A DNA stretch of 64,000 bases from Giardia intestinalis. Lineage: Eukaryota. Of this stretch, positions 1 to 64,000 are shown piece after piece. The notes below the pieces were generated by a model. The model did no database searches and was not told the DNA's origin. It was given only the letters and a program-made list of their open reading frames with translations. Where the stretch lies: assembly GCA_000002435.2 (NCBI GenBank), contig CM018791.1; one strand, 5' to 3'. Numbering within the stretch: the stretch's first letter is position 1; every line of letters begins with the position of its first letter. A program made the position numbers and the translations under genes.

Positions 1-2145
1 AGGCGCGCCCCTGTGCGGAGAGTTTGAAGCCAACGCAGTGGGTTTGGAGCCCACCTGCTGGCTCGACCGATGCCCGGCCTGCCTGGCCAGCAGGACGCTC
101 TCCAGACCGGGCCTTGCCCTCCCATGCTTTAAACCCTGAAGGCTTTACTCGCAGACAGCTAGGCGCCGTCTCGCTTTTCTGACGGCCTTTTACATAGCTA
201 ATAGAGTTGATGCGTGGAACGGTCTTGCGCTAGCGGAGAGCTTGTACTGCTCTTGACAGCGTGCAGAAGAGCCTCTCTGCTATTTTGTTAAGACGTACTT
301 GCAATAAAGCACCTCCTACTTCTCTCTATTTTAGACCGCACTACTCTTTCTGAGGTTGGGACACAGCCCGCCACGCTCTTTGATGCAAGCCCACTGCAAT
401 GTCAACCCTACTCCACGTATCCTGAACACCTGATCGAGTCTGTCCTATACTGTGCGTACCAGGCTTCCAAGGCACTAGGCACATAACCACCACTCACCTT
501 AAGGCTAATTCCATAAAGTGTGGCAGAGCTTTTGCCCATGCCTTCGTCGCAAGACAAGCAGACAGCCGTTCGGCTCTACTCTTAAGCTCTGATCTGATGC
601 ACACAAGGGGCCATACACTCTGTGCTGCACATCTTGTTGCTACCGGGAGGCAAACTGTTTGCATTAGTCCCTTGCGTAAAAGGTGAAGAGAGGGAACATC
701 ACTTCTGCAGAGCAACTTTACAATCCATGGCTGCGTTTCTATAATCGACATTCTATCGAAAGAATTGCTGTGAGCATGCTCATGAAGCCATAGAAGGTTG
801 TTGGAATAGGACTTCTAGCGATAATACTCATGATGTCCCTGTGAACATTCCTATCTGCTGCACTGTCATTGCCATGGTATATTTGCGGATAGATAAGCAA
901 TTGTGGCAGCCCTAATTTGTTGTTGAGCTACCTCAGTCGCAACTCAAACGTAAAGCAATAGCACGCATCAGCATCTTGCTCGGCGATACCGATCGAAGAT
1001 TGTGCACACAGCCCTTATCTAGTCATTATGCTTAGCTTCTCGATCTTATGAGCTTTCTAATGCACTCTGATTTCTTCTGCCAACTGTCTCGACTTCATCA
1101 TCTGATCTTCTTTGGCTTTATTCATAGAGTTGTCTATTTGTGATGGATATTCATGCAGGATATATCAGCGTACTGCTGCACTCAACAAGAATGCAGGGGT
1201 GTCACTTTTAAAGCAGCCAGCCTCAAGGAGTTTAATGGCAGTCTCTGTTGAAGACATCCAGTATGTGTGCACTACTGGGAGTGATGTATCTCATCACTAA
1301 GGACTTTAGAAGTCATCTACACATTAATGAATAAGCCCCGAAAGAGCGTAGCCTGTAGCTATCTGCAGCCAAATATAGGGCATGTTGATCGCATACACAC
1401 ATCCTTCTCAGCATATCTCACACACAGCCCTTACTTGCATCCAGCCTGATCTTGTCAGTAGGCTGTGCTCTCCTTAACTATAATGAGGCAGCTATACAAA
1501 CTATCTCGATAGCGCCTCATAGAAACTATGCTTTGACGGTATATTCCTCTCTGCGAGTAGGATGTTCTGGATTGTCTGGACTGATGAGGATCGTATTAAG
1601 GTGCAAAGAAGTACAACGATGTGGCTGATTATGTAGAGAAGGTCGAGAGCGATTAGGTGGGTAGCCACTAGGAGAAGCCGGCGACAAGCGAGGCACCCTT
1701 ATATGAGCCGGAGCATTGCAGATTCAGATGTCCATTGTCTGTTCAGATATTGGTGCGCGACTCGCATGGAGCAGACAACATGCCCGCGATGGAGTAGTAG
1801 GAGACGCGTTTACAGCTAAGCGTGAGTCTACGCCTTTTCCAGCAGAGGAAGCCAATAACGTCAGTAGGAGGGGCAGAAAAGATATGACCACAGGCATACT
1901 ATGAGCTCCTCGTACTATGTGTAATGTTTGAGTCTAACTTTGTATTAACTAGCCTTACTCTTATTTAAATCAAGAGATAAATCTATGATATTGGTCGCTT
2001 CCCAGTAGCAATACGCCCCCGATTCTAAGCTTCTTTAATTAACTAAGTTACAGAAAGACGCTGCCAATTTAAGCTCTTCTCATTCATGGACCAATCTATA
2101 CATCTGAGTGAAGAAAGTACCAATTAATTACAGATCCTAACTCCA

Positions 2146-5100
2146 ATGTTACTAGTACTTCTCGCAAGTTGTATAGCTGTACAAGCCGCGGTGTGTGCGC
2201 CCGCGCTGATCGGCGCCGGGTGTGCGACATGCACAGGAGAGAACGACGGACAGACGTGCCTTACGTGTAATCCCCAAGAGAACAAGGTGCAGCCTGGCGG
2301 AAAGAAATGCGGAGTCGGCTGCCCGGCGAACTCCACCCCTAAGGAGAGCGTGTGCGAGTGCAACGGAGGATACAGGCCGAACGCCCAGGGCCAGTGCGAG
2401 CAAGACCCCGCCGCGGTGTGTGCGCCCGCGCTGATCGGCGCCGGGTGTGCGACATGCACAGGAGAGAACGACGGACAGACGTGCCTTACGTGTAATCCCC
2501 AAGAGAACAAGGTGCAGCCTGGCGGAAAGAAATGCGGAGTCGGCTGCCCGGCGAACTCCACCCCTAAGGAGAGCGTGTGCGAGTGCAACGGAGGATACAG
2601 GCCGAACGCCCAGGGCCAGTGCGAGCAAGACCCCGCCGCGGTGTGTGCGCCCGCGCTGATCGGCGCCGGGTGTGCGACATGCACAGGAGAGAACGACGGA
2701 CAGACGTGCCTTACGTGTAATCCCCAAGAGAACAAGGTGCAGCCTGGCGGAAAGAAATGCGGAGTCGGCTGCCCGGCGAACTCCACCCCTAAGGAGAGCG
2801 TGTGCGAGTGCAACGGAGGATACAGGCCGAACGCCCAGGGCCAGTGCGAGCAAGACCCCGCCGCGGTGTGTGCGCCCGCGCTGATCGGCGCCGGGTGTGC
2901 GACATGCACAGGAGAGAACGACGGACAGACGTGCCTTACGTGTAATCCCCAAGAGAACAAGGTGCAGCCTGGCGGAAAGAAATGCGGAGTCGGCTGCCCG
3001 GCGAACTCCACCCCTAAGGAGAGCGTGTGCGAGTGCAACGGAGGATACAGGCCGAACGCCCAGGGCCAGTGCGAGCAAGACCCCGCCGCGGTGTGTGCGC
3101 CCGCGCTGATCGGCGCCGGGTGTGCGACATGCACAGGAGAGAACGACGGACAGACGTGCCTTACGTGTAATCCCCAAGAGAACAAGGTGCAGCCTGGCGG
3201 AAAGAAATGCGGAGTCGGCTGCCCGGCGAACTCCACCCCTAAGGAGAGCGTGTGCGAGTGCAACGGAGGATACAGGCCGAACGCCCAGGGCCAGTGCGAG
3301 CAAGACCCCGCCGCGGTGTGTGCGCCCGCGCTGATCGGCGCCGGGTGTGCGACATGCACAGGAGAGAACGACGGACAGACGTGCCTTACGTGTAATCCCC
3401 AAGAGAACAAGGTGCAGCCTGGCGGAAAGAAATGCGGAGTCGGCTGCCCGGCGAACTCCACCCCTAAGGAGAGCGTGTGCGAGTGCAACGGAGGATACAG
3501 GCCGAACGCCCAGGGCCAGTGCGAGCAAGACCCCGCCGCGGTGTGTGCGCCCGCGCTGATCGGCGCCGGGTGTGCGACATGCACAGGAGAGAACGACGGA
3601 CAGACGTGCCTTACGTGTAATCCCCAAGAGAACAAGGTGCAGCCTGGCGGAAAGAAATGCGGAGTCGGCTGCCCGGCGAACTCCACCCCTAAGGAGAGCG
3701 TGTGCGAGTGCAACGGAGGATACAGGCCGAACGCCCAGGGCCAGTGCGAGCAAGACCCCGCCGCGGTGTGTGCGCCCGCGCTGATCGGCGCCGGGTGTGC
3801 GACATGCACAGGAGAGAACGACGGACAGACGTGCCTTACGTGTAATCCCCAAGAGAACAAGGTGCAGCCTGGCGGAAAGAAATGCGGAGTCGGCTGCCCG
3901 GCGAACTCCACCCCTAAGGAGAGCGTGTGCGAGTGCAACGGAGGATACAGGCCGAACGCCCAGGGCCAGTGCGAGCAAGACCCCGCCGCGGTGTGTGCGC
4001 CCGCGCTGATCGGCGCCGGGTGTGCGACATGCACAGGAGAGAACGACGGACAGACGTGCCTTACGTGTAATCCCCAAGAGAACAAGGTGCAGCCTGGCGG
4101 AAAGAAATGCGGAGTCGGCTGCCCGGCGAACTCCACCCCTAAGGAGAGCGTGTGCGAGTGCAACGGAGGATACAGGCCGAACGCCCAGGGCCAGTGCGAG
4201 CAAGACCCCGCCGCGGTGTGTGCGCCCGCGCTGATCGGCGCCGGGTGTGCGACATGCACAGGAGAGAACGACGGACAGACGTGCCTTACGTGTAATCCCC
4301 AAGAGAACAAGGTGCAGCCTGGCGGAAAGAAATGCGGAGTCGGCTGCCCGGCGAACTCCACCCCTAAGGAGAGCGTGTGCGAGTGCAACGGAGGATACAG
4401 GCCGAACGCCCAGGGCCAGTGCGAGCAAGACCCCGCCGCGGTGTGTGCGCCCGCGCTGATCGGCGCCGGGTGTGCGACATGCACAGGAGAGAACGACGGA
4501 CAGACGTGCCTTACGTGTAATCCCCAAGAGAACAAGGTGCAGCCTGGCGGAAAGAAATGCGGAGTCGGCTGCCCGGCGAACTCCACCCCTAAGGAGAGCG
4601 TGTGCGAGTGCAACGGAGGATACAGGCCGAACGCCCAGGGCCAGTGCGAGCAAGACCCCGCCGCGGTGTGTGCGCCCGCGCTGATCGGCGCCGGGTGTGC
4701 GACATGCACAGGAGAGAACGACGGACAGACGTGCCTTACGTGTAATCCCCAAGAGAACAAGGTGCAGCCTGGCGGAAAGAAATGCGGAGTCGGCTGCCCG
4801 GCGAACTCCACCCCTAAGGAGAGCGTGTGCGAGTGCAACGGAGGATACAGGCCGAACGCCCAGGGCCAGTGCGAGCAAGACCCCGCCGCGGTGTGTGCGC
4901 CCGCGCTGATCGGCGCCGGGTGTGCGACATGCACAGGAGAGAACGACGGACAGACGTGCCTTACGTGTAATCCCCAAGAGAACAAGGTGCAGCCTGGCGG
5001 AAAGAAATGCGGAGTCGGCTGCCCGGCGAACTCCACCCCTAAGGAGAGCGTGTGCGAGTGCAACGGAGGATACAGGCCGAACGCCCAGGGCCAGTGCGAG

Positions 5101-8100
5101 CAAGACCCCGCCGCGGTGTGTGCGCCCGCGCTGATCGGCGCCGGGTGTGCGACATGCACAGGAGAGAACGACGGACAGACGTGCCTTACGTGTAATCCCC
5201 AAGAGAACAAGGTGCAGCCTGGCGGAAAGAAATGCGGAGTCGGCTGCCCGGCGAACTCCACCCCTAAGGAGAGCGTGTGCGAGTGCAACGGAGGATACAG
5301 GCCGAACGCCCAGGGCCAGTGCGAGCAAGACCCCGCCGCGGTGTGTGCGCCCGCGCTGATCGGCGCCGGGTGTGCGACATGCACAGGAGAGAACGACGGA
5401 CAGACGTGCCTTACGTGTAATCCCCAAGAGAACAAGGTGCAGCCTGGCGGAAAGAAATGCGGAGTCGGCTGCCCGGCGAACTCCACCCCTAAGGAGAGCG
5501 TGTGCGAGTGCAACGGAGGATACAGGCCGAACGCCCAGGGCCAGTGCGAGCAAGACCCCGCCGCGGTGTGTGCGCCCGCGCTGATCGGCGCCGGGTGTGC
5601 GACATGCACAGGAGAGAACGACGGACAGACGTGCCTTACGTGTAATCCCCAAGAGAACAAGGTGCAGCCTGGCGGAAAGAAATGCGGAGTCGGCTGCCCG
5701 GCGAACTCCACCCCTAAGGAGAGCGTGTGCGAGTGCAACGGAGGATACAGGCCGAACGCCCAGGGCCAGTGCGAGCAAGACCCCGCCGCGGTGTGTGCGC
5801 CCGCGCTGATCGGCGCCGGGTGTGCGACATGCACAGGAGAGAACGACGGACAGACGTGCCTTACGTGTAATCCCCAAGAGAACAAGGTGCAGCCTGGCGG
5901 AAAGAAATGCGGAGTCGGCTGCCCGGCGAACTCCACCCCTAAGGAGAGCGTGTGCGAGTGCAACGGAGGATACAGGCCGAACGCCCAGGGCCAGTGCGAG
6001 CAAGACCCCGCCGCGGTGTGTGCGCCCGCGCTGATCGGCGCCGGGTGTGCGACATGCACAGGAGAGAACGACGGACAGACGTGCCTTACGTGTAATCCCC
6101 AAGAGAACAAGGTGCAGCCTGGCGGAAAGAAATGCGGAGTCGGCTGCCCGGCGAACTCCACCCCTAAGGAGAGCGTGTGCGAGTGCAACGGAGGATACAG
6201 GCCGAACGCCCAGGGCCAGTGCGAGCAAGACCCCGCCGCGGTGTGTGCGCCCGCGCTGATCGGCGCCGGGTGTGCGACATGCACAGGAGAGAACGACGGA
6301 CAGACGTGCCTTACGTGTAATCCCCAAGAGAACAAGGTGCAGCCTGGCGGAAAGAAATGCGGAGTCGGCTGCCCGGCGAACTCCACCCCTAAGGAGAGCG
6401 TGTGCGAGTGCAACGGAGGATACAGGCCGAACGCCCAGGGCCAGTGCGAGCAAGACCCCGCCGCGGTGTGTGCGCCCGCGCTGATCGGCGCCGGGTGTGC
6501 GACATGCACAGGAGAGAACGACGGACAGACGTGCCTTACGTGTAATCCCCAAGAGAACAAGGTGCAGCCTGGCGGAAAGAAATGCGGAGTCGGCTGCCCG
6601 GCGAACTCCACCCCTAAGGAGAGCGTGTGCGAGTGCAACGGAGGATACAGGCCGAACGCCCAGGGCCAGTGCGAGCAAGACCCCGCCGCGGTGTGTGCGC
6701 CCGCGCTGATCGGCGCCGGGTGTGCGACATGCACAGGAGAGAACGACGGACAGACGTGCCTTACGTGTAATCCCCAAGAGAACAAGGTGCAGCCTGGCGG
6801 AAAGAAATGCGGAGTCGGCTGCCCGGCGAACTCCACCCCTAAGGAGAGCGTGTGCGAGTGCAACGGAGGATACAGGCCGAACGCCCAGGGCCAGTGCGAG
6901 CAAGACCCCGCCGCGGTGTGTGCGCCCGCGCTGATCGGCGCCGGGTGTGCGACATGCACAGGAGAGAACGACGGACAGACGTGCCTTACGTGTAATCCCC
7001 AAGAGAACAAGGTGCAGCCTGGCGGAAAGAAATGCGGAGTCGGCTGCCCGGCGAACTCCACCCCTAAGGAGAGCGTGTGCGAGTGCAACGGAGGATACAG
7101 GCCGAACGCCCAGGGCCAGTGCGAGCAAGACCCCGCCGCGGTGTGTGCGCCCGCGCTGATCGGCGCCGGGTGTGCGACATGCACAGGAGAGAACGACGGA
7201 CAGACGTGCCTTACGTGTAATCCCCAAGAGAACAAGGTGCAGCCTGGCGGAAAGAAATGCGGAGTCGGCTGCCCGGCGAACTCCACCCCTAAGGAGAGCG
7301 TGTGCGAGTGCAACGGAGGATACAGGCCGAACGCCCAGGGCCAGTGCGAGCAAGACCCCGCCGCGGTGTGTGCGCCCGCGCTGATCGGCGCCGGGTGTGC
7401 GACATGCACAGGAGAGAACGACGGACAGACGTGCCTTACGTGTAATCCCCAAGAGAACAAGGTGCAGCCTGGCGGAAAGAAATGCGGAGTCGGCTGCCCG
7501 GCGAACTCCACCCCTAAGGAGAGCGTGTGCGAGTGCAACGGAGGATACAGGCCGAACGCCCAGGGCCAGTGCGAGCAAGACCCCGCCGCGGTGTGTGCGC
7601 CCGCGCTGATCGGCGCCGGGTGTGCGACATGCACAGGAGAGAACGACGGACAGACGTGCCTTACGTGTAATCCCCAAGAGAACAAGGTGCAGCCTGGCGG
7701 AAAGAAATGCGGAGTCGGCTGCCCGGCGAACTCCACCCCTAAGGAGAGCGTGTGCGAGTGCAACGGAGGATACAGGCCGAACGCCCAGGGCCAGTGCGAG
7801 CAAGACCCCGCCGCGGTGTGTGCGCCCGCGCTGATCGGCGCCGGGTGTGCGACATGCACAGGAGAGAACGACGGACAGACGTGCCTTACGTGTAATCCCC
7901 AAGAGAACAAGGTGCAGCCTGGCGGAAAGAAATGCGGAGTCGGCTGCCCGGCGAACTCCACCCCTAAGGAGAGCGTGTGCGAGTGCAACGGAGGATACAG
8001 GCCGAACGCCCAGGGCCAGTGCGAGCAAGACCCCGCCGCGGTGTGTGCGCCCGCGCTGATCGGCGCCGGGTGTGCGACATGCACAGGAGAGAACGACGGA

Positions 8101-8607
8101 CAGACGTGCCTTACGTGTAATCCCCAAGAGAACAAGGTGCAGCCTGGCGGAAAGAAATGCGGAGTCGGCTGCCCGGCGAACTCCACCCCTAAGGAGAGCG
8201 TGTGCGAGTGCAACGGAGGATACAGGCCGAACGCCCAGGGCCAGTGCGAGCAAGACCCCGCCGCGGTGTGTGCGCCCGCGCTGATCGGCGCCGGGTGTGC
8301 GACATGCACAGGAGAGAACGACGGACAGACGTGCCTTACGTGTAATCCCCAAGAGAACAAGGTGCAGCCTGGCGGAAAGAAATGCGGAGTCGGCTGCCCG
8401 GCGAACTCCACCCCTAAGGAGAGCGTGTGCGAGTGCAACGGAGGATACAGGCCGAACGCCCAGGGCCAGTGCGAGCCTTCTAATACTAATAAGAGTAGCG
8501 GTCTTTCTACCGGCGCCATAGCAGGCATCGCTGTGGCTGCTGTCATCGTTGTAGGAGGGCTCGTCGGCTTCCTTTGCTGGTGGTTCATATGTAGGGGGAA
8601 AGCGTAG
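2146..8607 (+). CDS. Variant-specific surface protein (VSP), 2153 aa: signal peptide, 28 identical 75-aa Cys-rich tandem modules (two CXXC motifs and an NST sequon per module), TM helix, CRGKA tail
   Basis: ATG at 2146 preceded by AT-rich 'caattaattacag'. N-terminal hydrophobic MLLVLLASCIAVQA. C-terminus ...GIAVAAVIVVGGLVGFLCWWFICRGKA* is the invariant Giardia VSP tail. The VSP extended poly(A) signal follows the stop. 10 Cys per 75-aa unit. Confidence 0.93.
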   Translation: MLLVLLASCIAVQAAVCAPALIGAGCATCTGENDGQTCLTCNPQENKVQPGGKKCGVGCPANSTPKESVCECNGGYRPNAQGQCEQDPAAVCAPALIGAGCATCTGENDGQTCLTCNPQENKVQPGGKKCGVGCPANSTPKESVCECNGGYRPNAQGQCEQDPAAVCAPALIGAGCATCTGENDGQTCLTCNPQENKVQPGGKKCGVGCPANSTPKESVCECNGGYRPNAQGQCEQDPAAVCAPALIGAGCATCTGENDGQTCLTCNPQENKVQPGGKKCGVGCPANSTPKESVCECNGGYRPNAQGQCEQDPAAVCAPALIGAGCATCTGENDGQTCLTCNPQENKVQPGGKKCGVGCPANSTPKESVCECNGGYRPNAQGQCEQDPAAVCAPALIGAGCATCTGENDGQTCLTCNPQENKVQPGGKKCGVGCPANSTPKESVCECNGGYRPNAQGQCEQDPAAVCAPALIGAGCATCTGENDGQTCLTCNPQENKVQPGGKKCGVGCPANSTPKESVCECNGGYRPNAQGQCEQDPAAVCAPALIGAGCATCTGENDGQTCLTCNPQENKVQPGGKKCGVGCPANSTPKESVCECNGGYRPNAQGQCEQDPAAVCAPALIGAGCATCTGENDGQTCLTCNPQENKVQPGGKKCGVGCPANSTPKESVCECNGGYRPNAQGQCEQDPAAVCAPALIGAGCATCTGENDGQTCLTCNPQENKVQPGGKKCGVGCPANSTPKESVCECNGGYRPNAQGQCEQDPAAVCAPALIGAGCATCTGENDGQTCLTCNPQENKVQPGGKKCGVGCPANSTPKESVCECNGGYRPNAQGQCEQDPAAVCAPALIGAGCATCTGENDGQTCLTCNPQENKVQPGGKKCGVGCPANSTPKESVCECNGGYRPNAQGQCEQDPAAVCAPALIGAGCATCTGENDGQTCLTCNPQENKVQPGGKKCGVGCPANSTPKESVCECNGGYRPNAQGQCEQDPAAVCAPALIGAGCATCTGENDGQTCLTCNPQENKVQPGGKKCGVGCPANSTPKESVCECNGGYRPNAQGQCEQDPAAVCAPALIGAGCATCTGENDGQTCLTCNPQENKVQPGGKKCGVGCPANSTPKESVCECNGGYRPNAQGQCEQDPAAVCAPALIGAGCATCTGENDGQTCLTCNPQENKVQPGGKKCGVGCPANSTPKESVCECNGGYRPNAQGQCEQDPAAVCAPALIGAGCATCTGENDGQTCLTCNPQENKVQPGGKKCGVGCPANSTPKESVCECNGGYRPNAQGQCEQDPAAVCAPALIGAGCATCTGENDGQTCLTCNPQENKVQPGGKKCGVGCPANSTPKESVCECNGGYRPNAQGQCEQDPAAVCAPALIGAGCATCTGENDGQTCLTCNPQENKVQPGGKKCGVGCPANSTPKESVCECNGGYRPNAQGQCEQDPAAVCAPALIGAGCATCTGENDGQTCLTCNPQENKVQPGGKKCGVGCPANSTPKESVCECNGGYRPNAQGQCEQDPAAVCAPALIGAGCATCTGENDGQTCLTCNPQENKVQPGGKKCGVGCPANSTPKESVCECNGGYRPNAQGQCEQDPAAVCAPALIGAGCATCTGENDGQTCLTCNPQENKVQPGGKKCGVGCPANSTPKESVCECNGGYRPNAQGQCEQDPAAVCAPALIGAGCATCTGENDGQTCLTCNPQENKVQPGGKKCGVGCPANSTPKESVCECNGGYRPNAQGQCEQDPAAVCAPALIGAGCATCTGENDGQTCLTCNPQENKVQPGGKKCGVGCPANSTPKESVCECNGGYRPNAQGQCEQDPAAVCAPALIGAGCATCTGENDGQTCLTCNPQENKVQPGGKKCGVGCPANSTPKESVCECNGGYRPNAQGQCEQDPAAVCAPALIGAGCATCTGENDGQTCLTCNPQENKVQPGGKKCGVGCPANSTPKESVCECNGGYRPNAQGQCEQDPAAVCAPALIGAGCATCTGENDGQTCLTCNPQENKVQPGGKKCGVGCPANSTPKESVCECNGGYRPNAQGQCEQDPAAVCAPALIGAGCATCTGENDGQTCLTCNPQENKVQPGGKKCGVGCPANSTPKESVCECNGGYRPNAQGQCEPSNTNKSSGLSTGAIAGIAVAAVIVVGGLVGFLCWWFICRGKA
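2176..8475 (+). repeat. Tandem array of ~28 x 225-bp units, all copies apparently identical at nucleotide level, in frame within the VSP gene
   Basis: Period-225 recurrence of identical embedded ORFs at 2222, 2447, ... 8297 (28 copies). The sequence lines repeat verbatim. The last unit diverges at 8476 (cagtgcgagccttctaat vs cagtgcgagcaagacccc). Confidence 0.95.
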
Positions 8608-8611
8608 ATGT

Positions 8612-8626
8612 ACTTAGGTAGTAAAC
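8612..8626 (+). terminator. VSP-type extended polyadenylation signal ACTTAGGTAGTAAAC (consensus ACTYAGRTAGTRAAY), 5 nt after TAG stop
   Basis: Exact match to the published VSP-specific 3' motif containing the general Giardia AGTRAAY signal. Confidence 0.85.
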
Positions 8627-9033
8627 GCGTCACTGTATATGGCTCATATAAATGTGCTGCTGGGCTCACTTGAGGACCTGGTCCAGAGATCGTGCGGGTA
8701 ATCATCGCTCCTTCCTGGCCAGTTCAGAGACGAGGGTTGGCTGTGGATGATATAATAGGGATCTCCCTTCACTTGTATACCAGGAGTCTTTTGCGTCCCT
8801 CAGTTGTTCCGCAGAGGTGTGCTCAGTCTGAGTATGCACGTCGGTCCTTTAGGGGTTCAGGCCTTCTTGCAGACTCTCTGCTCTACCGGTGGCGCCTCTC
8901 CTTAGTCTTTCTTCGTGGTGGGTGAAGCTCCGGTCACCATCCTTTTTTAGATGCCCCGTCTGCCAGGGGCTGCCATCGGGCTCTCCGCTGGCTGGGCCCC
9001 TCGGTGTCCGGGCAGCTGTGGTTCTGGGTCAGT

Positions 9034-10974
9034 GCTCTACAGTCGCGGTCACTAGGTCCCAGTGGGTTCGGATGGTGGGTGAGGAGGGGTTGCTGAGGCG
9101 GTGAGGCTGGTGGGACCGGGGGGTGTTCGCATGTGCCTCTGGGGTCAGTGGGTCAGTGAGGTGGTGGCTGTGGTGACTGGGGGCTATCCATCTATGATTC
9201 ACCCCTCTGTGGACTCGTGGTCTGTGAGTGCCTCCACCCAGACAGCACCCCAGGAGCCGGAGAGTGGTGCCAGCCTAGCTGCCCTCCCTCCTCGGTGCCT
9301 CCCAGTGCAGACTCACCGGAGGCCACTACCCTGTCAGCCACCCAAAGGAGCCGTGCACACCGGGACAGAGAGGATGACCAAGGGGGTCAAGCAGCCCTGC
9401 CACGAGGGTGCACAGCAACCAGCATGAGATGTAGGGTCTGCTCGAGCGATGTAGTGGCAGACGACTCCCTCTGACAGCGACCCTGGTGACTGCACTGGTC
9501 TGCTCTCGAGGCTGAGTGACAGTGTGCACAGATGGACATGAGTGCAGGAGGACCGTCCACACACGGACAGACTGTGTGGACCCAGAGAGGACTGGAGTCT
9601 GCTCGGGACACGCTGACTGTGTGCCCATACGAGAGTGCCAGGCAACTACTCAAGCACCGAGAGGCAGGTACAGACACGGGCACTAGAGATCCCCAGCCAG
9701 ACACATTGCTATGCTCATCCACAGGGGCATCAGAGGGCCAGGTGGAGTCACCCTCACAGTTAGGGCCTGATAGGAAGCCAGAGGACTCAAACACTACAGC
9801 AGGCCCAAGGGAGGCACACTCCAGGCAGGTGAGCAGTGGCAGAGCCTTGATAGCTGCCATCCACCCCCATGACACCCAGGCAGGCACCAGACTCCGAAGA
9901 CTCGCTGGCCTCGACTGATGACCCGAGGGGGCAGCAGCCAGAGGAGTGAGGAGGCCTTCGGACACCACAAGAGGCCGGCTGTCCAGCAGGCTATGAGGCA
10001 GACAGGTGGCCTCTGAGCACCATAAGGCACAGGAGCCGACCATCATGAGTGATGCCCGATCACAGAGATGACCACGAGCGCCCTCCACCGCACTCTGGGG
10101 GGCTGTCGATCATCCCACTGCCTCTCATAGCAGACCTCCTTGGGGGCAGTGCAGTGGGTCCCAGCTCATACAGGAGGGTGTGTGCCCCCCTCAGTATAGG
10201 ATGCCCCGACTCTTCCCGAGGGGTCATCAGAGCCACGAGGAGGGGTCAAGGTCCTGGTGGATCACACCGGGAACCCCTCGAATGGGCACAGCAGGTGATG
10301 TTGGGTGACCCTCAGCGTGCTCCTCTCTGCATGGTAGAGCATCCTGAGACCAAGGAAGCTCACCCCTGCCTACGGATGACACACAGCGCTCCACAACGAG
10401 GACCCACCAGGAGCAGCACAGCTGACCACGGGGGCAGTGCAGCCACCCGGTACCCCACCATGCCAGTCTTCTGGGCCATCACACTAGAGGCCTGAGAGAA
10501 CCCCATCCCATCCACAGGGTCATCCACACCCCTGCTGGCCCGAGGTGAACTGCACCCATCGAGGCACTGGACAGGGCATGCTGGGGGCCCAGCAGATCCA
10601 CACAGAGCATCAGCACAGAGCATCAGCGAGTAGCAGGAGAGGCTGCGATGGCCTGCCTCAGCCCTCACGTACCAGCCAGCCAGAGGCAGTACTACCCGAG
10701 ACATGCAGGGGCCAAGGGAGGCGCTCAGTCAGGGGACATGACACAATCGTCGGTGCCTGTGTCTCGGGGAGTGCAACGCAGGCTGGGGATCAGACGCAAC
10801 CACCTTGGCAAACAGAGAGGGGATCACCCACCACCCCACTGGCCCACCAGACCCAGGGGCACATACAAGCACCCCCACCCGGTCCCCCGGTCCCACCAGC
10901 CTCACCGCCTCAGCAACCCCTCCTCACCCACCAGCCGGCCCGCTATGGAACCTACGTGACCGTGACCGTGGGAG
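9034..10974. other. GC-rich, strand-skewed central spacer of the palindrome (G-rich on + strand at left edge, C-rich on + strand at right edge); no credible CDS
   Basis: Only overlapping multi-frame ORFs with Pro/Arg/Gly/His-rich translations typical of GC-rich non-coding DNA. Composition mirrors itself across the centre (degenerate IR). Confidence 0.6.
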
Positions 10975-11382
10975 CGCTGACCCAGAACCACAGCTGCCCG
11001 GACACCGAGGGGCCCAGCCAGTGGAGAGCCCGATGGCAGCCCCTGGCAGACGGGGCATCTAAAAAAGGATGGTGACCGGAGCTTCACCCACCACGAAGAA
11101 AGACTAAGGAGAGGCGCCACCGGTAGAGCAGAGAGTCTGCAAGAAGGCCTGAACCCCTAAAGGACCGACGTGCATACTCAGACTGAGCACACCTCTGCGG
11201 AACAACTGAGGGACGCAAAAGACTCCTGGTATACAAGTGAAGGGAGATCCCTATTATATCATCCACAGCCAACCCTCGTCTCTGAACTGGCCAGGAAGGA
11301 GCGATGATTACCCGCACGATCTCTGGACCAGGTCCTCAAGTGAGCCCAGCAGCACATTTATATGAGCCATATACAGTGACGC

Positions 11383-11397
11383 GTTTACTACCTAAGT
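11383..11397 (-). terminator. Mirror copy of VSP extended polyadenylation signal for the short VSP paralog
   Basis: gtttactacctaagt on + strand is the reverse complement of ACTTAGGTAGTAAAC; it lies just 3' of the 11402..11788 CDS. Confidence 0.8.
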
Positions 11398-11401
11398 ACA
11401 T

Positions 11402-11788
11402 CTACGCTTTCCCCCTACATATGAACCACCAGCAAAGGAAGCCGACGAGCCCTCCTACAACGATGACAGCAGCCACAGCGATGCCTGCTATGGCGCCGGT
11501 AGAAAGACCGCTACTCTTATTAGTATTAGAAGGCTCGCACTGGCCCTGGGCGTTCGGCCTGTATCCTCCGTTGCACTCGCACACGCTCTCCTTAGGGGTG
11601 GAGTTCGCCGGGCAGCCGACTCCGCATTTCTTTCCGCCAGGCTGCACCTTGTTCTCTTGGGGATTACACGTAAGGCACGTCTGTCCGTCGTTCTCTCCTG
11701 TGCATGTCGCACACCCGGCGCCGATCAGCGCGGGCGCACACACCGCGGCTTGTACAGCTATACAACTTGCGAGAAGTACTAGTAACAT
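11402..11788 (-). CDS. Short VSP paralog (128 aa): same signal peptide, a single Cys-rich module, TM helix and CRGKA tail
   Basis: Protein MLLVLLASCIAVQA + one 75-aa module + ...PSNTNKSSGLSTGAIAGIAVAAVIVVGGLVGFLCWWFICRGKA*. Its N-terminus and the C-terminal 44 aa match the long copy exactly. Same promoter-proximal sequence and poly(A) signal. Confidence 0.75.
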   Translation of the reverse strand: MLLVLLASCIAVQAAVCAPALIGAGCATCTGENDGQTCLTCNPQENKVQPGGKKCGVGCPANSTPKESVCECNGGYRPNAQGQCEPSNTNKSSGLSTGAIAGIAVAAVIVVGGLVGFLCWWFICRGKA

Positions 11789-14190
11789 TGGAGTTAGGAT
11801 CTGTAATTAATTGGTACTTTCTTCACTCAGATGTATAGATTGGTCCATGAATGAGAAGAGCTTAAATTGGCAGCGTCTTTCTGTAACTTAGTTAATTAAA
11901 GAAGCTTAGAATCGGGGGCGTATTGCTACTGGGAAGCGACCAATATCATAGATTTATCTCTTGATTTAAATAAGAGTAAGGCTAGTTAATACAAAGTTAG
12001 ACTCAAACATTACACATAGTACGAGGAGCTCATAGTATGCCTGTGGTCATATCTTTTCTGCCCCTCCTACTGACGTTATTGGCTTCCTCTGCTGGAAAAG
12101 GCGTAGACTCACGCTTAGCTGTAAACGCGTCTCCTACTACTCCATCGCGGGCATGTTGTCTGCTCCATGCGAGTCGCGCACCAATATCTGAACAGACAAT
12201 GGACATCTGAATCTGCAATGCTCCGGCTCATATAAGGGTGCCTCGCTTGTCGCCGGCTTCTCCTAGTGGCTACCCACCTAATCGCTCTCGACCTTCTCTA
12301 CATAATCAGCCACATCGTTGTACTTCTTTGCACCTTAATACGATCCTCATCAGTCCAGACAATCCAGAACATCCTACTCGCAGAGAGGAATATACCGTCA
12401 AAGCATAGTTTCTATGAGGCGCTATCGAGATAGTTTGTATAGCTGCCTCATTATAGTTAAGGAGAGCACAGCCTACTGACAAGATCAGGCTGGATGCAAG
12501 TAAGGGCTGTGTGTGAGATATGCTGAGAAGGATGTGTGTATGCGATCAACATGCCCTATATTTGGCTGCAGATAGCTACAGGCTACGCTCTTTCGGGGCT
12601 TATTCATTAATGTGTAGATGACTTCTAAAGTCCTTAGTGATGAGATACATCACTCCCAGTAGTGCACACATACTGGATGTCTTCAACAGAGACTGCCATT
12701 AAACTCCTTGAGGCTGGCTGCTTTAAAAGTGACACCCCTGCATTCTTGTTGAGTGCAGCAGTACGCTGATATATCCTGCATGAATATCCATCACAAATAG
12801 ACAACTCTATGAATAAAGCCAAAGAAGATCAGATGATGAAGTCGAGACAGTTGGCAGAAGAAATCAGAGTGCATTAGAAAGCTCATAAGATCGAGAAGCT
12901 AAGCATAATGACTAGATAAGGGCTGTGTGCACAATCTTCGATCGGTATCGCCGAGCAAGATGCTGATGCGTGCTATTGCTTTACGTTTGAGTTGCGACTG
13001 AGGTAGCTCAACAACAAATTAGGGCTGCCACAATTGCTTATCTATCCGCAAATATACCATGGCAATGACAGTGCAGCAGATAGGAATGTTCACAGGGACA
13101 TCATGAGTATTATCGCTAGAAGTCCTATTCCAACAACCTTCTATGGCTTCATGAGCATGCTCACAGCAATTCTTTCGATAGAATGTCGATTATAGAAACG
13201 CAGCCATGGATTGTAAAGTTGCTCTGCAGAAGTGATGTTCCCTCTCTTCACCTTTTACGCAAGGGACTAATGCAAACAGTTTGCCTCCCGGTAGCAACAA
13301 GATGTGCAGCACAGAGTGTATGGCCCCTTGTGTGCATCAGATCAGAGCTTAAGAGTAGAGCCGAACGGCTGTCTGCTTGTCTTGCGACGAAGGCATGGGC
13401 AAAAGCTCTGCCACACTTTATGGAATTAGCCTTAAGGTGAGTGGTGGTTATGTGCCTAGTGCCTTGGAAGCCTGGTACGCACAGTATAGGACAGACTCGA
13501 TCAGGTGTTCAGGATACGTGGAGTAGGGTTGACATTGCAGTGGGCTTGCATCAAAGAGCGTGGCGGGCTGTGTCCCAACCTCAGAAAGAGTAGTGCGGTC
13601 TAAAATAGAGAGAAGTAGGAGGTGCTTTATTGCAAGTACGTCTTAACAAAATAGCAGAGAGGCTCTTCTGCACGCTGTCAAGAGCAGTACAAGCTCTCCG
13701 CTAGCGCAAGACCGTTCCACGCATCAACTCTATTAGCTATGTAAAAGGCCGTCAGAAAAGCGAGACGGCGCCTAGCTGTCTGCGAGTAAAGCCTTCAGGG
13801 TTTAAAGCATGGGAGGGCAAGGCCCGGTCTGGAGAGCGTCCTGCTGGCCAGGCAGGCCGGGCATCGGTCGAGCCAGCAGGTGGGCTCCAAACCCACTGCG
13901 TTGGCTTCAAACTCTCCGCACAGGGGCACGCCTGAGGGGCCCGCAAGCCCCTGGTGCAGAGGACGGGGCCTGCTGGTGTTGTGGTCACGACAGTGGCTCT
14001 GGTGTACTCCAGGAGCGGCCACCGCAGGGCTGGTCGGGCCGTGTGAGCAGGGTTCTGCGGAGCCCGAGTAGAGTCTGTTCTGTGTGTATGGCCACTCAGA
14101 GGCAGTGGCCTAACGATATTCATCGACCTACTAACTAGTAAACCCGATAAAGAGCCGGTTGGAATACGCAAATACGTGCATAAGAGCAAA

Positions 14191-15228
14191 ATGTTGTGTT
14201 CAGACCAAAATTTGCATGGTCGAGACCTCGCTTCAGTAACATCCCCTCTGAGACTCGTGGGTGAGGGTGGGAGGCGCCTTGTTTTTCGCAGGAACAAGGA
14301 GCTGATCTTAATCTCCAAGGTCTCTGCAGCCTCCGACGAAAGCTTCGAACAGACCATAGGCGGCCTCTTTCCGCTCTTTCCTTGGAAGCCGAGTCGCATA
14401 ACTGAAAGTTTATCTCAAGAACTTAACGCATTTCCTCTGCAAGTCCGTGCAAAAAGATATGCTGGAACGGCATTTCCCAGACCAAGCCCTGGGGAGACAT
14501 GCCTGAGCTACACCGGAGTGCATGATCTGCTTACTGTGGTATGCATTAAGCCACACTTTCCCAGCAAAGGAGGTTGGATCGAAAGTTTTTCATTACAAAG
14601 GAAAACAGATGCCGGACAGCACTTCTGTGATTGCTTGGCTCGTGGTGCATTTTACAAAGCGTGTGCTAGCAAGGATAGACTTGTCCACTGGCTCAACACG
14701 GCGTATATCTGCGGTCTCAACCACGGTAGCAACCACCTAACCGTTTACGACTTTGCATCTGATGCTTCTGCGCTCTCCTCCAGTGAGACCGATAAACTAT
14801 TTGGCGCAGTAGCTTGTGCATTAACAGGAGGAAACAATAGTGTTTGCATTCAAATCTACAAGTTGATACATATGTTAGAGGCTCTTCAGCGCGTCTCTTC
14901 TTCAACGCACTTACAAAATGTGGTATCGGCAAAAGAATATGCACACTTTTCCAGCAATTATAGAACTCTAAGCCATAGAGCTATCGAGATTGCTATACAG
15001 CTCTACGCCGGTGGAAAGCTTCCACCTTATGACAATCTCCCATACGTGGACAAGCTCGTCTGCATCCTTCTTTTTAAAACTCTTTCCGATGCATCGCTGC
15101 TCTTCTACCTCTCTAAATCTGACGAGAAGGTTCAATGGTATCTAACGGACCTTGCATTGAAGTCTGCCGAAAGAGTTGGAAAATGGGCATTCGCATCAGC
15201 AGCAAACGATAAGCACAGGGAGCAGTAG
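14191..15228 (+). CDS. Hypothetical protein (~345 aa from first ATG; ORF-track start at 14176 is GTG)
   Basis: Long ORF with ordinary amino-acid composition; no recognisable motif. May lie inside the off-window extension of the inverted repeat. Confidence 0.4.
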   Translation: MLCSDQNLHGRDLASVTSPLRLVGEGGRRLVFRRNKELILISKVSAASDESFEQTIGGLFPLFPWKPSRITESLSQELNAFPLQVRAKRYAGTAFPRPSPGETCLSYTGVHDLLTVVCIKPHFPSKGGWIESFSLQRKTDAGQHFCDCLARGAFYKACASKDRLVHWLNTAYICGLNHGSNHLTVYDFASDASALSSSETDKLFGAVACALTGGNNSVCIQIYKLIHMLEALQRVSSSTHLQNVVSAKEYAHFSSNYRTLSHRAIEIAIQLYAGGKLPPYDNLPYVDKLVCILLFKTLSDASLLFYLSKSDEKVQWYLTDLALKSAERVGKWAFASAANDKHREQ

Positions 15229-15702
15229 AGCAACCGGAACCGTGTAGGTTTTATTAGGGAACTCCAGACCATACACTTCCGACGTATCGTTTGTGGAAAG
15301 TAAGTATAGGATAGGCCATGTATTCGATATCGTAAAGACCTGGAACGGTCGTAACATAATCCTACTTCTGCGAGCGATTGATGCGACCAAGATTGTGGGT
15401 AAATAATGTGCTATAATATGTTCTGGATTTGCAAATCTATCTGGCCAGTAAAATAGAACCCCGACGGACATGGCAGATGACGAGCCGAGGCACTGTAGGG
15501 AAAGTGTTGTGATGAACCTTCTGATACGGGCTGTCTCTGGTGCTGCAGCGAGTAGGAAGAAGAATAGAGATAACATAACCCAGGTCGATGTGCAAAAGTA
15601 ATTAAGGGCACTGACACCGTTATCGCGGGTAACCTTGATTACCAGAAAGCTATAGAAGAGACTGAGCAACCCAGAGAGAAGGCGGAACAAGAAAAGTGTC
15701 AT
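15196..15702 (-). CDS. Hypothetical small multi-pass membrane protein (168 aa, about four hydrophobic segments)
   Basis: ATG preceded by 'gaaaaagtaaaatag' AT-rich initiator; hydrophobic stretches FLFRLLSGLLSLFYSFLVI, WVMLSLFFFLLAAA, VALLLPVLIVCC. Starts 3 nt after the stop of the upstream gene and overlaps the 3' end of 14191..15228 by 33 nt. Confidence 0.3.
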   Translation of the reverse strand: MTLFLFRLLSGLLSLFYSFLVIKVTRDNGVSALNYFCTSTWVMLSLFFFLLAAAPETARIRRFITTLSLQCLGSSSAMSVGVLFYWPDRFANPEHIIAHYLPTILVASIARRSRIMLRPFQVFTISNTWPILYLLSTNDTSEVYGLEFPNKTYTVPVALLLPVLIVCC

Positions 15703-15707
15703 CTATT

Positions 15708-17057
15708 TTACTTTTTCACCCCCATCCCACTTGTGCTCAGGAAGCGCTGAAGCGCCTCTCGAAGCTCACGATTTTCCCGCTCAAGAAGAACGCTTTCTCT
15801 TTCGAGGGCCAATCGGTCAATACTTACTCTGCTCAACTTCTTATAGATTGAGCGAAGCTCGCCCACGGCCACCATCGCATCCTTTCCCAGAAAATTATCC
15901 CCTACATTTAGGTAAGATGTGGTCACCATCTCGTCGTGTTTGCACTCGTCGTTTATGTGCCTATTCGTCTCATCATCTATTCTATCTACTTCGTTCACCC
16001 GCTCAGCCTCTGTTTCTAGTCGTGTGCACAGTGTCGATACTCTTATGATTTTATTAGCGCTCTCCTTGAGTGATATGATTCGGTCCTCTGCCTCGTGTGC
16101 AGCCAGAACTAGAGCTTTCATCCGTCCTGTCTCAGAGTTGCGATAGGCGGTCAACTTCTTTTTAAGCTCTACAAACTCCAGGTAGGTGGCCTCTTTCTCC
16201 TTTTTGAGAAGGGCATTCTTGGCTCTAAACTCCTCTGTTGTGGTTTGGATCTTGGCTCTCCAGTGCGCAATCGCCTTGGACAATCTCTCAATTTTCTGCT
16301 TCTGCCTCTCGATCGCCAAGGAAGACTGTTGATCCTTCAATAAAAGAACCTTAAACTGGTGTTGCTTGGTGTCCGTGTTTGCGCGATACTTTTCGTGGGC
16401 GTCGAGGAGGTGCCGTTCCAAATCAGCGTTTATTTCTTCAAGATTTAAACGCAGAACATTGCATGTTTCTTGGCTCTGATTCTTTAATTCTGATATCTTG
16501 CTGGAGTATGAGGAGTTCAGTTGCTGAATAAGTTGGTCTTCTTGCTCTTGAGTGGAGCTTTTGATTTCTTGAAGCAGGCGCTCTCGTGCGTCATAGCTTT
16601 TCTTGAGAGCTGCTATTTCTTGGTCAAACTGCGCCTGGAGCCTGGTGATATTATCTTCCAGGGATTCTTCAAATAGAGCACTTCGCTCCTGGAGCAGCGC
16701 AAGGATGCCGTCCATGGTTGAAAGATGTGTCCTGATGCACCGTCGACGTTGTTCTTCCGCAATAGATATGTATCTAGATAAAAGTGTGATAAACGCGTCC
16801 TTCCTATCTACTTGATGGTCAAAGTCTTGAATCAATGACTCTATTTGCTTGATAAGCTCGGTCTTCTTAACCGATCGGAGGCGGTCGCGCCAGATAGACT
16901 GGATTTTGGCCCTATTTACAGCGCATATCCCCGCTTCTGCTTGGACCATATTTGTTATTGCGGTAGCGTACTTTGCATGTATCTCATTTCTTCGCTCATC
17001 CTGAAGCTGTCGCTGGAGCTCTAGCTGGGCTGCAGGGTCCAGTCCTGCATCAAACAT
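15708..17057 (-). CDS. Coiled-coil axonemal protein of the nexin-dynein regulatory complex DRC1/DRC2 (CCDC65, NYD-SP28 domain) family
   Basis: ATG start. The segment KIQSIWRDRLRSVKKTELIKQIESLIQDFDHQVDRKDAFITLLSRYISIAEEQRRRCIRTHLSTMDGILALLQERSALFEESLEDNI aligns residue-by-residue from memory with the conserved N-terminal block of metazoan CCDC65/DRC2 (…W R..LR.VK.EL.K.IE.L.Q.F…D.KD..I..L…AEEQ…HL…D.L.L...R..L.EES…). The rest is heptad-rich coiled coil. Confidence 0.55.
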   Translation of the reverse strand: MFDAGLDPAAQLELQRQLQDERRNEIHAKYATAITNMVQAEAGICAVNRAKIQSIWRDRLRSVKKTELIKQIESLIQDFDHQVDRKDAFITLLSRYISIAEEQRRRCIRTHLSTMDGILALLQERSALFEESLEDNITRLQAQFDQEIAALKKSYDARERLLQEIKSSTQEQEDQLIQQLNSSYSSKISELKNQSQETCNVLRLNLEEINADLERHLLDAHEKYRANTDTKQHQFKVLLLKDQQSSLAIERQKQKIERLSKAIAHWRAKIQTTTEEFRAKNALLKKEKEATYLEFVELKKKLTAYRNSETGRMKALVLAAHEAEDRIISLKESANKIIRVSTLCTRLETEAERVNEVDRIDDETNRHINDECKHDEMVTTSYLNVGDNFLGKDAMVAVGELRSIYKKLSRVSIDRLALERESVLLERENRELREALQRFLSTSGMGVKK

Positions 17058-17228
17058 TTTTTGGGACCGTTTTTTGTTCTCACGACTTTCACTATCCTAT
17101 ACTCTGTTAATAAGACTGATTCGTTGACGAGAAAAGTTGGCTACTCTCTTGCCCTGCTCTCTCCAGAAGATGCAGCAATCTTAGAGGCCGCAGCAAGAGT
17201 CAGCAGTGTCAAGCGTGCAGTTAATGAC

Positions 17229-19337
17229 ATGAAATACGCCGAGATGACGTCGAAGTGGCTCCGTCCATGCTTTACACGGCCTCGTAGATATTCCACTGCT
17301 GCAGAATTCCTCCTTTGTCCCGACCCTTTTCATCCTCTACCTCTGCGCAACAAAGGGCGGCCTCAAAGCGTGCCTTCTATTGCCAGATATCCTTACTTGT
17401 CGCTTCTAGATATCCACAAGACATTAACCCTTAGTATAGCATCTATTCCAGTCGTTAGTAATAGGCCAGCTCCTGTGTATCACATGTCCCAGCCCAATGA
17501 TACACTGCTTCTAGGATCTAATTATCCGGCTGCTATGCAGAGTGGTACGACCAGATGCGACAATGAACCGAGATCCCCCCGAGTCCCACTGCAGCATGAG
17601 AGGATTCTCGCTATGCTTGATAACTGTGATAACCATACCAACCTTCTTGCGCAAGTGGAGAGTCTCCGACGATACTTTCCTTTAACGCTGACAACTATGG
17701 CAGCAGGGACCGTGGAAAGTTTACTTCTCTCTGCAAAGACATCCAGCTATACGGGGACAAGTGCAAGCTCCGGATCGAGCAATCCTTCTGCTAGAATGTC
17801 TCTTTCTGGTATGATGAGATCATCAATTCCTAAGAACCCAGCAGCTCCTCCCATGGACATTTACCAAAATGTTACCGACTCTACCACCTCGTTCAAGGGA
17901 ATGACATCGAGTGAGCACAGCAGCAAACCTGCTGAAGTACCTGTTGGTGAGATCCTGTCCAGTTCTCTTCACAGTTCTGATGTAACTTGCAGTGTCAACA
18001 CAGCTCCTCTTTCACCCTCTCTCGTATGCAATGAAAAGTCGAACTCACACATGCACGCACTTAACGAAAGAGGCGATAAGTGCGTGGGATCACTGTCTGA
18101 GATTTTTGCTAACTGCAGTGGCTCAAAACAGACTTCTCTACTTGTTCCTTTTGTCTTGGGGACTGATAGACTTGGCATTCTTGCAGAATATAAGCAGGAC
18201 TCAAGTACTCGCAAAAAACTTCTGCGCTGGCCAGGTAGAAACGTTTTGTCTCTTCTTTCAGATAAGGTATACATGGGAGACCCCTATCACCTTTTAGTTC
18301 TACCAAACAGTGGTTCTGAGCCTTCTTCTCCGGAACGTCCCTTGTTTCAAGCTGGCATGCCTCCTGAAGCTCACGTATTTCCATGTTATTGGGAAGGAAC
18401 GATAGAGAACCGTACAGCGGCGTATACTGTGGTATCCATTAATGGCTATCACGTAAGGCTTATAACCTTAACCTCTCCCTCCGTTTATGAGAGGTTCGCT
18501 CCAAGCTTCAATCCCGTCCATTCTGTGCAGTTCAACCGCACTGCAAAGTTGATTTCTAATGCGGCACGTTATACATGCATTTGGCGATTAAAAGCTCCAG
18601 AATTTACTTTTAGGTCTGATAAGAATGAGGAGAGGGATTTTATCAAAAGTCATGGGACCGGTGTTGTAGCGCAAGTTGAACAGCAATTGCTCTTGCACGC
18701 ATCTAGAGCGACAAGCATAGCATTCTCAAGATACTCTGCGACTCTAGATGCTTCTACTCAACAATGCGTACACCCGGCTTCTGGTGCTGATACTAGCTAT
18801 TCGGATATTGAGCCTCTGCTTTCGCTACGATCTGCCAACCAATCTCCTTTTATGGAGCAAACTGATGGCACCTCCACCTTCCCTGTAGGTCGCAGTAACC
18901 ACGTTAACGTGTCAAGCTCAGCGCAGTCAGACTTGTCTTCAATTTTGAACCTCGATACATCCAGTCAAGACACCCTATCTTCGGCAGTTACGTTGACAGG
19001 TTCTCAACCTAGATCCTCTAGTACTTCCCATTGTACCATACCTGCTACTCTCGACGAGCTCTTCAGGAAGCCTCTCCGCTCCAAAGAGTGTCTTAGGCAG
19101 AGTGCCTCCAGGCAGCTACTTCAGTATGCATGCTGGAGTTCACCACTAAGCAGAGCAGTCCCCTCTCTTTCACAGCAGCTTGCCGTTTCTAGTTCAAGGC
19201 CTTCAACACTACCGTCTGCTGAGAGCTTATCCGTTCTTGGGTGTAACCGTAGTAGGCCAGACGCACATAAGTACGCCAAACGAAGAGAGCACATGTTCAA
19301 GGTCGCTTATGAAATGGGGCTTAGCCGCAAGGTATGA
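17229..19337 (+). CDS. Ser/Thr-rich hypothetical protein (~702 aa from first in-frame ATG; ORF-track start 17061 is TTG)
   Basis: 2.1-kb ORF with low-complexity S/T/P-rich composition; no recognisable domain. Convergent with the dynein-like gene (22-nt gap). Confidence 0.5.
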   Translation: MKYAEMTSKWLRPCFTRPRRYSTAAEFLLCPDPFHPLPLRNKGRPQSVPSIARYPYLSLLDIHKTLTLSIASIPVVSNRPAPVYHMSQPNDTLLLGSNYPAAMQSGTTRCDNEPRSPRVPLQHERILAMLDNCDNHTNLLAQVESLRRYFPLTLTTMAAGTVESLLLSAKTSSYTGTSASSGSSNPSARMSLSGMMRSSIPKNPAAPPMDIYQNVTDSTTSFKGMTSSEHSSKPAEVPVGEILSSSLHSSDVTCSVNTAPLSPSLVCNEKSNSHMHALNERGDKCVGSLSEIFANCSGSKQTSLLVPFVLGTDRLGILAEYKQDSSTRKKLLRWPGRNVLSLLSDKVYMGDPYHLLVLPNSGSEPSSPERPLFQAGMPPEAHVFPCYWEGTIENRTAAYTVVSINGYHVRLITLTSPSVYERFAPSFNPVHSVQFNRTAKLISNAARYTCIWRLKAPEFTFRSDKNEERDFIKSHGTGVVAQVEQQLLLHASRATSIAFSRYSATLDASTQQCVHPASGADTSYSDIEPLLSLRSANQSPFMEQTDGTSTFPVGRSNHVNVSSSAQSDLSSILNLDTSSQDTLSSAVTLTGSQPRSSSTSHCTIPATLDELFRKPLRSKECLRQSASRQLLQYACWSSPLSRAVPSLSQQLAVSSSRPSTLPSAESLSVLGCNRSRPDAHKYAKRREHMFKVAYEMGLSRKV

Positions 19338-19359
19338 ACTGCCTTTGAACAACACAAGA

Positions 19360-22300
19360 CTAGTCTTCGTGTATAACAATGAAAATATCCCCTGCTGTAA
19401 TTTTCTCTATTTCCTCGGAACATGGAAGAAAGACAGATGATATGGACCCCATCTCCTTACTATAAATGTCTACGAAGATTGGACACTCAATCACCTGTGG
19501 GGATGCCTCATAATAACCAGAGTAGTTTTTATTAGAGAAGTACACTAGTCGCCGGTCGAAGATGTTCTTGGCTCGCAGCCCATCGTACTTCTTCAGAACA
19601 TTGAGCTCCACCACATTGAGCGGCCTTGCCTCCACGAAGTCTGTCTCGGACGAAGACTCTGTTACGGACGACACAGATGTGACACCAGGCTGCTTTCTCA
19701 GGTCGTCACGTGGTGTGGTGTCTCGGGATTCCTCATTGCTGCTGGCATTCACGCTCCTTCGAGAGTTAGACCGAGTACCTAAATCTAAGGTTAGCTTAAT
19801 TCCTAATCTGTTCAAGCGGGCTTTTGGCTGCGTAGATTGCTGTATTTTAGGTGTGTTTGCCATTACGTTCGAATCTGCATGGGTTTCCTGAATCTCGGGG
19901 GGGGGAGTGGGAACAGCGGGTGTAATTGGCTTGCTATTCTGCACAGACTTTGTATTTGGCGTCGCTATGCACGGTCTGCCAGACATTGGGCGAGCCTTGT
20001 TAGCACGCTCATTAGGAGCGCCGACGGCTGAGTTACTATCTCCAGGAAGCCCAACCATCGGAGCTGAGTCATCCGTCCCAGAGAGTGTCATGCTTTGCTC
20101 TGTTTTCATAAAGGAATCATTCATGTTTCTCCTAGCTTGCTCAGAGGCATATATAGTCGATGAAAAATTCCCCAAGCTTATGATAACAGACTTTTTCTTG
20201 TATATCCTCTGCGCAAGAACGCGCATTGCAGGCAGTGGATTGTATATGCTCGTCACGCTTTGGCTGCTTACCTTTCCAATGCTGAGGTCAACGTATGCAG
20301 ACTTAAGTTTCAGACCGGATATCTGAACGTTGTCCCGTTGACGTAGGTTTGCGTACGGGACTATATCATACGCCAATGTGTATTGATCTACGGTCCCACC
20401 AGTGATGTAGCAGGCCTGGGCACGGAATGCAGTGAACAGGGCAGACGGCCGGAAGGTCAACGAGATGTCAATGTTCATATAATTCCGGTCAATCATGGCA
20501 TCGTTATAGTATGATCGCGCTCGGACAAGGTGATTGATCAGCTTGAAGAGATTGTCCACGTGGCGCTGAATCATGAATTGAAGGATATAGTCCGGGATGA
20601 CGTCATATCTAGCGTACCGGATATAGTCCACCAAGTCTTTAACCATGCGATTGTAGAACATTATTTCCTGGTACATAAAGAACATCAAGGGACAGGACTT
20701 CTCATTAGCATCTATCTTGGTATTAATCTCGGTAGGCAACGACAAAGCCAGCTTACGACGGTCATAGTGAATCAATCTAACGTTGTAAGAAATAGATTTT
20801 GCAACAGAGTACATGACCCCAGATCCTAAGGTTGAGTCTAAAAACTCTAGTATCTGCTGCCCCTCTCGCTGGTAAAGATAAATCCTTTCTGGATCAGCAA
20901 GCCCTAAGTGGCGCGGATTGTCTCTAACCGTATTTATATCTACACTAAGAATAGCGTTGCTGATCATCTTCTTCATTGCTGCAGTATCAAATTCACCTCT
21001 GTTATAGAGCTGCGCCGGGTCCTGTAAGAGCATAGTACCTACTTCAGCACGAACATGCCTTGAGCTATATCCAAATACAAACTCCGTTAAGTATTTCAAT
21101 ACAGTACGGTCATGCTGAGTGCCCATTTTCGCACCGTATTTATCAATGATATTCTCAACCAATCTATTGTACAGAACAAGACAATTGTCGTTAAAAACTA
21201 GTTCGTGAGCAAGAATTCGGAAGAACGTAATCAGAACAGATTCCAAGTCGCTCTCGTCAAACGAGCTGTATACAGATGTCCAGCCGTGCGTGCCAAAGGA
21301 ACAGCGACTTATGATCGCAGCTATGGCATAGGAGTTCTTGATAAATAGCGTGCTGATGTCTGTTAACCCTATCGTTGTTTGCATGTGCTCCTCTTTGTAC
21401 TGCTCAATATCAAAGTTGTGTACATCCTTAAACTCAGCCAGATACTTCTGAGACAGTTCCATCGTTCTCTTATAGACGCTTGAAAAGCTGACATCTGAAC
21501 TTCGTTTAAAGGAGATGCAGGCCTGGGCAAAGGAAGATAAACTGGATGCGTCTCCCTCCGCTGTAACAATTAATTTAAAATGCCTAGACACTGGCTTGAA
21601 GTCAGGAATCCCTGTCTGAAGGAGCGTTGCGGCCATTGTGCGCAGAAGTGGAGTAGCAGTGACGCCCGGTGGCATGGGCCCTCCACGTAACGGAGCAGTG
21701 GCACCAATAGGATCCTGATTGACGTCTATAGCAGACATGTTCATGGATGTTGTAGATTGATCTATTGCTGACGCCTCAAAGATAGAGCCATCGCCCACGT
21801 CCATTCGGTAGCTATTGGCCGTTAACGCCGCATAATGTCTGCGCAGATCGTTGTTGACAAAATCAGGAACGAGGTGTGCATTCTGAAGAACTAGCCAAAC
21901 GGGGGAGCCGATGTGCTGCGAGAGAGCGCTCAGGGCCATCTTCTCCGTTCCTTTGCTAAGTGGCAAAACCTTCAGCTCTATGATTGGATTGTCATCGGCA
22001 TAGTTCTCCACATGACTCTTAAGCATAACGCTCTTCTTTGCTTTCACAATGGCCTCGCGAGCGGCTGTGCTAGCCTGCATCAACTGGTAGCTCTCTTGTG
22101 GTAAGAATTGCGAAATAAAGCGAACTGCATCTACGGACGAAGAGTGATTGAAGAGAATAGGCAGCTGGCTATCGCTGATATTGAGAACAGATCCAAAGTT
22201 GAGTCTCTGCACTGCAGACAAACGGATGTTATAACGCTTTATGCTTCTCACAATATAATTGTTGACGGCAATCCGCAGGAATGCGGGCCTGAAGTGTTTG

Positions 22301-25300
22301 ATGAAGAGCAGGAGCAAGTGATCCTCGAAGCGCACGACAGTATCGTTGTCTGTAAATATGTCAGATAACATGAAGGTCTTCATGAGGTCCGTAAATGATG
22401 CAATTACCTTGTCAGAGGATGTAACACTCATGCATCGTTGCCAAACGTTCCAGTGATATATTACAGAGAAAATGATGTTCTGCTGAAGCCCGGGATGATA
22501 TGGCACGTACGGAGCATTTGCAAAAATGTCTAAGCGATCGACTTCGTTTGCTTGGGTAGCTTCGTTATTCGTGTTCAGACAGTACTTCAGTCCTACAGAG
22601 CCTTTAGCCGCCTCAGAGCTTAGGTTAGGAAGAAGCCCTTCAAGGTCGCCCTCAGTATGAGTATGATCTCTTCCAATACAAAATAGACCAGAAATAAGAT
22701 TGGCTGCATGATTGCGTCTTTGCAAAATCTCAGTTGCGGAAATCTTCATAGAGTTCTCTCCGGGGCCTGCGAACGCCTTTCTCATGTCAGATGAAAGGGG
22801 CATGCTCTCCAACTGAGAGCTGTTCCGTACATAAAGCTTTTCTACGTTAAAGAAGCTCTCCTGAATGATAGTTATATCTAGGCTGTTATCAATATTAACC
22901 TTAGCTCCTTCAGCGCCCTTCTCTTGCTGACTCAAAATAGACGGGTGTCCGACGATTCGTGCATAGTCATGGCCCGAGATAATGAGGCATTTTGTCATTA
23001 TCCACAGAAGGGGATCGCTAACCCGCTCCGTATCGAGATATGTAAAGATGTGATAGAGAAACGCCATTGCCGAAGATTCGTCAAATGCAAGTATAAATAG
23101 GGCGATAATTGTCTCGATATACTCGTTATTGTCATGACTGATGCGATTGTGATTCAACTGTTCCAATTCAACGGTCAGATCTGCCATCTCCTTCTCCTCC
23201 ATTAATTCCTGTGTTTTCTCAAAGTTAACCCTACTGGCAATCAAGTCCTCAAAGCTGCAGTTATCTTCTTCCTGTGCTTCCTTTTCAGAGCTCCCTGTCG
23301 CATCGTCATCTGCGCTCTCGGCAACACGAGTTATTGCAAGGGTAGAGGTCCCCATGCGCCTGTCTCCTGTAGCCCCATACGTCTCGGGTAGTGCTACCTT
23401 CGAGCGAGAGGTTGATATGTTGACACTTAGATTAAGAGGACTTTGAGCCCCTGTAAAAGAAGATATCAAGGAACTCATCTGAAGGTTCGGGGTGTTTTGG
23501 TTGCTCATGTAAGGAGAGTTGACCTGAATTGCTGTGGACAAATTGAGAAGATGGGCGTATGCTGCATTCGATGCAAAATTCTGGCTCATGTCGTTATTGC
23601 AGATTATTATCCTCGCCACCACGTGACTGTATGTTTGTAGGCTGAGCTTCAGAAGCTGCCGGAGTCCCAAGAAGATCGACGTGCATATTACCGCAGCGTT
23701 TCTATGTGTATCACGCATCTGCAATATTTTGCGGTGCATCTTCGTGATGAAGGTCAGGCGTCGCTTGATAGAAGCCTTTTGCATCGAGGCCCCGTGAAGG
23801 CTTCCCAAGAGCTCATCAGAAAGTGCCTGTTCAAGACTGCTGTTCATAAGAGTATTAAGTACTTGTAGCTCGAGGATTTTAAGAGAAGACTTTGCGATTG
23901 ACGCTTCAACAACGGCATTTAGATAGCTGCGCTCTATCTTGGGGTTGATGCTCTTTATCATAACTGATATTAGATGATCCTCCATTGCCGCGCGAGACTT
24001 AGCAAATGAAACAATCTGGAAATTGGCGATTATCTCTGGAGAAAGCTGAGAAATAATTGAGAAGTCGTTGCTAAGAAGGATTATGTTGAACGATTTGCTG
24101 AAGAGATAATCGTATCCATGTATCTTTACGACTAAGCTATGCTCCATGACGGCCTGTACGCCCGGGTCCAGAGCATCATGAGTCAGTGTCACTGCTAAAT
24201 CATCGTTGTATGGATTGAATCTAGGGGTGCTTGTTGCACTGAGTTGTGTCCGTGGAGTTGTCGCCGCCGTTCCACTGGTTGTTCGCGGTGTTCGGATGAT
24301 CTTGACTTTGCGTCTTTCTGGTGTCGAGCTAACCACCTGTTTCAACATTCCTAGTGTGTAGCTAGGGGTCCTTGGAATCACCGGTGTGTTAGGAAGCGCA
24401 TCCTCCTTTTCAGGGTTCTCGCTATCTTGAGGTAAAGGGATGTCGTTCATCTGCAAGAATAGGTTTTTGCGTGCAACCTCCAAGTCGCGCTTACTCTGCG
24501 TTTGCTGCGTAGTCAACTCGTTCTCTTCATGGTCTGAGGTTGCATCACAGAATAATAGGCGCGCATCCCATGAGATCTGCTTCAGCACCTCCATTATAAA
24601 TGACGGAATCTCAGACCCCATGTTTGTCACTAAGCAAACTTTTCCGCGAATTCCAGCATCGACAAGCTTCTTGAGCACTGTCGCCTGCTCTTCCGGGGAG
24701 TACTTAACACAAACGATGTTGGGGAGGTTGCTTAGAAAAGTCTCTGCTACTGACTCAGGGTCAAATATGTATGGAGTGTCCACAGAGTTCATTAAGCAAC
24801 CCATTGACTCTGTAGTAGCGTTGTCAGATGGCAAGCAATGCTGCCTCCACATACAGAGCTCCTCATCGTTGTGCAGTCTTACTAGGCCCATATCCACACA
24901 CTCATCTAGAGACGTTGAAGAGCGGGCGTTCTCACTGGGGCTAAGACACATCTTGGAGTCCGTTCTAACTTCGGCTCTGAAGGAGCTTGCTGCACCTAAA
25001 AGAGTAACGAACATAAACTTAACAGATTCTGTTACTGTGGTCGCTAAGCTTGAATGTTCTGTCCTGATCTCAGTGAGTGACTCTTCCCATGTCTCGTGCT
25101 CCACTTCCAAAAGTGTCTTAATACTCTTGACTAGTTTGTAGCGTCCTTCTGCCGTCCGTATCTGAGACTCGAGCTCCTGCTCGATAGCTTTGTTCCTATC
25201 TGCTTCTACCGTAAGCTCTTGTAACAGGGCCTGGAGCTCCTCCAGTTCGGCCTCCTTGATCTCCATGTTCTGTTTGTTGACAATATACTCTTGGCGAGCC

Positions 25301-28300
25301 TTCTCCAAGCGGGCTATCTTCGGCTTAACATTGTCCCACGCAGTGGCGTATTCCACCACTGCAAGGCACCAGCTGCAAATTGTAGTGGCGGCAGTCGAGA
25401 TGGATGATATTTTGGCAGGGTTAAAGTCTGGCGTTGCTGTAATGGCTCTGAATTTGGCAAGGATCTTTGGATTGATTGTTTTTTTGTCATATGCAAGAAG
25501 CGAGGAAATGAGGTTTCCAGAGGATAGGAGTTGCCTAGCTGACGCCCAGTTTGTCGGCTGGTCCATAAGAGCGCAAAGAGCGTTCATAACGAGAACCACA
25601 AGTGGATGTGGATTTGTAAATGTACTCAGCTCTGCAATATCTTGTCTGTTAAGATTCTGAAGAGCCTCATCAGCCTTCTGCAACATAGGGAGAACTCTGT
25701 TAAGCTCCTTCTTGGCCTGCGTCATCTCCACAGTGATGGACTTGTCTTCTATAGTAAGGGCCATTTTCTCAGAGCTGACGACTGCGTGCTGCTCCTGTGC
25801 CAGTAGCTTCTTTGCGGAAAGTTCCGCTAAAATGGATGCTACCTTTTGCTTTTGTTGTTCAAGCTGTGGTTGGAGCTTCTCAAGCTGCATCTCTAGTTCG
25901 CTGGCCTGGGCAGAGCTCTGTGCAAAGAGCTCTAGTCCCTTCTCCAAACGTGCCTCTTGCTCCACCAATTTGAGCTTTCGGTCACTGAACATCTTGTAAT
26001 ATGTACGAAGGAACCGCGCAAAGACTATCGGGGTTTTAATAAGATGCTCGCTTCCCAGCTTGATTCTATAAACTTCTGCTATCGAAGAAAAGACTTGGGC
26101 AAAGCGGTGGAGCATGGTCTGATCGATGTTGCTCTCATTGAGCTTGTGGATCGGGATCAGCCCATCGGCTGACATGCAAAACACCTTTGCTACATCGAGT
26201 GGGAGAAGCTTGACAGCAGAGATACATATCTCGACCATCGGCCAAGTACCTGGGACTTCTACTGTACAGCGTTTAATAACTCCTGGGTAGGTGGTTCTCA
26301 TGCTCTGATAAAGACTCGGCTCGGCCAAGATAACGAGGTGGTAGTTGTTTATAGCCAGAAAATGAGGGTCATCCAGCAATTGTTCTATAAACGGAAGAGC
26401 TGGCTGGACGACAATTGGAGATAGAATAAGGCATGTGGGATCTTCGTTGATGACACAGCAGTTACCGTAGATAAGCTGATAAAGCTCTTGAATATCCAGT
26501 ACCATACGTGGCTTCATCTGAAGAGCTTCGATGGCTACCATGACCGCTTGTTCAACAAAAATCCCTGCCAAGTGCACGACGAGTAAATGGGAGTCAGGCT
26601 TGGCTAGATGATAGGCCAGCTTTAGCATGCGGCGCTTCAGCTCCTGCTGCAATCCACCAACAAGAGGCGAAAACGTGTCGTTATTTGCCACATGTGGACA
26701 TGGCTCTGGAAGGGGAACAGACGGGAGTATCATGCTGTCAAATGAATGGGGAAATGTGCAAGTAACAAGGAAAGAGGGGCTGGTGTGTACCGGTTCAGAG
26801 GAGAATGTTTGGAGAATAGGATGGAGTGTGCTTCCACGATGGCATGGCCCGTTGTTTGCGGCGCCTTCCTTGCTGGATAGCTCATCTAATTGCAAAGGTT
26901 CTGAAACCATATTCTGTTCTGAGTTTAAGTCTGTGCCAATCGAAAGTACCTGTCTATATTGATAATTATTTAGGTCGTAAGAGGCTAAGTTTCCCGTGTG
27001 TAAAAGTATCTCGATCAACGGCACCTTCTGGTCGCCTATTGCCGATGAGGATTGTTGCATCAGTAATTGCATTTTAGACAACTGCAAGCCACTCTGCCTC
27101 AGTTCAGCTATGTCTGAAAGATATGCAGTATCCTGGTTTAGGATGACATCTGGACGCAGCTTGACAGGAACACGGATGGCTGCAGATGGTTTAAGCTCGG
27201 TAACAGTTCCTGACAGATGCCTGATCACGTGATCAACAAGAAAAGCGTCGAGAGTTCTGATAGTTTGATCGGATCTTCCTTGGTAAAGCTCTGCCCGCAG
27301 GCACGAAAGTAGAATCTGTAGGAGACCACGCCGAACGACAGATGTGTTTATAGGGTCTAAAAGAGCGTCCGCAGTCGAAAGGATATTCTTGAATGTGGCC
27401 GGGGTAGTGAACGAAAACCTCCGCAAAAAGGCAAAGAGTTTTGTATAACTGAATTGTAAATCAACTGAACTACTGTGTTCAGAATGGTCAAGCAACAAAC
27501 AGATAACGTTGGTGAAAAGAGGAAGGATGGAAAAGACAACGGGATTAATGTAACTTCTGATATGAGACGCGTTGCTCCAAGCGGTAAACACAGCAGAAAT
27601 CACAGCCGAGACATTCGTAAACGCGCTGCAAGAGACGGTGAGGGAGTGTGCAATACACTTACTCGAGAGCAACGGCGGGCCCACGTTGATAATCTGATAA
27701 TTCCTAACACAATGGAAGCTTGGGGGCGATGATCCAATGTAGACGCCGTTGTTTTGCATGAGGAAGGAGATAAACTCATTGATCGGGAAACAAGTGAATG
27801 CTCCGAGGTTATTGGTTATGGGACGCGCCATATTCATATTGCGTAGGATGAAGAGATTTGTTCCCCCAATAGTGTTGGACGGGGACAGGATCTTATCCTC
27901 ACGTTTGAAGCAGTTTTCAAAGTACTCAACGAATTGCTGCAGGGTTTTATTTGCACCAGAGAATCGCAAAGGAATAGGAAGCGCACTCGCAGTCTGTTGA
28001 AGCAAGGCTGTTAGCATCACCACAACCGCTTCAGCCCCAAAGCCAGATATTTGAAGATATATATTGCTTGCCGGCAATATCTGCAGCTGGTCACGGGCAG
28101 AGATGTTTGTCACGGGCTGGATGGTTCCTGGAAGGTTGCTACTTGATGCTGCAAAGCCAACGTCTCGTGACCCCCCAGGTCCAGTCATAGCGGCAAGAGC
28201 TGCAATACTTGCAGGGTTGATAGTGTTCATGGTCATGCTAGAGGCAGTGCTTCCGTGTTTGCTGGAGTTCTTTTTACCCAGTGGCTCTCGAGCAGAAGGC

Positions 28301-31300
28301 ATTGTAAGTCCCCCGAAGGATTCGCTGTTTTTCTGTGCTTTAGAGTTCTGCTCTTCTCTTTGTGCGTGTACGTTTGATAGAAGCTTACTGAGGGTAATAG
28401 TCTTGTCGTAGTATAGTAGGTCTGTGAGGCATATGTAAAGCGTACGGCGCACATCAGCGGTTTCAACAAATACGCGTGATGTCAATGTATCAAACTCCAC
28501 ATTAAAGATGCCGTGTTCCAAATCGCAATTTTGCGACATAGCAAGCGCGCCATACACACTGTTGTAACTTTTAAGATGATCAAACTTGCTGCACGCAGCG
28601 AAGGAGACTGGAATGAGGCGATACGGATCGAAGAAGCATTGATCAAGTGTCGTGTCTAGCTCTGTCTTTGAAGACATTCCATTGACGTGGAAAGCAGCTG
28701 CCCAATATTTGCGCTCCAGTATGACTTCCTGGAGTTGCTTGTCAATTTTCTGAACGTAAAGATCCTTCCCAAATAACCCAAGACACGACCACACAACTGA
28801 GAAAATCGCATACCCTTGAAGCAACCGAACGAGCATGCCTCGCGTAGGATCTGCAGCCACCAACTCATAAATGTGCGAAGATGACGCACATAGGTGGGCA
28901 CGCAATATCCTAATGGCTTGCTGGACAATCGTGCTCATGTTAGAACACAAAAATGTCAAATTTAGGACAATTCCATGTTCATCCGCAGATGAGGTCGTGG
29001 CTCCGAGATTGAGAGACCCTTGAGGATCAAATTTATGCATCGATTGGGGACTGTGATCAGTGGAGCTTTGCTCCCTAGTTGCCACAAGGCCAAAGAGACA
29101 ATCGAATAATGTTGAATACACATCTAAGACGTTAACGTAGAAGTTATTCTCAAAATGCAGCGGATTGCGTGCATAATATTCTGTATTAGCTACATCTGCC
29201 AACGGAGCACGGTTGGGGTAGCGTGCCTTATAAGCCTCCAGTCTCTCTTTGCGTGTCATTCGCTTACTTGTTCTGCCAGAGATCCCTAAGGCGCTAAGAT
29301 CCGAGTGCCCTAACGCGCTAGTCGCAGAGGCATCACATCTGTTCGTCATTGCAGCGTTGGAATAATGTGCAACCTTCGTTGTGGAGAGCCCGAGAACCAC
29401 ATCTTTTTTGTCAAAGAGGAGCTCCACGGATTGTAAATCCATATTCATTCGACAATATGACTTTATCTTTTCGGAATTATAGGAATACGTGCGTGCAAAG
29501 TCTAAATAATCGAGCTCGAATAATTCCCGCAGAGAGGAGACAAGGATGGCTTGATACAAGAGTGCATAGTTCTGAATACTATCCTCAAGAGAAAGAATAC
29601 CGCAGCGGCTCAAAGTGGATGGAGACGTATGGCTGATGTCTGTTGTTTCGAAGATTATCCTTATGTGATTGGAGATACGTATTCTTTCGCCGTTGGCCAA
29701 GCAGAGCATTTTGTTGTCATCCAAGAGCGAGTTCATACACTCTGCGTATGCAGAGTCAATGGGACCATCTAGCACAATAAACTTAAGCCGCTCTGTGGAG
29801 CGAGAAAAGCCCTTAGAGTCTGCCTCAATTTGTGACTGCTCGTCTTCAGTGAAATCCTCGCTTACGCTGACGTCTCGATGCCTCAGGAAAGTCTTGCCTC
29901 GACGCTTTGCCTCCTTAATTTGCCGCTTGAGCTCCTTCTCTTCCCTCTCCTTCTTCTTTTCCATAAGGAGGTTATAAGAAGCAATGCAATAGTTCCGTAA
30001 CACCGAGCTGAAAATCCCATCTTGGAATGCTTCGTTTTGATAGCCACCCAGGAGGCCCTCTGTGGTGAGTGCACGCGGATTGATAACGGTACATTCGTTG
30101 GTCTCATCAAGCATGAGCCTCCAGAGAACTGTTTTGAACGTGTTTCGGCTCCCCAGGAGGATGATCCCTGTTCGAATCCAGAGAAGGTTCTCCAACTCGA
30201 AGTACTTCTCTCCTTGGTATCTGAATGCGATGCGGCCTGTTGCACGACACGAGCTGCGATAAGCAGCAAGAACAGCTTCTGCCCGCTTCTGGATATTCTC
30301 GGCGACCAGAGTCTGGGCCTGCGCAAGGGCAGTAATTTGCTTGCGACCAATGTTAAGTTTGGATGCCATAATGGATGACGCCACTCGATAATGCACCGCA
30401 TTGCCCTGGAATTGGTCAGCGTGTGTTGGAGCAGCCGATCCTATTACTGTGCCATTTAGTTCTTGTGGACAATCGAATGAGTTGGGCACTACTTCTGCAC
30501 CACTTAGTCTCTGACGATTCCTGTCTAACAGCTGTTCGCTCATAGGTCTTTTGTAATTCAAAGCGGCTTCAGAAACAGTAGGCCATAATTCTTGATCAGT
30601 AAGAAGCATATGGAAGAACGAGAGCTCAGATTTGCGTATGATCATAAACTTATCAACGTCAAGATCATCAGATGGTGCTGCTTGGCCTGGTTGTTGGACA
30701 GAGATAGCATAAGATTGCTGAGAAACCGGCCTCTTATTCAAGTCTGTGATCACAAAGCTAGATTTCGCTACTGCTTCCATATTGTTGATAAGCATAAACG
30801 ATGAGTTCATGACTGCGTCGGATAGATCCTCGACTCTAGTCGTGCAAGTGGCCTGATGATCATATCTATCGCTCTCCATATAACACATGACAATATCTCT
30901 TCCAAACACATCTGCAACAATTTCTATGAAGTTGTGCTTGTCGAGCTCTACCAGGCAGGGTGTCAAAAGACGGATGAGGTTGTCAATTACGCAGATGGTC
31001 TCGATATAGCCCATGAAGATCATATGCTCCTTGTATTGCTTTGAATTGGCTTTGTCACCTATTAATAGACTCTTGATGTATGCATTTTCCCTGAAGATGT
31101 AGAGCCAGCGCTTAAATGTGTGGGAGGACGCCAGAATAACTGACTTAATCGTCCTCAGCGACAGATCGATAACCTTGGTATCATAAAGCTGTATATTTTC
31201 CGAGGGTCTGTGAGGCATTCCAAGGTCACTCTGCAGCTGTCTTGATGTTTCCGTTGGTGTCTGTTCCTGGGTGTTCAAAATATCAAGTGACGCCGGACGA

Positions 31301-34300
31301 TGCTTTGGTTTGGCTTTGCTGTTTGTACTAATAAGAATGGCGTCCAGATTCGTGAAAAAGAAACGAAACTTGCGGCCCAGGTCTTGCGCTGTAGCAAATC
31401 CGTGCATTAGAAATAGTCCTGCGGCGATATAGTCTATATCTGGCTTTATGATCATGAGGGGCCTAAACAGGGCCATTGTGTTCCCCGGTAGCTCTATACG
31501 ATTGGTAAAGATATACGAGCTTTGATTCATTGTAATAAACACTGATGCTGACGAACGGAGACGGATGGCGGTCGAAGCTACAGCTTCGCCGGGCGAACCT
31601 TGGTTCCTATCTTCTTCAGCCTCGTGGCCTGCCAGAGCGTCACTACCATCTGTCAAGTTAACGTATATTTCCTTCCTTCTTATGGCCTGCTGAATACAAA
31701 CGATAAGCTTCGAAATCACCGAGAGAGTTTCAAGAGTCAGTCGGTTGAACTCGTCTAAGCAGAGAATAGAGCCGGTGGCCGCCATGCCCATAAAGATCCT
31801 AACAACTGTGCTGTAATCCAACGCTTCTGTGCAGTTCAGGACTATACAGAACCGGCCCAGCGAGCGTGCAAAGTCCTTAGAGATCTCTGTCTTCCCGGTT
31901 CCTGCATTTCCGATGAGACTATTGCCCTTTAGGAGGTGCTGCATTGTATCAAGAAATATTTGGCGATATGAGTCAATGGTCGGGGAAATAATGAGTCGAG
32001 GGATCTGCCCATGATACTCGTAGTAATATGCGGCGTAAGCATTGTCGAAAAGATAATAATAAGGTTTCTTTTGATACGCATTGAGCCTCTCTAACTTTGC
32101 TGAAGAGACGGTTCGCTCGCTTTCCTCTAACGTCATGTACATCTTGCCCTCTGAGGCATTGAACGTATAACACACCATATTAGACTCACAATCCATATCC
32201 TGCTGCAACTGGTCTCTCTTTCGCTCAAGAAGGTCCCTTATATATAATTCAGTTGCTAGCAAGGGGAACACACCTGCTGGGCTTATCTTAGCTGGCTGGC
32301 CGGTGCCTGCCAGAGAAGCCATCGGACTTGCTTGCGCAGCAGAAGATCGAAGTAAGTCGTCCATAGAGTTATTGGCTAATTGACTGCGCAAAGATTGACC
32401 CTTCAGTGGAGAGGCTTGTGGACGCTTTGGAGTCTTTTGCTGCACAACTGAAGCTGTGCCATCGGCAGGTTGATTGCCATTAGAGCCAGAGATAGCCACA
32501 ATGTTATTTCTGGTAATTCCGATAAGAAGGCTCAGGATGTATTCTTGGATTTCCAAGAGAGCCTCAACTATCTGTAGCTTAGACAGCACTCCATCCCGAT
32601 CACTGCTGGATCGACTGCTTTGATTTAGGACTCCCCTGATTGTGTCGTCTGGATTAACCCTGGTCTTATCAGCGAGAAGCGACGCACTCAAGGCCGATGT
32701 TCCTGCACTGGTGTTGGATGGGCGCTTATAAAAGGACGACGCATTCTCAAACTCTTGCGGGTAATTGATGAAAAACCACGTCACGCATTGTCTAACAACG
32801 CTGATAACCTGGACCGGGTATGATGCAATAAAGTTCAGAAACACCTCAGAAGAGAAGTTTATCCGCAAGGTGATTTCCCTCTGGTGCACCGATAGCTTTG
32901 AATCGCCAAAGTTTGCGGTTAGGGAGCTGTGCCCAGGCGTTGCTATATTCTTAGTTGATATACTGTGATCATGAAGCGGCAGTCTATCGAAAATTATAGA
33001 GACCATGCTGCGGAGCTCAGGCGCGTGCTGCTGTACAGCAGATCCCATCATTGTCTGTAGGGTATTAGATATGCGGGTATCCAAGGCTGATAGCCATACG
33101 TCAGGAGACCCTCTTATGCGTATGTCCTTCTCGGACGTTGGTTGCATAAGCATGAGTGCTTCACCCTCACGTGACCGTACCCCCTTTAAGTAGAGCGAGC
33201 GAACATCGTGCTCAGTCTTTGTTTCGCAGATAAGAGACGTCACATTCTCAAAGCAGTTCTGAAGAGTACGGGTCAGAAGAGTTGGATCAAAGGGCGCCCC
33301 ATGGGCCGTCTCGTCCTGTGCACTCAGAACTATTAGGAGTTCATTATCAGAAAGGAAAAAGAAGCGCATGAACTGGCGGCGTTTTATATCCAGGTACTTC
33401 AGAATGTTGGCATAGATGGCATCGAGATCGGTTTGCCATCCCATGATACTATGAATTGTATCTTTTGTACACCACACAGCTACCTTTTGAGTCCTTGCCA
33501 CAGAATTCATAAGCGAGAGGTAGTGCTTCACGAGCTTGGTGAAAGTCCGCATATCCTCGGGCAGCTGGCGGACAATCGGGCTTGATGGAGCAAAGATGCG
33601 TAGAACAGCGATGAACTTTCGCTGATACAGATCCCAGATGAGAATTGCATCCTGGCATACAGTGCAGGTATTCTTAATATTGATAAGTTCGCGCATGGCA
33701 GGGTTGTCGCCCAGCCGCATGAATTGAGATTCAAGTGTGTTTAGCTCTGTTTTGACATCATTAAGTACGTTTTCGACAGTGTCGGTCAAGGTGATCAGAT
33801 AGACCTGCTGGCTGAGAGAGGCGTGATCTGTAGAAAGGGTTCCTGTGTAGGGTATAAGTGGCAATGTCAATCCATCCAGTTCTTGCTTCAGCTTGGAAAG
33901 ACTGCTAAGCAAGCTGTACTCGAGCTCAATTGAGCGCATAAAGAGGAGAAAGCTGTTCATGACGCTCGTCTCCAAAATCCCGCGATATACAAGGCGATTA
34001 ATAGAAGCGGTGAAGCGGTCCATTTCTATAAAAAGGCCACCATATCTAATTTCTGCACGCTTCTTGGCTCTTCTTCGGAAATATTCCTCCTTTTCTGCAT
34101 CAGAACCAAAGATCTTATAGCAGACGTTATAGAGCATATCGGTGCTATAAATAGAGGGCCGTTGAAGGATGAAAGAATAATTTGTCATCTGCGAGATCAG
34201 CACTTTAGAATCTGCCACATCCTTTTCGCTTCTGACGTCCCCAAATTGCTCACTAATGACATAGGCCTCTGATTTCGTTATCCAGGCCTTCCGTGCAGCT

Positions 34301-37300
34301 AAGTGGGCAAGGTATTTGGCCTGCACTGCCTGTACATGAGTTGCAACTGTGCTAACGCTGAGAGAAAAGTTTCCTGACATCTTTGCCTTGATGTTTTGTT
34401 GTTCAGCCTCTTCCTCTCTGTCTGAAAGGTCCTCGTCATTGTCATCCTCTTCAACGCTAGCGTATAAATTGAGCATAATCTTGTTATGATCAAGCGATTG
34501 TTGAGCTCGTGATCCCGCTGCGCCAGAGCTGCCCCCAATGATGTTGGAGCTCAGCATAATAAGCTCTGCAATGCTATCGGACTCTGATCCGAACAGGACT
34601 CGGTAAACGTTGTGCTGCTCTGGGGAGAGAATCTCAAAGAGTGGTAGCTCCTTGTAGTCCAGTTCTAGCATGAGAAATCTGGATGACATTAGTTTGTATT
34701 CCAAAAGTAAATTGGGTGAGCGTAGATATTCACGGGTGAGCATTTTGAAATGTCGTGGCTGGAATGCAATCGAGGAAATGAACTTGAATTGGGGCAAAAG
34801 AGTCTCGATTCTCTCTAGGAGCTCTATTGTTAGTGTGAGAAGGGAGGGAGGCTGTAGGTAATAATTAATTGCCTCAAGCATCGTTGGTTCAGGCTGATTT
34901 CGCTTAAAGTCATCTATTCCTTCAAACTCGCTAAAATTATATAGTAAGGGTTCTATCCTGTCCTGCTTTTTGTATTGAACGAGGACTGTTTCTGGATCGT
35001 AATTGTCAAGATTTTGAGCCATAGAGGCGGGTATGACGACTTTGCCCCGGGTCTCAAGGGTTGTCACGTCTGTGATGCTAACGCTAACGCCTGTACTAGT
35101 TGGAAGTTCTGTGGTAAGAGAGATGTCCTCGTCAGCTGCCGAATCAAAGTCAGAATCGTCTGGAAGCTGATCATTATGGTAGCCAAGTATGCCCTTACCT
35201 TGTAGTTCGTATTGGTCACTAATAGTCTTGCCCATCGAGCGTTGGGATTGACGCAGAGAATGTAAAAACTCTCCTGTCTTGACTATCTTTCCGTTTTTAA
35301 GCATCTTTCCTTGAGAATGCAACATTTCATCGAGTAGTGCCCGGTCTGCAACCACCTCTTTGTATATTAGTAGCAGATATTTGAGGACTGTCCTATTAAT
35401 TTCTCCGGCCACAGAAGTCGGTGGCTCCTCGTGATTATCTCCATAGGAACACTCAAGCACGCAGTCAGTAATCACTGTAGGATCAAGCAGATGGGATTCC
35501 AGGAATGGTCTGAAAAGAGCCTCTAATAGTAGTATGTCCTCTTCTGGCGATTCATGAGGGGCATCATTCCTTTGGCTTTCAAAGGCCAGCTCATCGTGAT
35601 GTGCTTTCTGAGCAATGCGATGGGCAGTGATTCGCGCTTTCAGATCCAATTCGCCCAGATTCATGCAAATACTAGTGAACTTAGCTTCATCATAGATTGC
35701 TTGAAACCGTGCTCTTAACCCCGTAAAAACACGCTTAATGGCTCTTACCTTCCGCCCAACAGAAGGATAGTCAACCATGCAAAGAGGCCTCGAAAAGTCG
35801 TTCTTAATGAGGAGGTTCAATCCGTGCATGAAAAGCCAGAAGTCCCGCCTGATCTTACCAATCCGTCTGATTGCCCTAATAACAAACTCAGACTCGACTA
35901 TAGCAGTGGGGGAGAGCTTCCTAGTGACAGTACGGATGTGCTGGGGGACGGGTTCTCCGGGTTGTTCTTCTATCTCTTTTGCCGACTGGAGCACAAGGTC
36001 CAGTGCCTCAGTGGTAAAATCATCCTCCTCAGCTATCTGCTGTATGCTCACGGCAGGCTGATCGAGTGAGCCACTAGGAGATGGGCCATCCTTTTGTGGC
36101 TCCTGGATATTGTCTGCAGGGCATCGGCTGGTAACGCCCTCTCCCTCGTGGAGAGTGTCGGGCTCGCCCAAATAAACATCTCTGTAATAATAGCTTATAA
36201 CAGTCTCCTCCGGCATAAAGAATTCTGTGCTTTCAAACAGGTGGATACACTGATAAAAGTACAGGCTTTCATCATCGATGGTCATAGAGGCCTGAAGCGC
36301 ATTAATAAAGAACTCGTACCTGTGTCTACATACAGCAGAGCCTGTCGAAATGGGAGCCTCGAAAACATCGGGCCCCTCTAGATTGGTTTGATTAAGTAAG
36401 TAGTAAAAGAGTTCAGTTGGTGTCCGTATTGCTCCGATAGAAGAAATGTCTGCGCAACCAGGGTGCTCGTTGAGTGGGTCTTCGAGACTTTGACCATCAT
36501 CATTCTCAGCGGACTGAGAACCGATCACCATTTGATCAACGTCTAGAATTGCTTTGAGGGAGTCATAACAAAGCCTCTGGAGTTTGAAAAATAGAACAAT
36601 GAGGTCGTAACGGAAGACAGAGTAAAGGCGAGTGCGCTTATCTGCAAATCTGGCCAACAAAAGATCAAACATTTGCAGGGATCTATCAAAATCTTTCATT
36701 GCCTCATTGCAATTAGGGTCCTCCTTGAACTTGAAAAACTTCTCAAAGTAGTCCTGTACCCCTTCTACAGCACCTGCATCACTAATGATATTCTTGTAAA
36801 TGGCAAGCTCGCTCATTACTTCACACTTCCTGTACAGCTCATGAAAGAGCCTATGCTCAATTTTGGCCTCCTCAAAGTATTGCAGAACGTCTTTTGTCTG
36901 CAAGAGCTTGTCTTTATCAATCACTTGTGTGGTGATCTCCTCGTTTCTGAGAAAGTCAATATCGCTTAAGGCGGCATTATTGAAGGTCATCGCGGTGAAG
37001 CTTTTATCTGGTATTTTCTTCAGCTCTGCAGTGTAAAAGCCTATCTTGTGGATACAATTCTTGGCAACAATAAGAATCGTCTTGGGAATAGACAACCTAA
37101 CAAACTGTAGGAGCTTTATCATGATTGGCAGAAGCGCAGAAGCAATCGGAGTTGAATCTACCTGGAAGCAAAGGATACATCGCTTGACCCGTAGCTTTGT
37201 CAGAGATAAAACAACGTGTTCAATGGAATCGATGCGAGACCTGAATAAATATGGGTTCAACTCTGTAATCAAACGAAGAAATGCACTTCTAACAAAGTTG

Positions 37301-40300
37301 TCAGATTCTGGCAATAAAGGTACAGTTCTGTTGTTTAAATGCTGGAGACCTGCCTGATAGCGAGCTGTTTCATCCATTTCTGGGACTTCGTCAATAGGGG
37401 ATGCAAGACCGTTAGATGGAAATGCGTAATTGGTCATCATCCTAAAATCAAATTCGGAAGCTAGCTGGCATAGAAATGCATAGTCGTTTGCGTACTCTTC
37501 GGCAGCCCGCCGGTGTGTGTATGAAATGCCCGGGTGTTCTTCTGTAAGTAGCTGCAAGCTCTTGTCAGAGGACTCGGACTCCTCAGAGTGCTGATTCAGT
37601 ACTGGTTTGGCAGCGCGTGTTGTAAAGCTGACGGTATGTGACGCAATTGGAACCTTTTGCTGCATAAGCTGTTGAATAAGCCCTTCGTCGCTCAATCGGC
37701 TAATGCAGTCACTCACGCCCACAAGAAGATCCAAGAATCCGACGGCATACTCACGAATCTTATCGCATCCGTGCTCTAGGTGCTGCTTAAGCGCCCTTAT
37801 TCCATTGGTATACTCCCCATACTCACCTAAAATGTCTTTGATTGATATTCCTACCAGCGGGGCGTGAGCTCCACTGTCCGAAAAGAAGGAAGAAAGCTTC
37901 ACGAAGCTCATGGGCCGGATTGACCGGTGAACACATGTAGCATAGTCAGACAACACGTCTCCTATAAAATTGATAAAGTCAGTACGGGACGGGTACATGC
38001 ACAAGCCTTCCATAGTTAGGATAAGTTGGATATTGAAAATGGGTGCCGGCGGCAGCCTACCATCAAGGATATACAGGGGAACTCCCGTGAACTTCCTGAC
38101 ATTAATAGCGCTCTCGGTGTTTGGAACTAACACAGCTATCTGCGTCAAAAGATGGCTAATGTCCTCATTGCGCTCTTGACGAAGGTCAATGGTTGTGAGG
38201 CTTTGCTCCTTCTCTTGCTGCTTCTTTTGCAGAATGGGGTTTTCTACAGAGCTCTTCTTTGCTAGGGCAGTGGGTCCTAAATCATCATAGATATCTAGTG
38301 AATCCTCTCCTTTACGATTAGCGAGAATGGAACTTTTTATCTTCCCAACAAGTAACGCCGCTATACTCTGGTCTCCTCCTCCTCCATCTATGGAAGTCTC
38401 TTGGAGCTTGACATAGCGAGCTAATCTAATGGAATCAATGAATGGGAAATCATTAGCAGACTCGCTGGCGATACGCGATAAATCGCTGGCGCACGATTTC
38501 ACAAACTGACTCAGAAGCAGGTAGTCGTCTTTTTTCACAGTCGCCTTTGCTTCGTTATCTAGATGATGAAGCACCTCGTGTGAGGCATTCTTTTGCTTAT
38601 CAGCTCCTTGTGCTAAGTATTTTTGGACCTTTGGCGGGTTTATAAGGAGTCTGCGCCCACCATCCTCTTGGAGCAAGTTGAGATCTTCTTGTGTCAACTC
38701 CCGGATGCTCTGGGGCGCCGTTGATTCTTGTTCGCGGGGGATGCATGGCACACCGAAAAATAAATCCATTAGATCGTCATTTGCTTGAAGTAAGAGTTCA
38801 AGCATGAACTTAACCATCATATAATCGACCAGACGAATCATTGCCCGCACTCTAGACATGTTAAATACGGAATAGCTCGATAGCGTAGACAGTATTGCTT
38901 TCGAATTGCGCTTCTGCGCCTTTTTAGAATCGTGACTAACATCAGAACGACCCTTGACAGACGCTGGGCCGACTTGTTGCTGCGCTTTGGCGCTAGAAAC
39001 TCCAGACGAAGAAGCGCTTTCTGATGCACTCTGCTGAATGATACGACCATGGACCTGCTGCTGCACTTGCTTTCCCAGCACTAGAAGGATTTCGGAGATC
39101 GTTGTAATATAGTTGCCCAGAAGAGACTTGACGGCAGTGATCCGGTTGCGCGACTCCACTACGAACTGCTTGAGAGTTATGGTGCTTGGAACATTGGTCA
39201 TAGTTACGTACAAAGCCTCTGCTCTCTTTTTATCCAGGCCCAATCTGGTTAAGTATGTTGGAAGAAATTCAAAGCAGTACTTCTTAAAGGGAACAAAGCG
39301 GAGCTCTAATGAAAACTGGTAGCACAAACTGTGAATTTCCTGGAGCGGGCCCAGGAAGACGTTACTGGCCAAAAGGCTGGAGCGTGTCAGTGCCGAAATG
39401 GACTTATTACGAGCTGTAGTCGCTATGCTGTGCTTCCAGAGGCTCAAGTACTTTCGCTGCCTAAAGGTGGAGAAAAAGTTGTTCCTCCGTAACTCGAGGT
39501 AGTATCTGCGCTCCCTTTCCCAATCAGCGATGCTTAGAAGCTGTGTTGTCTTAGTGGCTGGCTCCTGATAGCATATACCGTTGCAAGAAAGAGTAAAGTA
39601 CCGATCTGGGTTGATTTGGTGATATGCACAGACCAGCAGCTCGTATGGGTTCTGCCATGGATGTGATTGTGCGTAGACCTGTGACACGTCACAAGCAGCC
39701 GCTGGGCAATGTACATTCTCAACGGAGGAGTGACTGCGAGGAGTTTTTCTCCCAGACGGTGTGTCTGATGAGATTTGCCCTCTGGCAAAAGCATCGGCGG
39801 CAGTGTAACCTACTTCAGCATGACTTAAAATCATTTGGCGGACAGAGGGGATATCATATGTAAGATAAATAAATTCGGATTGCATGAGTCCACTTGCAAT
39901 AAGCTCAGGAGAGGCGTTAAGAAAGGCCTCGTACTGAGTCTTAAGGCCCGTGTAGTAGGTTTCTGCATACATCATGAGTTCGTAGGAAGTAGTATAGCTA
40001 AAAGAGCTTCGATCGCCATCCAAATTCTTAAAGTAGTTACGGAGCTCCCTGCAAATATCAAACTTTTGGTTATGAGAGTAACCTTTGGCCAGTTGAAAGG
40101 GGGACTCTGTAAATTTGGTAGAGAAGCTCGACTTTCGTAATCCTCCTGGGGACCCGTGCACGGAATGCCCTGTGGCAGAGTCGGCTATAACTTGCTCGCC
40201 ATTAACATCTTGGCAGATGATACGCTCAATCTCCGCGCGTTCTTTAATACACTTAAAGATTGGAAGTACTGCGTCTATCTCGATAATAGCTTTTGTCAGT

Positions 40301-41709
40301 GGGTCAGCAGAGCCATCTGCACACTCCTCTGTTGGAAGGGTAGCAGCTTGCTGTAGCGCATCGTTGCTTGGTGCGTGAATGGGGACAGGAGTTGCTGAGC
40401 TGAGATCCTGTTTAGCCGATTTAGTTGTTTTTCTGAGGGATGCACTGGATGCAGAGCCTGCTCGGCTTTTAATCACCCAATCTGACATAGACCGTGTAAT
40501 TTTCTTAATCCCTTGGGACAGCTTTTCGTCCGGTCCTTCCAAGGCGTCCTGTCCTCGTGATCCGCTATGATCTGCAGTACCTGAAATGCTGCTAGAGTAC
40601 CCCATTTCGCTAGCACTGCGTATCTTGCCAGTAAACTTATATTTCTTGTTTAAGCCTCTAGTGTAGCTACTAAGCGCTGTGCTGGGCCGGACCGCGTCCA
40701 GCGCCATCTTACTGTTCTGCTCATACAGCTTGCAGCCCTGTAGCTGCCCAGGATCGACCACAAACTCTGATTTTCTTCCTGTGCGCTTAAACTCCTCTAT
40801 ACGTCGCTGTAGTGCTAGCTCTGGAGGATTGTCTCCTGATGGACCACTTTGGGCACCTGTGAAGGTCAGTCTATCACCGTATGACGAGTCTGCAGTGCCC
40901 CCGGTGCGTTCACGCCGGATCCTGGAGGTAAGCTGAGTGGTACTAGTCGGCCTTCGAAGGACCCCTGAGCTAAGAGGTGTAACTCTCAACGTATCTTCTA
41001 ATATCTCACTTTCATCAACGTGACCTGCATTGGTTCCGAGTAATGCAGAAGCAATACTGTCACGACTGACACGTCCATAAATGTCAACTGTGCAAAGTGG
41101 AGAAGACTCTAATGCTTTCTGAGCATCTTGGCGTCGATAGCGCTCTGGAGAAAGCTGGTACTGGGATAAAAACTGCTGCGTGGGCTCAGAGCCAACGTCA
41201 TGAAGGCGAAGAGACTGGCCTGTTGCTGAGGCACCGGGTGGTTGGTTTGTTTCTTGTGCAGCTTTAGTGTACAGCCTTTTAGATGAAACCAAACGGCCTA
41301 CCGGGCCCAGCAAAGCCTGAGGGCCGTTACCTGCCGAGCTATCTCGCTCCTTTCTCTTTGTAATAGCAGTGTCGTAGCAGCGTTCTAAGGGAAGAAGTAG
41401 AGAGCCAGTGGAGACTTGATTGAGACGCTCCCCGAAGACAAGTGGGGGCACGGCTGTGGATCCGACTGGTTTGAGAGGCGGCTGCGCACCCATAGGTGGA
41501 GGTGACGAGTAAAGCTTGGCAGCGGGGTTGGGCGGTGTCTGGGCCGAGCTGGGACGTTGGGCCCGGGACCCTATAATAGCAGTGTTAGGAGTTGTGTTTG
41601 ACGAGATGTGTTGTGTTCGTAAGCTAGTGGTTGGTCTTCCAGTATGTGAAAGAGCTGATTGTGGCCGTGTGGTTCTAGCAGCTCCAGTGACATCATATGT
41701 GTCAACCAT
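19360..41709 (-). CDS. Giant (7449 aa) divergent dynein heavy chain family protein
   Basis: Uninterrupted 22.3-kb ORF. AAA1: [35 protein letters not shown]...[10 protein letters not shown]...[49 protein letters not shown] (P-loop encoded at 31885..31917 on the - strand) matches dynein GPAGTGKTET...FNCS..LDY...DEFNR...ITMNPGY.GR.ELP.NLK.LFRP..M..PD. AAA2: [14 protein letters not shown]...[15 protein letters not shown]...DGIFS...[35 protein letters not shown]...STLSRCGI matches dynein AAA2 (VLDGP.D..WIEN.N.VLDDNK.L.L..GE.I......ATVSRCGM). About 3270 aa precede AAA1 and about 4150 follow it. Confidence 0.93.
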   Translation of the reverse strand: [7449 protein letters not shown]

Positions 41710-41890
41710 ATAATCTTATTAAAATGTGAATTATCTTTTTCTTATTGTACTTTTTTCACATTTTGCCATCCTCCCTCCAATGATGTTTGTCGTCTTCTCC
41801 AGCCATATATCTACTTTTTCCAAGATGGGTCAACTCATGATTATTACCAACATATAGTATAATCTAAATCATTTTGCACCGAAAATAGTT
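41710..41890. promoter_or_regulatory. 181-bp AT-rich bidirectional promoter/initiator region shared by the 7449-aa dynein-like gene (-) and the 2730-aa orphan gene (+)
   Basis: Only non-coding DNA between two divergent ATGs; runs such as cttattaaaatgtgaattatctttttcttattgtactttttt and ...ccgaaaatagttATG fit Giardia's short AT-rich promoters. Confidence 0.6.
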
Positions 41891-44800
41891 ATGCCCCCGA
41901 TCGTCGTTCCACTAGCGATGACATCCTCACAGGGGGACCAACAGGTGTTCTCCCTGAGGACACTACACCGTGTCGCAGAGCATGGCAGCTTTCTAACTTA
42001 TGATTTCAGTGATGACGCTGATTCTGTCATTGCAGGCTTGGAGGCTTCTTGTCCCGACTCTTTTGCCAATCAGACCATACCTACGCTCAGTTCTGACCAA
42101 TGTGACATGTTAAACGATTACTTAGACTTATGTAACACTATCCATGCACAAAGCTCTGTTTTCCACGAGGTTCATAGCGCCTCTGATGACCTCCAATCAA
42201 ACATTGATTATGCTATGTTTCTACTAACAAAGGGTACGGAGACAGCTCCAATCTTACGGACTATTCTACCGAAGCTCCAAGACACCGTGGGGAATTCTGC
42301 CGGCAACTGCTCTGATGTGGAGCCGGCAGAGATCAATGTAAGCTATGATCAGATGCCTCTGTCGGTTCGGAACTATCTTTTTTCACCCTATCTATTTGTC
42401 CACACATCTAAAGTTGCCTTCAAAGTGACTGATAAGAAAATGTCTACATGGTTTGTCACCACAGGCCCGCCCCAACTGGTGCAGGCCACGCTGACTAGTA
42501 TTGTCAGACCAGATGGAGTTACCATCACAAACACAGATGAGCAGTACTTGACATTATTCTCTTCACTCACCGACCTAGATACCGTTATTTACGCCAGCAT
42601 AGATAGCATGTATTCAGAACTTATAGTAGATCTTCCCATGTGTCCCGATTACTTCCTTGTCGCTTACCTACAGCCTATATTTATTCCACACGATAGCGTG
42701 ATAACCGGTGACTCATCTGGAGCTAGCATTACCCCCGTGAACCTTATGGAGACAGGAATCACCTTTCAGCTGAGAAACAACTGGGTTGATATAAATAATT
42801 TCTTAGCTCCTGGCCTCAGCACATGTGCTTTCCCGACAGTCTTGTCAGACGAGGACGCAGCGACACTTGAGTGGGTTGTTACCAAAATGAATCAGATCAA
42901 ATGGAGTTCGACCATATCACAGACACCTAAAACGAAGACTACCTCCGCAACCGTTACAGAAATTTATGAAGAGTATGTGTCTTTAATGAAAGCTGAAAGA
43001 AACGAGGCCTACGCTGCTGAGATGTCTAGACTAGTTATGTCCTACATAGATGGCGTTATAGACTTCAATCCCTTGTTATTTGGTCTCGTTTGCCTTTCCT
43101 TTATCAGCTCGAAACTCATCTATGTGCTTCTAAAGTACATCAATCTAGTTTTTGACCCCCCACTGGGCCTGCTCAGGAGTCTTGGACTTCCGGAGGCGTT
43201 CCCAGTCTTACACAATCTGACTTCAGTAACAGATTGTATCTATGGAATAGACTACGTTTATAGTAATATTATCGACGATAAGGAGCGGCTAGAACAGACT
43301 ACGCGGCCATTAAGTGTCTTAAAGAACAATCGCCCCGGCCACTCCCTTCAGTATAACAAGCATTACAGGACTTATTACAGTTCATTTTTTCTCCCCACAT
43401 ATCAAAACTTCACCAGGACCCAGTCGCTGAGTGTACCTCTATACAACATCTTTGCTCGAGACGTTGTCTCCACGAAGCAGCGCCGCTTTATCCCACTTAA
43501 TGAGCTTTCTCTTATGGAAGGGAAGGCGCCTCATGATATCATATATGTGGATGGAACTAGACCCATTAAGTTTATTAAGGATGGCAACGGAATCCAGCTT
43601 GTTGAGATTAGCATCCGAGACAGGACAGATACAAATATCCCCATTCGAGTGCCACATGACCTTTATCAGAACGTCGTCAATATGGTTGATCGTAGTGCGT
43701 CTACGGAGCAGTGCCGTGCCGAGCTCCAGCGCATAATAGAGGGCCAGTTCAAGCTATCGAAGCAGCTCAACGGGGAAAGAAATTACAACTCCACAAGAGC
43801 TATTACATACCAGAAACGCCAGAAGGCCGCGAAGCAGTCTGCTACAGATGAAGAGGGTCACTCTGACAATTCCCTCAACTCCACCACCTCGCCTACTTGC
43901 TTGACGGCGTCGCTGGACCATGGCAAGATTTCGTCTACTAAAAAAGTCACGCAAGATAGCAGCTTCATTCCTATACTTTGCGAGCCACGAGACACGGCTG
44001 TGCTGCTATCTGGGGCCACCGATATCAGCACAACTATGGTGGGGCCTATCTGCCATGCATGCTTCAATGCCCAGGCAGCGTCTTCTAACATATTGGGCGT
44101 TATTCAAACAATGATTGACGAGAGCATCTTTACCTATCAGGATGTATTGGGGGCAACACCTCCATCCCTGGTACACTTTGATGGCCGGAAGGACACTACC
44201 AACAATCCTGCCCAGACTGAAGTTATATGTGATGACTCCACTGATCCCACTTCTCTGGTCACCAAAACCACTGACGATAAGCTTGAGCTTGTGGTGGACG
44301 ATCAGAAGCTGTATTCATATCGTGATATCGCGATCGTTCGAGCCTCCTGCAACCCGTCAGTCACCGTTACAGACTTGGATTCTTATCGAGACATCTGCAT
44401 TCAGTTTAGCCTCATGATCGAGCGCTCTCGCCTCTGTGTTTACTTTCCTAGCTTTACGTACCATGACTATATAAGCCTCGGACTATACAACAACAAACTT
44501 CACTATCTTCATACCAATTCAGGATTTCACTTAGGATTTCTCCGGTTTCTTTTTGACTCTGCATTTACAACAGAGATAGATAGGTTTTCAGGCAATTCTT
44601 TGGGCACCTCAACCACTCAATCCTCCTCGCACGCCTTTTGTGTAACCGATGATCTTATAAGATTGGTTCAAGCAAGTGACTGTGAGAACTACGCACCTGT
44701 ACTCATTGATTTATTCAATAAGTTTGTCCTTCTAAATACTTATTTTATTTCTCGAAACATATCGTTTATTAATCCAGTCTTCAGTATATTGGATGCTACT

Positions 44801-47800
44801 TGCAGCAGTCAACTTGCGACAGAATCTTCTAACAACGAGCACCAGGACCCCAGCGAGTGTCCTGATCCATTTGCCTCTGATTTTATTGACCCAGCGTCAT
44901 TTATTACTCTGTCTGTTGGAGATACCAGCAGCTCATCTCACCCTATTAACTCTGCTAATTCCTTAGTCCAGCTCTTTAGCCCATTCCAACACCATGGAGA
45001 CTATACCAATCAGTCGGCTCTAGTTTATGCCATACTTACTCTTAGATTTCTGACCACCTTTATGGGAGGGTCTCTCGCTCTTCAAGAAGCTATTCGCCTC
45101 TACACCATCGCGGCCAGCTACTGCATGATTAGCTCCATACCTCCTCTCAAATGCTCAGTCAACCTAGCAGAAGTCAACTCAGATTCAAATGCACTGCTGG
45201 ATGAGACCATGACCTTGTGTGGTTCCAAGTCGTCTATCCTTTTGATTAATGAGCATAATCGTCACCTCGGCTTTTCAGAATCAGCCCAGGCTCTAAGTCT
45301 TGTCGATCATTTTAATGAAGACATACTTCATGGAGGATACAAGGCGACCATAAACAATACATTTACTCCGCTTTCTCCATTTTTGCTCTCCAAGGAGTAC
45401 TGTCCATCAGTTGTTCAAGACTCATATATTCACACAAACCTACGCAGTCTTCAGTATATCAGATGGTTGAGCGGCTCAAACTCTTTCCGGCCGCACACAT
45501 TTGAAGAATCAGACTCTGCGGGATACGACTCTGCCGTGGCTTATATCAAGGACTCTGCAAACATCACTGACCAGGTATCTCAGGCCTTCCTGCTGGAGGG
45601 TTCCATGAGAAGAAAGATAGAATCGTGGCCACACTATGGGGTATCTTATCGAGTCTGTCCAAATTACGACGCAAGCGTCAATGGCACAGCGCTGCCCAGT
45701 GCTAAAATGGTTATTTGGAGTAAGGACGACATCCCCACTGATTACATGTCTTCAAAGCTATTGGCCGATAGCGTATTCAACAGGGGAAAGTACGTCACAA
45801 TTCCATATGGATCTGAGTCCTATGGTTCCGTCAATCCTCACGAACTCGGGGCCGCTGCTAACGAATCCAAACAGTCAGCAAAGGCCTCTAGTGCCGAGCA
45901 TGATAAGAAAAAGGACAGTAAGGCCAAAAATATGGACGCAGATCGAGAGCTTGATTCTCTAGCAGACACCCTTTCTCTTATTAAGCAGATACAATTAAAT
46001 CCAGCCTATCCATGCGACGCATCCGCTTTCACCGCACTTTACACATCTACAGATAGACCCGTTACAATCAAGTATCACTTTATGGCCACAACGGGCCAGG
46101 AAGCCTCCATGCATCATATCGAAGAAGAGCAGATATGCTTTGGCATGCTAAGGGTATACATCAACGCCTTGCTACGGATCCTCATAGAGTGGATTGCGAT
46201 TTATGCGCCTTCCCTTCTGTGCTATTACGATGTGAGTCTGTCCGCCACTGCAGCGTCGGCCCCTCCCGACAACACTCGTTTCTGCCCCTTCGGGTTCAAT
46301 CGGTTTGTAAGCTCTGCGCTTCTCGAAGATGAAGCCGAGTATGCCGCGGGGACTCTACTCAAAAAGGACCTTGTGTCAGAAAGTATTGCATCTAAAGATC
46401 GAGCCAACACTCCCACGATCTTATGCTCTCCTTTTTTGGCAAGCAGCCTCAAGGAAGATCTTTCTGCCGGAAAAGAATGCCCTTGGCAACAGGATAGTCA
46501 ACCTGCTATGTCTTTGGCGCAGTATTTCAGTGAAGCCGATCAAGCCGGCAGTGCAGACGATGTCCAGACGCGTATCGGCCGCAAATCTCTGTATTCAGAC
46601 CAATTTCTGTCTGACCATGCGAGCGTCTTAGCGTCCTATAGGAAGATAGAGAGCGCCATGGCCACAGATAAGATCTTATCGGCAACAGATATTGTGAATA
46701 GCACAGACAGGTCCCTCCGCTTCCTTGCATATCCATACATTGTGTTCCCAGTCAATAACACAACGCATTATTCACGCATTTACTCAAAGGACCGCTTCCA
46801 GGAGAGTGACTGGTCGCAACTTAGTCCACCGCCGCCACGCATACACACAACCCTTCAGTTCTTTATTTGTCAGGTGTACACTGGTTCTGATGTCCTTTTT
46901 AGCTTGTTTACAGAACCACTTATCACAGTCCCCCTACTGGCCAGAACAATGCAAAACTTGCTGAGCCGGGCCATGCTGGCTGAACAGCGGGCATCCTATG
47001 TTTGGCGAACAATTTGCCCAGATTCGCACTTTACAAACTGCGACCAGAGCTATATGTGCATGTCTTCATGGGACAAGAAAGTCTTAACCCCAAAAGCAAT
47101 TCTGCAGGACTTTAAACGGCGCAACAATGACCTTATTCAGGGGCTTGACCCGGAGCTTTGGCCCATCACACTAGACCCCTCCCATATGCACCTAGGGAGA
47201 CTAGTATATCCGAGCTATTACCGTGCTTCAAGCAATCTCGAGGACCAGGCAGCTCTTTTCAATCGCTGGGGATCAGGGATGATAAGCACATTGATATCGT
47301 CCGGTACGCGGAACCTGCAGAACGAGCCTCAATCCACTCTCCTAATTAACTTTATTCCGCGGATCAATCCCTATCGTATTTCTCACGAGTTCTTGCAAAA
47401 GAGCCAGCTAATTGTACCAGGGATTATATCCCCCAGTTATGCTACTGCAGAGTTAGTCCGTTTGTACCGAACATACTTCTTCAGTATGGACGAGGAGTTT
47501 GTAAGATTGGTCCTCTGCAGGTCCAGCATGCTTTTTTCCTGCATCACTACAGGCTTTACCACGAAAACAAATCAGTCCGTATACGATCTGTGCGGATCAA
47601 ATCCTGTCTCGGAAGACATCTACTACTTCGCGACTCTAGGCTATAAGCATCTGCAAAACGCGGTTAATACAAAACAGTACACATATCCAGCGCCAATTTC
47701 CCTGTTGGACATAGAGCAGGTCATCTCTGGAATAGAGCTAACGTACAGTTCCTACGTTAGCAATCAGAAGTACTCAGAGTATCATTACACTGATGAAGAG

Positions 47801-50083
47801 AGAAAGTCCCTACTTGAGAAAATCTCGCTCTTTGAGTTAGACCATAAAGGAATCGTCAAAAAGACAGAAGCCTTGCTCTCTGGAAATGTGTTCTTCCACT
47901 CCTACGATCTAGTGATGAAGTCTTCATTGCAAGACATCAGTTCCTTACGGCGTCATGCTTTTATGCCGTGTGTAACGCCGCGCTCCTACAAATTCTTGCT
48001 AAATCTTTTGATGATTGATACAGATGAAGATTTAGATGAGCCTGGATTCCGTAACACAAACAGTGCAACGCTCATCGGCAGCTTGGGCTCTCTAACTGCA
48101 GATGGCTGTAAAAACGTTCTTCTTTTCGAAATTATTCCTGCAATGCTCCTCAACCACGAGTCTGGGGATTGGGCGCATTCCAGCATTGATCCCGAGAAAC
48201 CTGTCTACAAAATGATATGCTCTGACATCTACATTATCCTGAGGCTTGTGTCTATCATCTGCACCCGTATCGAGTTCTGTTTGCAGATCCTTGAGCGCGT
48301 GCCGAGCGACTGCAGGCAGGTAGGGAAATATGGAACCCGCTCAATGACTCCATTTCCTCTGTCGCAGTACAATGGTCGCTGCGCCGCTGGCACGCTATTC
48401 GGCTATGATGACCTTGATTACTCCACCCCGTGTGGGAACCGTATCTTTTACTCAAGCAATCAGTACTTTCAGCTCTCTGATACCTATAGCCTGTCCAGAT
48501 GCCGATGCGGCGCAATTCGATGCCCTTATTGCGGTGGGCTGGGCTCCAATATGGGCCTTATAAGCGGAAGTTACTTGCCCGGAGGGACTTCTCAATACGT
48601 TGAGTTACAGTCGGGCTCCAGCAACGGAATATTCTCCTCCAAAATTCGTACATCCGGTGCGTGTGCAGAAGATAAGGAGGCGTGCCCTGACACGTATGGT
48701 TTGCCTAGTTGCTTGCATGACAACTACTCAGAAGACGAGTGTCTGTTGAATACGTCCAATAGCAAGACCTATCACTGCTATCCGGTGACACAAACACTCT
48801 TGTACAAACTTCAACCAGCCCTTCCACTTCCCTTCAATCTGTTAGAGACGCTTAGTGTGCTACCTCAGACGACCTCTCTGCCAGACCATAACGGAATGGT
48901 ACAAGATATCTCTGCGCGAGCCTCGGCCGGTTCCAAGCAGACGCGTGGATATAAGGGAACATACCAATCGCACAGATGGGCCAAACAGGATTATTCCGGG
49001 GACTTTATTAATGAGGAGGGTAAAAGCACGAAAGCTGGTGCACAACAGCTCCTTGAAAGGGCCAAGCTTCTCTGTCAGCAGCCTGCCATCTGCGCAGGAG
49101 AAGGCTACCCTGTCGGCAACTATGGTGAACGCCTTGTTGACCTTGTTCATCACCTCCCTCCCTTGGATGCGTATACATTTCGAGCTCTTTCTACTTCGAG
49201 CGAGTACGCTACGAATCGGTTTGTGCAGGAATATCTAAATAGCTCTCTTGGACACGAAAGCGTATGCGTGAGTTCTGCCGAAAAGGACTACAATCCTGAC
49301 ACGGCTATCTCTTCCACAGTCGTGCTGAATGAAGACATGTACACACCACCTGCAACAGACTTGTGCAGTTACTTTCAGGGGCATCGCTACGCTAGGATTC
49401 TAGACTGCGATGAAATCAGCGACCCTGTTCTCACATATTTGTTCGACCCCAATATCTTTTCCCATGTCTATCTGTACCAGCCTCCTCCCGACTTCGACAG
49501 TTTACCAGCTGATGAGGTATTCAAGGAGCTAAGGGATAGGCAATTTCAAAAGTATCATCGCGACAGTCTATGGCCACTTGAACAACATATCTTACCTTCA
49601 CACATCCAAAAGAGGCCAGGGACTCTCCCCACTAGCGCCGACTTTCGGGGGGAGCTTCTCTTTCTACTGCGTCTTATGCAAATGCATGTCCACCAGACCA
49701 AGGAGGGCGTTCTGTCGTCAGAGTTTACTCCATACATGTACGGGTTGCTTGGGCTTTATGCCTACCCTCTTCTCAACCTTCGGAGGCCGATAACGACACT
49801 CTTGCGACGCTTGGAGTCTTTTTGCGCCCGCATAGGCACGACAAGCATGAACATCAACTATCTCTCGCTGTACCGCCCCTCGAAGACTAACATTCAATCT
49901 CCGCGTTCCACAATTCTCTTTCTCTTTCTTGTCTTCGCAACGCGTTTGCCCTCCCCTTATGGAAACCTCCTTCCGCTTTCCTTGCCCTCAACAGCATCGC
50001 CCTCGGACGAGCTCATGATCATCGTCGAGAACACCGGAGGACTGGCCCGGTTCTCCGGTATCACCAACACCGACAGTAAATAA
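41891..50083 (+). CDS. Giant hypothetical protein (2730 aa), no recognisable domain; C-terminal Cys cluster (CGNRIFY...CRCGAIRCPYCGG)
   Basis: 8.2-kb uninterrupted ORF from an ATG. Its TAA stop is overlapped by the AGTAAAT poly(A) signal at 50075..50081. Confidence 0.88.
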   Translation: MPPIVVPLAMTSSQGDQQVFSLRTLHRVAEHGSFLTYDFSDDADSVIAGLEASCPDSFANQTIPTLSSDQCDMLNDYLDLCNTIHAQSSVFHEVHSASDDLQSNIDYAMFLLTKGTETAPILRTILPKLQDTVGNSAGNCSDVEPAEINVSYDQMPLSVRNYLFSPYLFVHTSKVAFKVTDKKMSTWFVTTGPPQLVQATLTSIVRPDGVTITNTDEQYLTLFSSLTDLDTVIYASIDSMYSELIVDLPMCPDYFLVAYLQPIFIPHDSVITGDSSGASITPVNLMETGITFQLRNNWVDINNFLAPGLSTCAFPTVLSDEDAATLEWVVTKMNQIKWSSTISQTPKTKTTSATVTEIYEEYVSLMKAERNEAYAAEMSRLVMSYIDGVIDFNPLLFGLVCLSFISSKLIYVLLKYINLVFDPPLGLLRSLGLPEAFPVLHNLTSVTDCIYGIDYVYSNIIDDKERLEQTTRPLSVLKNNRPGHSLQYNKHYRTYYSSFFLPTYQNFTRTQSLSVPLYNIFARDVVSTKQRRFIPLNELSLMEGKAPHDIIYVDGTRPIKFIKDGNGIQLVEISIRDRTDTNIPIRVPHDLYQNVVNMVDRSASTEQCRAELQRIIEGQFKLSKQLNGERNYNSTRAITYQKRQKAAKQSATDEEGHSDNSLNSTTSPTCLTASLDHGKISSTKKVTQDSSFIPILCEPRDTAVLLSGATDISTTMVGPICHACFNAQAASSNILGVIQTMIDESIFTYQDVLGATPPSLVHFDGRKDTTNNPAQTEVICDDSTDPTSLVTKTTDDKLELVVDDQKLYSYRDIAIVRASCNPSVTVTDLDSYRDICIQFSLMIERSRLCVYFPSFTYHDYISLGLYNNKLHYLHTNSGFHLGFLRFLFDSAFTTEIDRFSGNSLGTSTTQSSSHAFCVTDDLIRLVQASDCENYAPVLIDLFNKFVLLNTYFISRNISFINPVFSILDATCSSQLATESSNNEHQDPSECPDPFASDFIDPASFITLSVGDTSSSSHPINSANSLVQLFSPFQHHGDYTNQSALVYAILTLRFLTTFMGGSLALQEAIRLYTIAASYCMISSIPPLKCSVNLAEVNSDSNALLDETMTLCGSKSSILLINEHNRHLGFSESAQALSLVDHFNEDILHGGYKATINNTFTPLSPFLLSKEYCPSVVQDSYIHTNLRSLQYIRWLSGSNSFRPHTFEESDSAGYDSAVAYIKDSANITDQVSQAFLLEGSMRRKIESWPHYGVSYRVCPNYDASVNGTALPSAKMVIWSKDDIPTDYMSSKLLADSVFNRGKYVTIPYGSESYGSVNPHELGAAANESKQSAKASSAEHDKKKDSKAKNMDADRELDSLADTLSLIKQIQLNPAYPCDASAFTALYTSTDRPVTIKYHFMATTGQEASMHHIEEEQICFGMLRVYINALLRILIEWIAIYAPSLLCYYDVSLSATAASAPPDNTRFCPFGFNRFVSSALLEDEAEYAAGTLLKKDLVSESIASKDRANTPTILCSPFLASSLKEDLSAGKECPWQQDSQPAMSLAQYFSEADQAGSADDVQTRIGRKSLYSDQFLSDHASVLASYRKIESAMATDKILSATDIVNSTDRSLRFLAYPYIVFPVNNTTHYSRIYSKDRFQESDWSQLSPPPPRIHTTLQFFICQVYTGSDVLFSLFTEPLITVPLLARTMQNLLSRAMLAEQRASYVWRTICPDSHFTNCDQSYMCMSSWDKKVLTPKAILQDFKRRNNDLIQGLDPELWPITLDPSHMHLGRLVYPSYYRASSNLEDQAALFNRWGSGMISTLISSGTRNLQNEPQSTLLINFIPRINPYRISHEFLQKSQLIVPGIISPSYATAELVRLYRTYFFSMDEEFVRLVLCRSSMLFSCITTGFTTKTNQSVYDLCGSNPVSEDIYYFATLGYKHLQNAVNTKQYTYPAPISLLDIEQVISGIELTYSSYVSNQKYSEYHYTDEERKSLLEKISLFELDHKGIVKKTEALLSGNVFFHSYDLVMKSSLQDISSLRRHAFMPCVTPRSYKFLLNLLMIDTDEDLDEPGFRNTNSATLIGSLGSLTADGCKNVLLFEIIPAMLLNHESGDWAHSSIDPEKPVYKMICSDIYIILRLVSIICTRIEFCLQILERVPSDCRQVGKYGTRSMTPFPLSQYNGRCAAGTLFGYDDLDYSTPCGNRIFYSSNQYFQLSDTYSLSRCRCGAIRCPYCGGLGSNMGLISGSYLPGGTSQYVELQSGSSNGIFSSKIRTSGACAEDKEACPDTYGLPSCLHDNYSEDECLLNTSNSKTYHCYPVTQTLLYKLQPALPLPFNLLETLSVLPQTTSLPDHNGMVQDISARASAGSKQTRGYKGTYQSHRWAKQDYSGDFINEEGKSTKAGAQQLLERAKLLCQQPAICAGEGYPVGNYGERLVDLVHHLPPLDAYTFRALSTSSEYATNRFVQEYLNSSLGHESVCVSSAEKDYNPDTAISSTVVLNEDMYTPPATDLCSYFQGHRYARILDCDEISDPVLTYLFDPNIFSHVYLYQPPPDFDSLPADEVFKELRDRQFQKYHRDSLWPLEQHILPSHIQKRPGTLPTSADFRGELLFLLRLMQMHVHQTKEGVLSSEFTPYMYGLLGLYAYPLLNLRRPITTLLRRLESFCARIGTTSMNINYLSLYRPSKTNIQSPRSTILFLFLVFATRLPSPYGNLLPLSLPSTASPSDELMIIVENTGGLARFSGITNTDSK
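50075..50081 (+). terminator. Giardia polyadenylation signal AGTAAAT (AGTRAAY) overlapping the TAA stop of the 2730-aa gene
   Basis: cgacAGTAAATaacg; the convergent HCMP gene has its own AGTGAAC signal on the - strand at 50096..50102, directly after its TAG stop. Confidence 0.7.
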
Positions 50084-50103
50084 CGCACACAAAACGTTCA
50101 CTA

Positions 50104-51705
50104 CTACAGTTGACTCGTGAACCCACTGATTCCAGACTGAACAGAGAGGCTGTCACCATCCGAGAGGCGGATAGCTTTGCCACGCTTTGGCTTGCTGCCA
50201 CCGCCGCCGCCGAAACAATTGCCTCCATTCTTCTTGTGGCAGAGGAACCACCAGCAGAGGAATCCGGCAACAGCTCCAATGATCAGTAGTGGCACTATAA
50301 CAGAGGTTGCCACCAGGCCGGACTTGAGAGTACAGGTCGCGCCGTTTCCTGTGTAGCTACCACCACATTGACAGGAGTAATTGCCCGACGCGGTGTTAAG
50401 CACACAGTCCCCTCTTCCGCTGCAGACGACCCCCTTTTGAACACATCCAAGTGGATAGCAATTCCCGTCCTGTGCCCGGATGGACCCGAAGTGGCACCTG
50501 CACTTCCAGAGTCCGTCCACGCCATAGCGGCAATCCCCTCTGTTGTTGCAAACGGTCTTAATGCGTCCATCGCCTGTAATCACACATTTATTATGCGTCT
50601 CATCATTAGGTACACAGGCTCCATCTATGTTCATGGAGTTCCTATTGCATGAGCAACCCCACTCACCATATTCATTTTCTACGCAGACTCCAGCGCCATT
50701 ACAAACATAGACACCTGTGAGACACTCATCGGGAACACAGACGACACCTGCGTCACCTGGTCCTGCCGGGCGCTCGCTGTATGGATAATTGCAGGACTCA
50801 CAAAGCGGTCCTGAATATGCGCCTGGGCACGCACACATACCAGCTTCCTCCCCTTCAGAGATGCAAGTACCATTGTTCATACACTCACCGCCATTGGTAC
50901 ATAGAGGGGAGGAGCAGTCTTCTCCTGTGTAACCATCATTACAAAGGCACCTATACCCCAACATCCCAATACACTGGCCATTGCCGCTGCATAAACTGTC
51001 CTCAGTTCCTCCCCAATATCCACAATTAGCTATTCCACAATCTGATCCCGCGAAAGAAAGATGCGGGCATGTGCATATTCCAGTATCCGTATTACATGTT
51101 CCTCCATTAGCACAGTCTCTGTTACCAGCACATATAAAGGAGTCGCATGCCTCCCCACTAAACCCTGGCCGGCATCTGCAGCCAAAAATTTGCCCCAGCC
51201 TAGGCGGCGTTCCCGGGAGCACAGTACATTCTCCTCCACCAAAGCACAAGTATGGATTGTTCCTAGTTATATTTTCACGCCCGCACGTGTCGTAGTAGCA
51301 ATCGCGTCCGCTATAGCCATGGAAGCAATTGCAATGACCACGATAGGTGTGATCGTCGTCAAGAATACACTGGCCTCTGCCGTGACACACTGAGTCAGAC
51401 TTGCATGTGAAGGCCTCACAGAACGGGCCCGAAAATCCAGATCTACAAGAGCATTCAAACAGGCCATGGCCCGTCTCCACACACTCACCGCCCATGCTGC
51501 AGTACACGAGATGAGTACTGAAACGCGTCTGTATTAATTCAGCGTGACACAAGTTCTTGCCCTCACAATTGTCACCCAAAACTCCATCAAAACAGACACA
51601 TTTGCCCCACAGACATCTACCCAATTGGTTGCAATCCTCATCTGTAGTGCACGTGCTCAGAAATATATCTACAAGGCCACATAGCAAAAGCAGCTGGGAA
51701 AGCAT
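50104..51705 (-). CDS. High-cysteine membrane protein (HCMP), EGF-like Cys-rich ectodomain, single C-terminal TM, short cytoplasmic tail (not CRGKA)
   Basis: Signal peptide MLSQLLLLCGLVDIFLSTC. Dense CXXC/CXC patterns (GxCxCxxGYxGxxC EGF-like spacing). TM SVIVPLLIIGAVAGFLCWWFLC followed by HKKNGG...; the TM resembles the VSP TM, as is typical for Giardia HCMPs. ATG in 'tttaaataATG'. Confidence 0.88.
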   Translation of the reverse strand: MLSQLLLLCGLVDIFLSTCTTDEDCNQLGRCLWGKCVCFDGVLGDNCEGKNLCHAELIQTRFSTHLVYCSMGGECVETGHGLFECSCRSGFSGPFCEAFTCKSDSVCHGRGQCILDDDHTYRGHCNCFHGYSGRDCYYDTCGRENITRNNPYLCFGGGECTVLPGTPPRLGQIFGCRCRPGFSGEACDSFICAGNRDCANGGTCNTDTGICTCPHLSFAGSDCGIANCGYWGGTEDSLCSGNGQCIGMLGYRCLCNDGYTGEDCSSPLCTNGGECMNNGTCISEGEEAGMCACPGAYSGPLCESCNYPYSERPAGPGDAGVVCVPDECLTGVYVCNGAGVCVENEYGEWGCSCNRNSMNIDGACVPNDETHNKCVITGDGRIKTVCNNRGDCRYGVDGLWKCRCHFGSIRAQDGNCYPLGCVQKGVVCSGRGDCVLNTASGNYSCQCGGSYTGNGATCTLKSGLVATSVIVPLLIIGAVAGFLCWWFLCHKKNGGNCFGGGGGSKPKRGKAIRLSDGDSLSVQSGISGFTSQL

Positions 51706-52048
51706 TATTTAAACCCTGGGCATAATTTTTTAGCCGGTGAAGGAGTTTGACCGAAAACACGGATTCACTCTGTTTTTGAGTTTAAACTACCTGTGAAGCG
51801 CCCGTCCATATGACCGTGAGTGCTTCATTGGGCATATTAGAATGAATACGTGAATATATGATATTCTGTGACTTGCCTGCAGAGTTATCTCAAGACCATT
51901 ACACGTATCATGTCACCAACTGTAACGGCAGCGCTTAGTACGTTGACCAGTAAACCGGTTTCCTTATAGTCTCTGCGCAGCACTGCTACTGGGTGACAAA
52001 ACTGCAACTCAGAATCATCTTTTGGGGAGGAGGGGCGCACTTGACGCG

Positions 52049-52696
52049 TTACTTTCCCAGTTGCCCTCGGGGAGGAACTCGTGTCATGGGCCATGGTCGC
52101 GTCTCCTTAGCAAAGCCCTTGCGAATGACTGCCGTGTGTTTACCCACGTGCACGTTGTGGGGCATGAAATGGATTAGATCTTCTTCACGGCGTCGCCTAA
52201 AGCTGCGGTTGGAGTGCAGAGCTGACCCGTAAAACTTCTTACGGATGTCGTCCTGCATTCTGTGCGTCTCCTGATGGAGTAACTCACCTGCCGTGGTAGA
52301 AGGGACGCTTTGACCATCCGAGACGCTCGATAGTCCTTCTTTTGCAGTGCTGCCTTGGTATGGCTTCCTCATAGCTAACTTTTCTGTCGATATATCTGGC
52401 TCAATAGGGTAGACAAGCGGGTCGAAGCGGCTCAGTTCATCGTTTAAAGGAATAACTGCGGTGGGAACAGGGGAGCTGATATCAGCTGATGCTATGGGCT
52501 CAGGAAGGGGTGGCTCCCCAAGCTTGTATACTTGTTCTAAGAGTTCGTTAGTCGTCGCGGATTCGCCGCTCAAAATTACCTCTAGACCCTTGGCTGATCT
52601 GTCTTTTGCTGCACTAAGTTCGTCTTGCAACCGGCGGACTTTTTCCCTATTAACCTCCCTGTGGATATGCCACGATTTATGAGTGTTCACCGACAT
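52049..52696 (-). CDS. Hypothetical protein (215 aa), basic C-terminal region
   Basis: ATG preceded by 'gaaaatttagttcgcg'; no recognised motif. Confidence 0.45.
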   Translation of the reverse strand: MSVNTHKSWHIHREVNREKVRRLQDELSAAKDRSAKGLEVILSGESATTNELLEQVYKLGEPPLPEPIASADISSPVPTAVIPLNDELSRFDPLVYPIEPDISTEKLAMRKPYQGSTAKEGLSSVSDGQSVPSTTAGELLHQETHRMQDDIRKKFYGSALHSNRSFRRRREEDLIHFMPHNVHVGKHTAVIRKGFAKETRPWPMTRVPPRGQLGK

Positions 52697-53018
52697 CGCG
52701 AACTAAATTTTCGGCAACGCTTGAAAAAGAAGAGAGGACTTCAGAACAATAATTCACTTGGATGCAATAAAGTAGAATCCTTGAGAATGGCTCTCTATCC
52801 CGCACTCGTTGCTGCCGCGTATTATTTTGAAGTATCCGTTTTCTCCCCACTCTTCTCCCCAAGAGTTACGAGCAATCCAGTAGTCCATATGAGTCTCATC
52901 TCTCGTTTCATCATCTCTAGAGGTATCTGTTCTATAGCCAAGAAGCTCAACTCCATGCGTTTCGGTTTAAGTGATAGGAGGGTTTTACAGATAGCGTCCA
53001 TAAGTACACACGGATATC

Positions 53019-55099
53019 TCATAAATGTGGGGGAGCCTTCATGTACGCAAAGTTAATTGTGCGGTTTTCTTCATCTGGGTCTTGGTGCTCTGGAAAGTCC
53101 GCCTCAGGCATTAGACCACTTTCAAGAGGTGCAGCGGGCAATGAGCTGGGTATTGAAACTTGCTGCAATGATGCTTTATTGTCTACTCCAGTAGCTTGTA
53201 GGGCTTTATATCTGCGCCCCAGTTCCAATAAAGCAGCCTTGAGCTTAGCGTTTTCTTCTTTGGTAGCTTTCGTATCGATCAACCACTCCGTCTCCATTTT
53301 TCGTAGGTCAACCAAGTCAAGCATTGTCTGCACAAAGTCCACTCCACGATCACAGTGTTCGCAAGGAAGTATCCTTACATCCGTGTTGTTAACACTCCGA
53401 AGAATGTCCCCATTTTCACTGGGTACAACCTTGACACCGCTGTACGTGGCTTTGTAATTTGAAAACTCAGTCTCCAAACTTAGAATCTGATTCTTTAGCT
53501 CGTCAATCTCCCTAGCGTGTGCTTCATCTAAAAAGTTTACCTGTGAAGAAGCGTCCACAGTTATCAGAGCCGAGAAGAGGGATTCGGCACTCTTGCCAAA
53601 CTCCCTCATGGCCTTTTCGCTGTTATGTTGGTGTATTTCCTTTTGCAGCCGTGCAATCTCTGCTTCTTTCTTGGTTAGCTCCTCGGCTAGCCCTTTTTCA
53701 TTGCTAACATATTCCTTGAGCTTCTCCGAAAGTCCCATGAGTTCTGCCTTTATATAATTTGCCTCAGATTCTGCTGCACCGGCCCGCCGACGCGCTTCAT
53801 TCAAAGCCTCTTCTAGTTCATGAATCCTGTCATTCAACTGTGCATTCTCTTGATCCTGTTTGTTCACGTCTTCCACAGCCTTCTGCATGGCCCCTCGAAT
53901 ATCACTCATTTCTACTAGATGCTTTTCTTCTTGTTTCTTTCCGGCAGCTATCAGAGAATCAAGTTCTTCCTGCAATGATGTAATCGTAGCATTAAGGGAT
54001 TGAACAAGGGTGTCCAAATCGGCTCGTTCCTTAATCATGCTCGTTGCGGCTTGATTCATATCCTGTATCCGAGTCTCGAGGGCGTGAATTCTTGCGACTT
54101 TCTGTTCAAGGTCCCTCTCTAGCTGCTCCGCTTTACACCTACCAGCAGCAATCTGCTCCTGCAGTTCGGCAGTAGCCTCTTTGTGTGTCATCTCAGTGTC
54201 CTTGACTAGCTGTTCAAGCCGTGCCATTTCTGTGAGGAGATTTTCAACTGAAATGCCTGCATATGGATCATTCAATACGTCCGTAACTATAGCGCATGAC
54301 TTGGTGAATATGCTTGGGGGGATGGCTGCCTCGATAGATGCATCAATCCCACGTCCAAGAGTGGCGGCAGCATGCTCCTGAGTCACAAGAACCTGTGCGT
54401 CAGTGACCAACTTAGTCTGTATTCGACTTTTGTAAAGAGGGTTTTCGCCTCTGGGCGGATATTCATAAGCCCGTGGCTCTGGCATATCTATATGGTTCAG
54501 CTCAGTCGAGTTAGGAGCGGATTTGATACTTTGCGGACTAATAAGATGTTCGTGAAGGGTCTCAGCTCTTCGCCGCGCCGCAAGCTTTTCTTCTTGGGAC
54601 AAGGGATGTGCATCCTTCACATCGTCAGCAGACATCTCCTTTCCTCGCTTGATTGCTGGACGTCTATCTTGTGGTGTGAACCCACGTCCTGGCATTGTAG
54701 ACTGCTTCAAAGATGGCTCCAGTTGAAGCTTCCTGGCACTCTTGTCTAAAGAACGCGCAGATGTAGATGCAGCTAAGGATCCTGGACCCATCGTAGCTGC
54801 AGTTTTGCTTGGAACTTGGCGAGTGGTACTAGAGGCAGGTCGATCTATGCCTACACGCGGCCTTATACCGGCTATACTAGTTCCTCGAAACACTGATCTG
54901 TCTGCCCGGTCAGCATTTGACACTGACCGTGTCAGCCCGGCGATAGGTATCCTAGAGGTGGCTCGAAGACCTGAGCGATTAACACTAGAAGTTGACATTG
55001 CAGACGACGGAGGATTAGACGCAGCAGCAGATCCAGATGCCTGCTTCGATTCAGTGTATCGTCTGTAGTCTAGCCCAACCTTCGTCTGCTGAGTGGCCA
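53019..55099 (-). CDS. Coiled-coil protein (~693 aa from first ATG MATQQTKV...; ORF-track start is TTG), S/T-rich N-terminal region then long heptad-repeat region
   Basis: Start context 'aaatttaccttttatattaatATGgcc'. Extended E/K/L/Q-rich coiled-coil segments (…LEQLVKDTEMTHKEATAELQEQIAAGRCKAEQLERDLEQKVARIHALETRIQDMNQ…). Confidence 0.75.
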
Positions 55100-55147
55100 T
55101 ATTAATATAAAAGGTAAAATTTAACGAACTGGGCAAAAGTGAAATAA
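55100..55147. promoter_or_regulatory. 48-bp AT-rich bidirectional promoter between divergent genes 53019..55099(-) and 55148..55975(+)
   Basis: attaatataaaaggtaaaatttaacgaactgggcaaaagtgaaataa between two ATGs. Confidence 0.55.

Positions 55148-64000: not shown

Follow-up and report, generated by a model that had tools for sequence, protein, structure and literature searches.

A tail-to-tail pair of VSP genes with unequal module numbers in a long inverted repeat on chromosome 3 of Giardia intestinalis WB

The window analysed is a stretch of 64,000 nucleotides from chromosome 3 of Giardia intestinalis WB (contig CM018791.1 of assembly GCA_000002435.2), whose beginning carries two VSP genes arranged tail to tail. 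Gene GL50803_0050290 (KAE8302825.1 / XP_037901808.1) occupies positions 2146 to 8607 of the plus strand and codes for a 2153-aa protein composed of a 13-aa signal region, 28 modules, a transmembrane domain and the CRGKA tail, in this order. Its partner GL50803_00102178 (KAE8302826.1 / XP_001704930.1; vsp156 of Adam 2010), at positions 11402 to 11788 of the minus strand, codes for a 128-aa protein with one module. The initial annotation described a convergent pair of inverted VSP copies whose 3' ends face each other across about 2.8 kb, and this layout is found, with 2794 bp from stop to stop. Both ORFs display the signal peptide at the N-terminus, the Cys-rich ectodomain with CXXC motifs and the C-terminal transmembrane segment followed by CRGKA that define VSPs, and both genes carry the VSP name at NCBI. 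The Pfam VSP family PF03302 matches the 128-aa protein with 67.6 bits (cut-off 31.4). The signal peptide, module, transmembrane domain and CRGKA tail are common to the two genes, as had been noticed initially, together with an extended poly(A) motif, TACTTAGGTAGTAAACGCGT, located 4 nt past each stop (8611-8630 in the left copy; 11398-11379, minus strand, in the right one) and given for both genes in the supplement of a bioRxiv preprint. The start context CCAATGTT, at 2143-2150 in the left copy, is also the same in both genes and fits the initiator-type sequence (C/T)AATGTT.

The Cys-rich modules of the long gene form a tandem array at 2185-8476 (plus strand) with a unit of 225 bp (75 aa), made of 27 full units and a last one of 217 nt, without any differences. 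TRF gives a copy number of 28.0 for the 225-bp unit, at 100% matches, and the array appears as repeat consensus 2 in Table S2 of the preprint; both the figure of 28 and the placement of the long array in the left arm come from one PacBio assembly. The 2153-aa and 128-aa ORFs are the same apart from 27 additional 225-bp units, and the two size forms of the antigen amount to about 13 kDa and about 220 kDa.

Inverted self-comparison of the window confirms the inverted repeat in the assembled sequence, far above chance level. The outer arms pair 1-2401 with 13933-11533 with 1 mismatch (C at position 6, T at 13928), in line with the initial pairing of position 1 with 13933, and the inner arms pair 8260-9037 with 11749-10972 with 2 mismatches (8987/11022 and 9033/10976). 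The arms had been credited with a single mismatch in the overlap compared base by base: they are indeed near-perfect, but the count is 3 differences in 2962 comparable bases and their lengths are unequal, the left arm being 6075 bp longer because its gene has 28 modules against 1 in the right gene. The left 5' flank (1-2145, plus strand) is non-coding, has a GC content of 0.47 and mirrors 11789-13933, while the right 5' flank (11789-13998, minus strand) is 2210 nt long. The 3' flanks, at 8608-9037 on the plus strand and 10972-11401 on the minus strand, mirror each other except for the mismatches at 8987 and 9033. The near-perfect match stops at 9037/10972. Inward of this point the identity falls stepwise to 88%, 87% and 69%, and reaches background at about 9170/10825, so that segments 9038-9170 and 10971-10825 face each other as a degenerate, older inverted repeat. 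The whole inverted structure spans ~14.06 kb.

The outer boundary of the palindrome lies at 13998/13999, inside the window on the right, and ~65 nt to the left of position 1 on the other side. The left neighbour of the pair is a NEK kinase (KAE8302824.1), which directly precedes both VSPs in accession order. The position of the boundary follows from WB-type short-read contigs of the kinase flank, which have exactly 13969-13998 in common with the arm, diverge beyond it and thus reach k-1 = 30 nt into the arm before they end; this end point was read from L017 and L018, the two inspected members of a group with 21 further contigs. Homology to the kinase-side locus of isolate DH begins exactly at 13998. 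The palindrome had been thought to run off the window: it does overrun the left edge, but by only ~65 nt, of which 30 appear in contigs attached to the left flank and 35 are deduced, and the kinase-flank contigs place the boundary of the right arm within the window. Where these contigs stop, at 13998, the right-flank contigs (10 read sets; 100% or 99.99% identity to 27057-11720) continue without a break. The same arm end is joined, in many independent short-read assemblies, to two distinct outer flanks, one on the NEK kinase side and one on the dynein side. These two flanks and the consecutive accessions of the kinase and the VSPs lend indirect support to the presence of both copies on one chromosome.

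Two other layouts were considered for the left side. The window start could be a chromosome or contig end, as hinted by the mismatch at position 6 and the unbroken right-flank contigs, or the arm could extend over tens of kb, as hinted by contigs L001-L010 that run unbroken until 32-42 kb; both are ruled out by the contigs joining the kinase KAE8302824.1 to the arm. At its GC-rich right end, the window encodes a DEAD helicase, a Peptidase_C1 protein and an EGF/tenascin-like protein, and a search there for a further VSP found no ORF with CRGKA. The VSP pair sits inside the chromosome, beside unrelated genes.

The centre of the spacer (9171-10824, 1.65 kb) occurs once in the window. It is part of a family of non-coding sequences also present 3' of other VSP genes. 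The members of this family share 84-91% identity among four loci, with variable sites that display no 3-base periodicity. A tblastn search of the spacer with 122 VSPs for a pseudogene gave noise alone (E = 0.004-0.007). A 233-aa spacer ORF has no Pfam match and no 3-base periodicity, and is ruled out as a gene by its homologues, which share ~60% identity at the protein level against ~90% at the DNA level. Rfam yields no match in the spacer and the search for local RNA structure gave a best folding z-score of -1.9, with a mean of +0.27. Among WB short-read contigs, the search with the spacer ORF gave no 100% match, and the inner junctions are those of the main assembly. The same centre recurs at a paralogous locus (L012), between inverted arms of 77-100% identity. 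This degenerate inverted repeat and the zone of 69-88% identity in the chromosome 3 pair indicate that an older palindrome was already present.

The locus probably joins the inverted tail-to-tail VSP pairs, a known class of about a dozen, and its arrangement is not new. As in vsp1267-type pairs (Mowatt et al. 1991; PMC2996952; PMC7000408), the genes are convergent and the centre of the spacer has relatives lying 3' of other VSP genes. The 2794-bp gap falls within the published 2.4-3.2 kb, known pairs having gaps of 2526-2813 bp (Xu 2020 Table 2, PMC7000408) or 2393-3222 bp (Adam 2010, PMC2996952). The 3' flanks remain alike for about 430 nt beyond the stop, within the 318-559 nt at which tail-to-tail pairs diverge (Adam 2010, PMC2996952). 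No gene intervenes, the spacer ORFs being devoid of Pfam matches and coding periodicity. The 5' divergence point, which Adam 2010 could not fix for tail-to-tail pairs, lies here 2210 nt above the ATG. The published pairs have identical ORFs whereas the chromosome 3 pair does not (2153 vs 128 aa), and it is absent from the published lists because these count identical ORFs. It contradicts the remark in the preprint that "no duplicated VSPs have repeats".

The long gene resembles repeat VSPs of the vspA6/vspC5 type, with a short unique 5' end, an array of near-identical Cys-rich modules and a conserved 3' end. vspA6/CRP170 has about 23 x 195 bp and a one-repeat paralog, vspA6-S1, while vspC5 has about 25 x 105 bp (PMC2996952). 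The near-identical sister gene of about one module is a feature shared with vspA6. The chromosome 3 locus differs by its unit of 225 bp, compared with 195 and 105 bp, and probably by having the long and the single-module genes as the two arms of a single palindrome whose flanks are identical.

Single-module orthologs are found beside the same kinase in isolates DH (127 aa) and P15 (128 aa). The ancestral state is one module and, since both orthologs sit there, the kinase-side position is ancestral. Identity between WB and DH is 96% in the 5' flank, 88% in the centre and 77% in the 3' flank, the low last value being in keeping with a 3' flank replaced through conversion. The DH contig reads kinase, arm, VSP, and then the centre oriented as at the right copy of WB. 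The centre of DH therefore appears flipped relative to the kinase when compared with WB, as would fit an inversion between the arms, in a 454-era assembly whose orientation is ambiguous if DH too has long identical arms. The supplement of the Be-2 genome paper has no entry for either VSP gene.

We privilege the hypothesis, with a probability of about 0.78, that this is a genuine inverted VSP pair of the known class, with arms homogenised by conversion, array growth in one arm and a segment that can flip. Both genes are copies of one small clade-III VSP gene, and each is accompanied by 2.2 kb of flank upstream and about 0.43 kb downstream. The arms would be kept near-identical, or would lately have been made so again, by intrachromosomal gene conversion that has the spacer's old inverted repeat and the conserved 3' end of the VSP as starting points, runs outward and ends abruptly at 13998. 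The array would expand in one arm alone, by unequal sister-chromatid exchange or replication slippage; the identity of its units implies that the expansion is very recent or that the units are continually homogenised. Recombination between the arms could invert the intervening segment. The role as substrate for inversion or conversion that the initial annotation gave to the arms is plausible in view of the opposite orientation of the centre in DH and of the identity-decay zone laid over an older palindrome. The chloroplast inverted repeat and the yeast 2-micron plasmid offer an analogy, with their kb-scale near-identical inverted arms and a flipped centre, for which the comparison of DH with WB gives a hint. 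At the Giardia pair, however, no site-specific recombinase is implied and the hint of a flip is between isolates, not within WB. Two size forms of one antigen would then stand behind identical promoters, in a locus that would readily change its copy number and orientation.

Gene conversion is suggested by patterns of sequence identity, and a duplication that landed very recently on an older palindromic spacer would leave a similar picture. An unlikely explanation is a single, very recent inverted duplication without ongoing conversion, in which the arms would be undiverged for lack of time and the array would have grown later. It would account for the 3 differences and the abrupt outer boundary, and for identical pairs Adam et al. 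leaned towards a duplication or transposition of recent date (PMC2996952). It does not account for the inner edge, which passes through ~130 nt of 69-88% identity before background, nor for the same degenerate inverted repeat around the centre of the paralogous locus. In addition, an assemblage AII contig (L014) has its start 15 nt within this outer boundary and its end 310 nt beyond the stop, as could be the case for a collapsed repeat, which weakly suggests that the duplication is older than the AI/AII split. Conversion over an older palindrome, together with array growth, would make this one locus a record of both processes, and a convenient natural test case in which gene conversion, inversion and the instability of repeats can be measured, in an organism without known sexual cycle.

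It is quite improbable, on present sequence data, that the pair acts as a source of long dsRNA, in which read-through from either gene would give a transcript with the VSP in both sense and antisense, folding into a hairpin 0.8 kb or more in length and feeding Dicer and RNAi silencing of VSPs. Prucca et al. reportedly put forward in 2008 an RNAi-type model of VSP control, which counts for this reading. The arms are near-perfectly complementary over 387 nt of coding sequence and about 430 nt of 3' flank, and all 28 modules have their match in the partner gene. Moreover, 81% of Giardia tail-to-tail gene pairs have overlapping transcripts (PMC3610916) and VSP antisense RNA is abundant (bioRxiv 10.1101/2022.03.07.483299). 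Against it, the canonical extended poly(A) signal closely follows both stops, so that 2.8 kb of read-through would be required, and the spacer gives no structured-RNA signal by Rfam or folding. Antisense is reported for most VSPs, without separation of paired and unpaired genes (bioRxiv 10.1101/2022.03.07.483299). In a clone, the VSP1267 tail-to-tail pair can give rise to the transcript of highest abundance, showing that a tail-to-tail layout does not enforce silencing. The geometry permits a long intramolecular RNA duplex upon read-through, like hairpin and convergent endo-siRNA loci of other eukaryotes, but differs from these in the strong poly(A) signals after both genes and in the high expression of a comparable Giardia pair. 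The dsRNA idea is not specific to pairs. The chromosome 3 pair is probably not a dedicated dsRNA device, and it leaves the picture of VSP expression control unchanged. Reads of the two genes multi-map, and standard RNA-seq consequently cannot separate expression of the 128-aa form from that of the 2153-aa form.

The least probable of the explanations is that the left arm is a foldback or chimeric long read, or that the 28- and 1-module genes are alleles on different homologues of the tetraploid genome wrongly assembled as an inverted pair. The 2153-aa gene is known solely from the 2020 PacBio assembly, the 2007 assembly having the 128-aa gene alone; alleles differing in repeat number are documented for vspA6 and vspC5 (PMC2996952); short-read contig L001 reads signal peptide, one module and C-terminus unbroken; and the lack of a break at 13998 in the right-flank contigs points the same way. 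This is outweighed by the structure itself, as a missing-adapter foldback yields a perfect palindrome without spacer rather than arms around a 1.65-kb unique centre, by the presence of the centre family beside other VSPs in independent assemblies, by the two different outer flanks of one arm end in many short-read sets, by the agreement of the gap and of the 3' divergence point with a dozen pairs that have been validated, the cloned vsp1267 pair among them, and by 9 of 10 short-read contigs that break precisely 30 nt into the module unit, ending at 11720, as expected from a unit-to-unit junction in those read sets.

Inverted pairs of a small and a giant VSP, of which WB probably has at least 2, might represent a recurrent functional design. 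Recombination or conversion between the arms would toggle the antigen size or flip the locus, or a read-through hairpin with 28-fold complementarity would seed silencing of the clade of this VSP; we regard such a design as very doubtful. Catalogues of duplicated VSP pairs count identical ORFs only and thereby miss pairs that differ in repeat number. To these missed cases are added the chromosome 3 locus and, probably, a second adjacent small/giant VSP pair found on chromosome 5 of WB, made up of GL50803_0050070 and a 205-aa neighbour, with 2 vs 31 modules.

The window opens with a large inverted repeat that fills its first 14 kb. Read in reverse complement, 11533-13933 match positions 1-2401 at all but one site (position 6 C versus 13928 T) and 10972-11749 match 8260-9037 at all but two, which bears out the convergent inverted VSP pair with near-identical arms claimed by the initial annotation. 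The left arm is ~9.1 kb long and the right arm 3027 nt; 1934 nt separate the near-perfect arms, and the whole structure spans ~14.06 kb. The left VSP ORF (2146-8607, + strand) codes for a protein of 2153 aa in which a signal peptide precedes 28 modules, each of 75 residues, a TM domain and CRGKA; the right ORF (11788-11402, - strand) codes for one of 128 aa with one module and the same signal peptide and tail. Both have the start context CCAATGTT and the extended VSP poly(A) motif TACTTAGGTAGTAAACGCGT 4 nt past the stop; stop-to-stop distance is 2794 bp. A 225-bp unit is tandemly repeated between the two paired left-hand segments (2185-8476); TRF scores 28.0 copies with 100% matches, and direct check gives 27 full units and a last one of 217 nt, all identical. 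Long ORFs antisense to the array (2124-8705, - strand, 2193 aa, and 2152-8352, - strand, 2066 aa) were rejected as genes, being stop-free frames of the unit repeated 28 times.

The 128-aa protein passes the Pfam VSP threshold and is 100% identical to a Giardia intestinalis WB VSP on a 1,973,847-bp chromosome. Its sequence cluster has two members, KAE8302826.1/XP_001704930.1 (128 aa) and KAE8302825.1/XP_037901808.1 (2153 aa). Tables of a preprint (bioRxiv 10.1101/2022.03.07.483299) list them on NC_051858.1 as GL50803_00102178 and GL50803_0050290, respectively, and give the 225-bp repeat consensus. The 2007 assembly has the 128-aa gene without the 2153-aa one, and Adam et al. 2010 (PMC2996952) name the former vsp156 (clade III, chromosome 3), flagging neither a pair nor a repeat.

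The chromosome 3 locus belongs to an already known class, that of inverted VSP pairs, on record from the vsp1267 pair onward. In Adam et al. 2010 there are 10 identical tail-to-tail pairs whose ORFs lie 2393-3222 bp apart and whose 3' flanks diverge 318-559 nt beyond the stop; Xu et al. 2020 (PMC7000408) count 12 with gaps of 2526-2813 bp, and the preprint 13, the intergenic regions of different pairs being nearly identical. The chromosome 3 locus resembles them in its 2794-bp gap and in 3' near-identity as far as 430 nt, but its ORFs are not identical (2153 versus 128 aa). It is missing from all published lists because these demand identical ORFs, and it contradicts the preprint's remark that duplicated VSPs lack repeats. 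Sister genes with about one versus many repeats have a precedent in vspA6-S1 and vspA6 (Adam et al. 2010). Adjacency and protein sequences point to a second small/giant pair of the same clade on WB chromosome 5, KAE8304928.1 (205 aa, 2 modules) and KAE8304929.1 (2293 aa, 31 identical 72-aa modules), with identical N- and C-termini. Both pairs have so far been missed, their arms being unlike in nothing but the number of repeats; the chromosome 3 locus offers a clean natural setting in which to study conversion, inversion and the instability of repeats.

The initial annotation also read the pair as a ready source of long dsRNA in the event of read-through, a putative role that is not specific to pairs and is unsupported. 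Given 2.8 kb of transcriptional read-through, a hairpin of 0.8 kb or more could form from the sequence, but a canonical poly(A) signal follows both genes, antisense transcripts have been described for the majority of VSPs (bioRxiv 10.1101/2022.03.07.483299), overlapping transcripts are common among Giardia tail-to-tail genes generally (PMC3610916), and the VSP1267 pair can supply the dominant transcript in a clone (preprint).

Indirect evidence, drawn from short-read assemblies and comparison with other loci, supports the pair as physically real: the same arm end is joined to two different outer flanks in many independent read sets. Ten short-read contigs (Logan, k=31) run unbroken from the dynein gene via 13933 to 11720, and nine of them end exactly 30 nt into the module, implying that the module start has a second predecessor, the unit-to-unit junction. 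A foldback from a long-read chimera would be expected to lack the spacer present here, and is further opposed by a geometry agreeing with a dozen pairs validated elsewhere and by a paralogous locus (L012, short-read metagenome assembly) holding the same spacer centre between its own inverted arms (77-100% identity). The tenth contig, from run SRR10662869, passes from signal peptide through one module to the C-terminus (equivalent to 11788-11461) without the module-start break of the other nine; in this run the array is possibly missing or barely represented.

On the outer side, the two WB-type kinase contigs inspected (21 others grouped with them were not) start with 30 nt identical to 13969-13998 and then diverge, as expected for a k=31 graph at a repeat boundary. 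Homology of isolate DH (assemblage AII) to the WB right arm begins exactly at 13998. These breakpoints place the right arm end at 13998/13999 and the left one ~65 nt left of position 1 (30 seen, 35 inferred). The palindrome thus does leave the window on the left, but without the long overhang first proposed; a contig ending at this edge and an arm of great length are both rejected, since the kinase contigs join the arm end and then diverge. Single-module orthologs in DH and P15 (assemblage E) adjoin a NEK kinase, a 347-aa protein and an aminotransferase, and the WB NEK kinase, KAE8302824.1, has the accession immediately preceding those of both VSPs. Across 13969-13999 the dynein-side contigs cross the arm boundary while the kinase-side ones stop 30 nt inside; in a simple k=31 graph, contigs of both flanks would be expected to end at 13998.

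In the DH contig the kinase is followed by the arm, a one-module VSP, the 3' flank and finally the centre, oriented as in the WB right copy. As assembled, WB and DH (the latter an older short-read assembly) differ by a flip, relative to the kinase, of the centre or of the entire segment between the arms. This is the product expected from recombination between inverted arms and supports their proposed role as recombination substrate. No inverted repeat was found within the DH contig, which has a reverse-transcriptase gene (RVT_1, 628 aa; 12570-14456, - strand) at the place of the WB second arm. An AII-type metagenome contig (L014, 2889 nt, 99.97% identical to DH) has one end 15 nt within that outer boundary of the arm, where it starts, and the other 310 nt beyond the VSP stop; its ends might resemble a collapsed repeat arm. 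In P15 (L015, 9265-9455), 130 nt beyond the VSP stop, there is an inverted likeness to the 5' flank (window 1547-1739; 72% identity).

Arm identity at the inner edge (9008-9160) decays stepwise through 100%, 98%, 88%, 87% and 69%, indicating that the near-perfect tract overlies an older, degenerate inverted repeat, as at L012. We privilege a scenario in which gene conversion or re-duplication would have started at the conserved 3' end and run outward across a palindromic spacer that already existed, the array expanding in one arm via unequal exchange or slippage. WB and DH share 96% identity in the 5' flank, 86% (nt) in the module (11525-11749; 84% aa over the whole protein), 77% in the 3' flank and 88% in the centre. 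The low 3' flank value fits replacement of that zone. The non-coding 5' flank is better conserved than the coding module, whose weaker conservation hints that the ectodomain has undergone diversifying change or conversion. The 1.65-kb centre (9171-10824) is 84-91% identical across four loci beside different VSPs, the others being L011 (479-1476), L012 (~990-2461) and the DH contig (~10900-12153), and paralogous loci are as alike as WB and its DH ortholog. It shows no coding periodicity, Pfam or Rfam match, VSP remnant or, upon folding, local RNA structure; judged from sequence, it is a conserved non-coding family with no detectable function.

The remainder, 19360-64000, is ordinary gene-dense Giardia sequence, including a 7449-aa dynein heavy chain (19360-41709, - strand) and a 2730-aa ORF (41891-50083, + strand). 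Its GC-rich right end was rejected as VSP and holds genes for a DEAD-box helicase (58557-60242), a Peptidase_C1 protein (60246-62156, - strand) and an EGF/tenascin-like Cys-rich protein (62210-63988, - strand).

What the first reader, a model, noticed from the sequence alone, without database searches (positions are those of the whole stretch)
9034..10974. GC-rich, strand-skewed palindrome centre with decaying arm similarity and G-runs
Between the arms lies ~1.9 kb with no credible ORF. It is G-rich on the + strand near 9060..9200 (…ggtgggtgaggaggggttgctgaggcggtgaggctggtgggaccgggggg…) and C-rich on the + strand near 10800..10930 (the mirror image). Arm similarity fades progressively rather than ending sharply.

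This is where convergent VSP transcripts would collide. G-runs could form G4 structures. It is a candidate recombination/inversion centre, or a source of non-coding or small RNAs.
Basis: seen in the sequence. Interest (0 to 1): 0.55.

Follow-up and report, generated by a model that had tools for sequence, protein, structure and literature searches.

The report
Spacer of a Giardia VSP palindrome
The interval is the unduplicated middle of two surface-antigen (VSP) genes that face each other in Giardia lamblia. It is one copy of a non-coding ~2.7-kb repeat unit found behind many VSP genes, so it is a new example of a known but unexplained arrangement, not a gene or an RNA.

Summary
Perfect inverted arms end at 9037/10972. 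The 1,934 nt between them are GC-rich, with G-rich and C-rich mirror tracts at their two ends, and hold no credible gene.

The similarity does not fade gradually. It drops from 100% to a patchy ~78% over 133-147 nt (9038-9170 vs 10825-10971). The remaining 1.65-kb core (9171-10824) has no symmetry.

The locus is Giardia lamblia WB chromosome 3, between VSP GL50803_0050290 (28 perfect 75-aa repeats) and its one-repeat twin GL50803_00102178.

The centre is not unique. Nine other core copies (seven metagenome/NCBI contigs with one each, L018 with two; four copies in isolate DH alone) carry the same core at 89-95% identity. Most, where enough sequence is available, lie next to a VSP 3' end or a Cys-rich pseudogene fragment. 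All carry the same imperfect G-rich inverted repeat.

The 12 convergent VSP pairs published for WB are 2,526-2,813 bp apart; this pair is 2,794 bp apart.

Frameshifting indels, absence of codon periodicity, and empty Pfam, Rfam, folding and miRNA checks all argue against a gene or a structured RNA.

Most likely the centre is the loop of a repeat unit whose own inverted repeats allow the neighbouring VSP to be copied or converted onto the other side. That mechanism is inferred, not shown.

The parts
2146..8607 (+). Left VSP gene, GL50803_0050290 (2,153 aa), with signal peptide, TM segment and CRGKA tail
   Evidence: Translation. Identified through Table S1 of preprint 10.1101/2022.03.07.483299.
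2185..8476 (+). Tandem array of 28.0 copies of a 225-nt (75-aa) repeat, 100% identical. Its twin gene has one copy.
   Evidence: Tandem Repeats Finder; inverted-repeat list.
8260..9037 (.). Inner perfect left arm (last repeat, VSP C-terminus and 430 nt of 3' flank), 100% complementary to 10972-11749
   Evidence: I2.
8620..8626 (+). Giardia poly(A) signal AGTAAAC, 13 nt after the left VSP stop (mirror copy at 11383-11389 on the - strand)
   Evidence: The motif is listed for both genes in preprint Table S6.
8653..11356 (.). Proposed repeat unit (2,704 nt): imperfect terminal inverted repeats plus core. The outer end starts at TGTGCTGCTGG.
   Evidence: Homology begins at this motif in several different outside contexts: a VSP 3' UTR, a Mec-17 acetyltransferase gene, a Cys-rich pseudogene fragment, and the end of an RT element that sits inside another core.
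8900..9000 (.). Most conserved island of the arm (89-95% mean pairwise identity). Contains an invariant 33-mer at 8966-8998; a T6 run lies at 8943-8948. Mirror at about 11009-11109.
9038..9170 (+). Left inner, diverged part of the old inverted repeat. G-rich on the + strand (G4Hunter up to 1.72; no canonical G3 motif).
   Evidence: Present in all family copies.
9171..10824 (.). Asymmetric non-coding core. No symmetry and no other match in the window. 89-95% identical to 9 copies elsewhere.
9252..9345 (.). 94-nt segment present only in this copy, bounded by the 8-nt direct repeat CGGCTCCT (- strand, 9353-9346 and 9259-9252)
10825..10971 (-). Right inner, diverged part of the old inverted repeat. 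G-rich on the - strand (G4Hunter -2.08). Canonical G4 motifs at 10827-10854 and 10872-10894.
10972..11749 (.). Inner perfect right arm
   Evidence: I2.
11402..11788 (-). Right mini-VSP, GL50803_00102178 (128 aa, one repeat copy)
   Evidence: Translation; Pfam VSP E=1.2e-18; identified.
11533..13933 (.). Outer perfect right arm (VSP 5' end plus 2.1 kb upstream), 100% complementary to 1-2401. The left arm starts at window base 1, so the arms may be longer.
   Evidence: I1. The DH homologue aligns on to 13998.

Best explanation
The interval is the unduplicated centre of a tail-to-tail VSP palindrome on Giardia lamblia WB chromosome 3. It has two components:
- the diverged, G-rich inner ends (about 135-147 nt each) of an old, imperfect inverted repeat;
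- a 1.65-kb asymmetric non-coding core.

Together with the arm sequence that begins 46 nt after each VSP stop codon, it forms one copy of a dispersed ~2.7-kb repeat unit (8653-11356). This unit lies at the 3' end of many VSP genes.

Proposed mechanism (inferred, not shown):
1. The unit's own inverted repeats supply the homology for arm-to-arm gene conversion or a fold-back template switch.
2. This copies or converts the neighbouring VSP and its flank onto the other side of the unit.
3. That would explain why the arms are 100% identical outward from a point inside the old repeat.
4. It would also explain why identity can never reach further in than the end of that repeat (about 560 nt past the stop).
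5. The core cannot be homogenised because it is the loop.

The core itself shows no sign of sequence-specific function. The G-rich tracts may help by stalling replication or transcription, but this is speculative.
For: Shown:
- Palindrome anatomy and residual symmetry.
- Both flanking genes are VSPs, and the locus is identified.
- The core is multi-copy. There are five ENA metagenome contigs (L011-L015) and three contigs of isolate DH (L016-L018, four copies). Wherever the contig reaches far enough, a copy lies next to a VSP 3' end (L011, L012, L013, L016, L017, L018) or a Cys-rich pseudogene fragment (L015); L014 is too short to tell. Copies are 89-95% identical and roughly equidistant.
- The G-rich inner inverted repeat is present in every copy, on both sides.
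- L012 has the complete unit, with arms only 87% identical, a VSP on one side, and an unrelated Mec-17 acetyltransferase gene on the other.
- L018 has the unit between two different VSPs, with arms 76% identical.
- The outer end is discrete in several different contexts.
- The syntenic DH copy is mosaic: 96.1% upstream, 88% in the VSP, 73-93% through the unit.

From the literature:
- All 12 convergent VSP pairs in WB are 2,526-2,813 bp apart (PMC7000408). This pair is 2,794 bp apart.
- Identical flanks in such pairs end abruptly 318-559 (572) nt past the stop (PMC2996952). Here perfect identity ends at 430 nt and residual symmetry at 563 nt.
Against: - No recombination or conversion event was observed. 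The mechanism is inferred from static sequences.
- I could not search the WB genome, so it is unverified that the other WB pairs carry this same core. It is suggested only by the constant spacing and by a remark in the preprint about near-identical intergenic regions.
- The arms' outer parts are much more diverged between copies (61-81%) than the core (about 92%). A simple 'the unit spreads as one piece' model does not explain this.
- L012 could equally be a pair that lost one VSP.
- The 28-versus-1 repeat difference shows that homogenisation is not complete across the arms.
Confidence: 0.6

Rival explanations
1. The 2.7-kb unit is itself a mobile element: a fold-back-like, non-autonomous element with long terminal inverted repeats. 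It inserts just behind VSP genes, and the centre is its internal region.
For: - The outer terminus (TGTGCTGCTGG) is discrete in several unrelated contexts.
- The copies show a star-like divergence pattern of 89-95%.
- A ~3-kb element with a reverse-transcriptase gene has 165-nt terminal inverted repeats, and its ends are about 65% similar to arm 8665-8996. It sits inside the core at two different sites and in both orientations.
Against: - No target-site duplication was seen at the L012 ends.
- There is no transposase or other ORF, even in the family consensus.
- No empty site was found.
- The arms are far more diverged than the core, which is odd for an element that moves as a whole.
Confidence: 0.25
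2. The centre acts through RNA. Read-through from one VSP across the centre into the antisense of the other copy yields a long hairpin RNA (stem = arms, loop = centre). This would feed the RNAi pathway that silences VSPs. Alternatively, the core encodes a non-coding or small RNA.
For: - The geometry allows it: perfect arms of 778 nt and more include the VSP 3' end, which is conserved across the gene family.
- There is no second poly(A) signal anywhere in the centre.
- Transcript overlap is reported for 81% of mapped tail-to-tail gene pairs in WB (PMC3610916).
- The core is conserved at about 92%.
Against: - Each VSP has a canonical AGTAAAC signal 13 nt after its stop.
- There is no Rfam match at E<=1.
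- Local folding z-scores are those of random sequence (mean 0.12, minimum -2.7 over 132 windows).
- None of the 56 published Argonaute-bound miRNAs tested maps in the window with up to 4 mismatches.
- Substitutions are spread evenly, with no strongly conserved block longer than expected.
- The centre has no AT-rich initiator-like stretch.
Confidence: 0.12
3. The core is a decayed protein-coding gene: a VSP pseudogene or a remnant of a transposable-element ORF.
For: - Pseudogenes are reported to be frequent between tail-to-tail pairs (preprint).
- The + strand composition of the core (A .235, C .313, G .305, T .147) resembles the sense strand of the VSP repeats and of the RT element.
- NCBI annotates ORFs on DH copies as 'Ser/Thr protein kinase, partial'.
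Against: - 8 ORFs have no Pfam hit at E<=1.
- tblastn of three Cys-rich proteins finds nothing better than E=0.9.
- phmmer against 1.84 billion representative proteins finds six hits: four are pseudo-ORFs of this same family, and two weak ones (E 7e-05 and 2e-04) were not examined.
- 95 of 97 indels between copies are not multiples of three.
- Substitutions show no codon-position bias in any ORF.
- The family consensus restores no ORF longer than 234 aa.
- Homologous 'proteins' switch reading frame relative to the window.
Confidence: 0.08
4. The G-rich tracts are the functional part. They lie on the sense strand 430-560 nt behind each VSP, and could form G4 structures or R-loops that pause or terminate read-through transcription. 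They would act as an insulator between the two genes.
For: - G-richness on the strand pointing into the core is kept in every copy, on both sides. The sequence and length vary (119-169 nt, 75-95% identity).
- Two of the four canonical G4 motifs in the 64-kb window lie at 10827-10894.
Against: - The left tract has no canonical three-tetrad motif even with loops up to 12 nt.
- G4Hunter scores of 1.4-2.1 are matched elsewhere in the window.
- There are no transcription data.
- The idea does not explain the 1.65-kb core.
Confidence: 0.15
5. The palindrome or its centre is an assembly artefact of the long-read WB assembly.
For: - The arms are 100% identical, and the two copies differ only in repeat number.
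- Short-read assemblies break inside the repeat.
- A noisy unplaced scaffold made of this repeat exists.
Against: - An independent DH assembly has a 127-aa one-repeat VSP followed by the same arm and core down to 9562.
- L012 has the same arm-core-arm layout with non-identical arms.
- A fold-back read artefact would have no 1.9-kb asymmetric spacer.
- Inverted VSP pairs have been known since before genome sequencing (PMC2996952).
Confidence: 0.03

Closest known systems
Inverted (tail-to-tail) pairs of identical vsp genes in Giardia lamblia WB (vsp1267; Adam et al. 2010, PMC2996952; Xu et al. 2020, PMC7000408)
   Same: - Convergent VSP genes with 2.4-3.2 kb of intervening non-coding DNA.
- Flanks are identical up to an abrupt divergence point 318-559 nt past the stop.
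- Here the spacing is 2,794 bp and the divergence point is at 430 nt.
   Different: - The two ORFs are not identical (28 versus 1 copies of a 225-nt repeat), so the pair is absent from the published tables of identical pairs.
- Those papers do not describe the intervening DNA as a conserved repeat unit with its own inverted repeat. Only the 2022 preprint notes near-identical intergenic regions for some pairs.
Large palindromes with unique spacers kept identical by arm-to-arm gene conversion (human Y-chromosome palindromes P1-P8; from my own knowledge)
   Same: - Near-perfect long arms that carry multi-copy genes.
- A short non-duplicated spacer.
- A sharp arm/spacer boundary.
   Different: - The scale is kilobases rather than up to megabases.
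- Here the spacer is itself a dispersed repeat carrying an older inverted repeat.
- Conversion was not demonstrated.
Palindrome formation primed by short inverted repeats after a break (Tetrahymena rDNA; yeast and mammalian gene amplification models; from my own knowledge)
   Same: A pre-existing imperfect inverted repeat lies exactly at the inner edge of a perfect large palindrome, with a unique loop between.
   Different: - This is an interstitial duplication, with no evidence of a break, a dicentric chromosome or amplification.
- The comparison is purely inferential.
Fold-back / long-TIR non-autonomous transposable elements (e.g. Drosophila FB; from my own knowledge)
   Same: - Long imperfect terminal inverted repeats (about 520 nt) around a non-coding middle.
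- Discrete ends.
- Multiple dispersed copies.
   Different: - No target-site duplication, no transposase partner and no empty sites were found.
- The arms are more diverged than the middle.
GilD, the 'dead' non-LTR retrotransposon family of Giardia, found in gene-poor regions next to VSP genes (statement in PMC2861651)
   Same: - An RT-bearing ~3-kb element lies inside the core in other copies, and its ends resemble the arms (about 65%).
- Indels bounded by microhomology occur, such as the 94-nt segment bounded by CGGCTCCT.
   Different: - The window's centre has no RT domain and no convincing similarity to the RT element's interior.
- That the RT element is GilD is my inference; it was not tested.

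Membership tests
Giardia VSP tail-to-tail inverted pair | Two convergent genes that are both VSPs (signal peptide, CXXC-rich ectodomain, TM segment, CRGKA tail) | tested here: met
   Translations; Pfam PF03302 E=1.2e-18; both are annotated as VSP in WB.
Giardia VSP tail-to-tail inverted pair | About 2.4-3.2 kb of non-coding DNA between the ORFs | tested here: met
   The gap is 8608-11401 = 2,794 nt. Published range: 2,526-2,813 and 2,393-3,222.
Giardia VSP tail-to-tail inverted pair | 3' flanks identical up to an abrupt divergence point a few hundred nt past the stop | tested here: met
   100% identity up to 430 nt past the stop. Published range: 318-559 nt.
Giardia VSP tail-to-tail inverted pair | The two ORFs are identical | tested here: not met
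   2,153 aa versus 128 aa. They are identical except for 28 versus 1 repeat copies.
Dispersed VSP-3' repeat unit (defined in this report) | Core homologous to 9171-10824, flanked by an imperfect G-rich inverted repeat | tested here: met
   9 other core copies at 89-95% identity. Inner inverted repeat present in all copies.
Protein-coding gene or pseudogene | Similarity to a protein family, a conserved reading frame, and codon-position bias of substitutions | tested here: not met
Known structured RNA, or a published Giardia miRNA source | Match to an Rfam model, unusually stable local fold, or a published small RNA mapping to it | tested here: not met
   RNA-seq coverage was not testable here.
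G-quadruplex-forming sequence | Four runs of at least 3 G separated by loops of 1-7 nt | tested here: inconclusive
   Met on the - strand at 10827-10854 and 10872-10894. Not met in the left tract 9061-9187, which has only G2 runs. Folding in vitro or in vivo was not testable.
Terminal-inverted-repeat / fold-back transposable element | Terminal inverted repeats with discrete ends in unrelated contexts | tested here: met
Terminal-inverted-repeat / fold-back transposable element | Target-site duplication and empty (unoccupied) sites | tested here: not met
   No duplication at the L012 ends. Empty sites could not be searched for without whole Giardia genomes.
GilD-type non-LTR retrotransposon | Reverse-transcriptase ORF or its remnant | tested here: not met
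   No RVT_1 hit in the centre. Only the arm ends resemble the RT element's ends.

The most novel reading that the evidence does not exclude
The ~2.7-kb unit (8653-11356) is an unnamed 'palindrome-nucleating' module of Giardia. Wherever it lands or persists behind a VSP gene, its own imperfect inverted repeats, with G4-prone inner ends, trigger fold-back copying or gene conversion. This duplicates that VSP in inverted orientation.

If so, the module would create the long-known but unexplained identical VSP pairs and would shape the antigen repertoire. The resulting hairpin-forming loci might also feed the RNAi pathway that silences VSPs.
Probability: 0.25. Interest if true: 0.7.

Novelty: new member of a known kind. 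Interest (0 to 1): 0.42.

Why it matters
Identical inverted VSP pairs were called 'an interesting, but cryptic observation' (PMC2996952). VSPs are the antigens Giardia switches to evade immunity.

The DNA between such a pair is a conserved repeat unit with its own older inverted repeat. In one contig (L012) it occurs beside a single VSP. This gives a concrete, testable model for how the pairs arise and why their spacing and divergence points are so uniform.

For this specific finding, the practical message is that the centre is neither a hidden gene nor an RNA locus.

Tried and rejected
- Rfam scan of 8000-12000 at E<=1: nothing.
- Pfam on 8 centre ORFs at E<=1: nothing.
- tblastn of the window mini-VSP, a 506-aa VSP from L011 and the window's EGF-like Cys-rich protein against the core: nothing better than E=0.9. 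I rejected the VSP-pseudogene reading.
- BLAST of the centre against the rest of the window: only the residual inverted repeat.
- Exact look-up of the mini-VSP in the contig collection: not on record.
- Short-read Logan contigs reached through a neighbouring gene stop inside the 225-nt repeat. They give no view of the centre.
- JGI metagenome scan with a 22-nt invariant core motif: 0 matches.
- Third protein search, with + strand ORF 10545-11075: 0 hits.
- phmmer of the 233-aa ORF against 1.84 billion representatives: six hits. Four are pseudo-ORFs of this same family; two weak ones (P0012, P0013; E 7e-05 and 2e-04) were not followed up.
- Search of the preprint's supplementary intergenic sequences for core and arm motifs: none. 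Those files are truncated.
- Mapping of 56 published miRNAs: none.
- Sliding-window RNA folding: no outliers.
- Family consensus ORF reconstruction: no long ORF.
- An early idea was that L011 holds a 'nested copy of the unit'. I revised it: that piece is the end of an RT-bearing element inserted in the core.
- Sigma-70 and intrinsic-terminator scans are not meaningful for a eukaryote. I ignored them, apart from noting the hairpin plus T6 run at 8921-8948.
- The Arkhipova & Morrison 2001 paper on GilD could not be read.
Full report
**1. What is there**

The window opens with a very large inverted repeat.
- Bases 1-2401 are 100% complementary to 11533-13933.
- Bases 8260-9037 are 100% complementary to 10972-11749.
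- Between the two parts of the left arm lies a tandem array of 28.0 perfect copies of a 225-nt unit, at 2185-8476. The right arm has one copy.

The left arm encodes a 2,153-aa protein and the right arm a 128-aa protein. They share the same signal peptide, a 75-aa Cys-rich repeat, a transmembrane segment and the CRGKA tail. The short protein matches Pfam VSP at E=1.2e-18. Each gene has the Giardia poly(A) signal AGTAAAC 13 nt after its stop.

The sequences are listed in Table S1 of preprint 10.1101/2022.03.07.483299. They are GL50803_0050290 and GL50803_00102178 on chromosome 3 (NC_051858.1) of Giardia lamblia WB.

**2. Check of the observation**

The interval between the perfect arms is 9038-10971 (1,934 nt).
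- Bases 9060-9200 are 48% G on the + strand, and 10800-10930 are 50% C.
- The longest stop-free stretch is 240 aa. Dinucleotide shuffles give 180 +/- 42, and 7.6% of them reach 240.

The rest of the centre, the 1,654-nt core at 9171-10824, has no symmetry and no other match in the window. It is strand-asymmetric throughout, with A 23.5% and T 14.7%.

| Segment | Complementarity to the other arm |
|---|---|
| up to 9037 / from 10972 | 100% |
| next ~31 nt (9038-9068) | about 70% |
| 9069-9122 / 10884-10937 (54 nt) | 98% |
| 11-nt indel | - |
| 9119-9170 / 10825-10876 (52 nt) | 79% |
| 9171-10824 (core) | none |

So the 'progressive fading' is really a sharp step followed by a short patchy zone. 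The residual alignment scores 79, against 24 +/- 3 in shuffles.

**3. The centre is not unique**

The 233-aa ORF at 9387-10088 (- strand) was used only as a handle for a database search. It found eight database 'proteins' at 42-80% identity. These switch reading frame relative to the window, so the similarity is at the DNA level.

A second ORF (10360-10704, - strand) found three ORFs from Giardia duodenalis isolate DH (GCA_000498715.1). NCBI names them 'Ser/Thr protein kinase (partial)'. I judge that name spurious.

The contigs carrying these ORFs (L011-L018) match the core at 84-92% by BLASTN.
- Four copies come from three contigs of the single DH genome.
- Three contigs come from one metagenome sample.
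- Wherever the contig reaches far enough, the copy lies next to the 3' end of a VSP gene (L011, L012, L013, L016, L017, L018) or a Cys-rich pseudogene fragment (L015). L014 is too short to tell.
- Ungapped pairwise identities in the core are 88-97% and roughly equidistant.
- The flanking genes of L012 have no counterpart in the window, so L012 is a different locus.

**4. The core does not code for protein or a structured RNA**

- Of 97 indels between the window core and its homologues, 95 are not multiples of three.
- Variable sites show no codon-position bias in any of five ORFs (p=0.16-0.93).
- The family consensus restores no ORF longer than 234 aa.
- Pfam finds nothing at E<=1.
- tblastn with three Cys-rich proteins finds nothing better than E=0.9.
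- phmmer against 1.84 billion representative proteins returns six hits. Four are pseudo-ORFs of this same family; two weak ones (E 7e-05 and 2e-04) were not examined.
- Rfam finds nothing.
- Folding z-scores over 132 windows have mean 0.12 and SD 0.98, with a minimum of -2.7.
- None of the 56 published Argonaute-associated miRNAs I tested maps in the window.

**5. Anatomy of the repeat unit**

Between copies, conservation is uneven:

| Region | Window coordinates | Mean pairwise identity |
|---|---|---|
| Core | 9200-10800 | about 92% |
| Island in the arm | 8900-9000 | 89-95% |
| G-rich tracts | about 9000-9200 and 10800-10950 | 75-84% |
| Outer arm | 8650-8850 | 61-71% |

The G-rich inner inverted repeat is present in every copy, on both sides. 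Its length varies (119-169 nt), but it is always G-rich on the strand that points into the core. It is therefore an ancestral feature of the unit, not a decaying trace of the WB duplication.

Arm homology starts at TGTGCTGCTGG (window 8653, 46 nt past the stop) in several different outside contexts:
- a VSP 3' UTR;
- the 3' side of a Mec-17 acetyltransferase gene (L012);
- a Cys-rich pseudogene fragment (L015);
- the end of an RT-bearing element that sits inside another copy's core (L011, L018).

L012 shows the whole unit with arms only 87% identical and a VSP on one side only. L018 shows the unit between two different VSPs, with arms 76% identical.

**6. Fit with the literature**

- Xu et al. 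list 12 convergent identical VSP pairs in WB with spacings of 2,526-2,813 bp (PMC7000408). This pair, absent from their table, has 2,794 bp.
- Adam et al. report that flanks of identical tail-to-tail pairs are identical up to an abrupt divergence point 318-559 (572) nt past the stop. They call the pairs 'an interesting, but cryptic observation' (PMC2996952).
- Here perfect identity ends at 430 nt and the old inverted repeat ends at 563 nt. That is where the published maximum lies.
- The preprint notes that some pairs have almost identical intergenic regions, and that pseudogenes are frequent between tail-to-tail pairs.

**7. Other copies carry an RT element**

In DH, a ~3.05-kb element with an RVT_1 ORF (Pfam E=7.6e-25) lies inside the core.
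- In L018 and L011 it sits at 9908/10341, flanked by a 431-nt direct duplication of the core at 97% identity.
- In L017 it sits at 9562, in the opposite orientation.
- It has 165-nt terminal inverted repeats.
- Its ends are about 65% similar to arm 8665-8996.
- It is probably GilD, which is reported to lie next to VSP genes (PMC2861651). That assignment is my inference.

**8. The syntenic copy in DH is mosaic**

L017 has a 127-aa one-repeat VSP with the same upstream region:

| Region | Identity to WB |
|---|---|
| Upstream 2,145 nt (no indels) | 96.1% |
| VSP CDS | 88% |
| Outer arm | 73% |
| Island | 79% |
| Core | 89-93% |

From the VSP onward, the syntenic copy is no closer to WB than paralogues are. 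This points to frequent exchange among paralogous VSP/unit modules.

**9. Mechanism**

Shown:
- the anatomy;
- the family of copies;
- the non-coding nature of the core;
- the ancestral inverted repeat.

Inferred:
- The unit's inverted repeat provides the homology for fold-back template switching or arm-to-arm gene conversion.
- This makes everything outward of a point inside the repeat identical.
- The core is the loop that cannot be homogenised.

The G-rich tracts include two canonical G4 motifs on the - strand at 10827-10894. The left side has only two-tetrad runs. They could promote stalling, but that is speculation.

Transcript collision is not required, because each gene has its own poly(A) signal. 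Read-through and hairpin RNA remain untested.

**10. Verdict**

The finding is real, and it is a further example of a known Giardia arrangement. The new information is that the spacer is a conserved, non-coding repeat unit with its own older inverted repeat. The reason the core is better conserved than the arms is unexplained.

Noticed in passing
window 2185-8476 vs 11533-11749: The left VSP has 28.0 copies of a 225-nt repeat, all 100% identical, while its otherwise identical twin has exactly one. A noisy unplaced WB scaffold (NW_024037090.1) made of this repeat appears in the preprint's tables.
   Followed up: partly
window 9252-9345: A 94-nt segment is present only in this copy of the core. 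It is bounded by the 8-nt direct repeat CGGCTCCT, and is absent from all six homologues that cover the site. This looks like a microhomology-mediated deletion in the others, or an insertion here.
   Followed up: partly
L018 3449-6495; L017 11090-14055; L011 1-474: A ~3-kb RT-bearing element with 165-nt terminal inverted repeats is inserted into the core at two different sites and in both orientations. In L018 it is flanked by a 431-nt direct duplication of core sequence. Inverted termini and so long a duplication are odd for a non-LTR retrotransposon.
   Followed up: partly
L016 10001-10489; L017 10001-10195; L018 2722-2913: NCBI annotates short ORFs on the non-coding core of isolate DH as 'Serine/threonine protein kinase (partial)'. 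This is almost certainly a spurious annotation.
   Followed up: partly
L017 6725-11090 vs window 13998-9562: The WB-DH comparison is mosaic: 96.1% identity with no indels in the 2.1 kb upstream of the VSP, then 88% in the CDS and 73-93% through arm and core. The break lies within or near the VSP gene.
   Followed up: partly
window 8900-9000 (mirror about 11009-11109): The best-conserved part of the arms is a GC-rich island with an invariant 33-mer (8966-8998). It holds a T6/A6 run (8943-8948 / 11061-11066) preceded by a small hairpin. The A-run reads outward, antisense to each VSP. Its role is unknown.
   Followed up: no
window 1 and 13934-13998: The left arm starts at base 1 of the window, and the DH homologue aligns 65 nt beyond the right arm's end. 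The palindrome arms therefore probably extend left of the window.
   Followed up: no
L001-L010 (Logan short-read contigs): Short-read assemblies of isolates that carry the neighbouring 449-aa gene all stop inside the 225-nt repeat. No ORF from the centre is on record for them. This palindrome and its paralogous cores seem not to assemble from short reads.
   Followed up: partly
window 50104-51705 (-), 19360-41709 (-): The window also holds an EGF-repeat Cys-rich membrane protein with a VSP-like TM segment but no CRGKA tail and no repeat unit behind it. It also holds a 7,449-aa ORF that is a dynein heavy chain by the Pfam marks on the Logan contigs.
   Followed up: no

What the first reader, a model, noticed from the sequence alone, without database searches (positions are those of the whole stretch)
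11402..11788. Minimal 128-aa VSP: signal peptide + one module + TM + CRGKA
This would be near the smallest possible VSP architecture, and it is intact: ATG, no frame disruption, own extended poly(A) signal.

It could be a functional mini-VSP. It could equally be a contracted allele left after intra-array recombination, or the ancestral seed from which the 28-copy array expanded.
Basis: partly seen in the sequence, partly recalled or inferred. Interest (0 to 1): 0.5.

Follow-up and report, generated by a model that had tools for sequence, protein, structure and literature searches.

The report
Known mini-VSP, twin of 28-repeat VSP
The 128-residue open reading frame is a real, intact and already catalogued Giardia surface-antigen gene (GL50803_00102178, vsp156), and its main interest is that it is the one-module mirror-image twin of the neighbouring 28-module gene.

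Summary
Window 11402..11788 (-) encodes an intact 128-aa protein: signal peptide, one 72-aa Cys-rich module, TM helix and CRGKA tail. It has a CAATGTT initiator and the extended VSP poly(A) signal. It is not new. It is Giardia intestinalis WB gene GL50803_00102178 (XP_001704930.1, vsp156 of Adam 2010), listed in every VSP catalogue, and is the second-shortest of 136 VSPs (range 127-2293 aa).

The gene is the short arm of a convergent (tail-to-tail) inverted duplication. Its partner is the 28-unit VSP at 2146..8607 (+), GL50803_0050290. The big gene equals the mini gene plus exactly 27 x 225 nt. The flanks match for at least 2145 nt upstream (1 mismatch) and 430 nt downstream (2 mismatches). 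The ORFs lie 2794 nt apart, as in the known identical VSP pairs.

Single-module orthologues of 127-128 aa exist in assemblages A2 and E beside the same NEK kinase, with dN/dS 0.16-0.35. The one-module architecture is therefore ancestral and constrained, and the array is most simply a WB-lineage amplification. Published RNA data show only background sense and antisense signal. Published peptides cannot separate mini from big. Collapse of a longer array at this copy is unlikely. The gene is ordinary, with one modest unrecorded twist: an asymmetric pair, 1 versus 28 units.

The parts
11402..11788 (-). Mini-VSP coding sequence, 128 aa plus stop. This is GL50803_00102178 / XP_001704930.1 / KAE8302826.1 (vsp156).
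   Evidence: ORF list and translation. Pfam VSP E=1.2e-18. 100% identical to the annotated WB protein. Gene ID and sequence in S1 of bioRxiv 10.1101/2022.03.07.483299.
11738..11788 (-). Signal peptide (residues 1-17, MLLVLLASCIAVQAAVC as called in the published catalogue).
   Evidence: Hydrophobic N-terminus, KD peak 3.0. SP=Y in S1 table of the preprint.
11533..11749 (-). The single 217-nt module (residues 14-85), 100% identical to each of the 28 units of the neighbouring array.
   Evidence: Inverted-repeat pairs I3-I25. Prefix/suffix analysis.
11420..11494 (-). Transmembrane helix AIAGIAVAAVIVVGGLVGFLCWWFI (residues 99-123).
   Evidence: Invariant columns in the alignment of 28 small VSPs. 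Helix 105-125 in the AF2 model. TMD call in S1.
11402..11419 (-). CRGKA cytoplasmic tail plus TAG stop.
   Evidence: Pattern search: 2 matches in the window, 0 expected.
11383..11397 (-). Extended VSP polyadenylation signal ACTTAGGTAGTAAAC, starting 5 nt after the stop.
   Evidence: Pattern ACTYAGRTAGTRAAY: 2 matches, 0 expected. Listed for this gene in S6 of the preprint.
11784..11790 (-). Initiator element CAATGTT spanning the ATG.
   Evidence: Sequence read. 'caatgtt, Y' in S1. vsp156 listed with CAATGTT in Adam 2010 suppl. 1.
10972..13933 (-). Right arm of the inverted duplication: 430 nt of 3' flank, the mini-VSP, and at least 2145 nt of 5' flank. The measured length is limited by the window start on the other arm. 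DH homology runs on to 13998.
   Evidence: Base-by-base comparison: 1 mismatch in 2145 nt upstream, 2 in 430 nt downstream. A degenerate extension reaches 10825 at 93.8%.
1..9037 (+). Left arm of the inverted duplication, cut by the window start. It carries the 28-unit VSP.
2146..8607 (+). Big twin VSP, 2153 aa: GL50803_0050290 / XP_037901808.1 / KAE8302825.1. It equals the mini gene plus exactly 27 x 225 nt.
   Evidence: Translation. TRF finds 28.0 copies of 225 nt at 100% identity. Prefix 256 + suffix 348 analysis. Accessions.
9038..10971 (.). GC-rich (61-65%) non-coding spacer between the two arms. The unique core is about 9171-10824. Its orientation is inverted relative to the assemblage A2 (DH) locus.
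   Evidence: No Pfam hits on its ORFs and no significant VSP remnant. DH colinearity 13998->9562.

Best explanation
The feature is the annotated Giardia intestinalis WB gene GL50803_00102178 (vsp156). It is an intact type-I membrane protein made of a signal peptide, one membrane-proximal Cys-rich module, the conserved VSP transmembrane helix and the CRGKA tail.

It is the short member of a convergent (tail-to-tail) inverted duplication. The other member, GL50803_0050290, carries 28 perfect tandem copies of the same 75-aa module.

Shown:
- The two genes are identical except for 27 extra units.
- Their flanks are near-identical.
- The geometry (2794 nt between ORFs, 3' identity ending about 430 nt past the stop) matches the published class of identical inverted VSP pairs.
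- One-module orthologues exist at the NEK-kinase-flanked locus in assemblages A2 and E and evolve under purifying selection.

Inferred history:
- The one-module architecture is ancestral.
- In the A1/WB lineage the segment (5' flank, gene, 3' flank) was duplicated in inverted orientation across a spacer of about 1.9 kb.
- A tandem duplication created an 8-nt linker (AAGACCCC, encoding QDP) in one copy. Unequal recombination or slippage then amplified it to 28 units.
- Recombination or gene conversion between the arms keeps the copies identical. It has inverted the interval at least once, since the spacer is flipped relative to DH.

Inferred function: the gene is a member of the silent VSP repertoire that could be switched on as a very small coat protein of about 10 kDa when mature. 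In the clones studied so far it shows only background sense and antisense transcription.

The confidence given (0.85) is for the identity of the gene and the structure of the pair. The order of historical events and actual surface expression are much less certain, at about 0.5 each.
For: Identity and anatomy.

Inverted duplication:
- Arms 934-2401 / 11533-13000 and 8260-9037 / 10972-11749 are 100% complementary.
- There is 1 mismatch in 2145 nt upstream and 2 in 430 nt downstream.
- Big = mini + 27 x 225 nt, with a 217-nt shared module and an array-only 8-nt linker.

Fit to the known class:
- Adam 2010 Table 5 gives tail-to-tail distances of 2393-3222 nt and 3' divergence at 318-559 nt.
- Xu 2020 Table 2 gives 2526-2813 nt for convergent pairs.

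Orthologues:
- DH P0002 is 127 aa (84% identity) and P15 P0003 is 128 aa (78%).
- Both lie next to the same 334-aa NEK kinase, a 347-aa gene and an aminotransferase.
- All ectodomain Cys are conserved. dN/dS is 0.35 (WB-DH), 0.16 (WB-P15) and 0.21 (DH-P15); for TM plus tail it is 0.02-0.04.
- The WB orthologue of that kinase is KAE8302824.1, immediately preceding the big VSP KAE8302825.1 and the mini KAE8302826.1.
- DH is colinear with the right arm plus spacer, window 13998->9562.

The mini copy is independently supported:
- It was present in the 2007 Sanger assembly as XP_001704930.1, three accessions from the right-flank gene XP_001704933.1.
- An independent A2-like metagenome contig (L002) reads straight through a one-module gene.

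Recurrence: a second WB pair, GL50803_00112207 (205 aa, 2 units) and GL50803_0050070 (2293 aa, 31 units), differs by exactly 29 units.

Expression, from S9 of bioRxiv 10.1101/2022.03.07.483299:
- Unique-mapping sense TPM is 0-11.4.
- With two-location mapping, sense TPM is 13-33 and antisense 19-61.
- The expressed VSP in a clone reaches about 18,000 TPM.
Against: - The order of events cannot be read from the sequence. The alternatives are expansion after duplication, or contraction of one copy of an already expanded gene.
- DH and P15 are short-read assemblies, so a second arm or an array there could have been missed. The P15 contig ends 322 nt after the gene.
- Kinase adjacency in WB rests on consecutive GenBank accessions, not on sequence I could read, because the window starts inside the left arm.
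- The protein and its relatives lack the 'motif 1' (two CXXC 12-15 residues apart near the C-terminus) that Li et al. 2013 found necessary for surface localisation (PMC3656445). Surface display is therefore not assured.
- The published 'unique peptide' evidence for GL50803_00102178 (S13) cannot discriminate it from the big twin. All its tryptic peptides are contained in the big protein.
Confidence: 0.85

Rival explanations
1. Contracted copy. The gene was already amplified when the inverted duplication formed, or gene conversion later copied the array into both arms. This arm then lost 27 units in one in-register unequal recombination, single-strand annealing or slippage event, re-creating the ancestral one-module form.
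For: - One in-register event within the 217-nt homology between unit 1 and unit 28 gives exactly this sequence. The reverse route needs a new 8-nt linker plus many rounds of amplification.
- In the second pair the short copy keeps two units joined by the array-type linker (KTD). That is what a contraction product, or an arrested early expansion, would look like.
- Allelic variation in repeat number is documented for vspA6 and vspC5 (PMC2996952).
Against: - One-module orthologues in A2 and E show that the architecture predates the array, so no contraction is needed.
- Two independent pairs both sitting at the extremes (1 vs 28, 2 vs 31) are not expected from random drift of repeat number in both arms.
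Confidence: 0.3
2. Silent relic or sequence donor. The ORF is intact only because recombination with the big twin keeps copying good sequence into it. It is never used as the coat protein, and its product may not reach the surface.
For: - RNA is at background level only, with antisense equal to or above sense (S9).
- The protein lacks Li et al. motif 1.
- Near-identity of the arms shows recent homogenisation or very recent duplication.
Against: - The one-module gene is kept intact with dN/dS well below 1 in DH and P15, where no twin was found to repair it.
- It has a full set of VSP expression signals: Inr and extended PAS.
- A truncated VSP of only motif1-link-motif2 reaches the surface experimentally (PMC3656445), so small size as such is no bar.
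- Most VSPs are at background level in any given clone.
Confidence: 0.25
3. Assembly artefact. The one-unit copy is a collapsed or chimeric representation of a longer array, or of a palindromic long read.
For: - Perfect repeats and inverted duplications are classic sources of misassembly.
- The 128-aa ORF was found on a single contig in the 15-billion-protein collection, while neighbouring genes occur on 67-181 contigs.
Against: - The same 128-aa gene was assembled from Sanger reads in 2007 next to the same right-flank genes: XP_001704930.1 beside XP_001704933.1.
- The right arm is only about 3 kb between unique sequences, which long reads span easily.
- One-module genes are assembled independently in DH, P15 and a metagenome.
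- The rarity of the ORF in short-read assemblies is what a real array plus inverted repeat would cause, because the assembly graph tangles there.
Confidence: 0.03
4. Hairpin-RNA source. Read-through transcription across the convergent pair yields an RNA whose two ends are complementary (module, TM region and 3' flank). This would feed the RNAi-type pathway proposed to silence VSPs.
For: - The arrangement is convergent and perfectly complementary, with a spacer of about 1.9 kb.
- Antisense signal is comparable to sense over the mini gene (S9).
Against: - Each gene has its own strong extended poly(A) signal starting 5 nt after the stop.
- Antisense transcription is genome-wide in Giardia, with many S9 rows showing similar antisense TPM.
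- No read-through data are available.
- The same argument would apply to all 12-13 identical convergent pairs, so it says nothing specific about the mini gene.
Confidence: 0.07

Closest known systems
Identical inverted (tail-to-tail) VSP gene pairs of Giardia WB, e.g. vsp1267 / GL50803_00112208 + d112208 (Adam et al. 2010, PMC2996952; Xu et al. 2020, PMC7000408)
   Same: - Convergent orientation.
- 2794 nt between ORFs, against published ranges of 2393-3222 and 2526-2813 nt.
- 3' flanks identical up to an abrupt divergence about 430 nt past the stop, against a published 318-559 nt.
- A GC-rich non-coding spacer.
   Different: - The two ORFs are not the same length (28 units against 1), so the pair is absent from the published pair lists. 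The 'duplicated_with' entry is '-' in S1 of the 2022 preprint.
- That preprint states that no duplicated VSPs have repeats.
- The 5' identity is much longer here: at least 2145 nt, against the 158-729 nt reported for head-to-head pairs. No 5' values were given for tail-to-tail pairs.
vspA6 (CRP170, about 23 x 195-bp repeats) versus vspA6-S1 / G3M (about one repeat) (Mowatt et al. 1994, as summarised in PMC2996952)
   Same: Two genes with the same non-repeat parts, differing essentially in tandem-repeat copy number: many copies against about one.
   Different: [quoted passage not shown] Here the two genes are 100% identical in sequence and are the two arms of one inverted duplication.
Other minimal VSPs: GL50803_008595 (vsp46, 127 aa), VSP-117 (102 aa, CRSKA) and the engineered motif1-link-motif2 truncation of VSP-175 (Li et al. 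2013, PMC3656445)
   Same: A minimal design: little or nothing but a membrane-proximal Cys module, then the TM helix and a short tail. GL50803_008595 is a 61%-identical paralogue with the same Cys spacing.
   Different: The Li et al. minimal constructs carry 'motif 1' (CXXC-12..15-CXXC). This gene does not: its two CXXC motifs are 8 residues apart and lie further from the membrane.
GL50803_00112207 (205 aa) / GL50803_0050070 (2293 aa) on chromosome 5
   Same: - A related module (64% identity).
- The short copy and a giant copy have consecutive accessions.
- The giant equals the short copy plus an exact number of units (29 x 72 aa).
   Different: The short copy keeps two units and the inter-unit linker. 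The orientation and flanks of that pair could not be read with the tools available.

Membership tests
Giardia variant-specific surface protein (VSP; Pfam PF03302; criteria of Adam 2010 / Xu 2020 / Rodriguez-Walker 2022) | Match to the Pfam VSP model above the gathering score | tested here: met
   E=1.2e-18, 67.6 bits against a cut-off of 31.4. Residues 15-128 match model positions 284-397.
Giardia variant-specific surface protein (VSP) | N-terminal signal peptide | tested here: met
   Hydrophobic stretch in residues 1-14, KD peak 3.0. SP=Y, MLLVLLASCIAVQAAVC, in S1 of bioRxiv 10.1101/2022.03.07.483299.
Giardia variant-specific surface protein (VSP) | Cys-rich ectodomain with at least two CXXC motifs | tested here: met
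   13 Cys (10.2%), with CXXC at residues 26 and 38. This is the published minimum of 2.
Giardia variant-specific surface protein (VSP) | Conserved C-terminal TM helix followed by CRGKA and a stop | tested here: met
Giardia variant-specific surface protein (VSP) | Initiator element (C/T)AATGTT at the start codon and extended poly(A) signal ACTYAGRTAGTRAAY just after the stop | tested here: met
   CAATGTT at 11784..11790. PAS at 11383..11397.
Giardia variant-specific surface protein (VSP) | GGCY motif (one or two per VSP, as described in PMC11169602) | tested here: not met
   The sequence has NGGYRP (GGY) but no GGCY (read directly). This motif is descriptive and is not used by the catalogues to define VSPs.
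Giardia variant-specific surface protein (VSP) | Displayed on the trophozoite surface, one VSP at a time, with switching | not testable with these tools
   Only published bulk RNA-seq is available: background TPM, sense and antisense. The S13 peptide evidence is ambiguous with respect to the big twin.
'Core' surface VSPs of Li, Saraiya & Wang 2013 (73 genes; PMC3656445) | Motif 2: conserved 38-residue hydrophobic C-terminus | tested here: met
   Residues 91-128 are conserved.
'Core' surface VSPs of Li, Saraiya & Wang 2013 | [quoted passage not shown] | tested here: not met
   A regex search finds no CXXC-12..15-CXXC and no GYY. The two CXXC motifs are 8 residues apart at positions 26-41. The same holds for the big twin, the DH and P15 orthologues and GL50803_008595.
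Identical inverted VSP pairs (Adam 2010; Xu 2020) | Two VSP genes in convergent or divergent orientation, 2-4 kb apart | tested here: met
   Convergent, with 2794 nt between ORFs.
Identical inverted VSP pairs | Flanks near-identical up to an abrupt divergence point a few hundred nt from the ORF | tested here: met
   The 3' flank is identical for 430 nt with 2 mismatches, then degenerates to about 563 nt. The 5' flank is identical for at least 2145 nt.
Identical inverted VSP pairs | The two ORFs are identical | tested here: not met
   The sequences are the same but the unit counts are 28 and 1 (2153 against 128 aa). The pair is not listed among published pairs.

The most novel reading that the evidence does not exclude
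Asymmetric inverted VSP pairs may be a recurrent, maintained arrangement. A minimal 'master' copy would be kept beside a hyper-amplified copy: 1 vs 28 units here, and 2 vs 31 units for GL50803_00112207 / GL50803_0050070, the pair that includes the longest VSP in the catalogue. Recombination between the arms could then reset or re-seed array length. That would let one locus present the same epitope as either a roughly 10-kDa or a roughly 220-kDa coat protein. Alternatively, a directional mechanism tied to orientation relative to replication or transcription could drive expansion in one arm only.
Probability: 0.12. Interest if true: 0.5.

Novelty: already known. Interest (0 to 1): 0.25.

Why it matters
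The gene itself adds nothing new. It is in GiardiaDB, RefSeq and three published VSP catalogues.

The useful points are practical.

1. The mini gene and the 28-unit gene should be treated as one duplicated pair. No short read and no tryptic peptide can be assigned to the mini gene alone. Published 'unique' expression or peptide calls for GL50803_00102178 are therefore ambiguous.

2. The pair, and a second one on chromosome 5, show that the inverted-pair arrangement and tandem-repeat amplification can combine. One published survey says this does not occur.

3. Comparison with A2 and E gives a clean natural example of how a giant repeat VSP can arise from a one-module ancestor.

Tried and rejected
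- Exact-sequence contig look-ups for the WB proteins (mini; P0004; P0005) returned nothing. I could therefore not read the WB sequence left of the window, the chromosome-5 pair, or other tail-to-tail spacers.
- Rfam scan of the window gave no hits. The GC-rich spacer is not rDNA or any known RNA.
- Pfam on the spacer and flank ORFs gave nothing. tblastn of 116 VSP sequences against the spacer gave only E>=0.005 noise. I therefore dropped the idea of a VSP pseudogene in the spacer, which has been reported for some tail-to-tail pairs.
- PDB sequence search gave only spurious TM matches to the glucagon receptor.
- The AF2 model is moderate (pLDDT 69 overall, about 80 over residues 20-80). Foldseek against PDB found no match with E<0.4. 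The top of the list is populated by furin-like and EGF-like Cys-rich repeats, but none is significant. I make no fold claim.
- The bacterial promoter/terminator scan is irrelevant for a eukaryote and found nothing.
- A search with a two-unit query for array-bearing proteins in other isolates found only the three one-module proteins. This is weak evidence, because short-read assemblies cannot hold such arrays.
- A literature search for '102178' in main texts found no Giardia paper that discusses the gene. It appears only in supplementary tables.
Full report
**1. What is at the coordinates**

Window 11402..11788 on the minus strand is an uninterrupted ATG-to-TAG ORF of 128 codons. Its product is MLLVLLASCIAVQAAVCAPALIGAGCATCTGENDGQTCLTCNPQENKVQPGGKKCGVGCPANSTPKESVCECNGGYRPNAQGQCEPSNTNKSSGLSTGAIAGIAVAAVIVVGGLVGFLCWWFICRGKA.

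- The N-terminus is hydrophobic (KD peak 3.0).
- The ectodomain has 13 Cys in total, with two CXXC motifs at residues 26 and 38.
- The conserved VSP transmembrane helix covers residues 99-123, followed by the CRGKA tail.
- Pfam VSP (PF03302) matches at E=1.2e-18, well above the gathering score. The match is to the C-terminal third of the model, that is, the membrane-proximal module plus the anchor.
- The initiator CAATGTT spans the ATG.
- The extended VSP poly(A) signal ACTTAGGTAGTAAAC starts 5 nt after the stop.
- That pattern and the CRGKA-stop pattern each occur exactly twice in 64 kb, with zero expected by chance.

**2. It is a known gene**

The protein is 100% identical to KAE8302826.1 / XP_001704930.1 / UniProt A8BT57, 'VSP', of Giardia intestinalis ATCC 50803 (WB clone C6), on the 1,973,847-bp chromosome.

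The supplementary tables of bioRxiv 10.1101/2022.03.07.483299 list it as GL50803_00102178 on chromosome 3 (NC_051858.1). The entry reads: 387 nt, 128 aa, Inr caatgtt, 13 Cys, 2 CXXC, signal peptide predicted, one TMD, CRGKA.

In Adam et al. 2010 (PMC2996952, Additional file 1) the only entry with these properties is vsp156 = GL50803_102178. It is listed as clade III, chromosome 3, complete, CAATGTT, 128 aa, 12.8 kDa, 13 Cys, 2 CXXC.

The 2022 catalogue gives the VSP length range as 127 to 2293 aa and the minimum CXXC count as 2. This gene is therefore the second-shortest complete VSP. The shortest is its 61%-identical paralogue GL50803_008595 (P0005).

Even smaller 'VSPs' have been discussed. 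VSP-117 has 102 aa, and a VSP-175 truncated to motif1-link-motif2, with the whole N domain deleted, still reaches the cell surface (PMC3656445).

**3.

The 28-copy array at 2185..8476 has a period of 225 nt and 100% matches. It lies inside a 2153-aa VSP on the plus strand, 2146..8607. That gene is GL50803_0050290 / XP_037901808.1 / KAE8302825.1, annotated only in the 2020 long-read assembly.

The two genes converge. Base-by-base comparison gives the following.
- The big CDS equals the mini CDS plus exactly 27 x 225 nt. The shared prefix is 256 nt and the shared suffix is 348 nt.
- The common module is 217 nt. The only array-specific sequence is the 8-nt inter-unit linker AAGACCCC, which encodes QDP.
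- Upstream of the two ATGs the sequences are reverse complements for all 2145 nt available before the window ends, with one mismatch.
- Downstream of the stops they match for 430 nt with two mismatches. They then degenerate (93.8% over 577 aligned columns, to about 563 nt) into a unique, GC-rich (61-65%) core.
- The ORFs are 2794 nt apart.

This matches the published class of 'identical inverted pairs'.
- Adam 2010 reports tail-to-tail distances of 2393-3222 nt and 3' divergence points 318-559 nt past the stop.
- Xu 2020 reports 2526-2813 nt for convergent pairs.

This pair is in neither list. The 2022 catalogue marks 'duplicated_with' as '-' and states that no duplicated VSPs have repeats. 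The reason is that pairs were recognised by identical ORFs.

The spacer has no Pfam-detectable ORF, no Rfam match and no significant VSP remnant.

**4. Relatives elsewhere and the direction of evolution**

The closest proteins are single-module VSPs of the same size in other assemblages:
- DHA2_151917 of isolate DH (A2): 127 aa, 84% identity.
- A P15 (E) VSP: 128 aa, 78% identity.

In both genomes the gene lies about 2.4-2.5 kb from a 334-aa NEK-type kinase, followed by a 347-aa gene and an aminotransferase.

All ectodomain cysteines are conserved and the frames are intact. Nei-Gojobori dN/dS values are:

| Comparison | Whole gene | Ectodomain | TM + tail |
|---|---|---|---|
| WB-DH | 0.35 | 0.71 | 0.02 |
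| WB-P15 | 0.16 | 0.27 | 0.03 |
| DH-P15 | 0.21 | 0.35 | 0.04 |

The one-module architecture therefore predates the A/E split and is under purifying selection.

An independent Illumina metagenome contig (L002) carries the DH-type gene. It reads from 2.2 kb upstream to 0.3 kb downstream without a break. That would be difficult if an identical-unit array were present in that sample.

A search with a two-unit query found no array-bearing protein in any other isolate. This is weak evidence, because short-read assemblies cannot hold such arrays.

The WB orthologue of the DH/P15 kinase is KAE8302824.1, the accession immediately before the big VSP (825) and the mini VSP (826). Genes to the right of the mini copy carry accessions 829-842 in window order. 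So the kinase lies just left of the window, on the side of the 28-unit gene. This is an inference from accession order.

The right-hand neighbours (DRC2 and onward) sit on other contigs in DH and P15. DH sequence is nevertheless colinear with the right arm and on through the spacer (window 13998->9562 at 90% identity). Relative to the kinase, the WB spacer is therefore inverted.

The simplest reading is that homologous recombination between the arms has flipped the interval at least once.
- A crossover in the 2.1-kb upstream arms would also swap the positions of the two genes.
- Which physical copy is 'original' therefore cannot be determined, and the question may have no meaning.

WB differs from DH by about 5% in the upstream flank. 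The two WB arms differ by 1 in 2145 nt. The duplication is thus either far younger than the A1/A2 split or is continuously homogenised.

**5. Seed, contraction or artefact**

A one-step in-register recombination between units 1 and 28 would turn the big gene into exactly the mini gene. The opposite direction needs the creation of the 8-nt linker and repeated amplification. That asymmetry favours 'contraction' mechanistically. The orthologues show that the one-module state existed first, so no contraction is required. I rate 'retained ancestral form, array amplified in the other arm' above 'secondarily contracted copy'. The sequence cannot decide between them.

Collapse of a longer array at this copy is very unlikely.
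- The same 128-aa gene was assembled from Sanger reads in 2007 (XP_001704930.1), three accessions away from the same right-flank gene, XP_001704933.1.
- The right arm is only about 3 kb between unique sequences.
- The kinase carries a distant accession in the 2007 set (XP_001704527.1, against XP_001704930.1 for the mini gene), so it was evidently not placed beside the mini gene there. That would fit an assembly break at the array.
- The intact 128-aa ORF was recovered on one contig in the large protein collection, whereas its neighbours occur on 67-181 contigs. That fits short-read assembly graphs breaking at a real array plus inverted repeat.

**6. Function**

Everything needed for expression as a VSP is present and is shared with the big twin over more than 2 kb of upstream sequence. 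Any difference in regulation must therefore come from further away or from the array itself.

Published strand-specific RNA-seq of three clonal populations (S9 of the 2022 preprint) gives the following for GL50803_00102178.
- Unique-mapping sense TPM: 2.3, 11.4, 3.4, 5.9, 1.7, 6.7 and 0.
- Two-location mapping: 13-33 TPM sense and 19-61 TPM antisense.
- For comparison, the VSP actually expressed by a clone reaches about 18,000 TPM.

This is the background level typical of silent VSPs. The non-zero unique-mapping values can only come from read pairs that bracket the single module, so they hint that the mini copy itself is transcribed at that level. This is my inference.

The preprint's S13 lists 'Unique' peptide evidence for this gene and none for the big twin. 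Every peptide of the mini protein is contained in the big protein, so that assignment cannot be taken at face value.

A real caveat for surface display comes from Li et al. 2013, who found a 'motif 1' (two CXXC motifs 12-15 residues apart, about 17 residues above the anchor) necessary for membrane localisation. This protein, its twin, its orthologues and its close paralogues lack it.

The AF2 model of the module is of moderate confidence (pLDDT about 80 over residues 20-80). It has no significant structural neighbour, and no solved homologue exists by sequence.

**7. A second case**

GL50803_00112207 (205 aa, two 72-aa units; vsp128, TR216 x 2 in Adam 2010) and GL50803_0050070 (2293 aa, the longest VSP in the catalogue) have consecutive accessions on chromosome 5. 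They differ by exactly 29 units. Their module is 64% identical to the one studied here.

Thus the longest catalogued VSP and this 2153-aa VSP each sit next to a minimal copy of themselves. I could not read that locus, so its orientation is unknown. The closest precedent in the literature is vspA6 (about 23 repeats) against vspA6-S1 (about one repeat).

**8. Verdict**

The gene is ordinary and already catalogued.

The unrecorded element is that it forms an asymmetric inverted pair with the 28-unit VSP. The practical consequence is that short reads and peptides cannot be assigned to it.

Interest is low to moderate. The most novel reading still open is that such asymmetric pairs are a maintained arrangement for resetting repeat length. 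It has little support beyond two examples.

Noticed in passing
window 19360..41709 (-): A single 7449-aa ORF carries dynein heavy chain domains (DHC_N2, AAA_6, MT stalk, AAA_9, Dynein_C). To my knowledge this is far longer than a typical dynein heavy chain of about 4,500 aa.
   Followed up: partly
not in window; WB chromosome 5, GL50803_00112207 and GL50803_0050070 (proteins P0004, P0122): A second short/giant VSP pair. The 205-aa gene has 2 x 72-aa units and the 2293-aa gene has 31 units. The giant equals the short copy plus exactly 29 units, and the accessions are consecutive. The orientation of the pair is unknown.
   Followed up: partly
window 9038..10971 versus L001 10815..12153: The spacer between the two VSP arms is inverted relative to the kinase-side flank when compared with isolate DH. 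This implies at least one inversion by recombination between the arms.
   Followed up: partly
window 2124..8705 (-), 2152..8352 (-), 11304..11810 (+): Very long stop-free ORFs occur in other frames and on the opposite strand of the array, and a 168-aa antisense ORF lies over the mini gene. These are by-products of a stop-free GC-rich 225-nt unit, not genes.
   Followed up: yes
L001 12570..14456 (-), isolate DH: In DH the sequence homologous to the WB spacer is followed by a reverse-transcriptase gene (RVT_1, 628 aa), a retrotransposon. Before it lies a degenerate 68%-identical direct copy of the VSP 3' flank (L001 12168-12420 against window 11328-11074).
   Followed up: no
L003 9265..9455 (P15) versus window 12195..12387 and 1547..1739: In P15, a 190-nt element starts 132 nt after the VSP stop. 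It is 72% identical to part of the WB VSP upstream flank but in the opposite orientation. It may be a dispersed repeat or a trace of an inverted arrangement in assemblage E. The contig ends there.
   Followed up: no
window 50104..51705 (-) and 62210..63988 (-): Two further Cys-rich membrane-protein genes lie in the window. One is annotated High cysteine membrane protein (KAE8302833.1). The other is a 592-aa ORF with EGF/teneurin-type repeats. Neither has CRGKA.
   Followed up: partly
protein collection, cluster of P0001: The intact 128-aa ORF was recovered on only one contig among about 15 billion proteins, whereas neighbouring WB genes occur on 67-181 contigs. Short-read assemblies of A1 isolates evidently break inside this gene.
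   Followed up: partly

What the first reader, a model, noticed from the sequence alone, without database searches (positions are those of the whole stretch)
19360..41709. 7449-aa intron-less dynein-heavy-chain-like giant with degenerate AAA2 and about 2.8 kb-equivalent extra sequence on both sides of the motor
AAA1 has a good Walker A and dynein-specific flanks, but sits about 3270 aa from the N-terminus; canonical dynein heavy chains have it around 1900 aa. About 4150 aa follow it, against about 2700 in canonical heavy chains.

The first ~500 aa are S/T/P-rich low complexity, and the AAA2 P-loop is degenerate (GSRNTFKT). This is an extreme, lineage-specific member of the dynein heavy chain family, possibly a non-motile scaffold, or DNHD1-like.
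Basis: partly seen in the sequence, partly recalled or inferred. Interest (0 to 1): 0.6.

Follow-up and report, generated by a model that had tools for sequence, protein, structure and literature searches.

The report
Giant divergent Giardia dynein heavy chain

Summary
The window holds an uninterrupted 7449-aa ORF at 19360-41709(-). It is 100% identical to Giardia intestinalis WB XP_001704936.1/A8BT70, and its mass of 834.7 kDa matches GL50803_42285. Collinear orthologues exist in other assemblages and in G. muris (6840 aa, 44% identity). dN/dS is about 0.05 overall and at most 0.11 in every segment, so the gene is neither decaying nor an assembly artefact.

A full dynein layout is present: linker, AAA1, AAA2, stalk/MTBD/strut, AAA5, AAA6 and the C-terminal domain. 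AAA3 and AAA4 survive only as weak, collinear remnants. GNAGTGKT in AAA1 is the only strict Walker A in the protein, and the AAA1 catalytic motifs are intact. AAA2, AAA3 and AAA4 have all lost their P-loops.

The stalk/MTBD has canonical length and is the best conserved region. The tail (aa 670-1325) is homologous specifically to single-headed inner-arm dynein tails, best to DNAH6/dynein-g orthologues. The roughly 3,300 extra residues are many constrained, lineage-specific insertions, not two flanking blocks.

It does not resemble DNHD1 or DNAHX, whose AAA1 sites are degenerate. Most likely it is an AAA1-driven, microtubule-binding inner-arm-type dynein. Localisation and motility are untested. 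Interest is modest.

The parts
19360..41709 (-). Complete ORF, 7449 aa plus stop. Equals G. intestinalis WB XP_001704936.1/A8BT70 'Ciliary dynein heavy chain 11'; equated with GL50803_42285 (834.7 kDa) by mass and annotation name.
40030..41709 (-). aa 1-560: S/T/P/Q-rich N-terminal extension with no family match. M1 and the first motifs are conserved in all four Giardia lineages. dN/dS 0.11.
37735..39702 (-). aa 670-1325: tail region homologous to the N-terminal tail of single-headed inner-arm dyneins (DNAH6/dynein-g type), interrupted by a Giardia-specific insertion of about 220 aa.
   Evidence: BLAST. hhalign Prob 98.2, E 5e-14. IAD HMM iE 3e-16, and 8e-15 for G. muris. PDB profile search hits only IAD chains, best 8glv_Fm at 3.7e-12; 8glv_Fm is the Chlamydomonas DNAH6 orthologue.
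33922..37734 (-). aa 1326-2596: rest of the tail. Conserved within Giardia, with only weak collinear profile matches to IAD tails (E 0.05-0.3).
33022..33921 (-). aa 2597-2896: linker (DHC_N2).
   Evidence: Pfam E 3.9e-34. Canonical HMM iE 2e-34.
31351..32043 (-). aa 3223-3453: AAA1 with Walker A GNAGTGKT (nt 31888-31911), Walker B LDEFNR and sensor-1 ITMN intact. Contains an insertion of about 25 aa.
29533..30279 (-). aa 3811-4059: AAA2 large domain. P-loop degenerate, GSRNTFKT (nt 30130-30153). Arginine-finger motif SRCG kept. Contains a K/E-rich insertion of about 60 aa.
26350..29532 (-). aa 4060-5120: AAA2 lid and strongly degenerate AAA3 and AAA4. AAA3 remnant around aa 4555-4680, with GFGAE for GSGKT and ILRNMN for FCDEIN. 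AAA4 remnant around aa 5028-5050, with HLLVVHLAGIF. No P-loops.
   Evidence: No HMM or Pfam hit. hhalign collinear but weak, E 0.046 and 0.21. Only G. muris found in 1.84e9 representatives. AF2 model unusable.
24577..26349 (-). aa 5121-5711: AAA4 lid, stalk coiled coil, microtubule-binding domain, strut and start of AAA5. Canonical length. Most conserved region among Giardia species. Lacks the 13-aa flap present in the inner-arm dynein profile.
   Evidence: Pfam MT E 1.4e-22. HMM iE 6.5e-84. Conservation. Flap.
23530..24141 (-). aa 5857-6060: AAA5 (AAA_9).
20197..22311 (-). aa 6467-7171: AAA6, lid and C-terminal domain. Divergent.
   Evidence: HMM iE 2e-15. Pfam Dynein_C 25.8 bits, at the cutoff; Dynein_heavy and AAA_lid_11 below cutoff.
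19363..20196 (-). aa 7172-7449: low-complexity insertion (aa 7205-7300), then a conserved C-terminal end that by eye resembles the last strands of the canonical dynein C-terminal domain.
   Evidence: The resemblance to the canonical C-terminus is by eye only.

Best explanation
The ORF is the annotated Giardia intestinalis WB gene for a giant dynein heavy chain. It descends from a single-headed inner-arm axonemal dynein, closest to the IAD5/DNAH6/dynein-g type, and in the Giardia lineage it gained about 3,300 residues of constrained insertions.

Proposed mechanism:
1. The inner-arm-type tail anchors the protein, probably with actin and a light chain, to an axonemal doublet.
2. AAA1, the only intact nucleotide site, binds and hydrolyses ATP.
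3. The canonical-length stalk and conserved microtubule-binding domain couple that cycle to binding and release of the neighbouring microtubule, with the conserved linker as lever.
4. AAA2, AAA3 and AAA4 have become structural ring modules without nucleotide regulation.

Shown: gene identity, purifying selection, domain map, motif states and tail homology. Inferred: axonemal location, ATPase activity and force production.
For: - Identity: the protein is 100% identical to XP_001704936.1/A8BT70. Its computed mass of 834.73 kDa matches GL50803_42285 [834.7 kDa] in PMC5597967.
- Real and constrained: collinear orthologues exist in assemblage B, a third lineage and G. muris. dN/dS is 0.048 overall and at most 0.11 per segment. 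Synteny is kept in assemblage B.
- Architecture: six collinear HMM blocks run from linker to C-terminal domain, with matching Pfam hits.
- Catalytic site: AAA1 Walker A, Walker B, sensor-1 and the AAA2 arginine-finger motif are conserved to G. muris. This is the only strict Walker A in the protein.
- Stalk/MTBD: it aligns with only a one-residue gap and is the most conserved region, 94-98% between assemblages and 60-69% to G. muris.
- Tail class, local tests: hhalign gives E 5e-14 against single-headed IAD tails and no tail hit against OAD, I1, dynein-1 or dynein-2 tails. The IAD HMM gives iE 3e-16.
- Tail class, solved structures: the PDB profile search hits only IAD chains. The best is the Chlamydomonas DNAH6 orthologue, followed by mammalian DNAH6.
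- Motor class: the motor's best solved-structure matches are DNAH6 at 352 bits, against 311 for the next human paralogue.
- Literature: the protein was recovered in the Giardia actin and 14-3-3 interactomes (PMC5597967). Monomeric inner-arm dyneins carry actin, and Giardia actin pulls down axonemal heavy chains and p28 (PMC8552679).
Against: - The motor blocks are about 2.0-2.3 substitutions per site from every dynein class, so the motor alone cannot be placed. In Chlamydomonas and trypanosomatids an I1-beta-type chain scores as well as or better than IAD5.
- The MTBD lacks the 13-residue flap that is a match state in my inner-arm dynein profile.
- DNAH6-type chains keep P-loops in AAA1-3. This protein keeps only AAA1. 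In cytoplasmic dynein, from my own knowledge, AAA3 nucleotide state gates microtubule release, so a dead AAA3 could mean a slow or tightly bound motor.
- AAA3 and AAA4 are supported only by weak collinear profile matches. The structure prediction failed.
- No localisation, ATPase or motility data were found in the literature searched.
- The proteomic evidence is thin: one peptide in a mitosome-enriched fraction.
Confidence: 0.6

Rival explanations
1. It is a non-motile dynein-derived scaffold or regulator, analogous to sea-urchin DNAHX or mammalian DNHD1. The ring would be locked and used structurally, for example in axoneme assembly or as a static microtubule tether, and the insertions would provide docking surfaces.
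For: - There are many insertions throughout tail and motor, as described for DNAHX and DNHD1.
- Three of the four usual nucleotide sites are lost.
- AAA3 and AAA4 are degenerate beyond HMM detection.
- The motor is extremely divergent.
Against: - DNAHX and DNHD1 are characterised by degenerate AAA1 motifs, and DNAHX also by insertions that disrupt the stalk/MTBD (PMC11785096).
- Here the AAA1 Walker A, Walker B, sensor-1 and arginine finger are intact and conserved over the G. intestinalis-G. muris distance.
- The stalk/MTBD is indel-free and is the most constrained region.
- It has no special sequence affinity to the DNAHX-like hits P0116 and P0118.
Confidence: 0.25
2. It is a dynein that has left the canonical 96-nm axonemal repeat. 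It would work on Giardia-specific microtubule structures (cytoplasmic axoneme segments, ventral disc, funis, median body) or take over cytoplasmic tasks, since Giardia is reported to lack cytoplasmic dynein 1.
For: - Kollmar 2016 reports that Giardia has no DHC1, and mentions orphan diplomonad dyneins (PMC5100056).
- About 1,660 extra tail residues, including a 560-aa N-terminal extension, could provide new cargo or anchor sites.
- The MTBD is of the flap-less type seen outside single-headed inner arms.
- The protein has been detected in non-flagellar fractions and in the actin/14-3-3 interactome.
Against: - The only recognisable tail homology is to inner-arm dynein tails, which dock on doublets.
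- Kollmar argues that orphans with axonemal-type tails are axonemal.
- Actin association is itself typical of inner-arm dyneins.
- No localisation data were found.
Confidence: 0.14
3. It is a decaying pseudogene, a fused gene model or an assembly artefact that happens to stay open.
For: - The length is exceptional.
- Low-complexity stretches are present.
- Several modules fall below Pfam thresholds.
Against: - An open, collinear ORF exists in four Giardia lineages and dozens of independent assemblies.
- dN/dS is at most 0.11 in every segment, although dS is saturated.
- The start codon and N-terminal motifs are conserved.
- There are no internal repeats.
- Peptides have been detected.
Confidence: 0.01

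Closest known systems
Single-headed inner-arm dynein heavy chains of the IAD5 class (human DNAH6/DNAH14, Chlamydomonas dynein g; Kollmar class DHC9)
   Same: - The tail region aa 670-1325 is homologous.
- No DHC_N1 match.
- DNAH6 is the best motor match among solved structures.
- The overall order is the same: linker, six AAA modules, stalk, C-terminal domain.
- Actin association is reported.
   Different: - It is about 3,300 aa longer.
- Only AAA1 keeps a P-loop, whereas DNAH6-type chains keep AAA1-3.
- AAA3 and AAA4 are barely recognisable.
- The MTBD lacks the 13-aa flap.
- The motor is too divergent to group with the class by distance.
DNAHX (sea urchin) and DNHD1 (mammals), proposed non-motile dynein heavy chains
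   Same: Both are oversized heavy chains with many insertions in tail and motor and with loss of nucleotide-site motifs.
   Different: - In those proteins AAA1 is the degenerate site, and in DNAHX the stalk/MTBD is also disrupted.
- Here AAA1 and the stalk/MTBD are the best preserved parts.
- DNAHX derives from an outer-arm heavy chain (OAD-alpha in the paper's naming), whereas this protein has an inner-arm-type tail.
- There is no sequence affinity between them.
'Orphan' dyneins of diplomonads in Kollmar 2016 (PMC5100056)
   Same: These are Giardia and Spironucleus heavy chains that fall outside the 17 classes, most with tails alignable to one of the nine classical classes. This gene is very probably one of them.
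   Different: I could not confirm which orphan it is, because the supplement is not held. The paper gives no anatomy for it. My search found no detectable orthologue outside Giardia for the AAA3-4 region.

Membership tests
Dynein heavy chain (motor architecture) | Linker domain (DHC_N2) preceding AAA1 | tested here: met
   Pfam PF08393 E 3.9e-34 at aa 2596-2889. Canonical HMM iE 2e-34.
Dynein heavy chain (motor architecture) | AAA1 with Walker A, Walker B and sensor-1, and an arginine finger from AAA2 | tested here: met
   GNAGTGKT, LDEFNR, ITMN and SRCG are conserved in all Giardia orthologues.
Dynein heavy chain (motor architecture) | AAA2, AAA3 and AAA4 modules with nucleotide-binding loops | tested here: not met
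   - The AAA2 large domain is present (iE 1e-43), but its P-loop reads GSRNTFKT.
- AAA3 and AAA4 are seen only as weak collinear remnants without Lys/Thr or Asp-Glu (E 0.046 and 0.21).
- No Pfam AAA_7, AAA_5 or AAA_8 hit in this stretch.
- The modules are probably present; the sites are lost.
Dynein heavy chain (motor architecture) | Antiparallel coiled-coil stalk with microtubule-binding domain, plus strut | tested here: met
   Pfam MT E 1.4e-22. The HMM block aa 5121-5711 has iE 6.5e-84 with essentially no indels.
Dynein heavy chain (motor architecture) | AAA5, AAA6 and the C-terminal domain | tested here: met
   - AAA_9 E 2.9e-15.
- HMM blocks at aa 5857-6060 (iE 9e-13) and aa 6467-7171 (iE 2e-15).
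- Dynein_C scores 25.8 bits against a cutoff of 25.7.
- Dynein_heavy and AAA_lid_11 fall below cutoff.
Single-headed inner-arm dynein, IAD5/DNAH6/dynein g | Class-specific N-terminal tail | tested here: met
   hhalign E 5e-14 against IAD tails only. IAD HMM iE 3e-16. In the PDB only IAD chains are hit, led by DNAH6 orthologues.
Single-headed inner-arm dynein, IAD5/DNAH6/dynein g | Motor domain groups with the class in phylogeny | tested here: inconclusive
   DNAH6 is the best PDB match at 352 bits. However, distances to all classes are saturated at 2.0-2.3, and I1-beta scores similarly in protists. No maximum-likelihood tree could be run.
Single-headed inner-arm dynein, IAD5/DNAH6/dynein g | MTBD flap between H2 and H3, typical of single-headed inner-arm dyneins (a match state in my 13-sequence profile) | tested here: not met
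   A 13-residue gap at exactly that place.
Single-headed inner-arm dynein, IAD5/DNAH6/dynein g | Association with actin and a light chain (p28 or centrin), and location in the inner arm row | not testable with these tools
   Literature only. GL50803_42285 is listed among actin and 14-3-3 interactors (PMC5597967). No localisation was found.
DNHD1/DNAHX-type non-motile heavy chains | Degenerate AAA1 catalytic motifs | tested here: not met
   The AAA1 motifs are intact. The criterion comes from PMC11785096.
DNHD1/DNAHX-type non-motile heavy chains | Insertions that disrupt the stalk/MTBD | tested here: not met
   No insertions occur in the stalk or MTBD.
DNHD1/DNAHX-type non-motile heavy chains | Closer in sequence to these families than to canonical dyneins | tested here: not met
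   The DNAHX-like P0116 and P0118 reach E 9e-24 and 1e-7, against 8e-100 for canonical chains. A DNHD1 sequence itself was not available for direct comparison.

The most novel reading that the evidence does not exclude
Giardia evolved a one-ATP-site dynein on an inner-arm chassis. About 3,300 residues of selectively maintained insertions adapt it to a Giardia-specific job, such as working on the long cytoplasmic axoneme segments, the ventral disc or the median body, or partly substituting for the missing cytoplasmic dynein 1. It would be a natural experiment showing that a dynein can cycle without nucleotide at AAA2, AAA3 and AAA4.
Probability: 0.2. Interest if true: 0.6.

Novelty: new variant of a known kind. 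Interest (0 to 1): 0.3.

Why it matters
The gene itself is not a discovery. It has been in the Giardia WB annotation under an uninformative automatic name, and it appears in two proteomic lists. It was absent from the classic dynein census of Wickstead and Gull, and is probably one of Kollmar's unclassified diplomonad orphans.

What is added here is its anatomy:
- an inner-arm (DNAH6-type) tail;
- an intact AAA1 and stalk/MTBD;
- loss of all other nucleotide sites;
- insertions under purifying selection.

If it is an active motor, it would be a natural test of how much of dynein's multi-site regulation is dispensable. It could also be relevant to the differentiated beating of Giardia's four flagellar pairs. 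If it is inactive, it would be a third, independent origin of a non-motile dynein, with a different pattern of decay from DNAHX and DNHD1.

Tried and rejected
- AlphaFold2 of aa 4050-5130 with the four-sequence Giardia alignment gave mean pLDDT 29. The model was unusable, so no fold search was run.
- The word-indexed protein search with the tail alignment A1 returned nothing, not even the Giardia proteins themselves. This is uninformative and that search was wasted.
- The full HMMER search of 1.84 billion representatives with the AAA3-4 profile found only G. muris. It gave no outside orthologue and no link to canonical AAA3/AAA4.
- hhalign of the Giardia N-terminus and AAA3-4 region against a mixed canonical alignment gave only non-significant hits. 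The tail signal appeared only once class-specific tail alignments were used.
- P0112 (Aduncisulcus) looked closest by distance. It is an ordinary IFT dynein-2, and the short distance was an artefact of its partial length.
- The distance-based placement of the motor was abandoned because distances to all classes are saturated.
- The odd long hits P0111, P0115 and P0117 are no closer to the query than canonical dyneins.
- Internal duplication as a source of the extra length was excluded by self-BLAST.
- The supplement of Kollmar 2016 is not held, so the CyMoBase name of this gene could not be checked.
- Which canonical inner-arm classes Giardia otherwise encodes could not be established with these tools.
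Full report
**1. Observation**

The window carries one uninterrupted ORF at 19360-41709 on the minus strand, with an ATG start and 7449 codons. Base composition across it is uniform at about 46-49% G+C.

- The only strict Walker A in the protein, GNAGTGKT, lies at aa 3267-3274.
- GSRNTFKT lies at aa 3853-3860.
- The first ~560 residues are rich in S/T/P/Q/G/N, with several low-complexity runs.

**2. Identity**

The organism is Giardia. The translation is 100% identical to XP_001704936.1 / UniProt A8BT70, 'Ciliary dynein heavy chain 11' of G. intestinalis WB.

Its computed mass is 834.73 kDa. This equals the 834.7 kDa quoted for GL50803_42285, a 'dynein heavy-chain protein' present in both the actin and the 14-3-3 interactomes (PMC5597967). 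The same identifier and name occur with one peptide in a mitosome-fraction proteome (PMC3044749). The link between the window ORF and that identifier rests on the exact mass plus the annotation name.

The gene is missing from the Giardia heavy-chain list of Wickstead and Gull 2007. Kollmar 2016 mentions unclassified 'orphan' diplomonad dyneins. This is very likely one of them, but I could not verify that.

**3. Is the gene real and functional?**

Orthologues are collinear over the whole length:
- 7448 aa in assemblage B (85% identity);
- 7473 aa in a third lineage (80%);
- 6840 aa in G. muris (44%).

Dozens of independent assemblies give the same length. A 7377-aa variant is only a gene call from Met73. 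That residue is not conserved, while Met1 and the following motifs are.

Against the assemblage B locus, Nei-Gojobori dN/dS is 0.048 overall. It lies between 0.016 and 0.11 in every segment where dS was computable, including the N-terminal low-complexity part and all insertion segments. dS was incalculable for three segments, among them AAA1 and AAA5. dS is saturated, so the ratios are approximate. Flanking genes are syntenic in assemblage B. The pseudogene and artefact readings are therefore excluded.

**4. Anatomy**

Pfam gives DHC_N2, AAA_6, MT and AAA_9 above threshold, and Dynein_C at threshold. Dynein_heavy and AAA_lid_11 are weak. There is no DHC_N1, AAA_7 or AAA_8.

An HMM built from 30 canonical heavy chains finds six collinear blocks:

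| Block | Residues |
|---|---|
| Linker | aa 2597-2896 |
| AAA1 | aa 3223-3453 |
| AAA2 | aa 3811-4059 |
| AAA4 lid / stalk / MTBD / strut | aa 5121-5711 |
| AAA5 | aa 5857-6060 |
| AAA6 + C-terminal domain | aa 6467-7171 |

Comparing block spacing with the HMM gives the extra residues:

| Position | Extra residues (approx.) |
|---|---|
| Linker to AAA1 | 200 |
| AAA1 to AAA2 | 280 |
| AAA2 to AAA4 lid | 415 |
| After the strut | 140 |
| AAA5 to AAA6 | 280 |
| Within AAA6 / C-terminal domain | 120 |
| Before the C-terminal end | 230 |

There are also smaller insertions inside AAA1 (about 25 aa) and AAA2 (about 60 aa, K/E-rich).

The tail is about 1,660 aa longer than an inner-arm dynein tail. 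The excess is therefore distributed, not two flanking blocks.

The canonical blocks are the best conserved parts: 88-93% between assemblages and 47-58% to G. muris. The insertions are more variable, at 68-80% and 17-36%, and they account for most of the shortening in G. muris.

**5. Nucleotide sites**

AAA1 keeps Walker A (GNAGTGKTE), Walker B (CLDEFNR), sensor-1 (ITMN) and the FRP motif. AAA2 keeps the SRCG arginine-finger motif. All of these are conserved in G. muris.

The AAA2 Walker A is G-x4-F-K-T in every Giardia sequence.

The 1,061 residues between AAA2 and the AAA4 lid match no dynein HMM. They also match nothing outside Giardia in a full HMMER scan of 1.84 billion representatives.

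Profile-profile alignment nevertheless places two remnants at the expected positions and in the expected order:
- AAA3: SGFGAEA..IPLRFSG..NLFILRNMN..YQIINVGPP aligns against PGSGKT..VGLNFSS..LVLFCDEIN..IQFVGACNP (E 0.046).
- AAA4: KPDSHLLVVHLAG aligns against QPQGHLLLIGVSG (E 0.21).

I read this as six ring modules present, with AAA2-4 nucleotide binding lost. The AAA3/4 part is an inference from weak matches. The AlphaFold2 attempt failed with pLDDT 29.

**6. Stalk and MTBD**

From the AAA4 lid through CC1, the MTBD and CC2 to the strut, the alignment to the canonical HMM has only a one-residue gap. This is the most conserved region of the protein.

Against a profile of single-headed inner-arm dyneins, the MTBD lacks the 13-residue segment between H2 and H3 that those dyneins carry.

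**7. Ancestry**

BLAST of the first 2,600 residues hits only the N-terminal tails of 4,000-4,200-aa heavy chains that classify as DNAH6- or DNAH7-like.

hhalign of the Giardia N-terminal alignment against class-specific tail alignments gives Prob 98.2, E 5e-14 over 371 columns for single-headed inner-arm tails. Further weak hits follow in collinear order. There is no tail hit for outer-arm, I1-alpha, I1-beta, dynein-1 or dynein-2 tails. The linker matches all classes, and inner-arm best.

An inner-arm HMM finds the tail in both G. intestinalis (iE 3e-16) and G. muris (iE 8e-15).

A profile of aa 560-1760 searched against all PDB sequences hits only inner-arm heavy chains. The leaders are 8glv_Fm (3.7e-12), trypanosomatid chains and mammalian DNAH6. 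8glv_Fm is the Chlamydomonas orthologue of DNAH6.

The motor half also scores best against DNAH6 among solved chains: 352 bits, against 311 for DNAH12 and 286 for DNAH1. A Chlamydomonas I1-beta chain reaches 341 bits.

Distances over 1,864 aligned motor columns are saturated at 2.0-2.3 for all classes. So the tail places the protein, and the motor does not contradict it but cannot confirm it.

**8. Mechanism**

The preserved parts are exactly those needed for a minimal dynein cycle: the linker, the AAA1 site with its trans-acting arginine, a stalk of unchanged length and register, and the MTBD. The tail is of the type that docks monomeric dyneins, with actin, on doublet microtubules. The actin-interactome detection fits this.

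I therefore favour an AAA1-driven, microtubule-binding inner-arm-type dynein (confidence about 0.6 for the whole statement).

The rivals are:
- A non-motile scaffold (0.25). This is disfavoured because the decay pattern is the opposite of that in DNAHX and DNHD1.
- A dynein redeployed outside the 96-nm repeat (0.14). This is attractive because Giardia lacks dynein 1, because the MTBD is flap-less, and because the tail has large novel parts.

**9. Comparison and novelty**

The protein is a member of the dynein heavy chain family. The closest class is IAD5/DNAH6. It differs in size, in keeping a single P-loop, in its near-unrecognisable AAA3/4, and in the missing flap.

The gene is public and named, so the existence of a 'giant dynein-like ORF' is not new. 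Its classification and anatomy do not appear in the literature I could search. I rate it a new variant of a known kind, of modest interest (0.3).

Noticed in passing
window 2146-8607 (+); repeat array 2185-8476: A variant-specific surface protein gene. It has a signal peptide, CXXC-rich units and the canonical C-terminal CRGKA. It contains 28 perfectly identical tandem copies of a 225-bp (75-aa) unit. G+C is about 0.63-0.65, against about 0.47 for the surroundings. The repeat also produces spurious ORFs of over 2,000 aa on the opposite strand.
   Followed up: partly
window 41891-50083 (+): A 2730-aa ORF transcribed divergently from the dynein gene, 181 bp away, with no Pfam match at E<0.01. 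A 2727-aa counterpart sits in the same position in assemblage B. It is a large uncharacterised Giardia protein.
   Followed up: no
window 15708-17057 (-): A 449-aa ORF with an NYD-SP28 ('sperm tail') domain, E 1e-9, of the kind I recall from nexin-dynein regulatory complex subunits. It is an axonemal gene two genes away from the dynein heavy chain and is syntenic in assemblage B. This is probably coincidence.
   Followed up: no
window 17061-19337 (+): A 758-aa ORF, listed with a TTG start, immediately downstream of the dynein stop codon and convergent with it. It has no Pfam match. Assemblage B has a 773-aa gene in the same place, so the true start is probably an upstream ATG.
   Followed up: no
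window 50104-51705 (-), 62210-63988 (-), 60246-62156 (-), 58557-60242 (+): Two EGF-repeat cysteine-rich ORFs (high-cysteine membrane protein type), a papain-family cysteine protease and a DEAD-box helicase. G+C rises to 0.54-0.63 over 58-64 kb.
   Followed up: no
protein cluster of P0001 (public assemblies): Many Logan and ENA assemblies call this gene from Met73 (7377 aa). That Met is not conserved in assemblage B or the third lineage, whereas Met1 and the first 70 residues are. The shorter model is therefore a gene-calling artefact.
   Followed up: yes
hits P0111 (7006 aa, Batrachochytrium), P0115 (6116 aa, JGI metagenome), P0117 (6824 aa, Chlamydomonas eustigma): Other oversized, domain-poor dynein-like proteins from unrelated lineages turned up in the homology search. 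They are no closer to the Giardia protein than canonical dyneins are. This suggests that giant divergent heavy chains arose repeatedly.
   Followed up: partly
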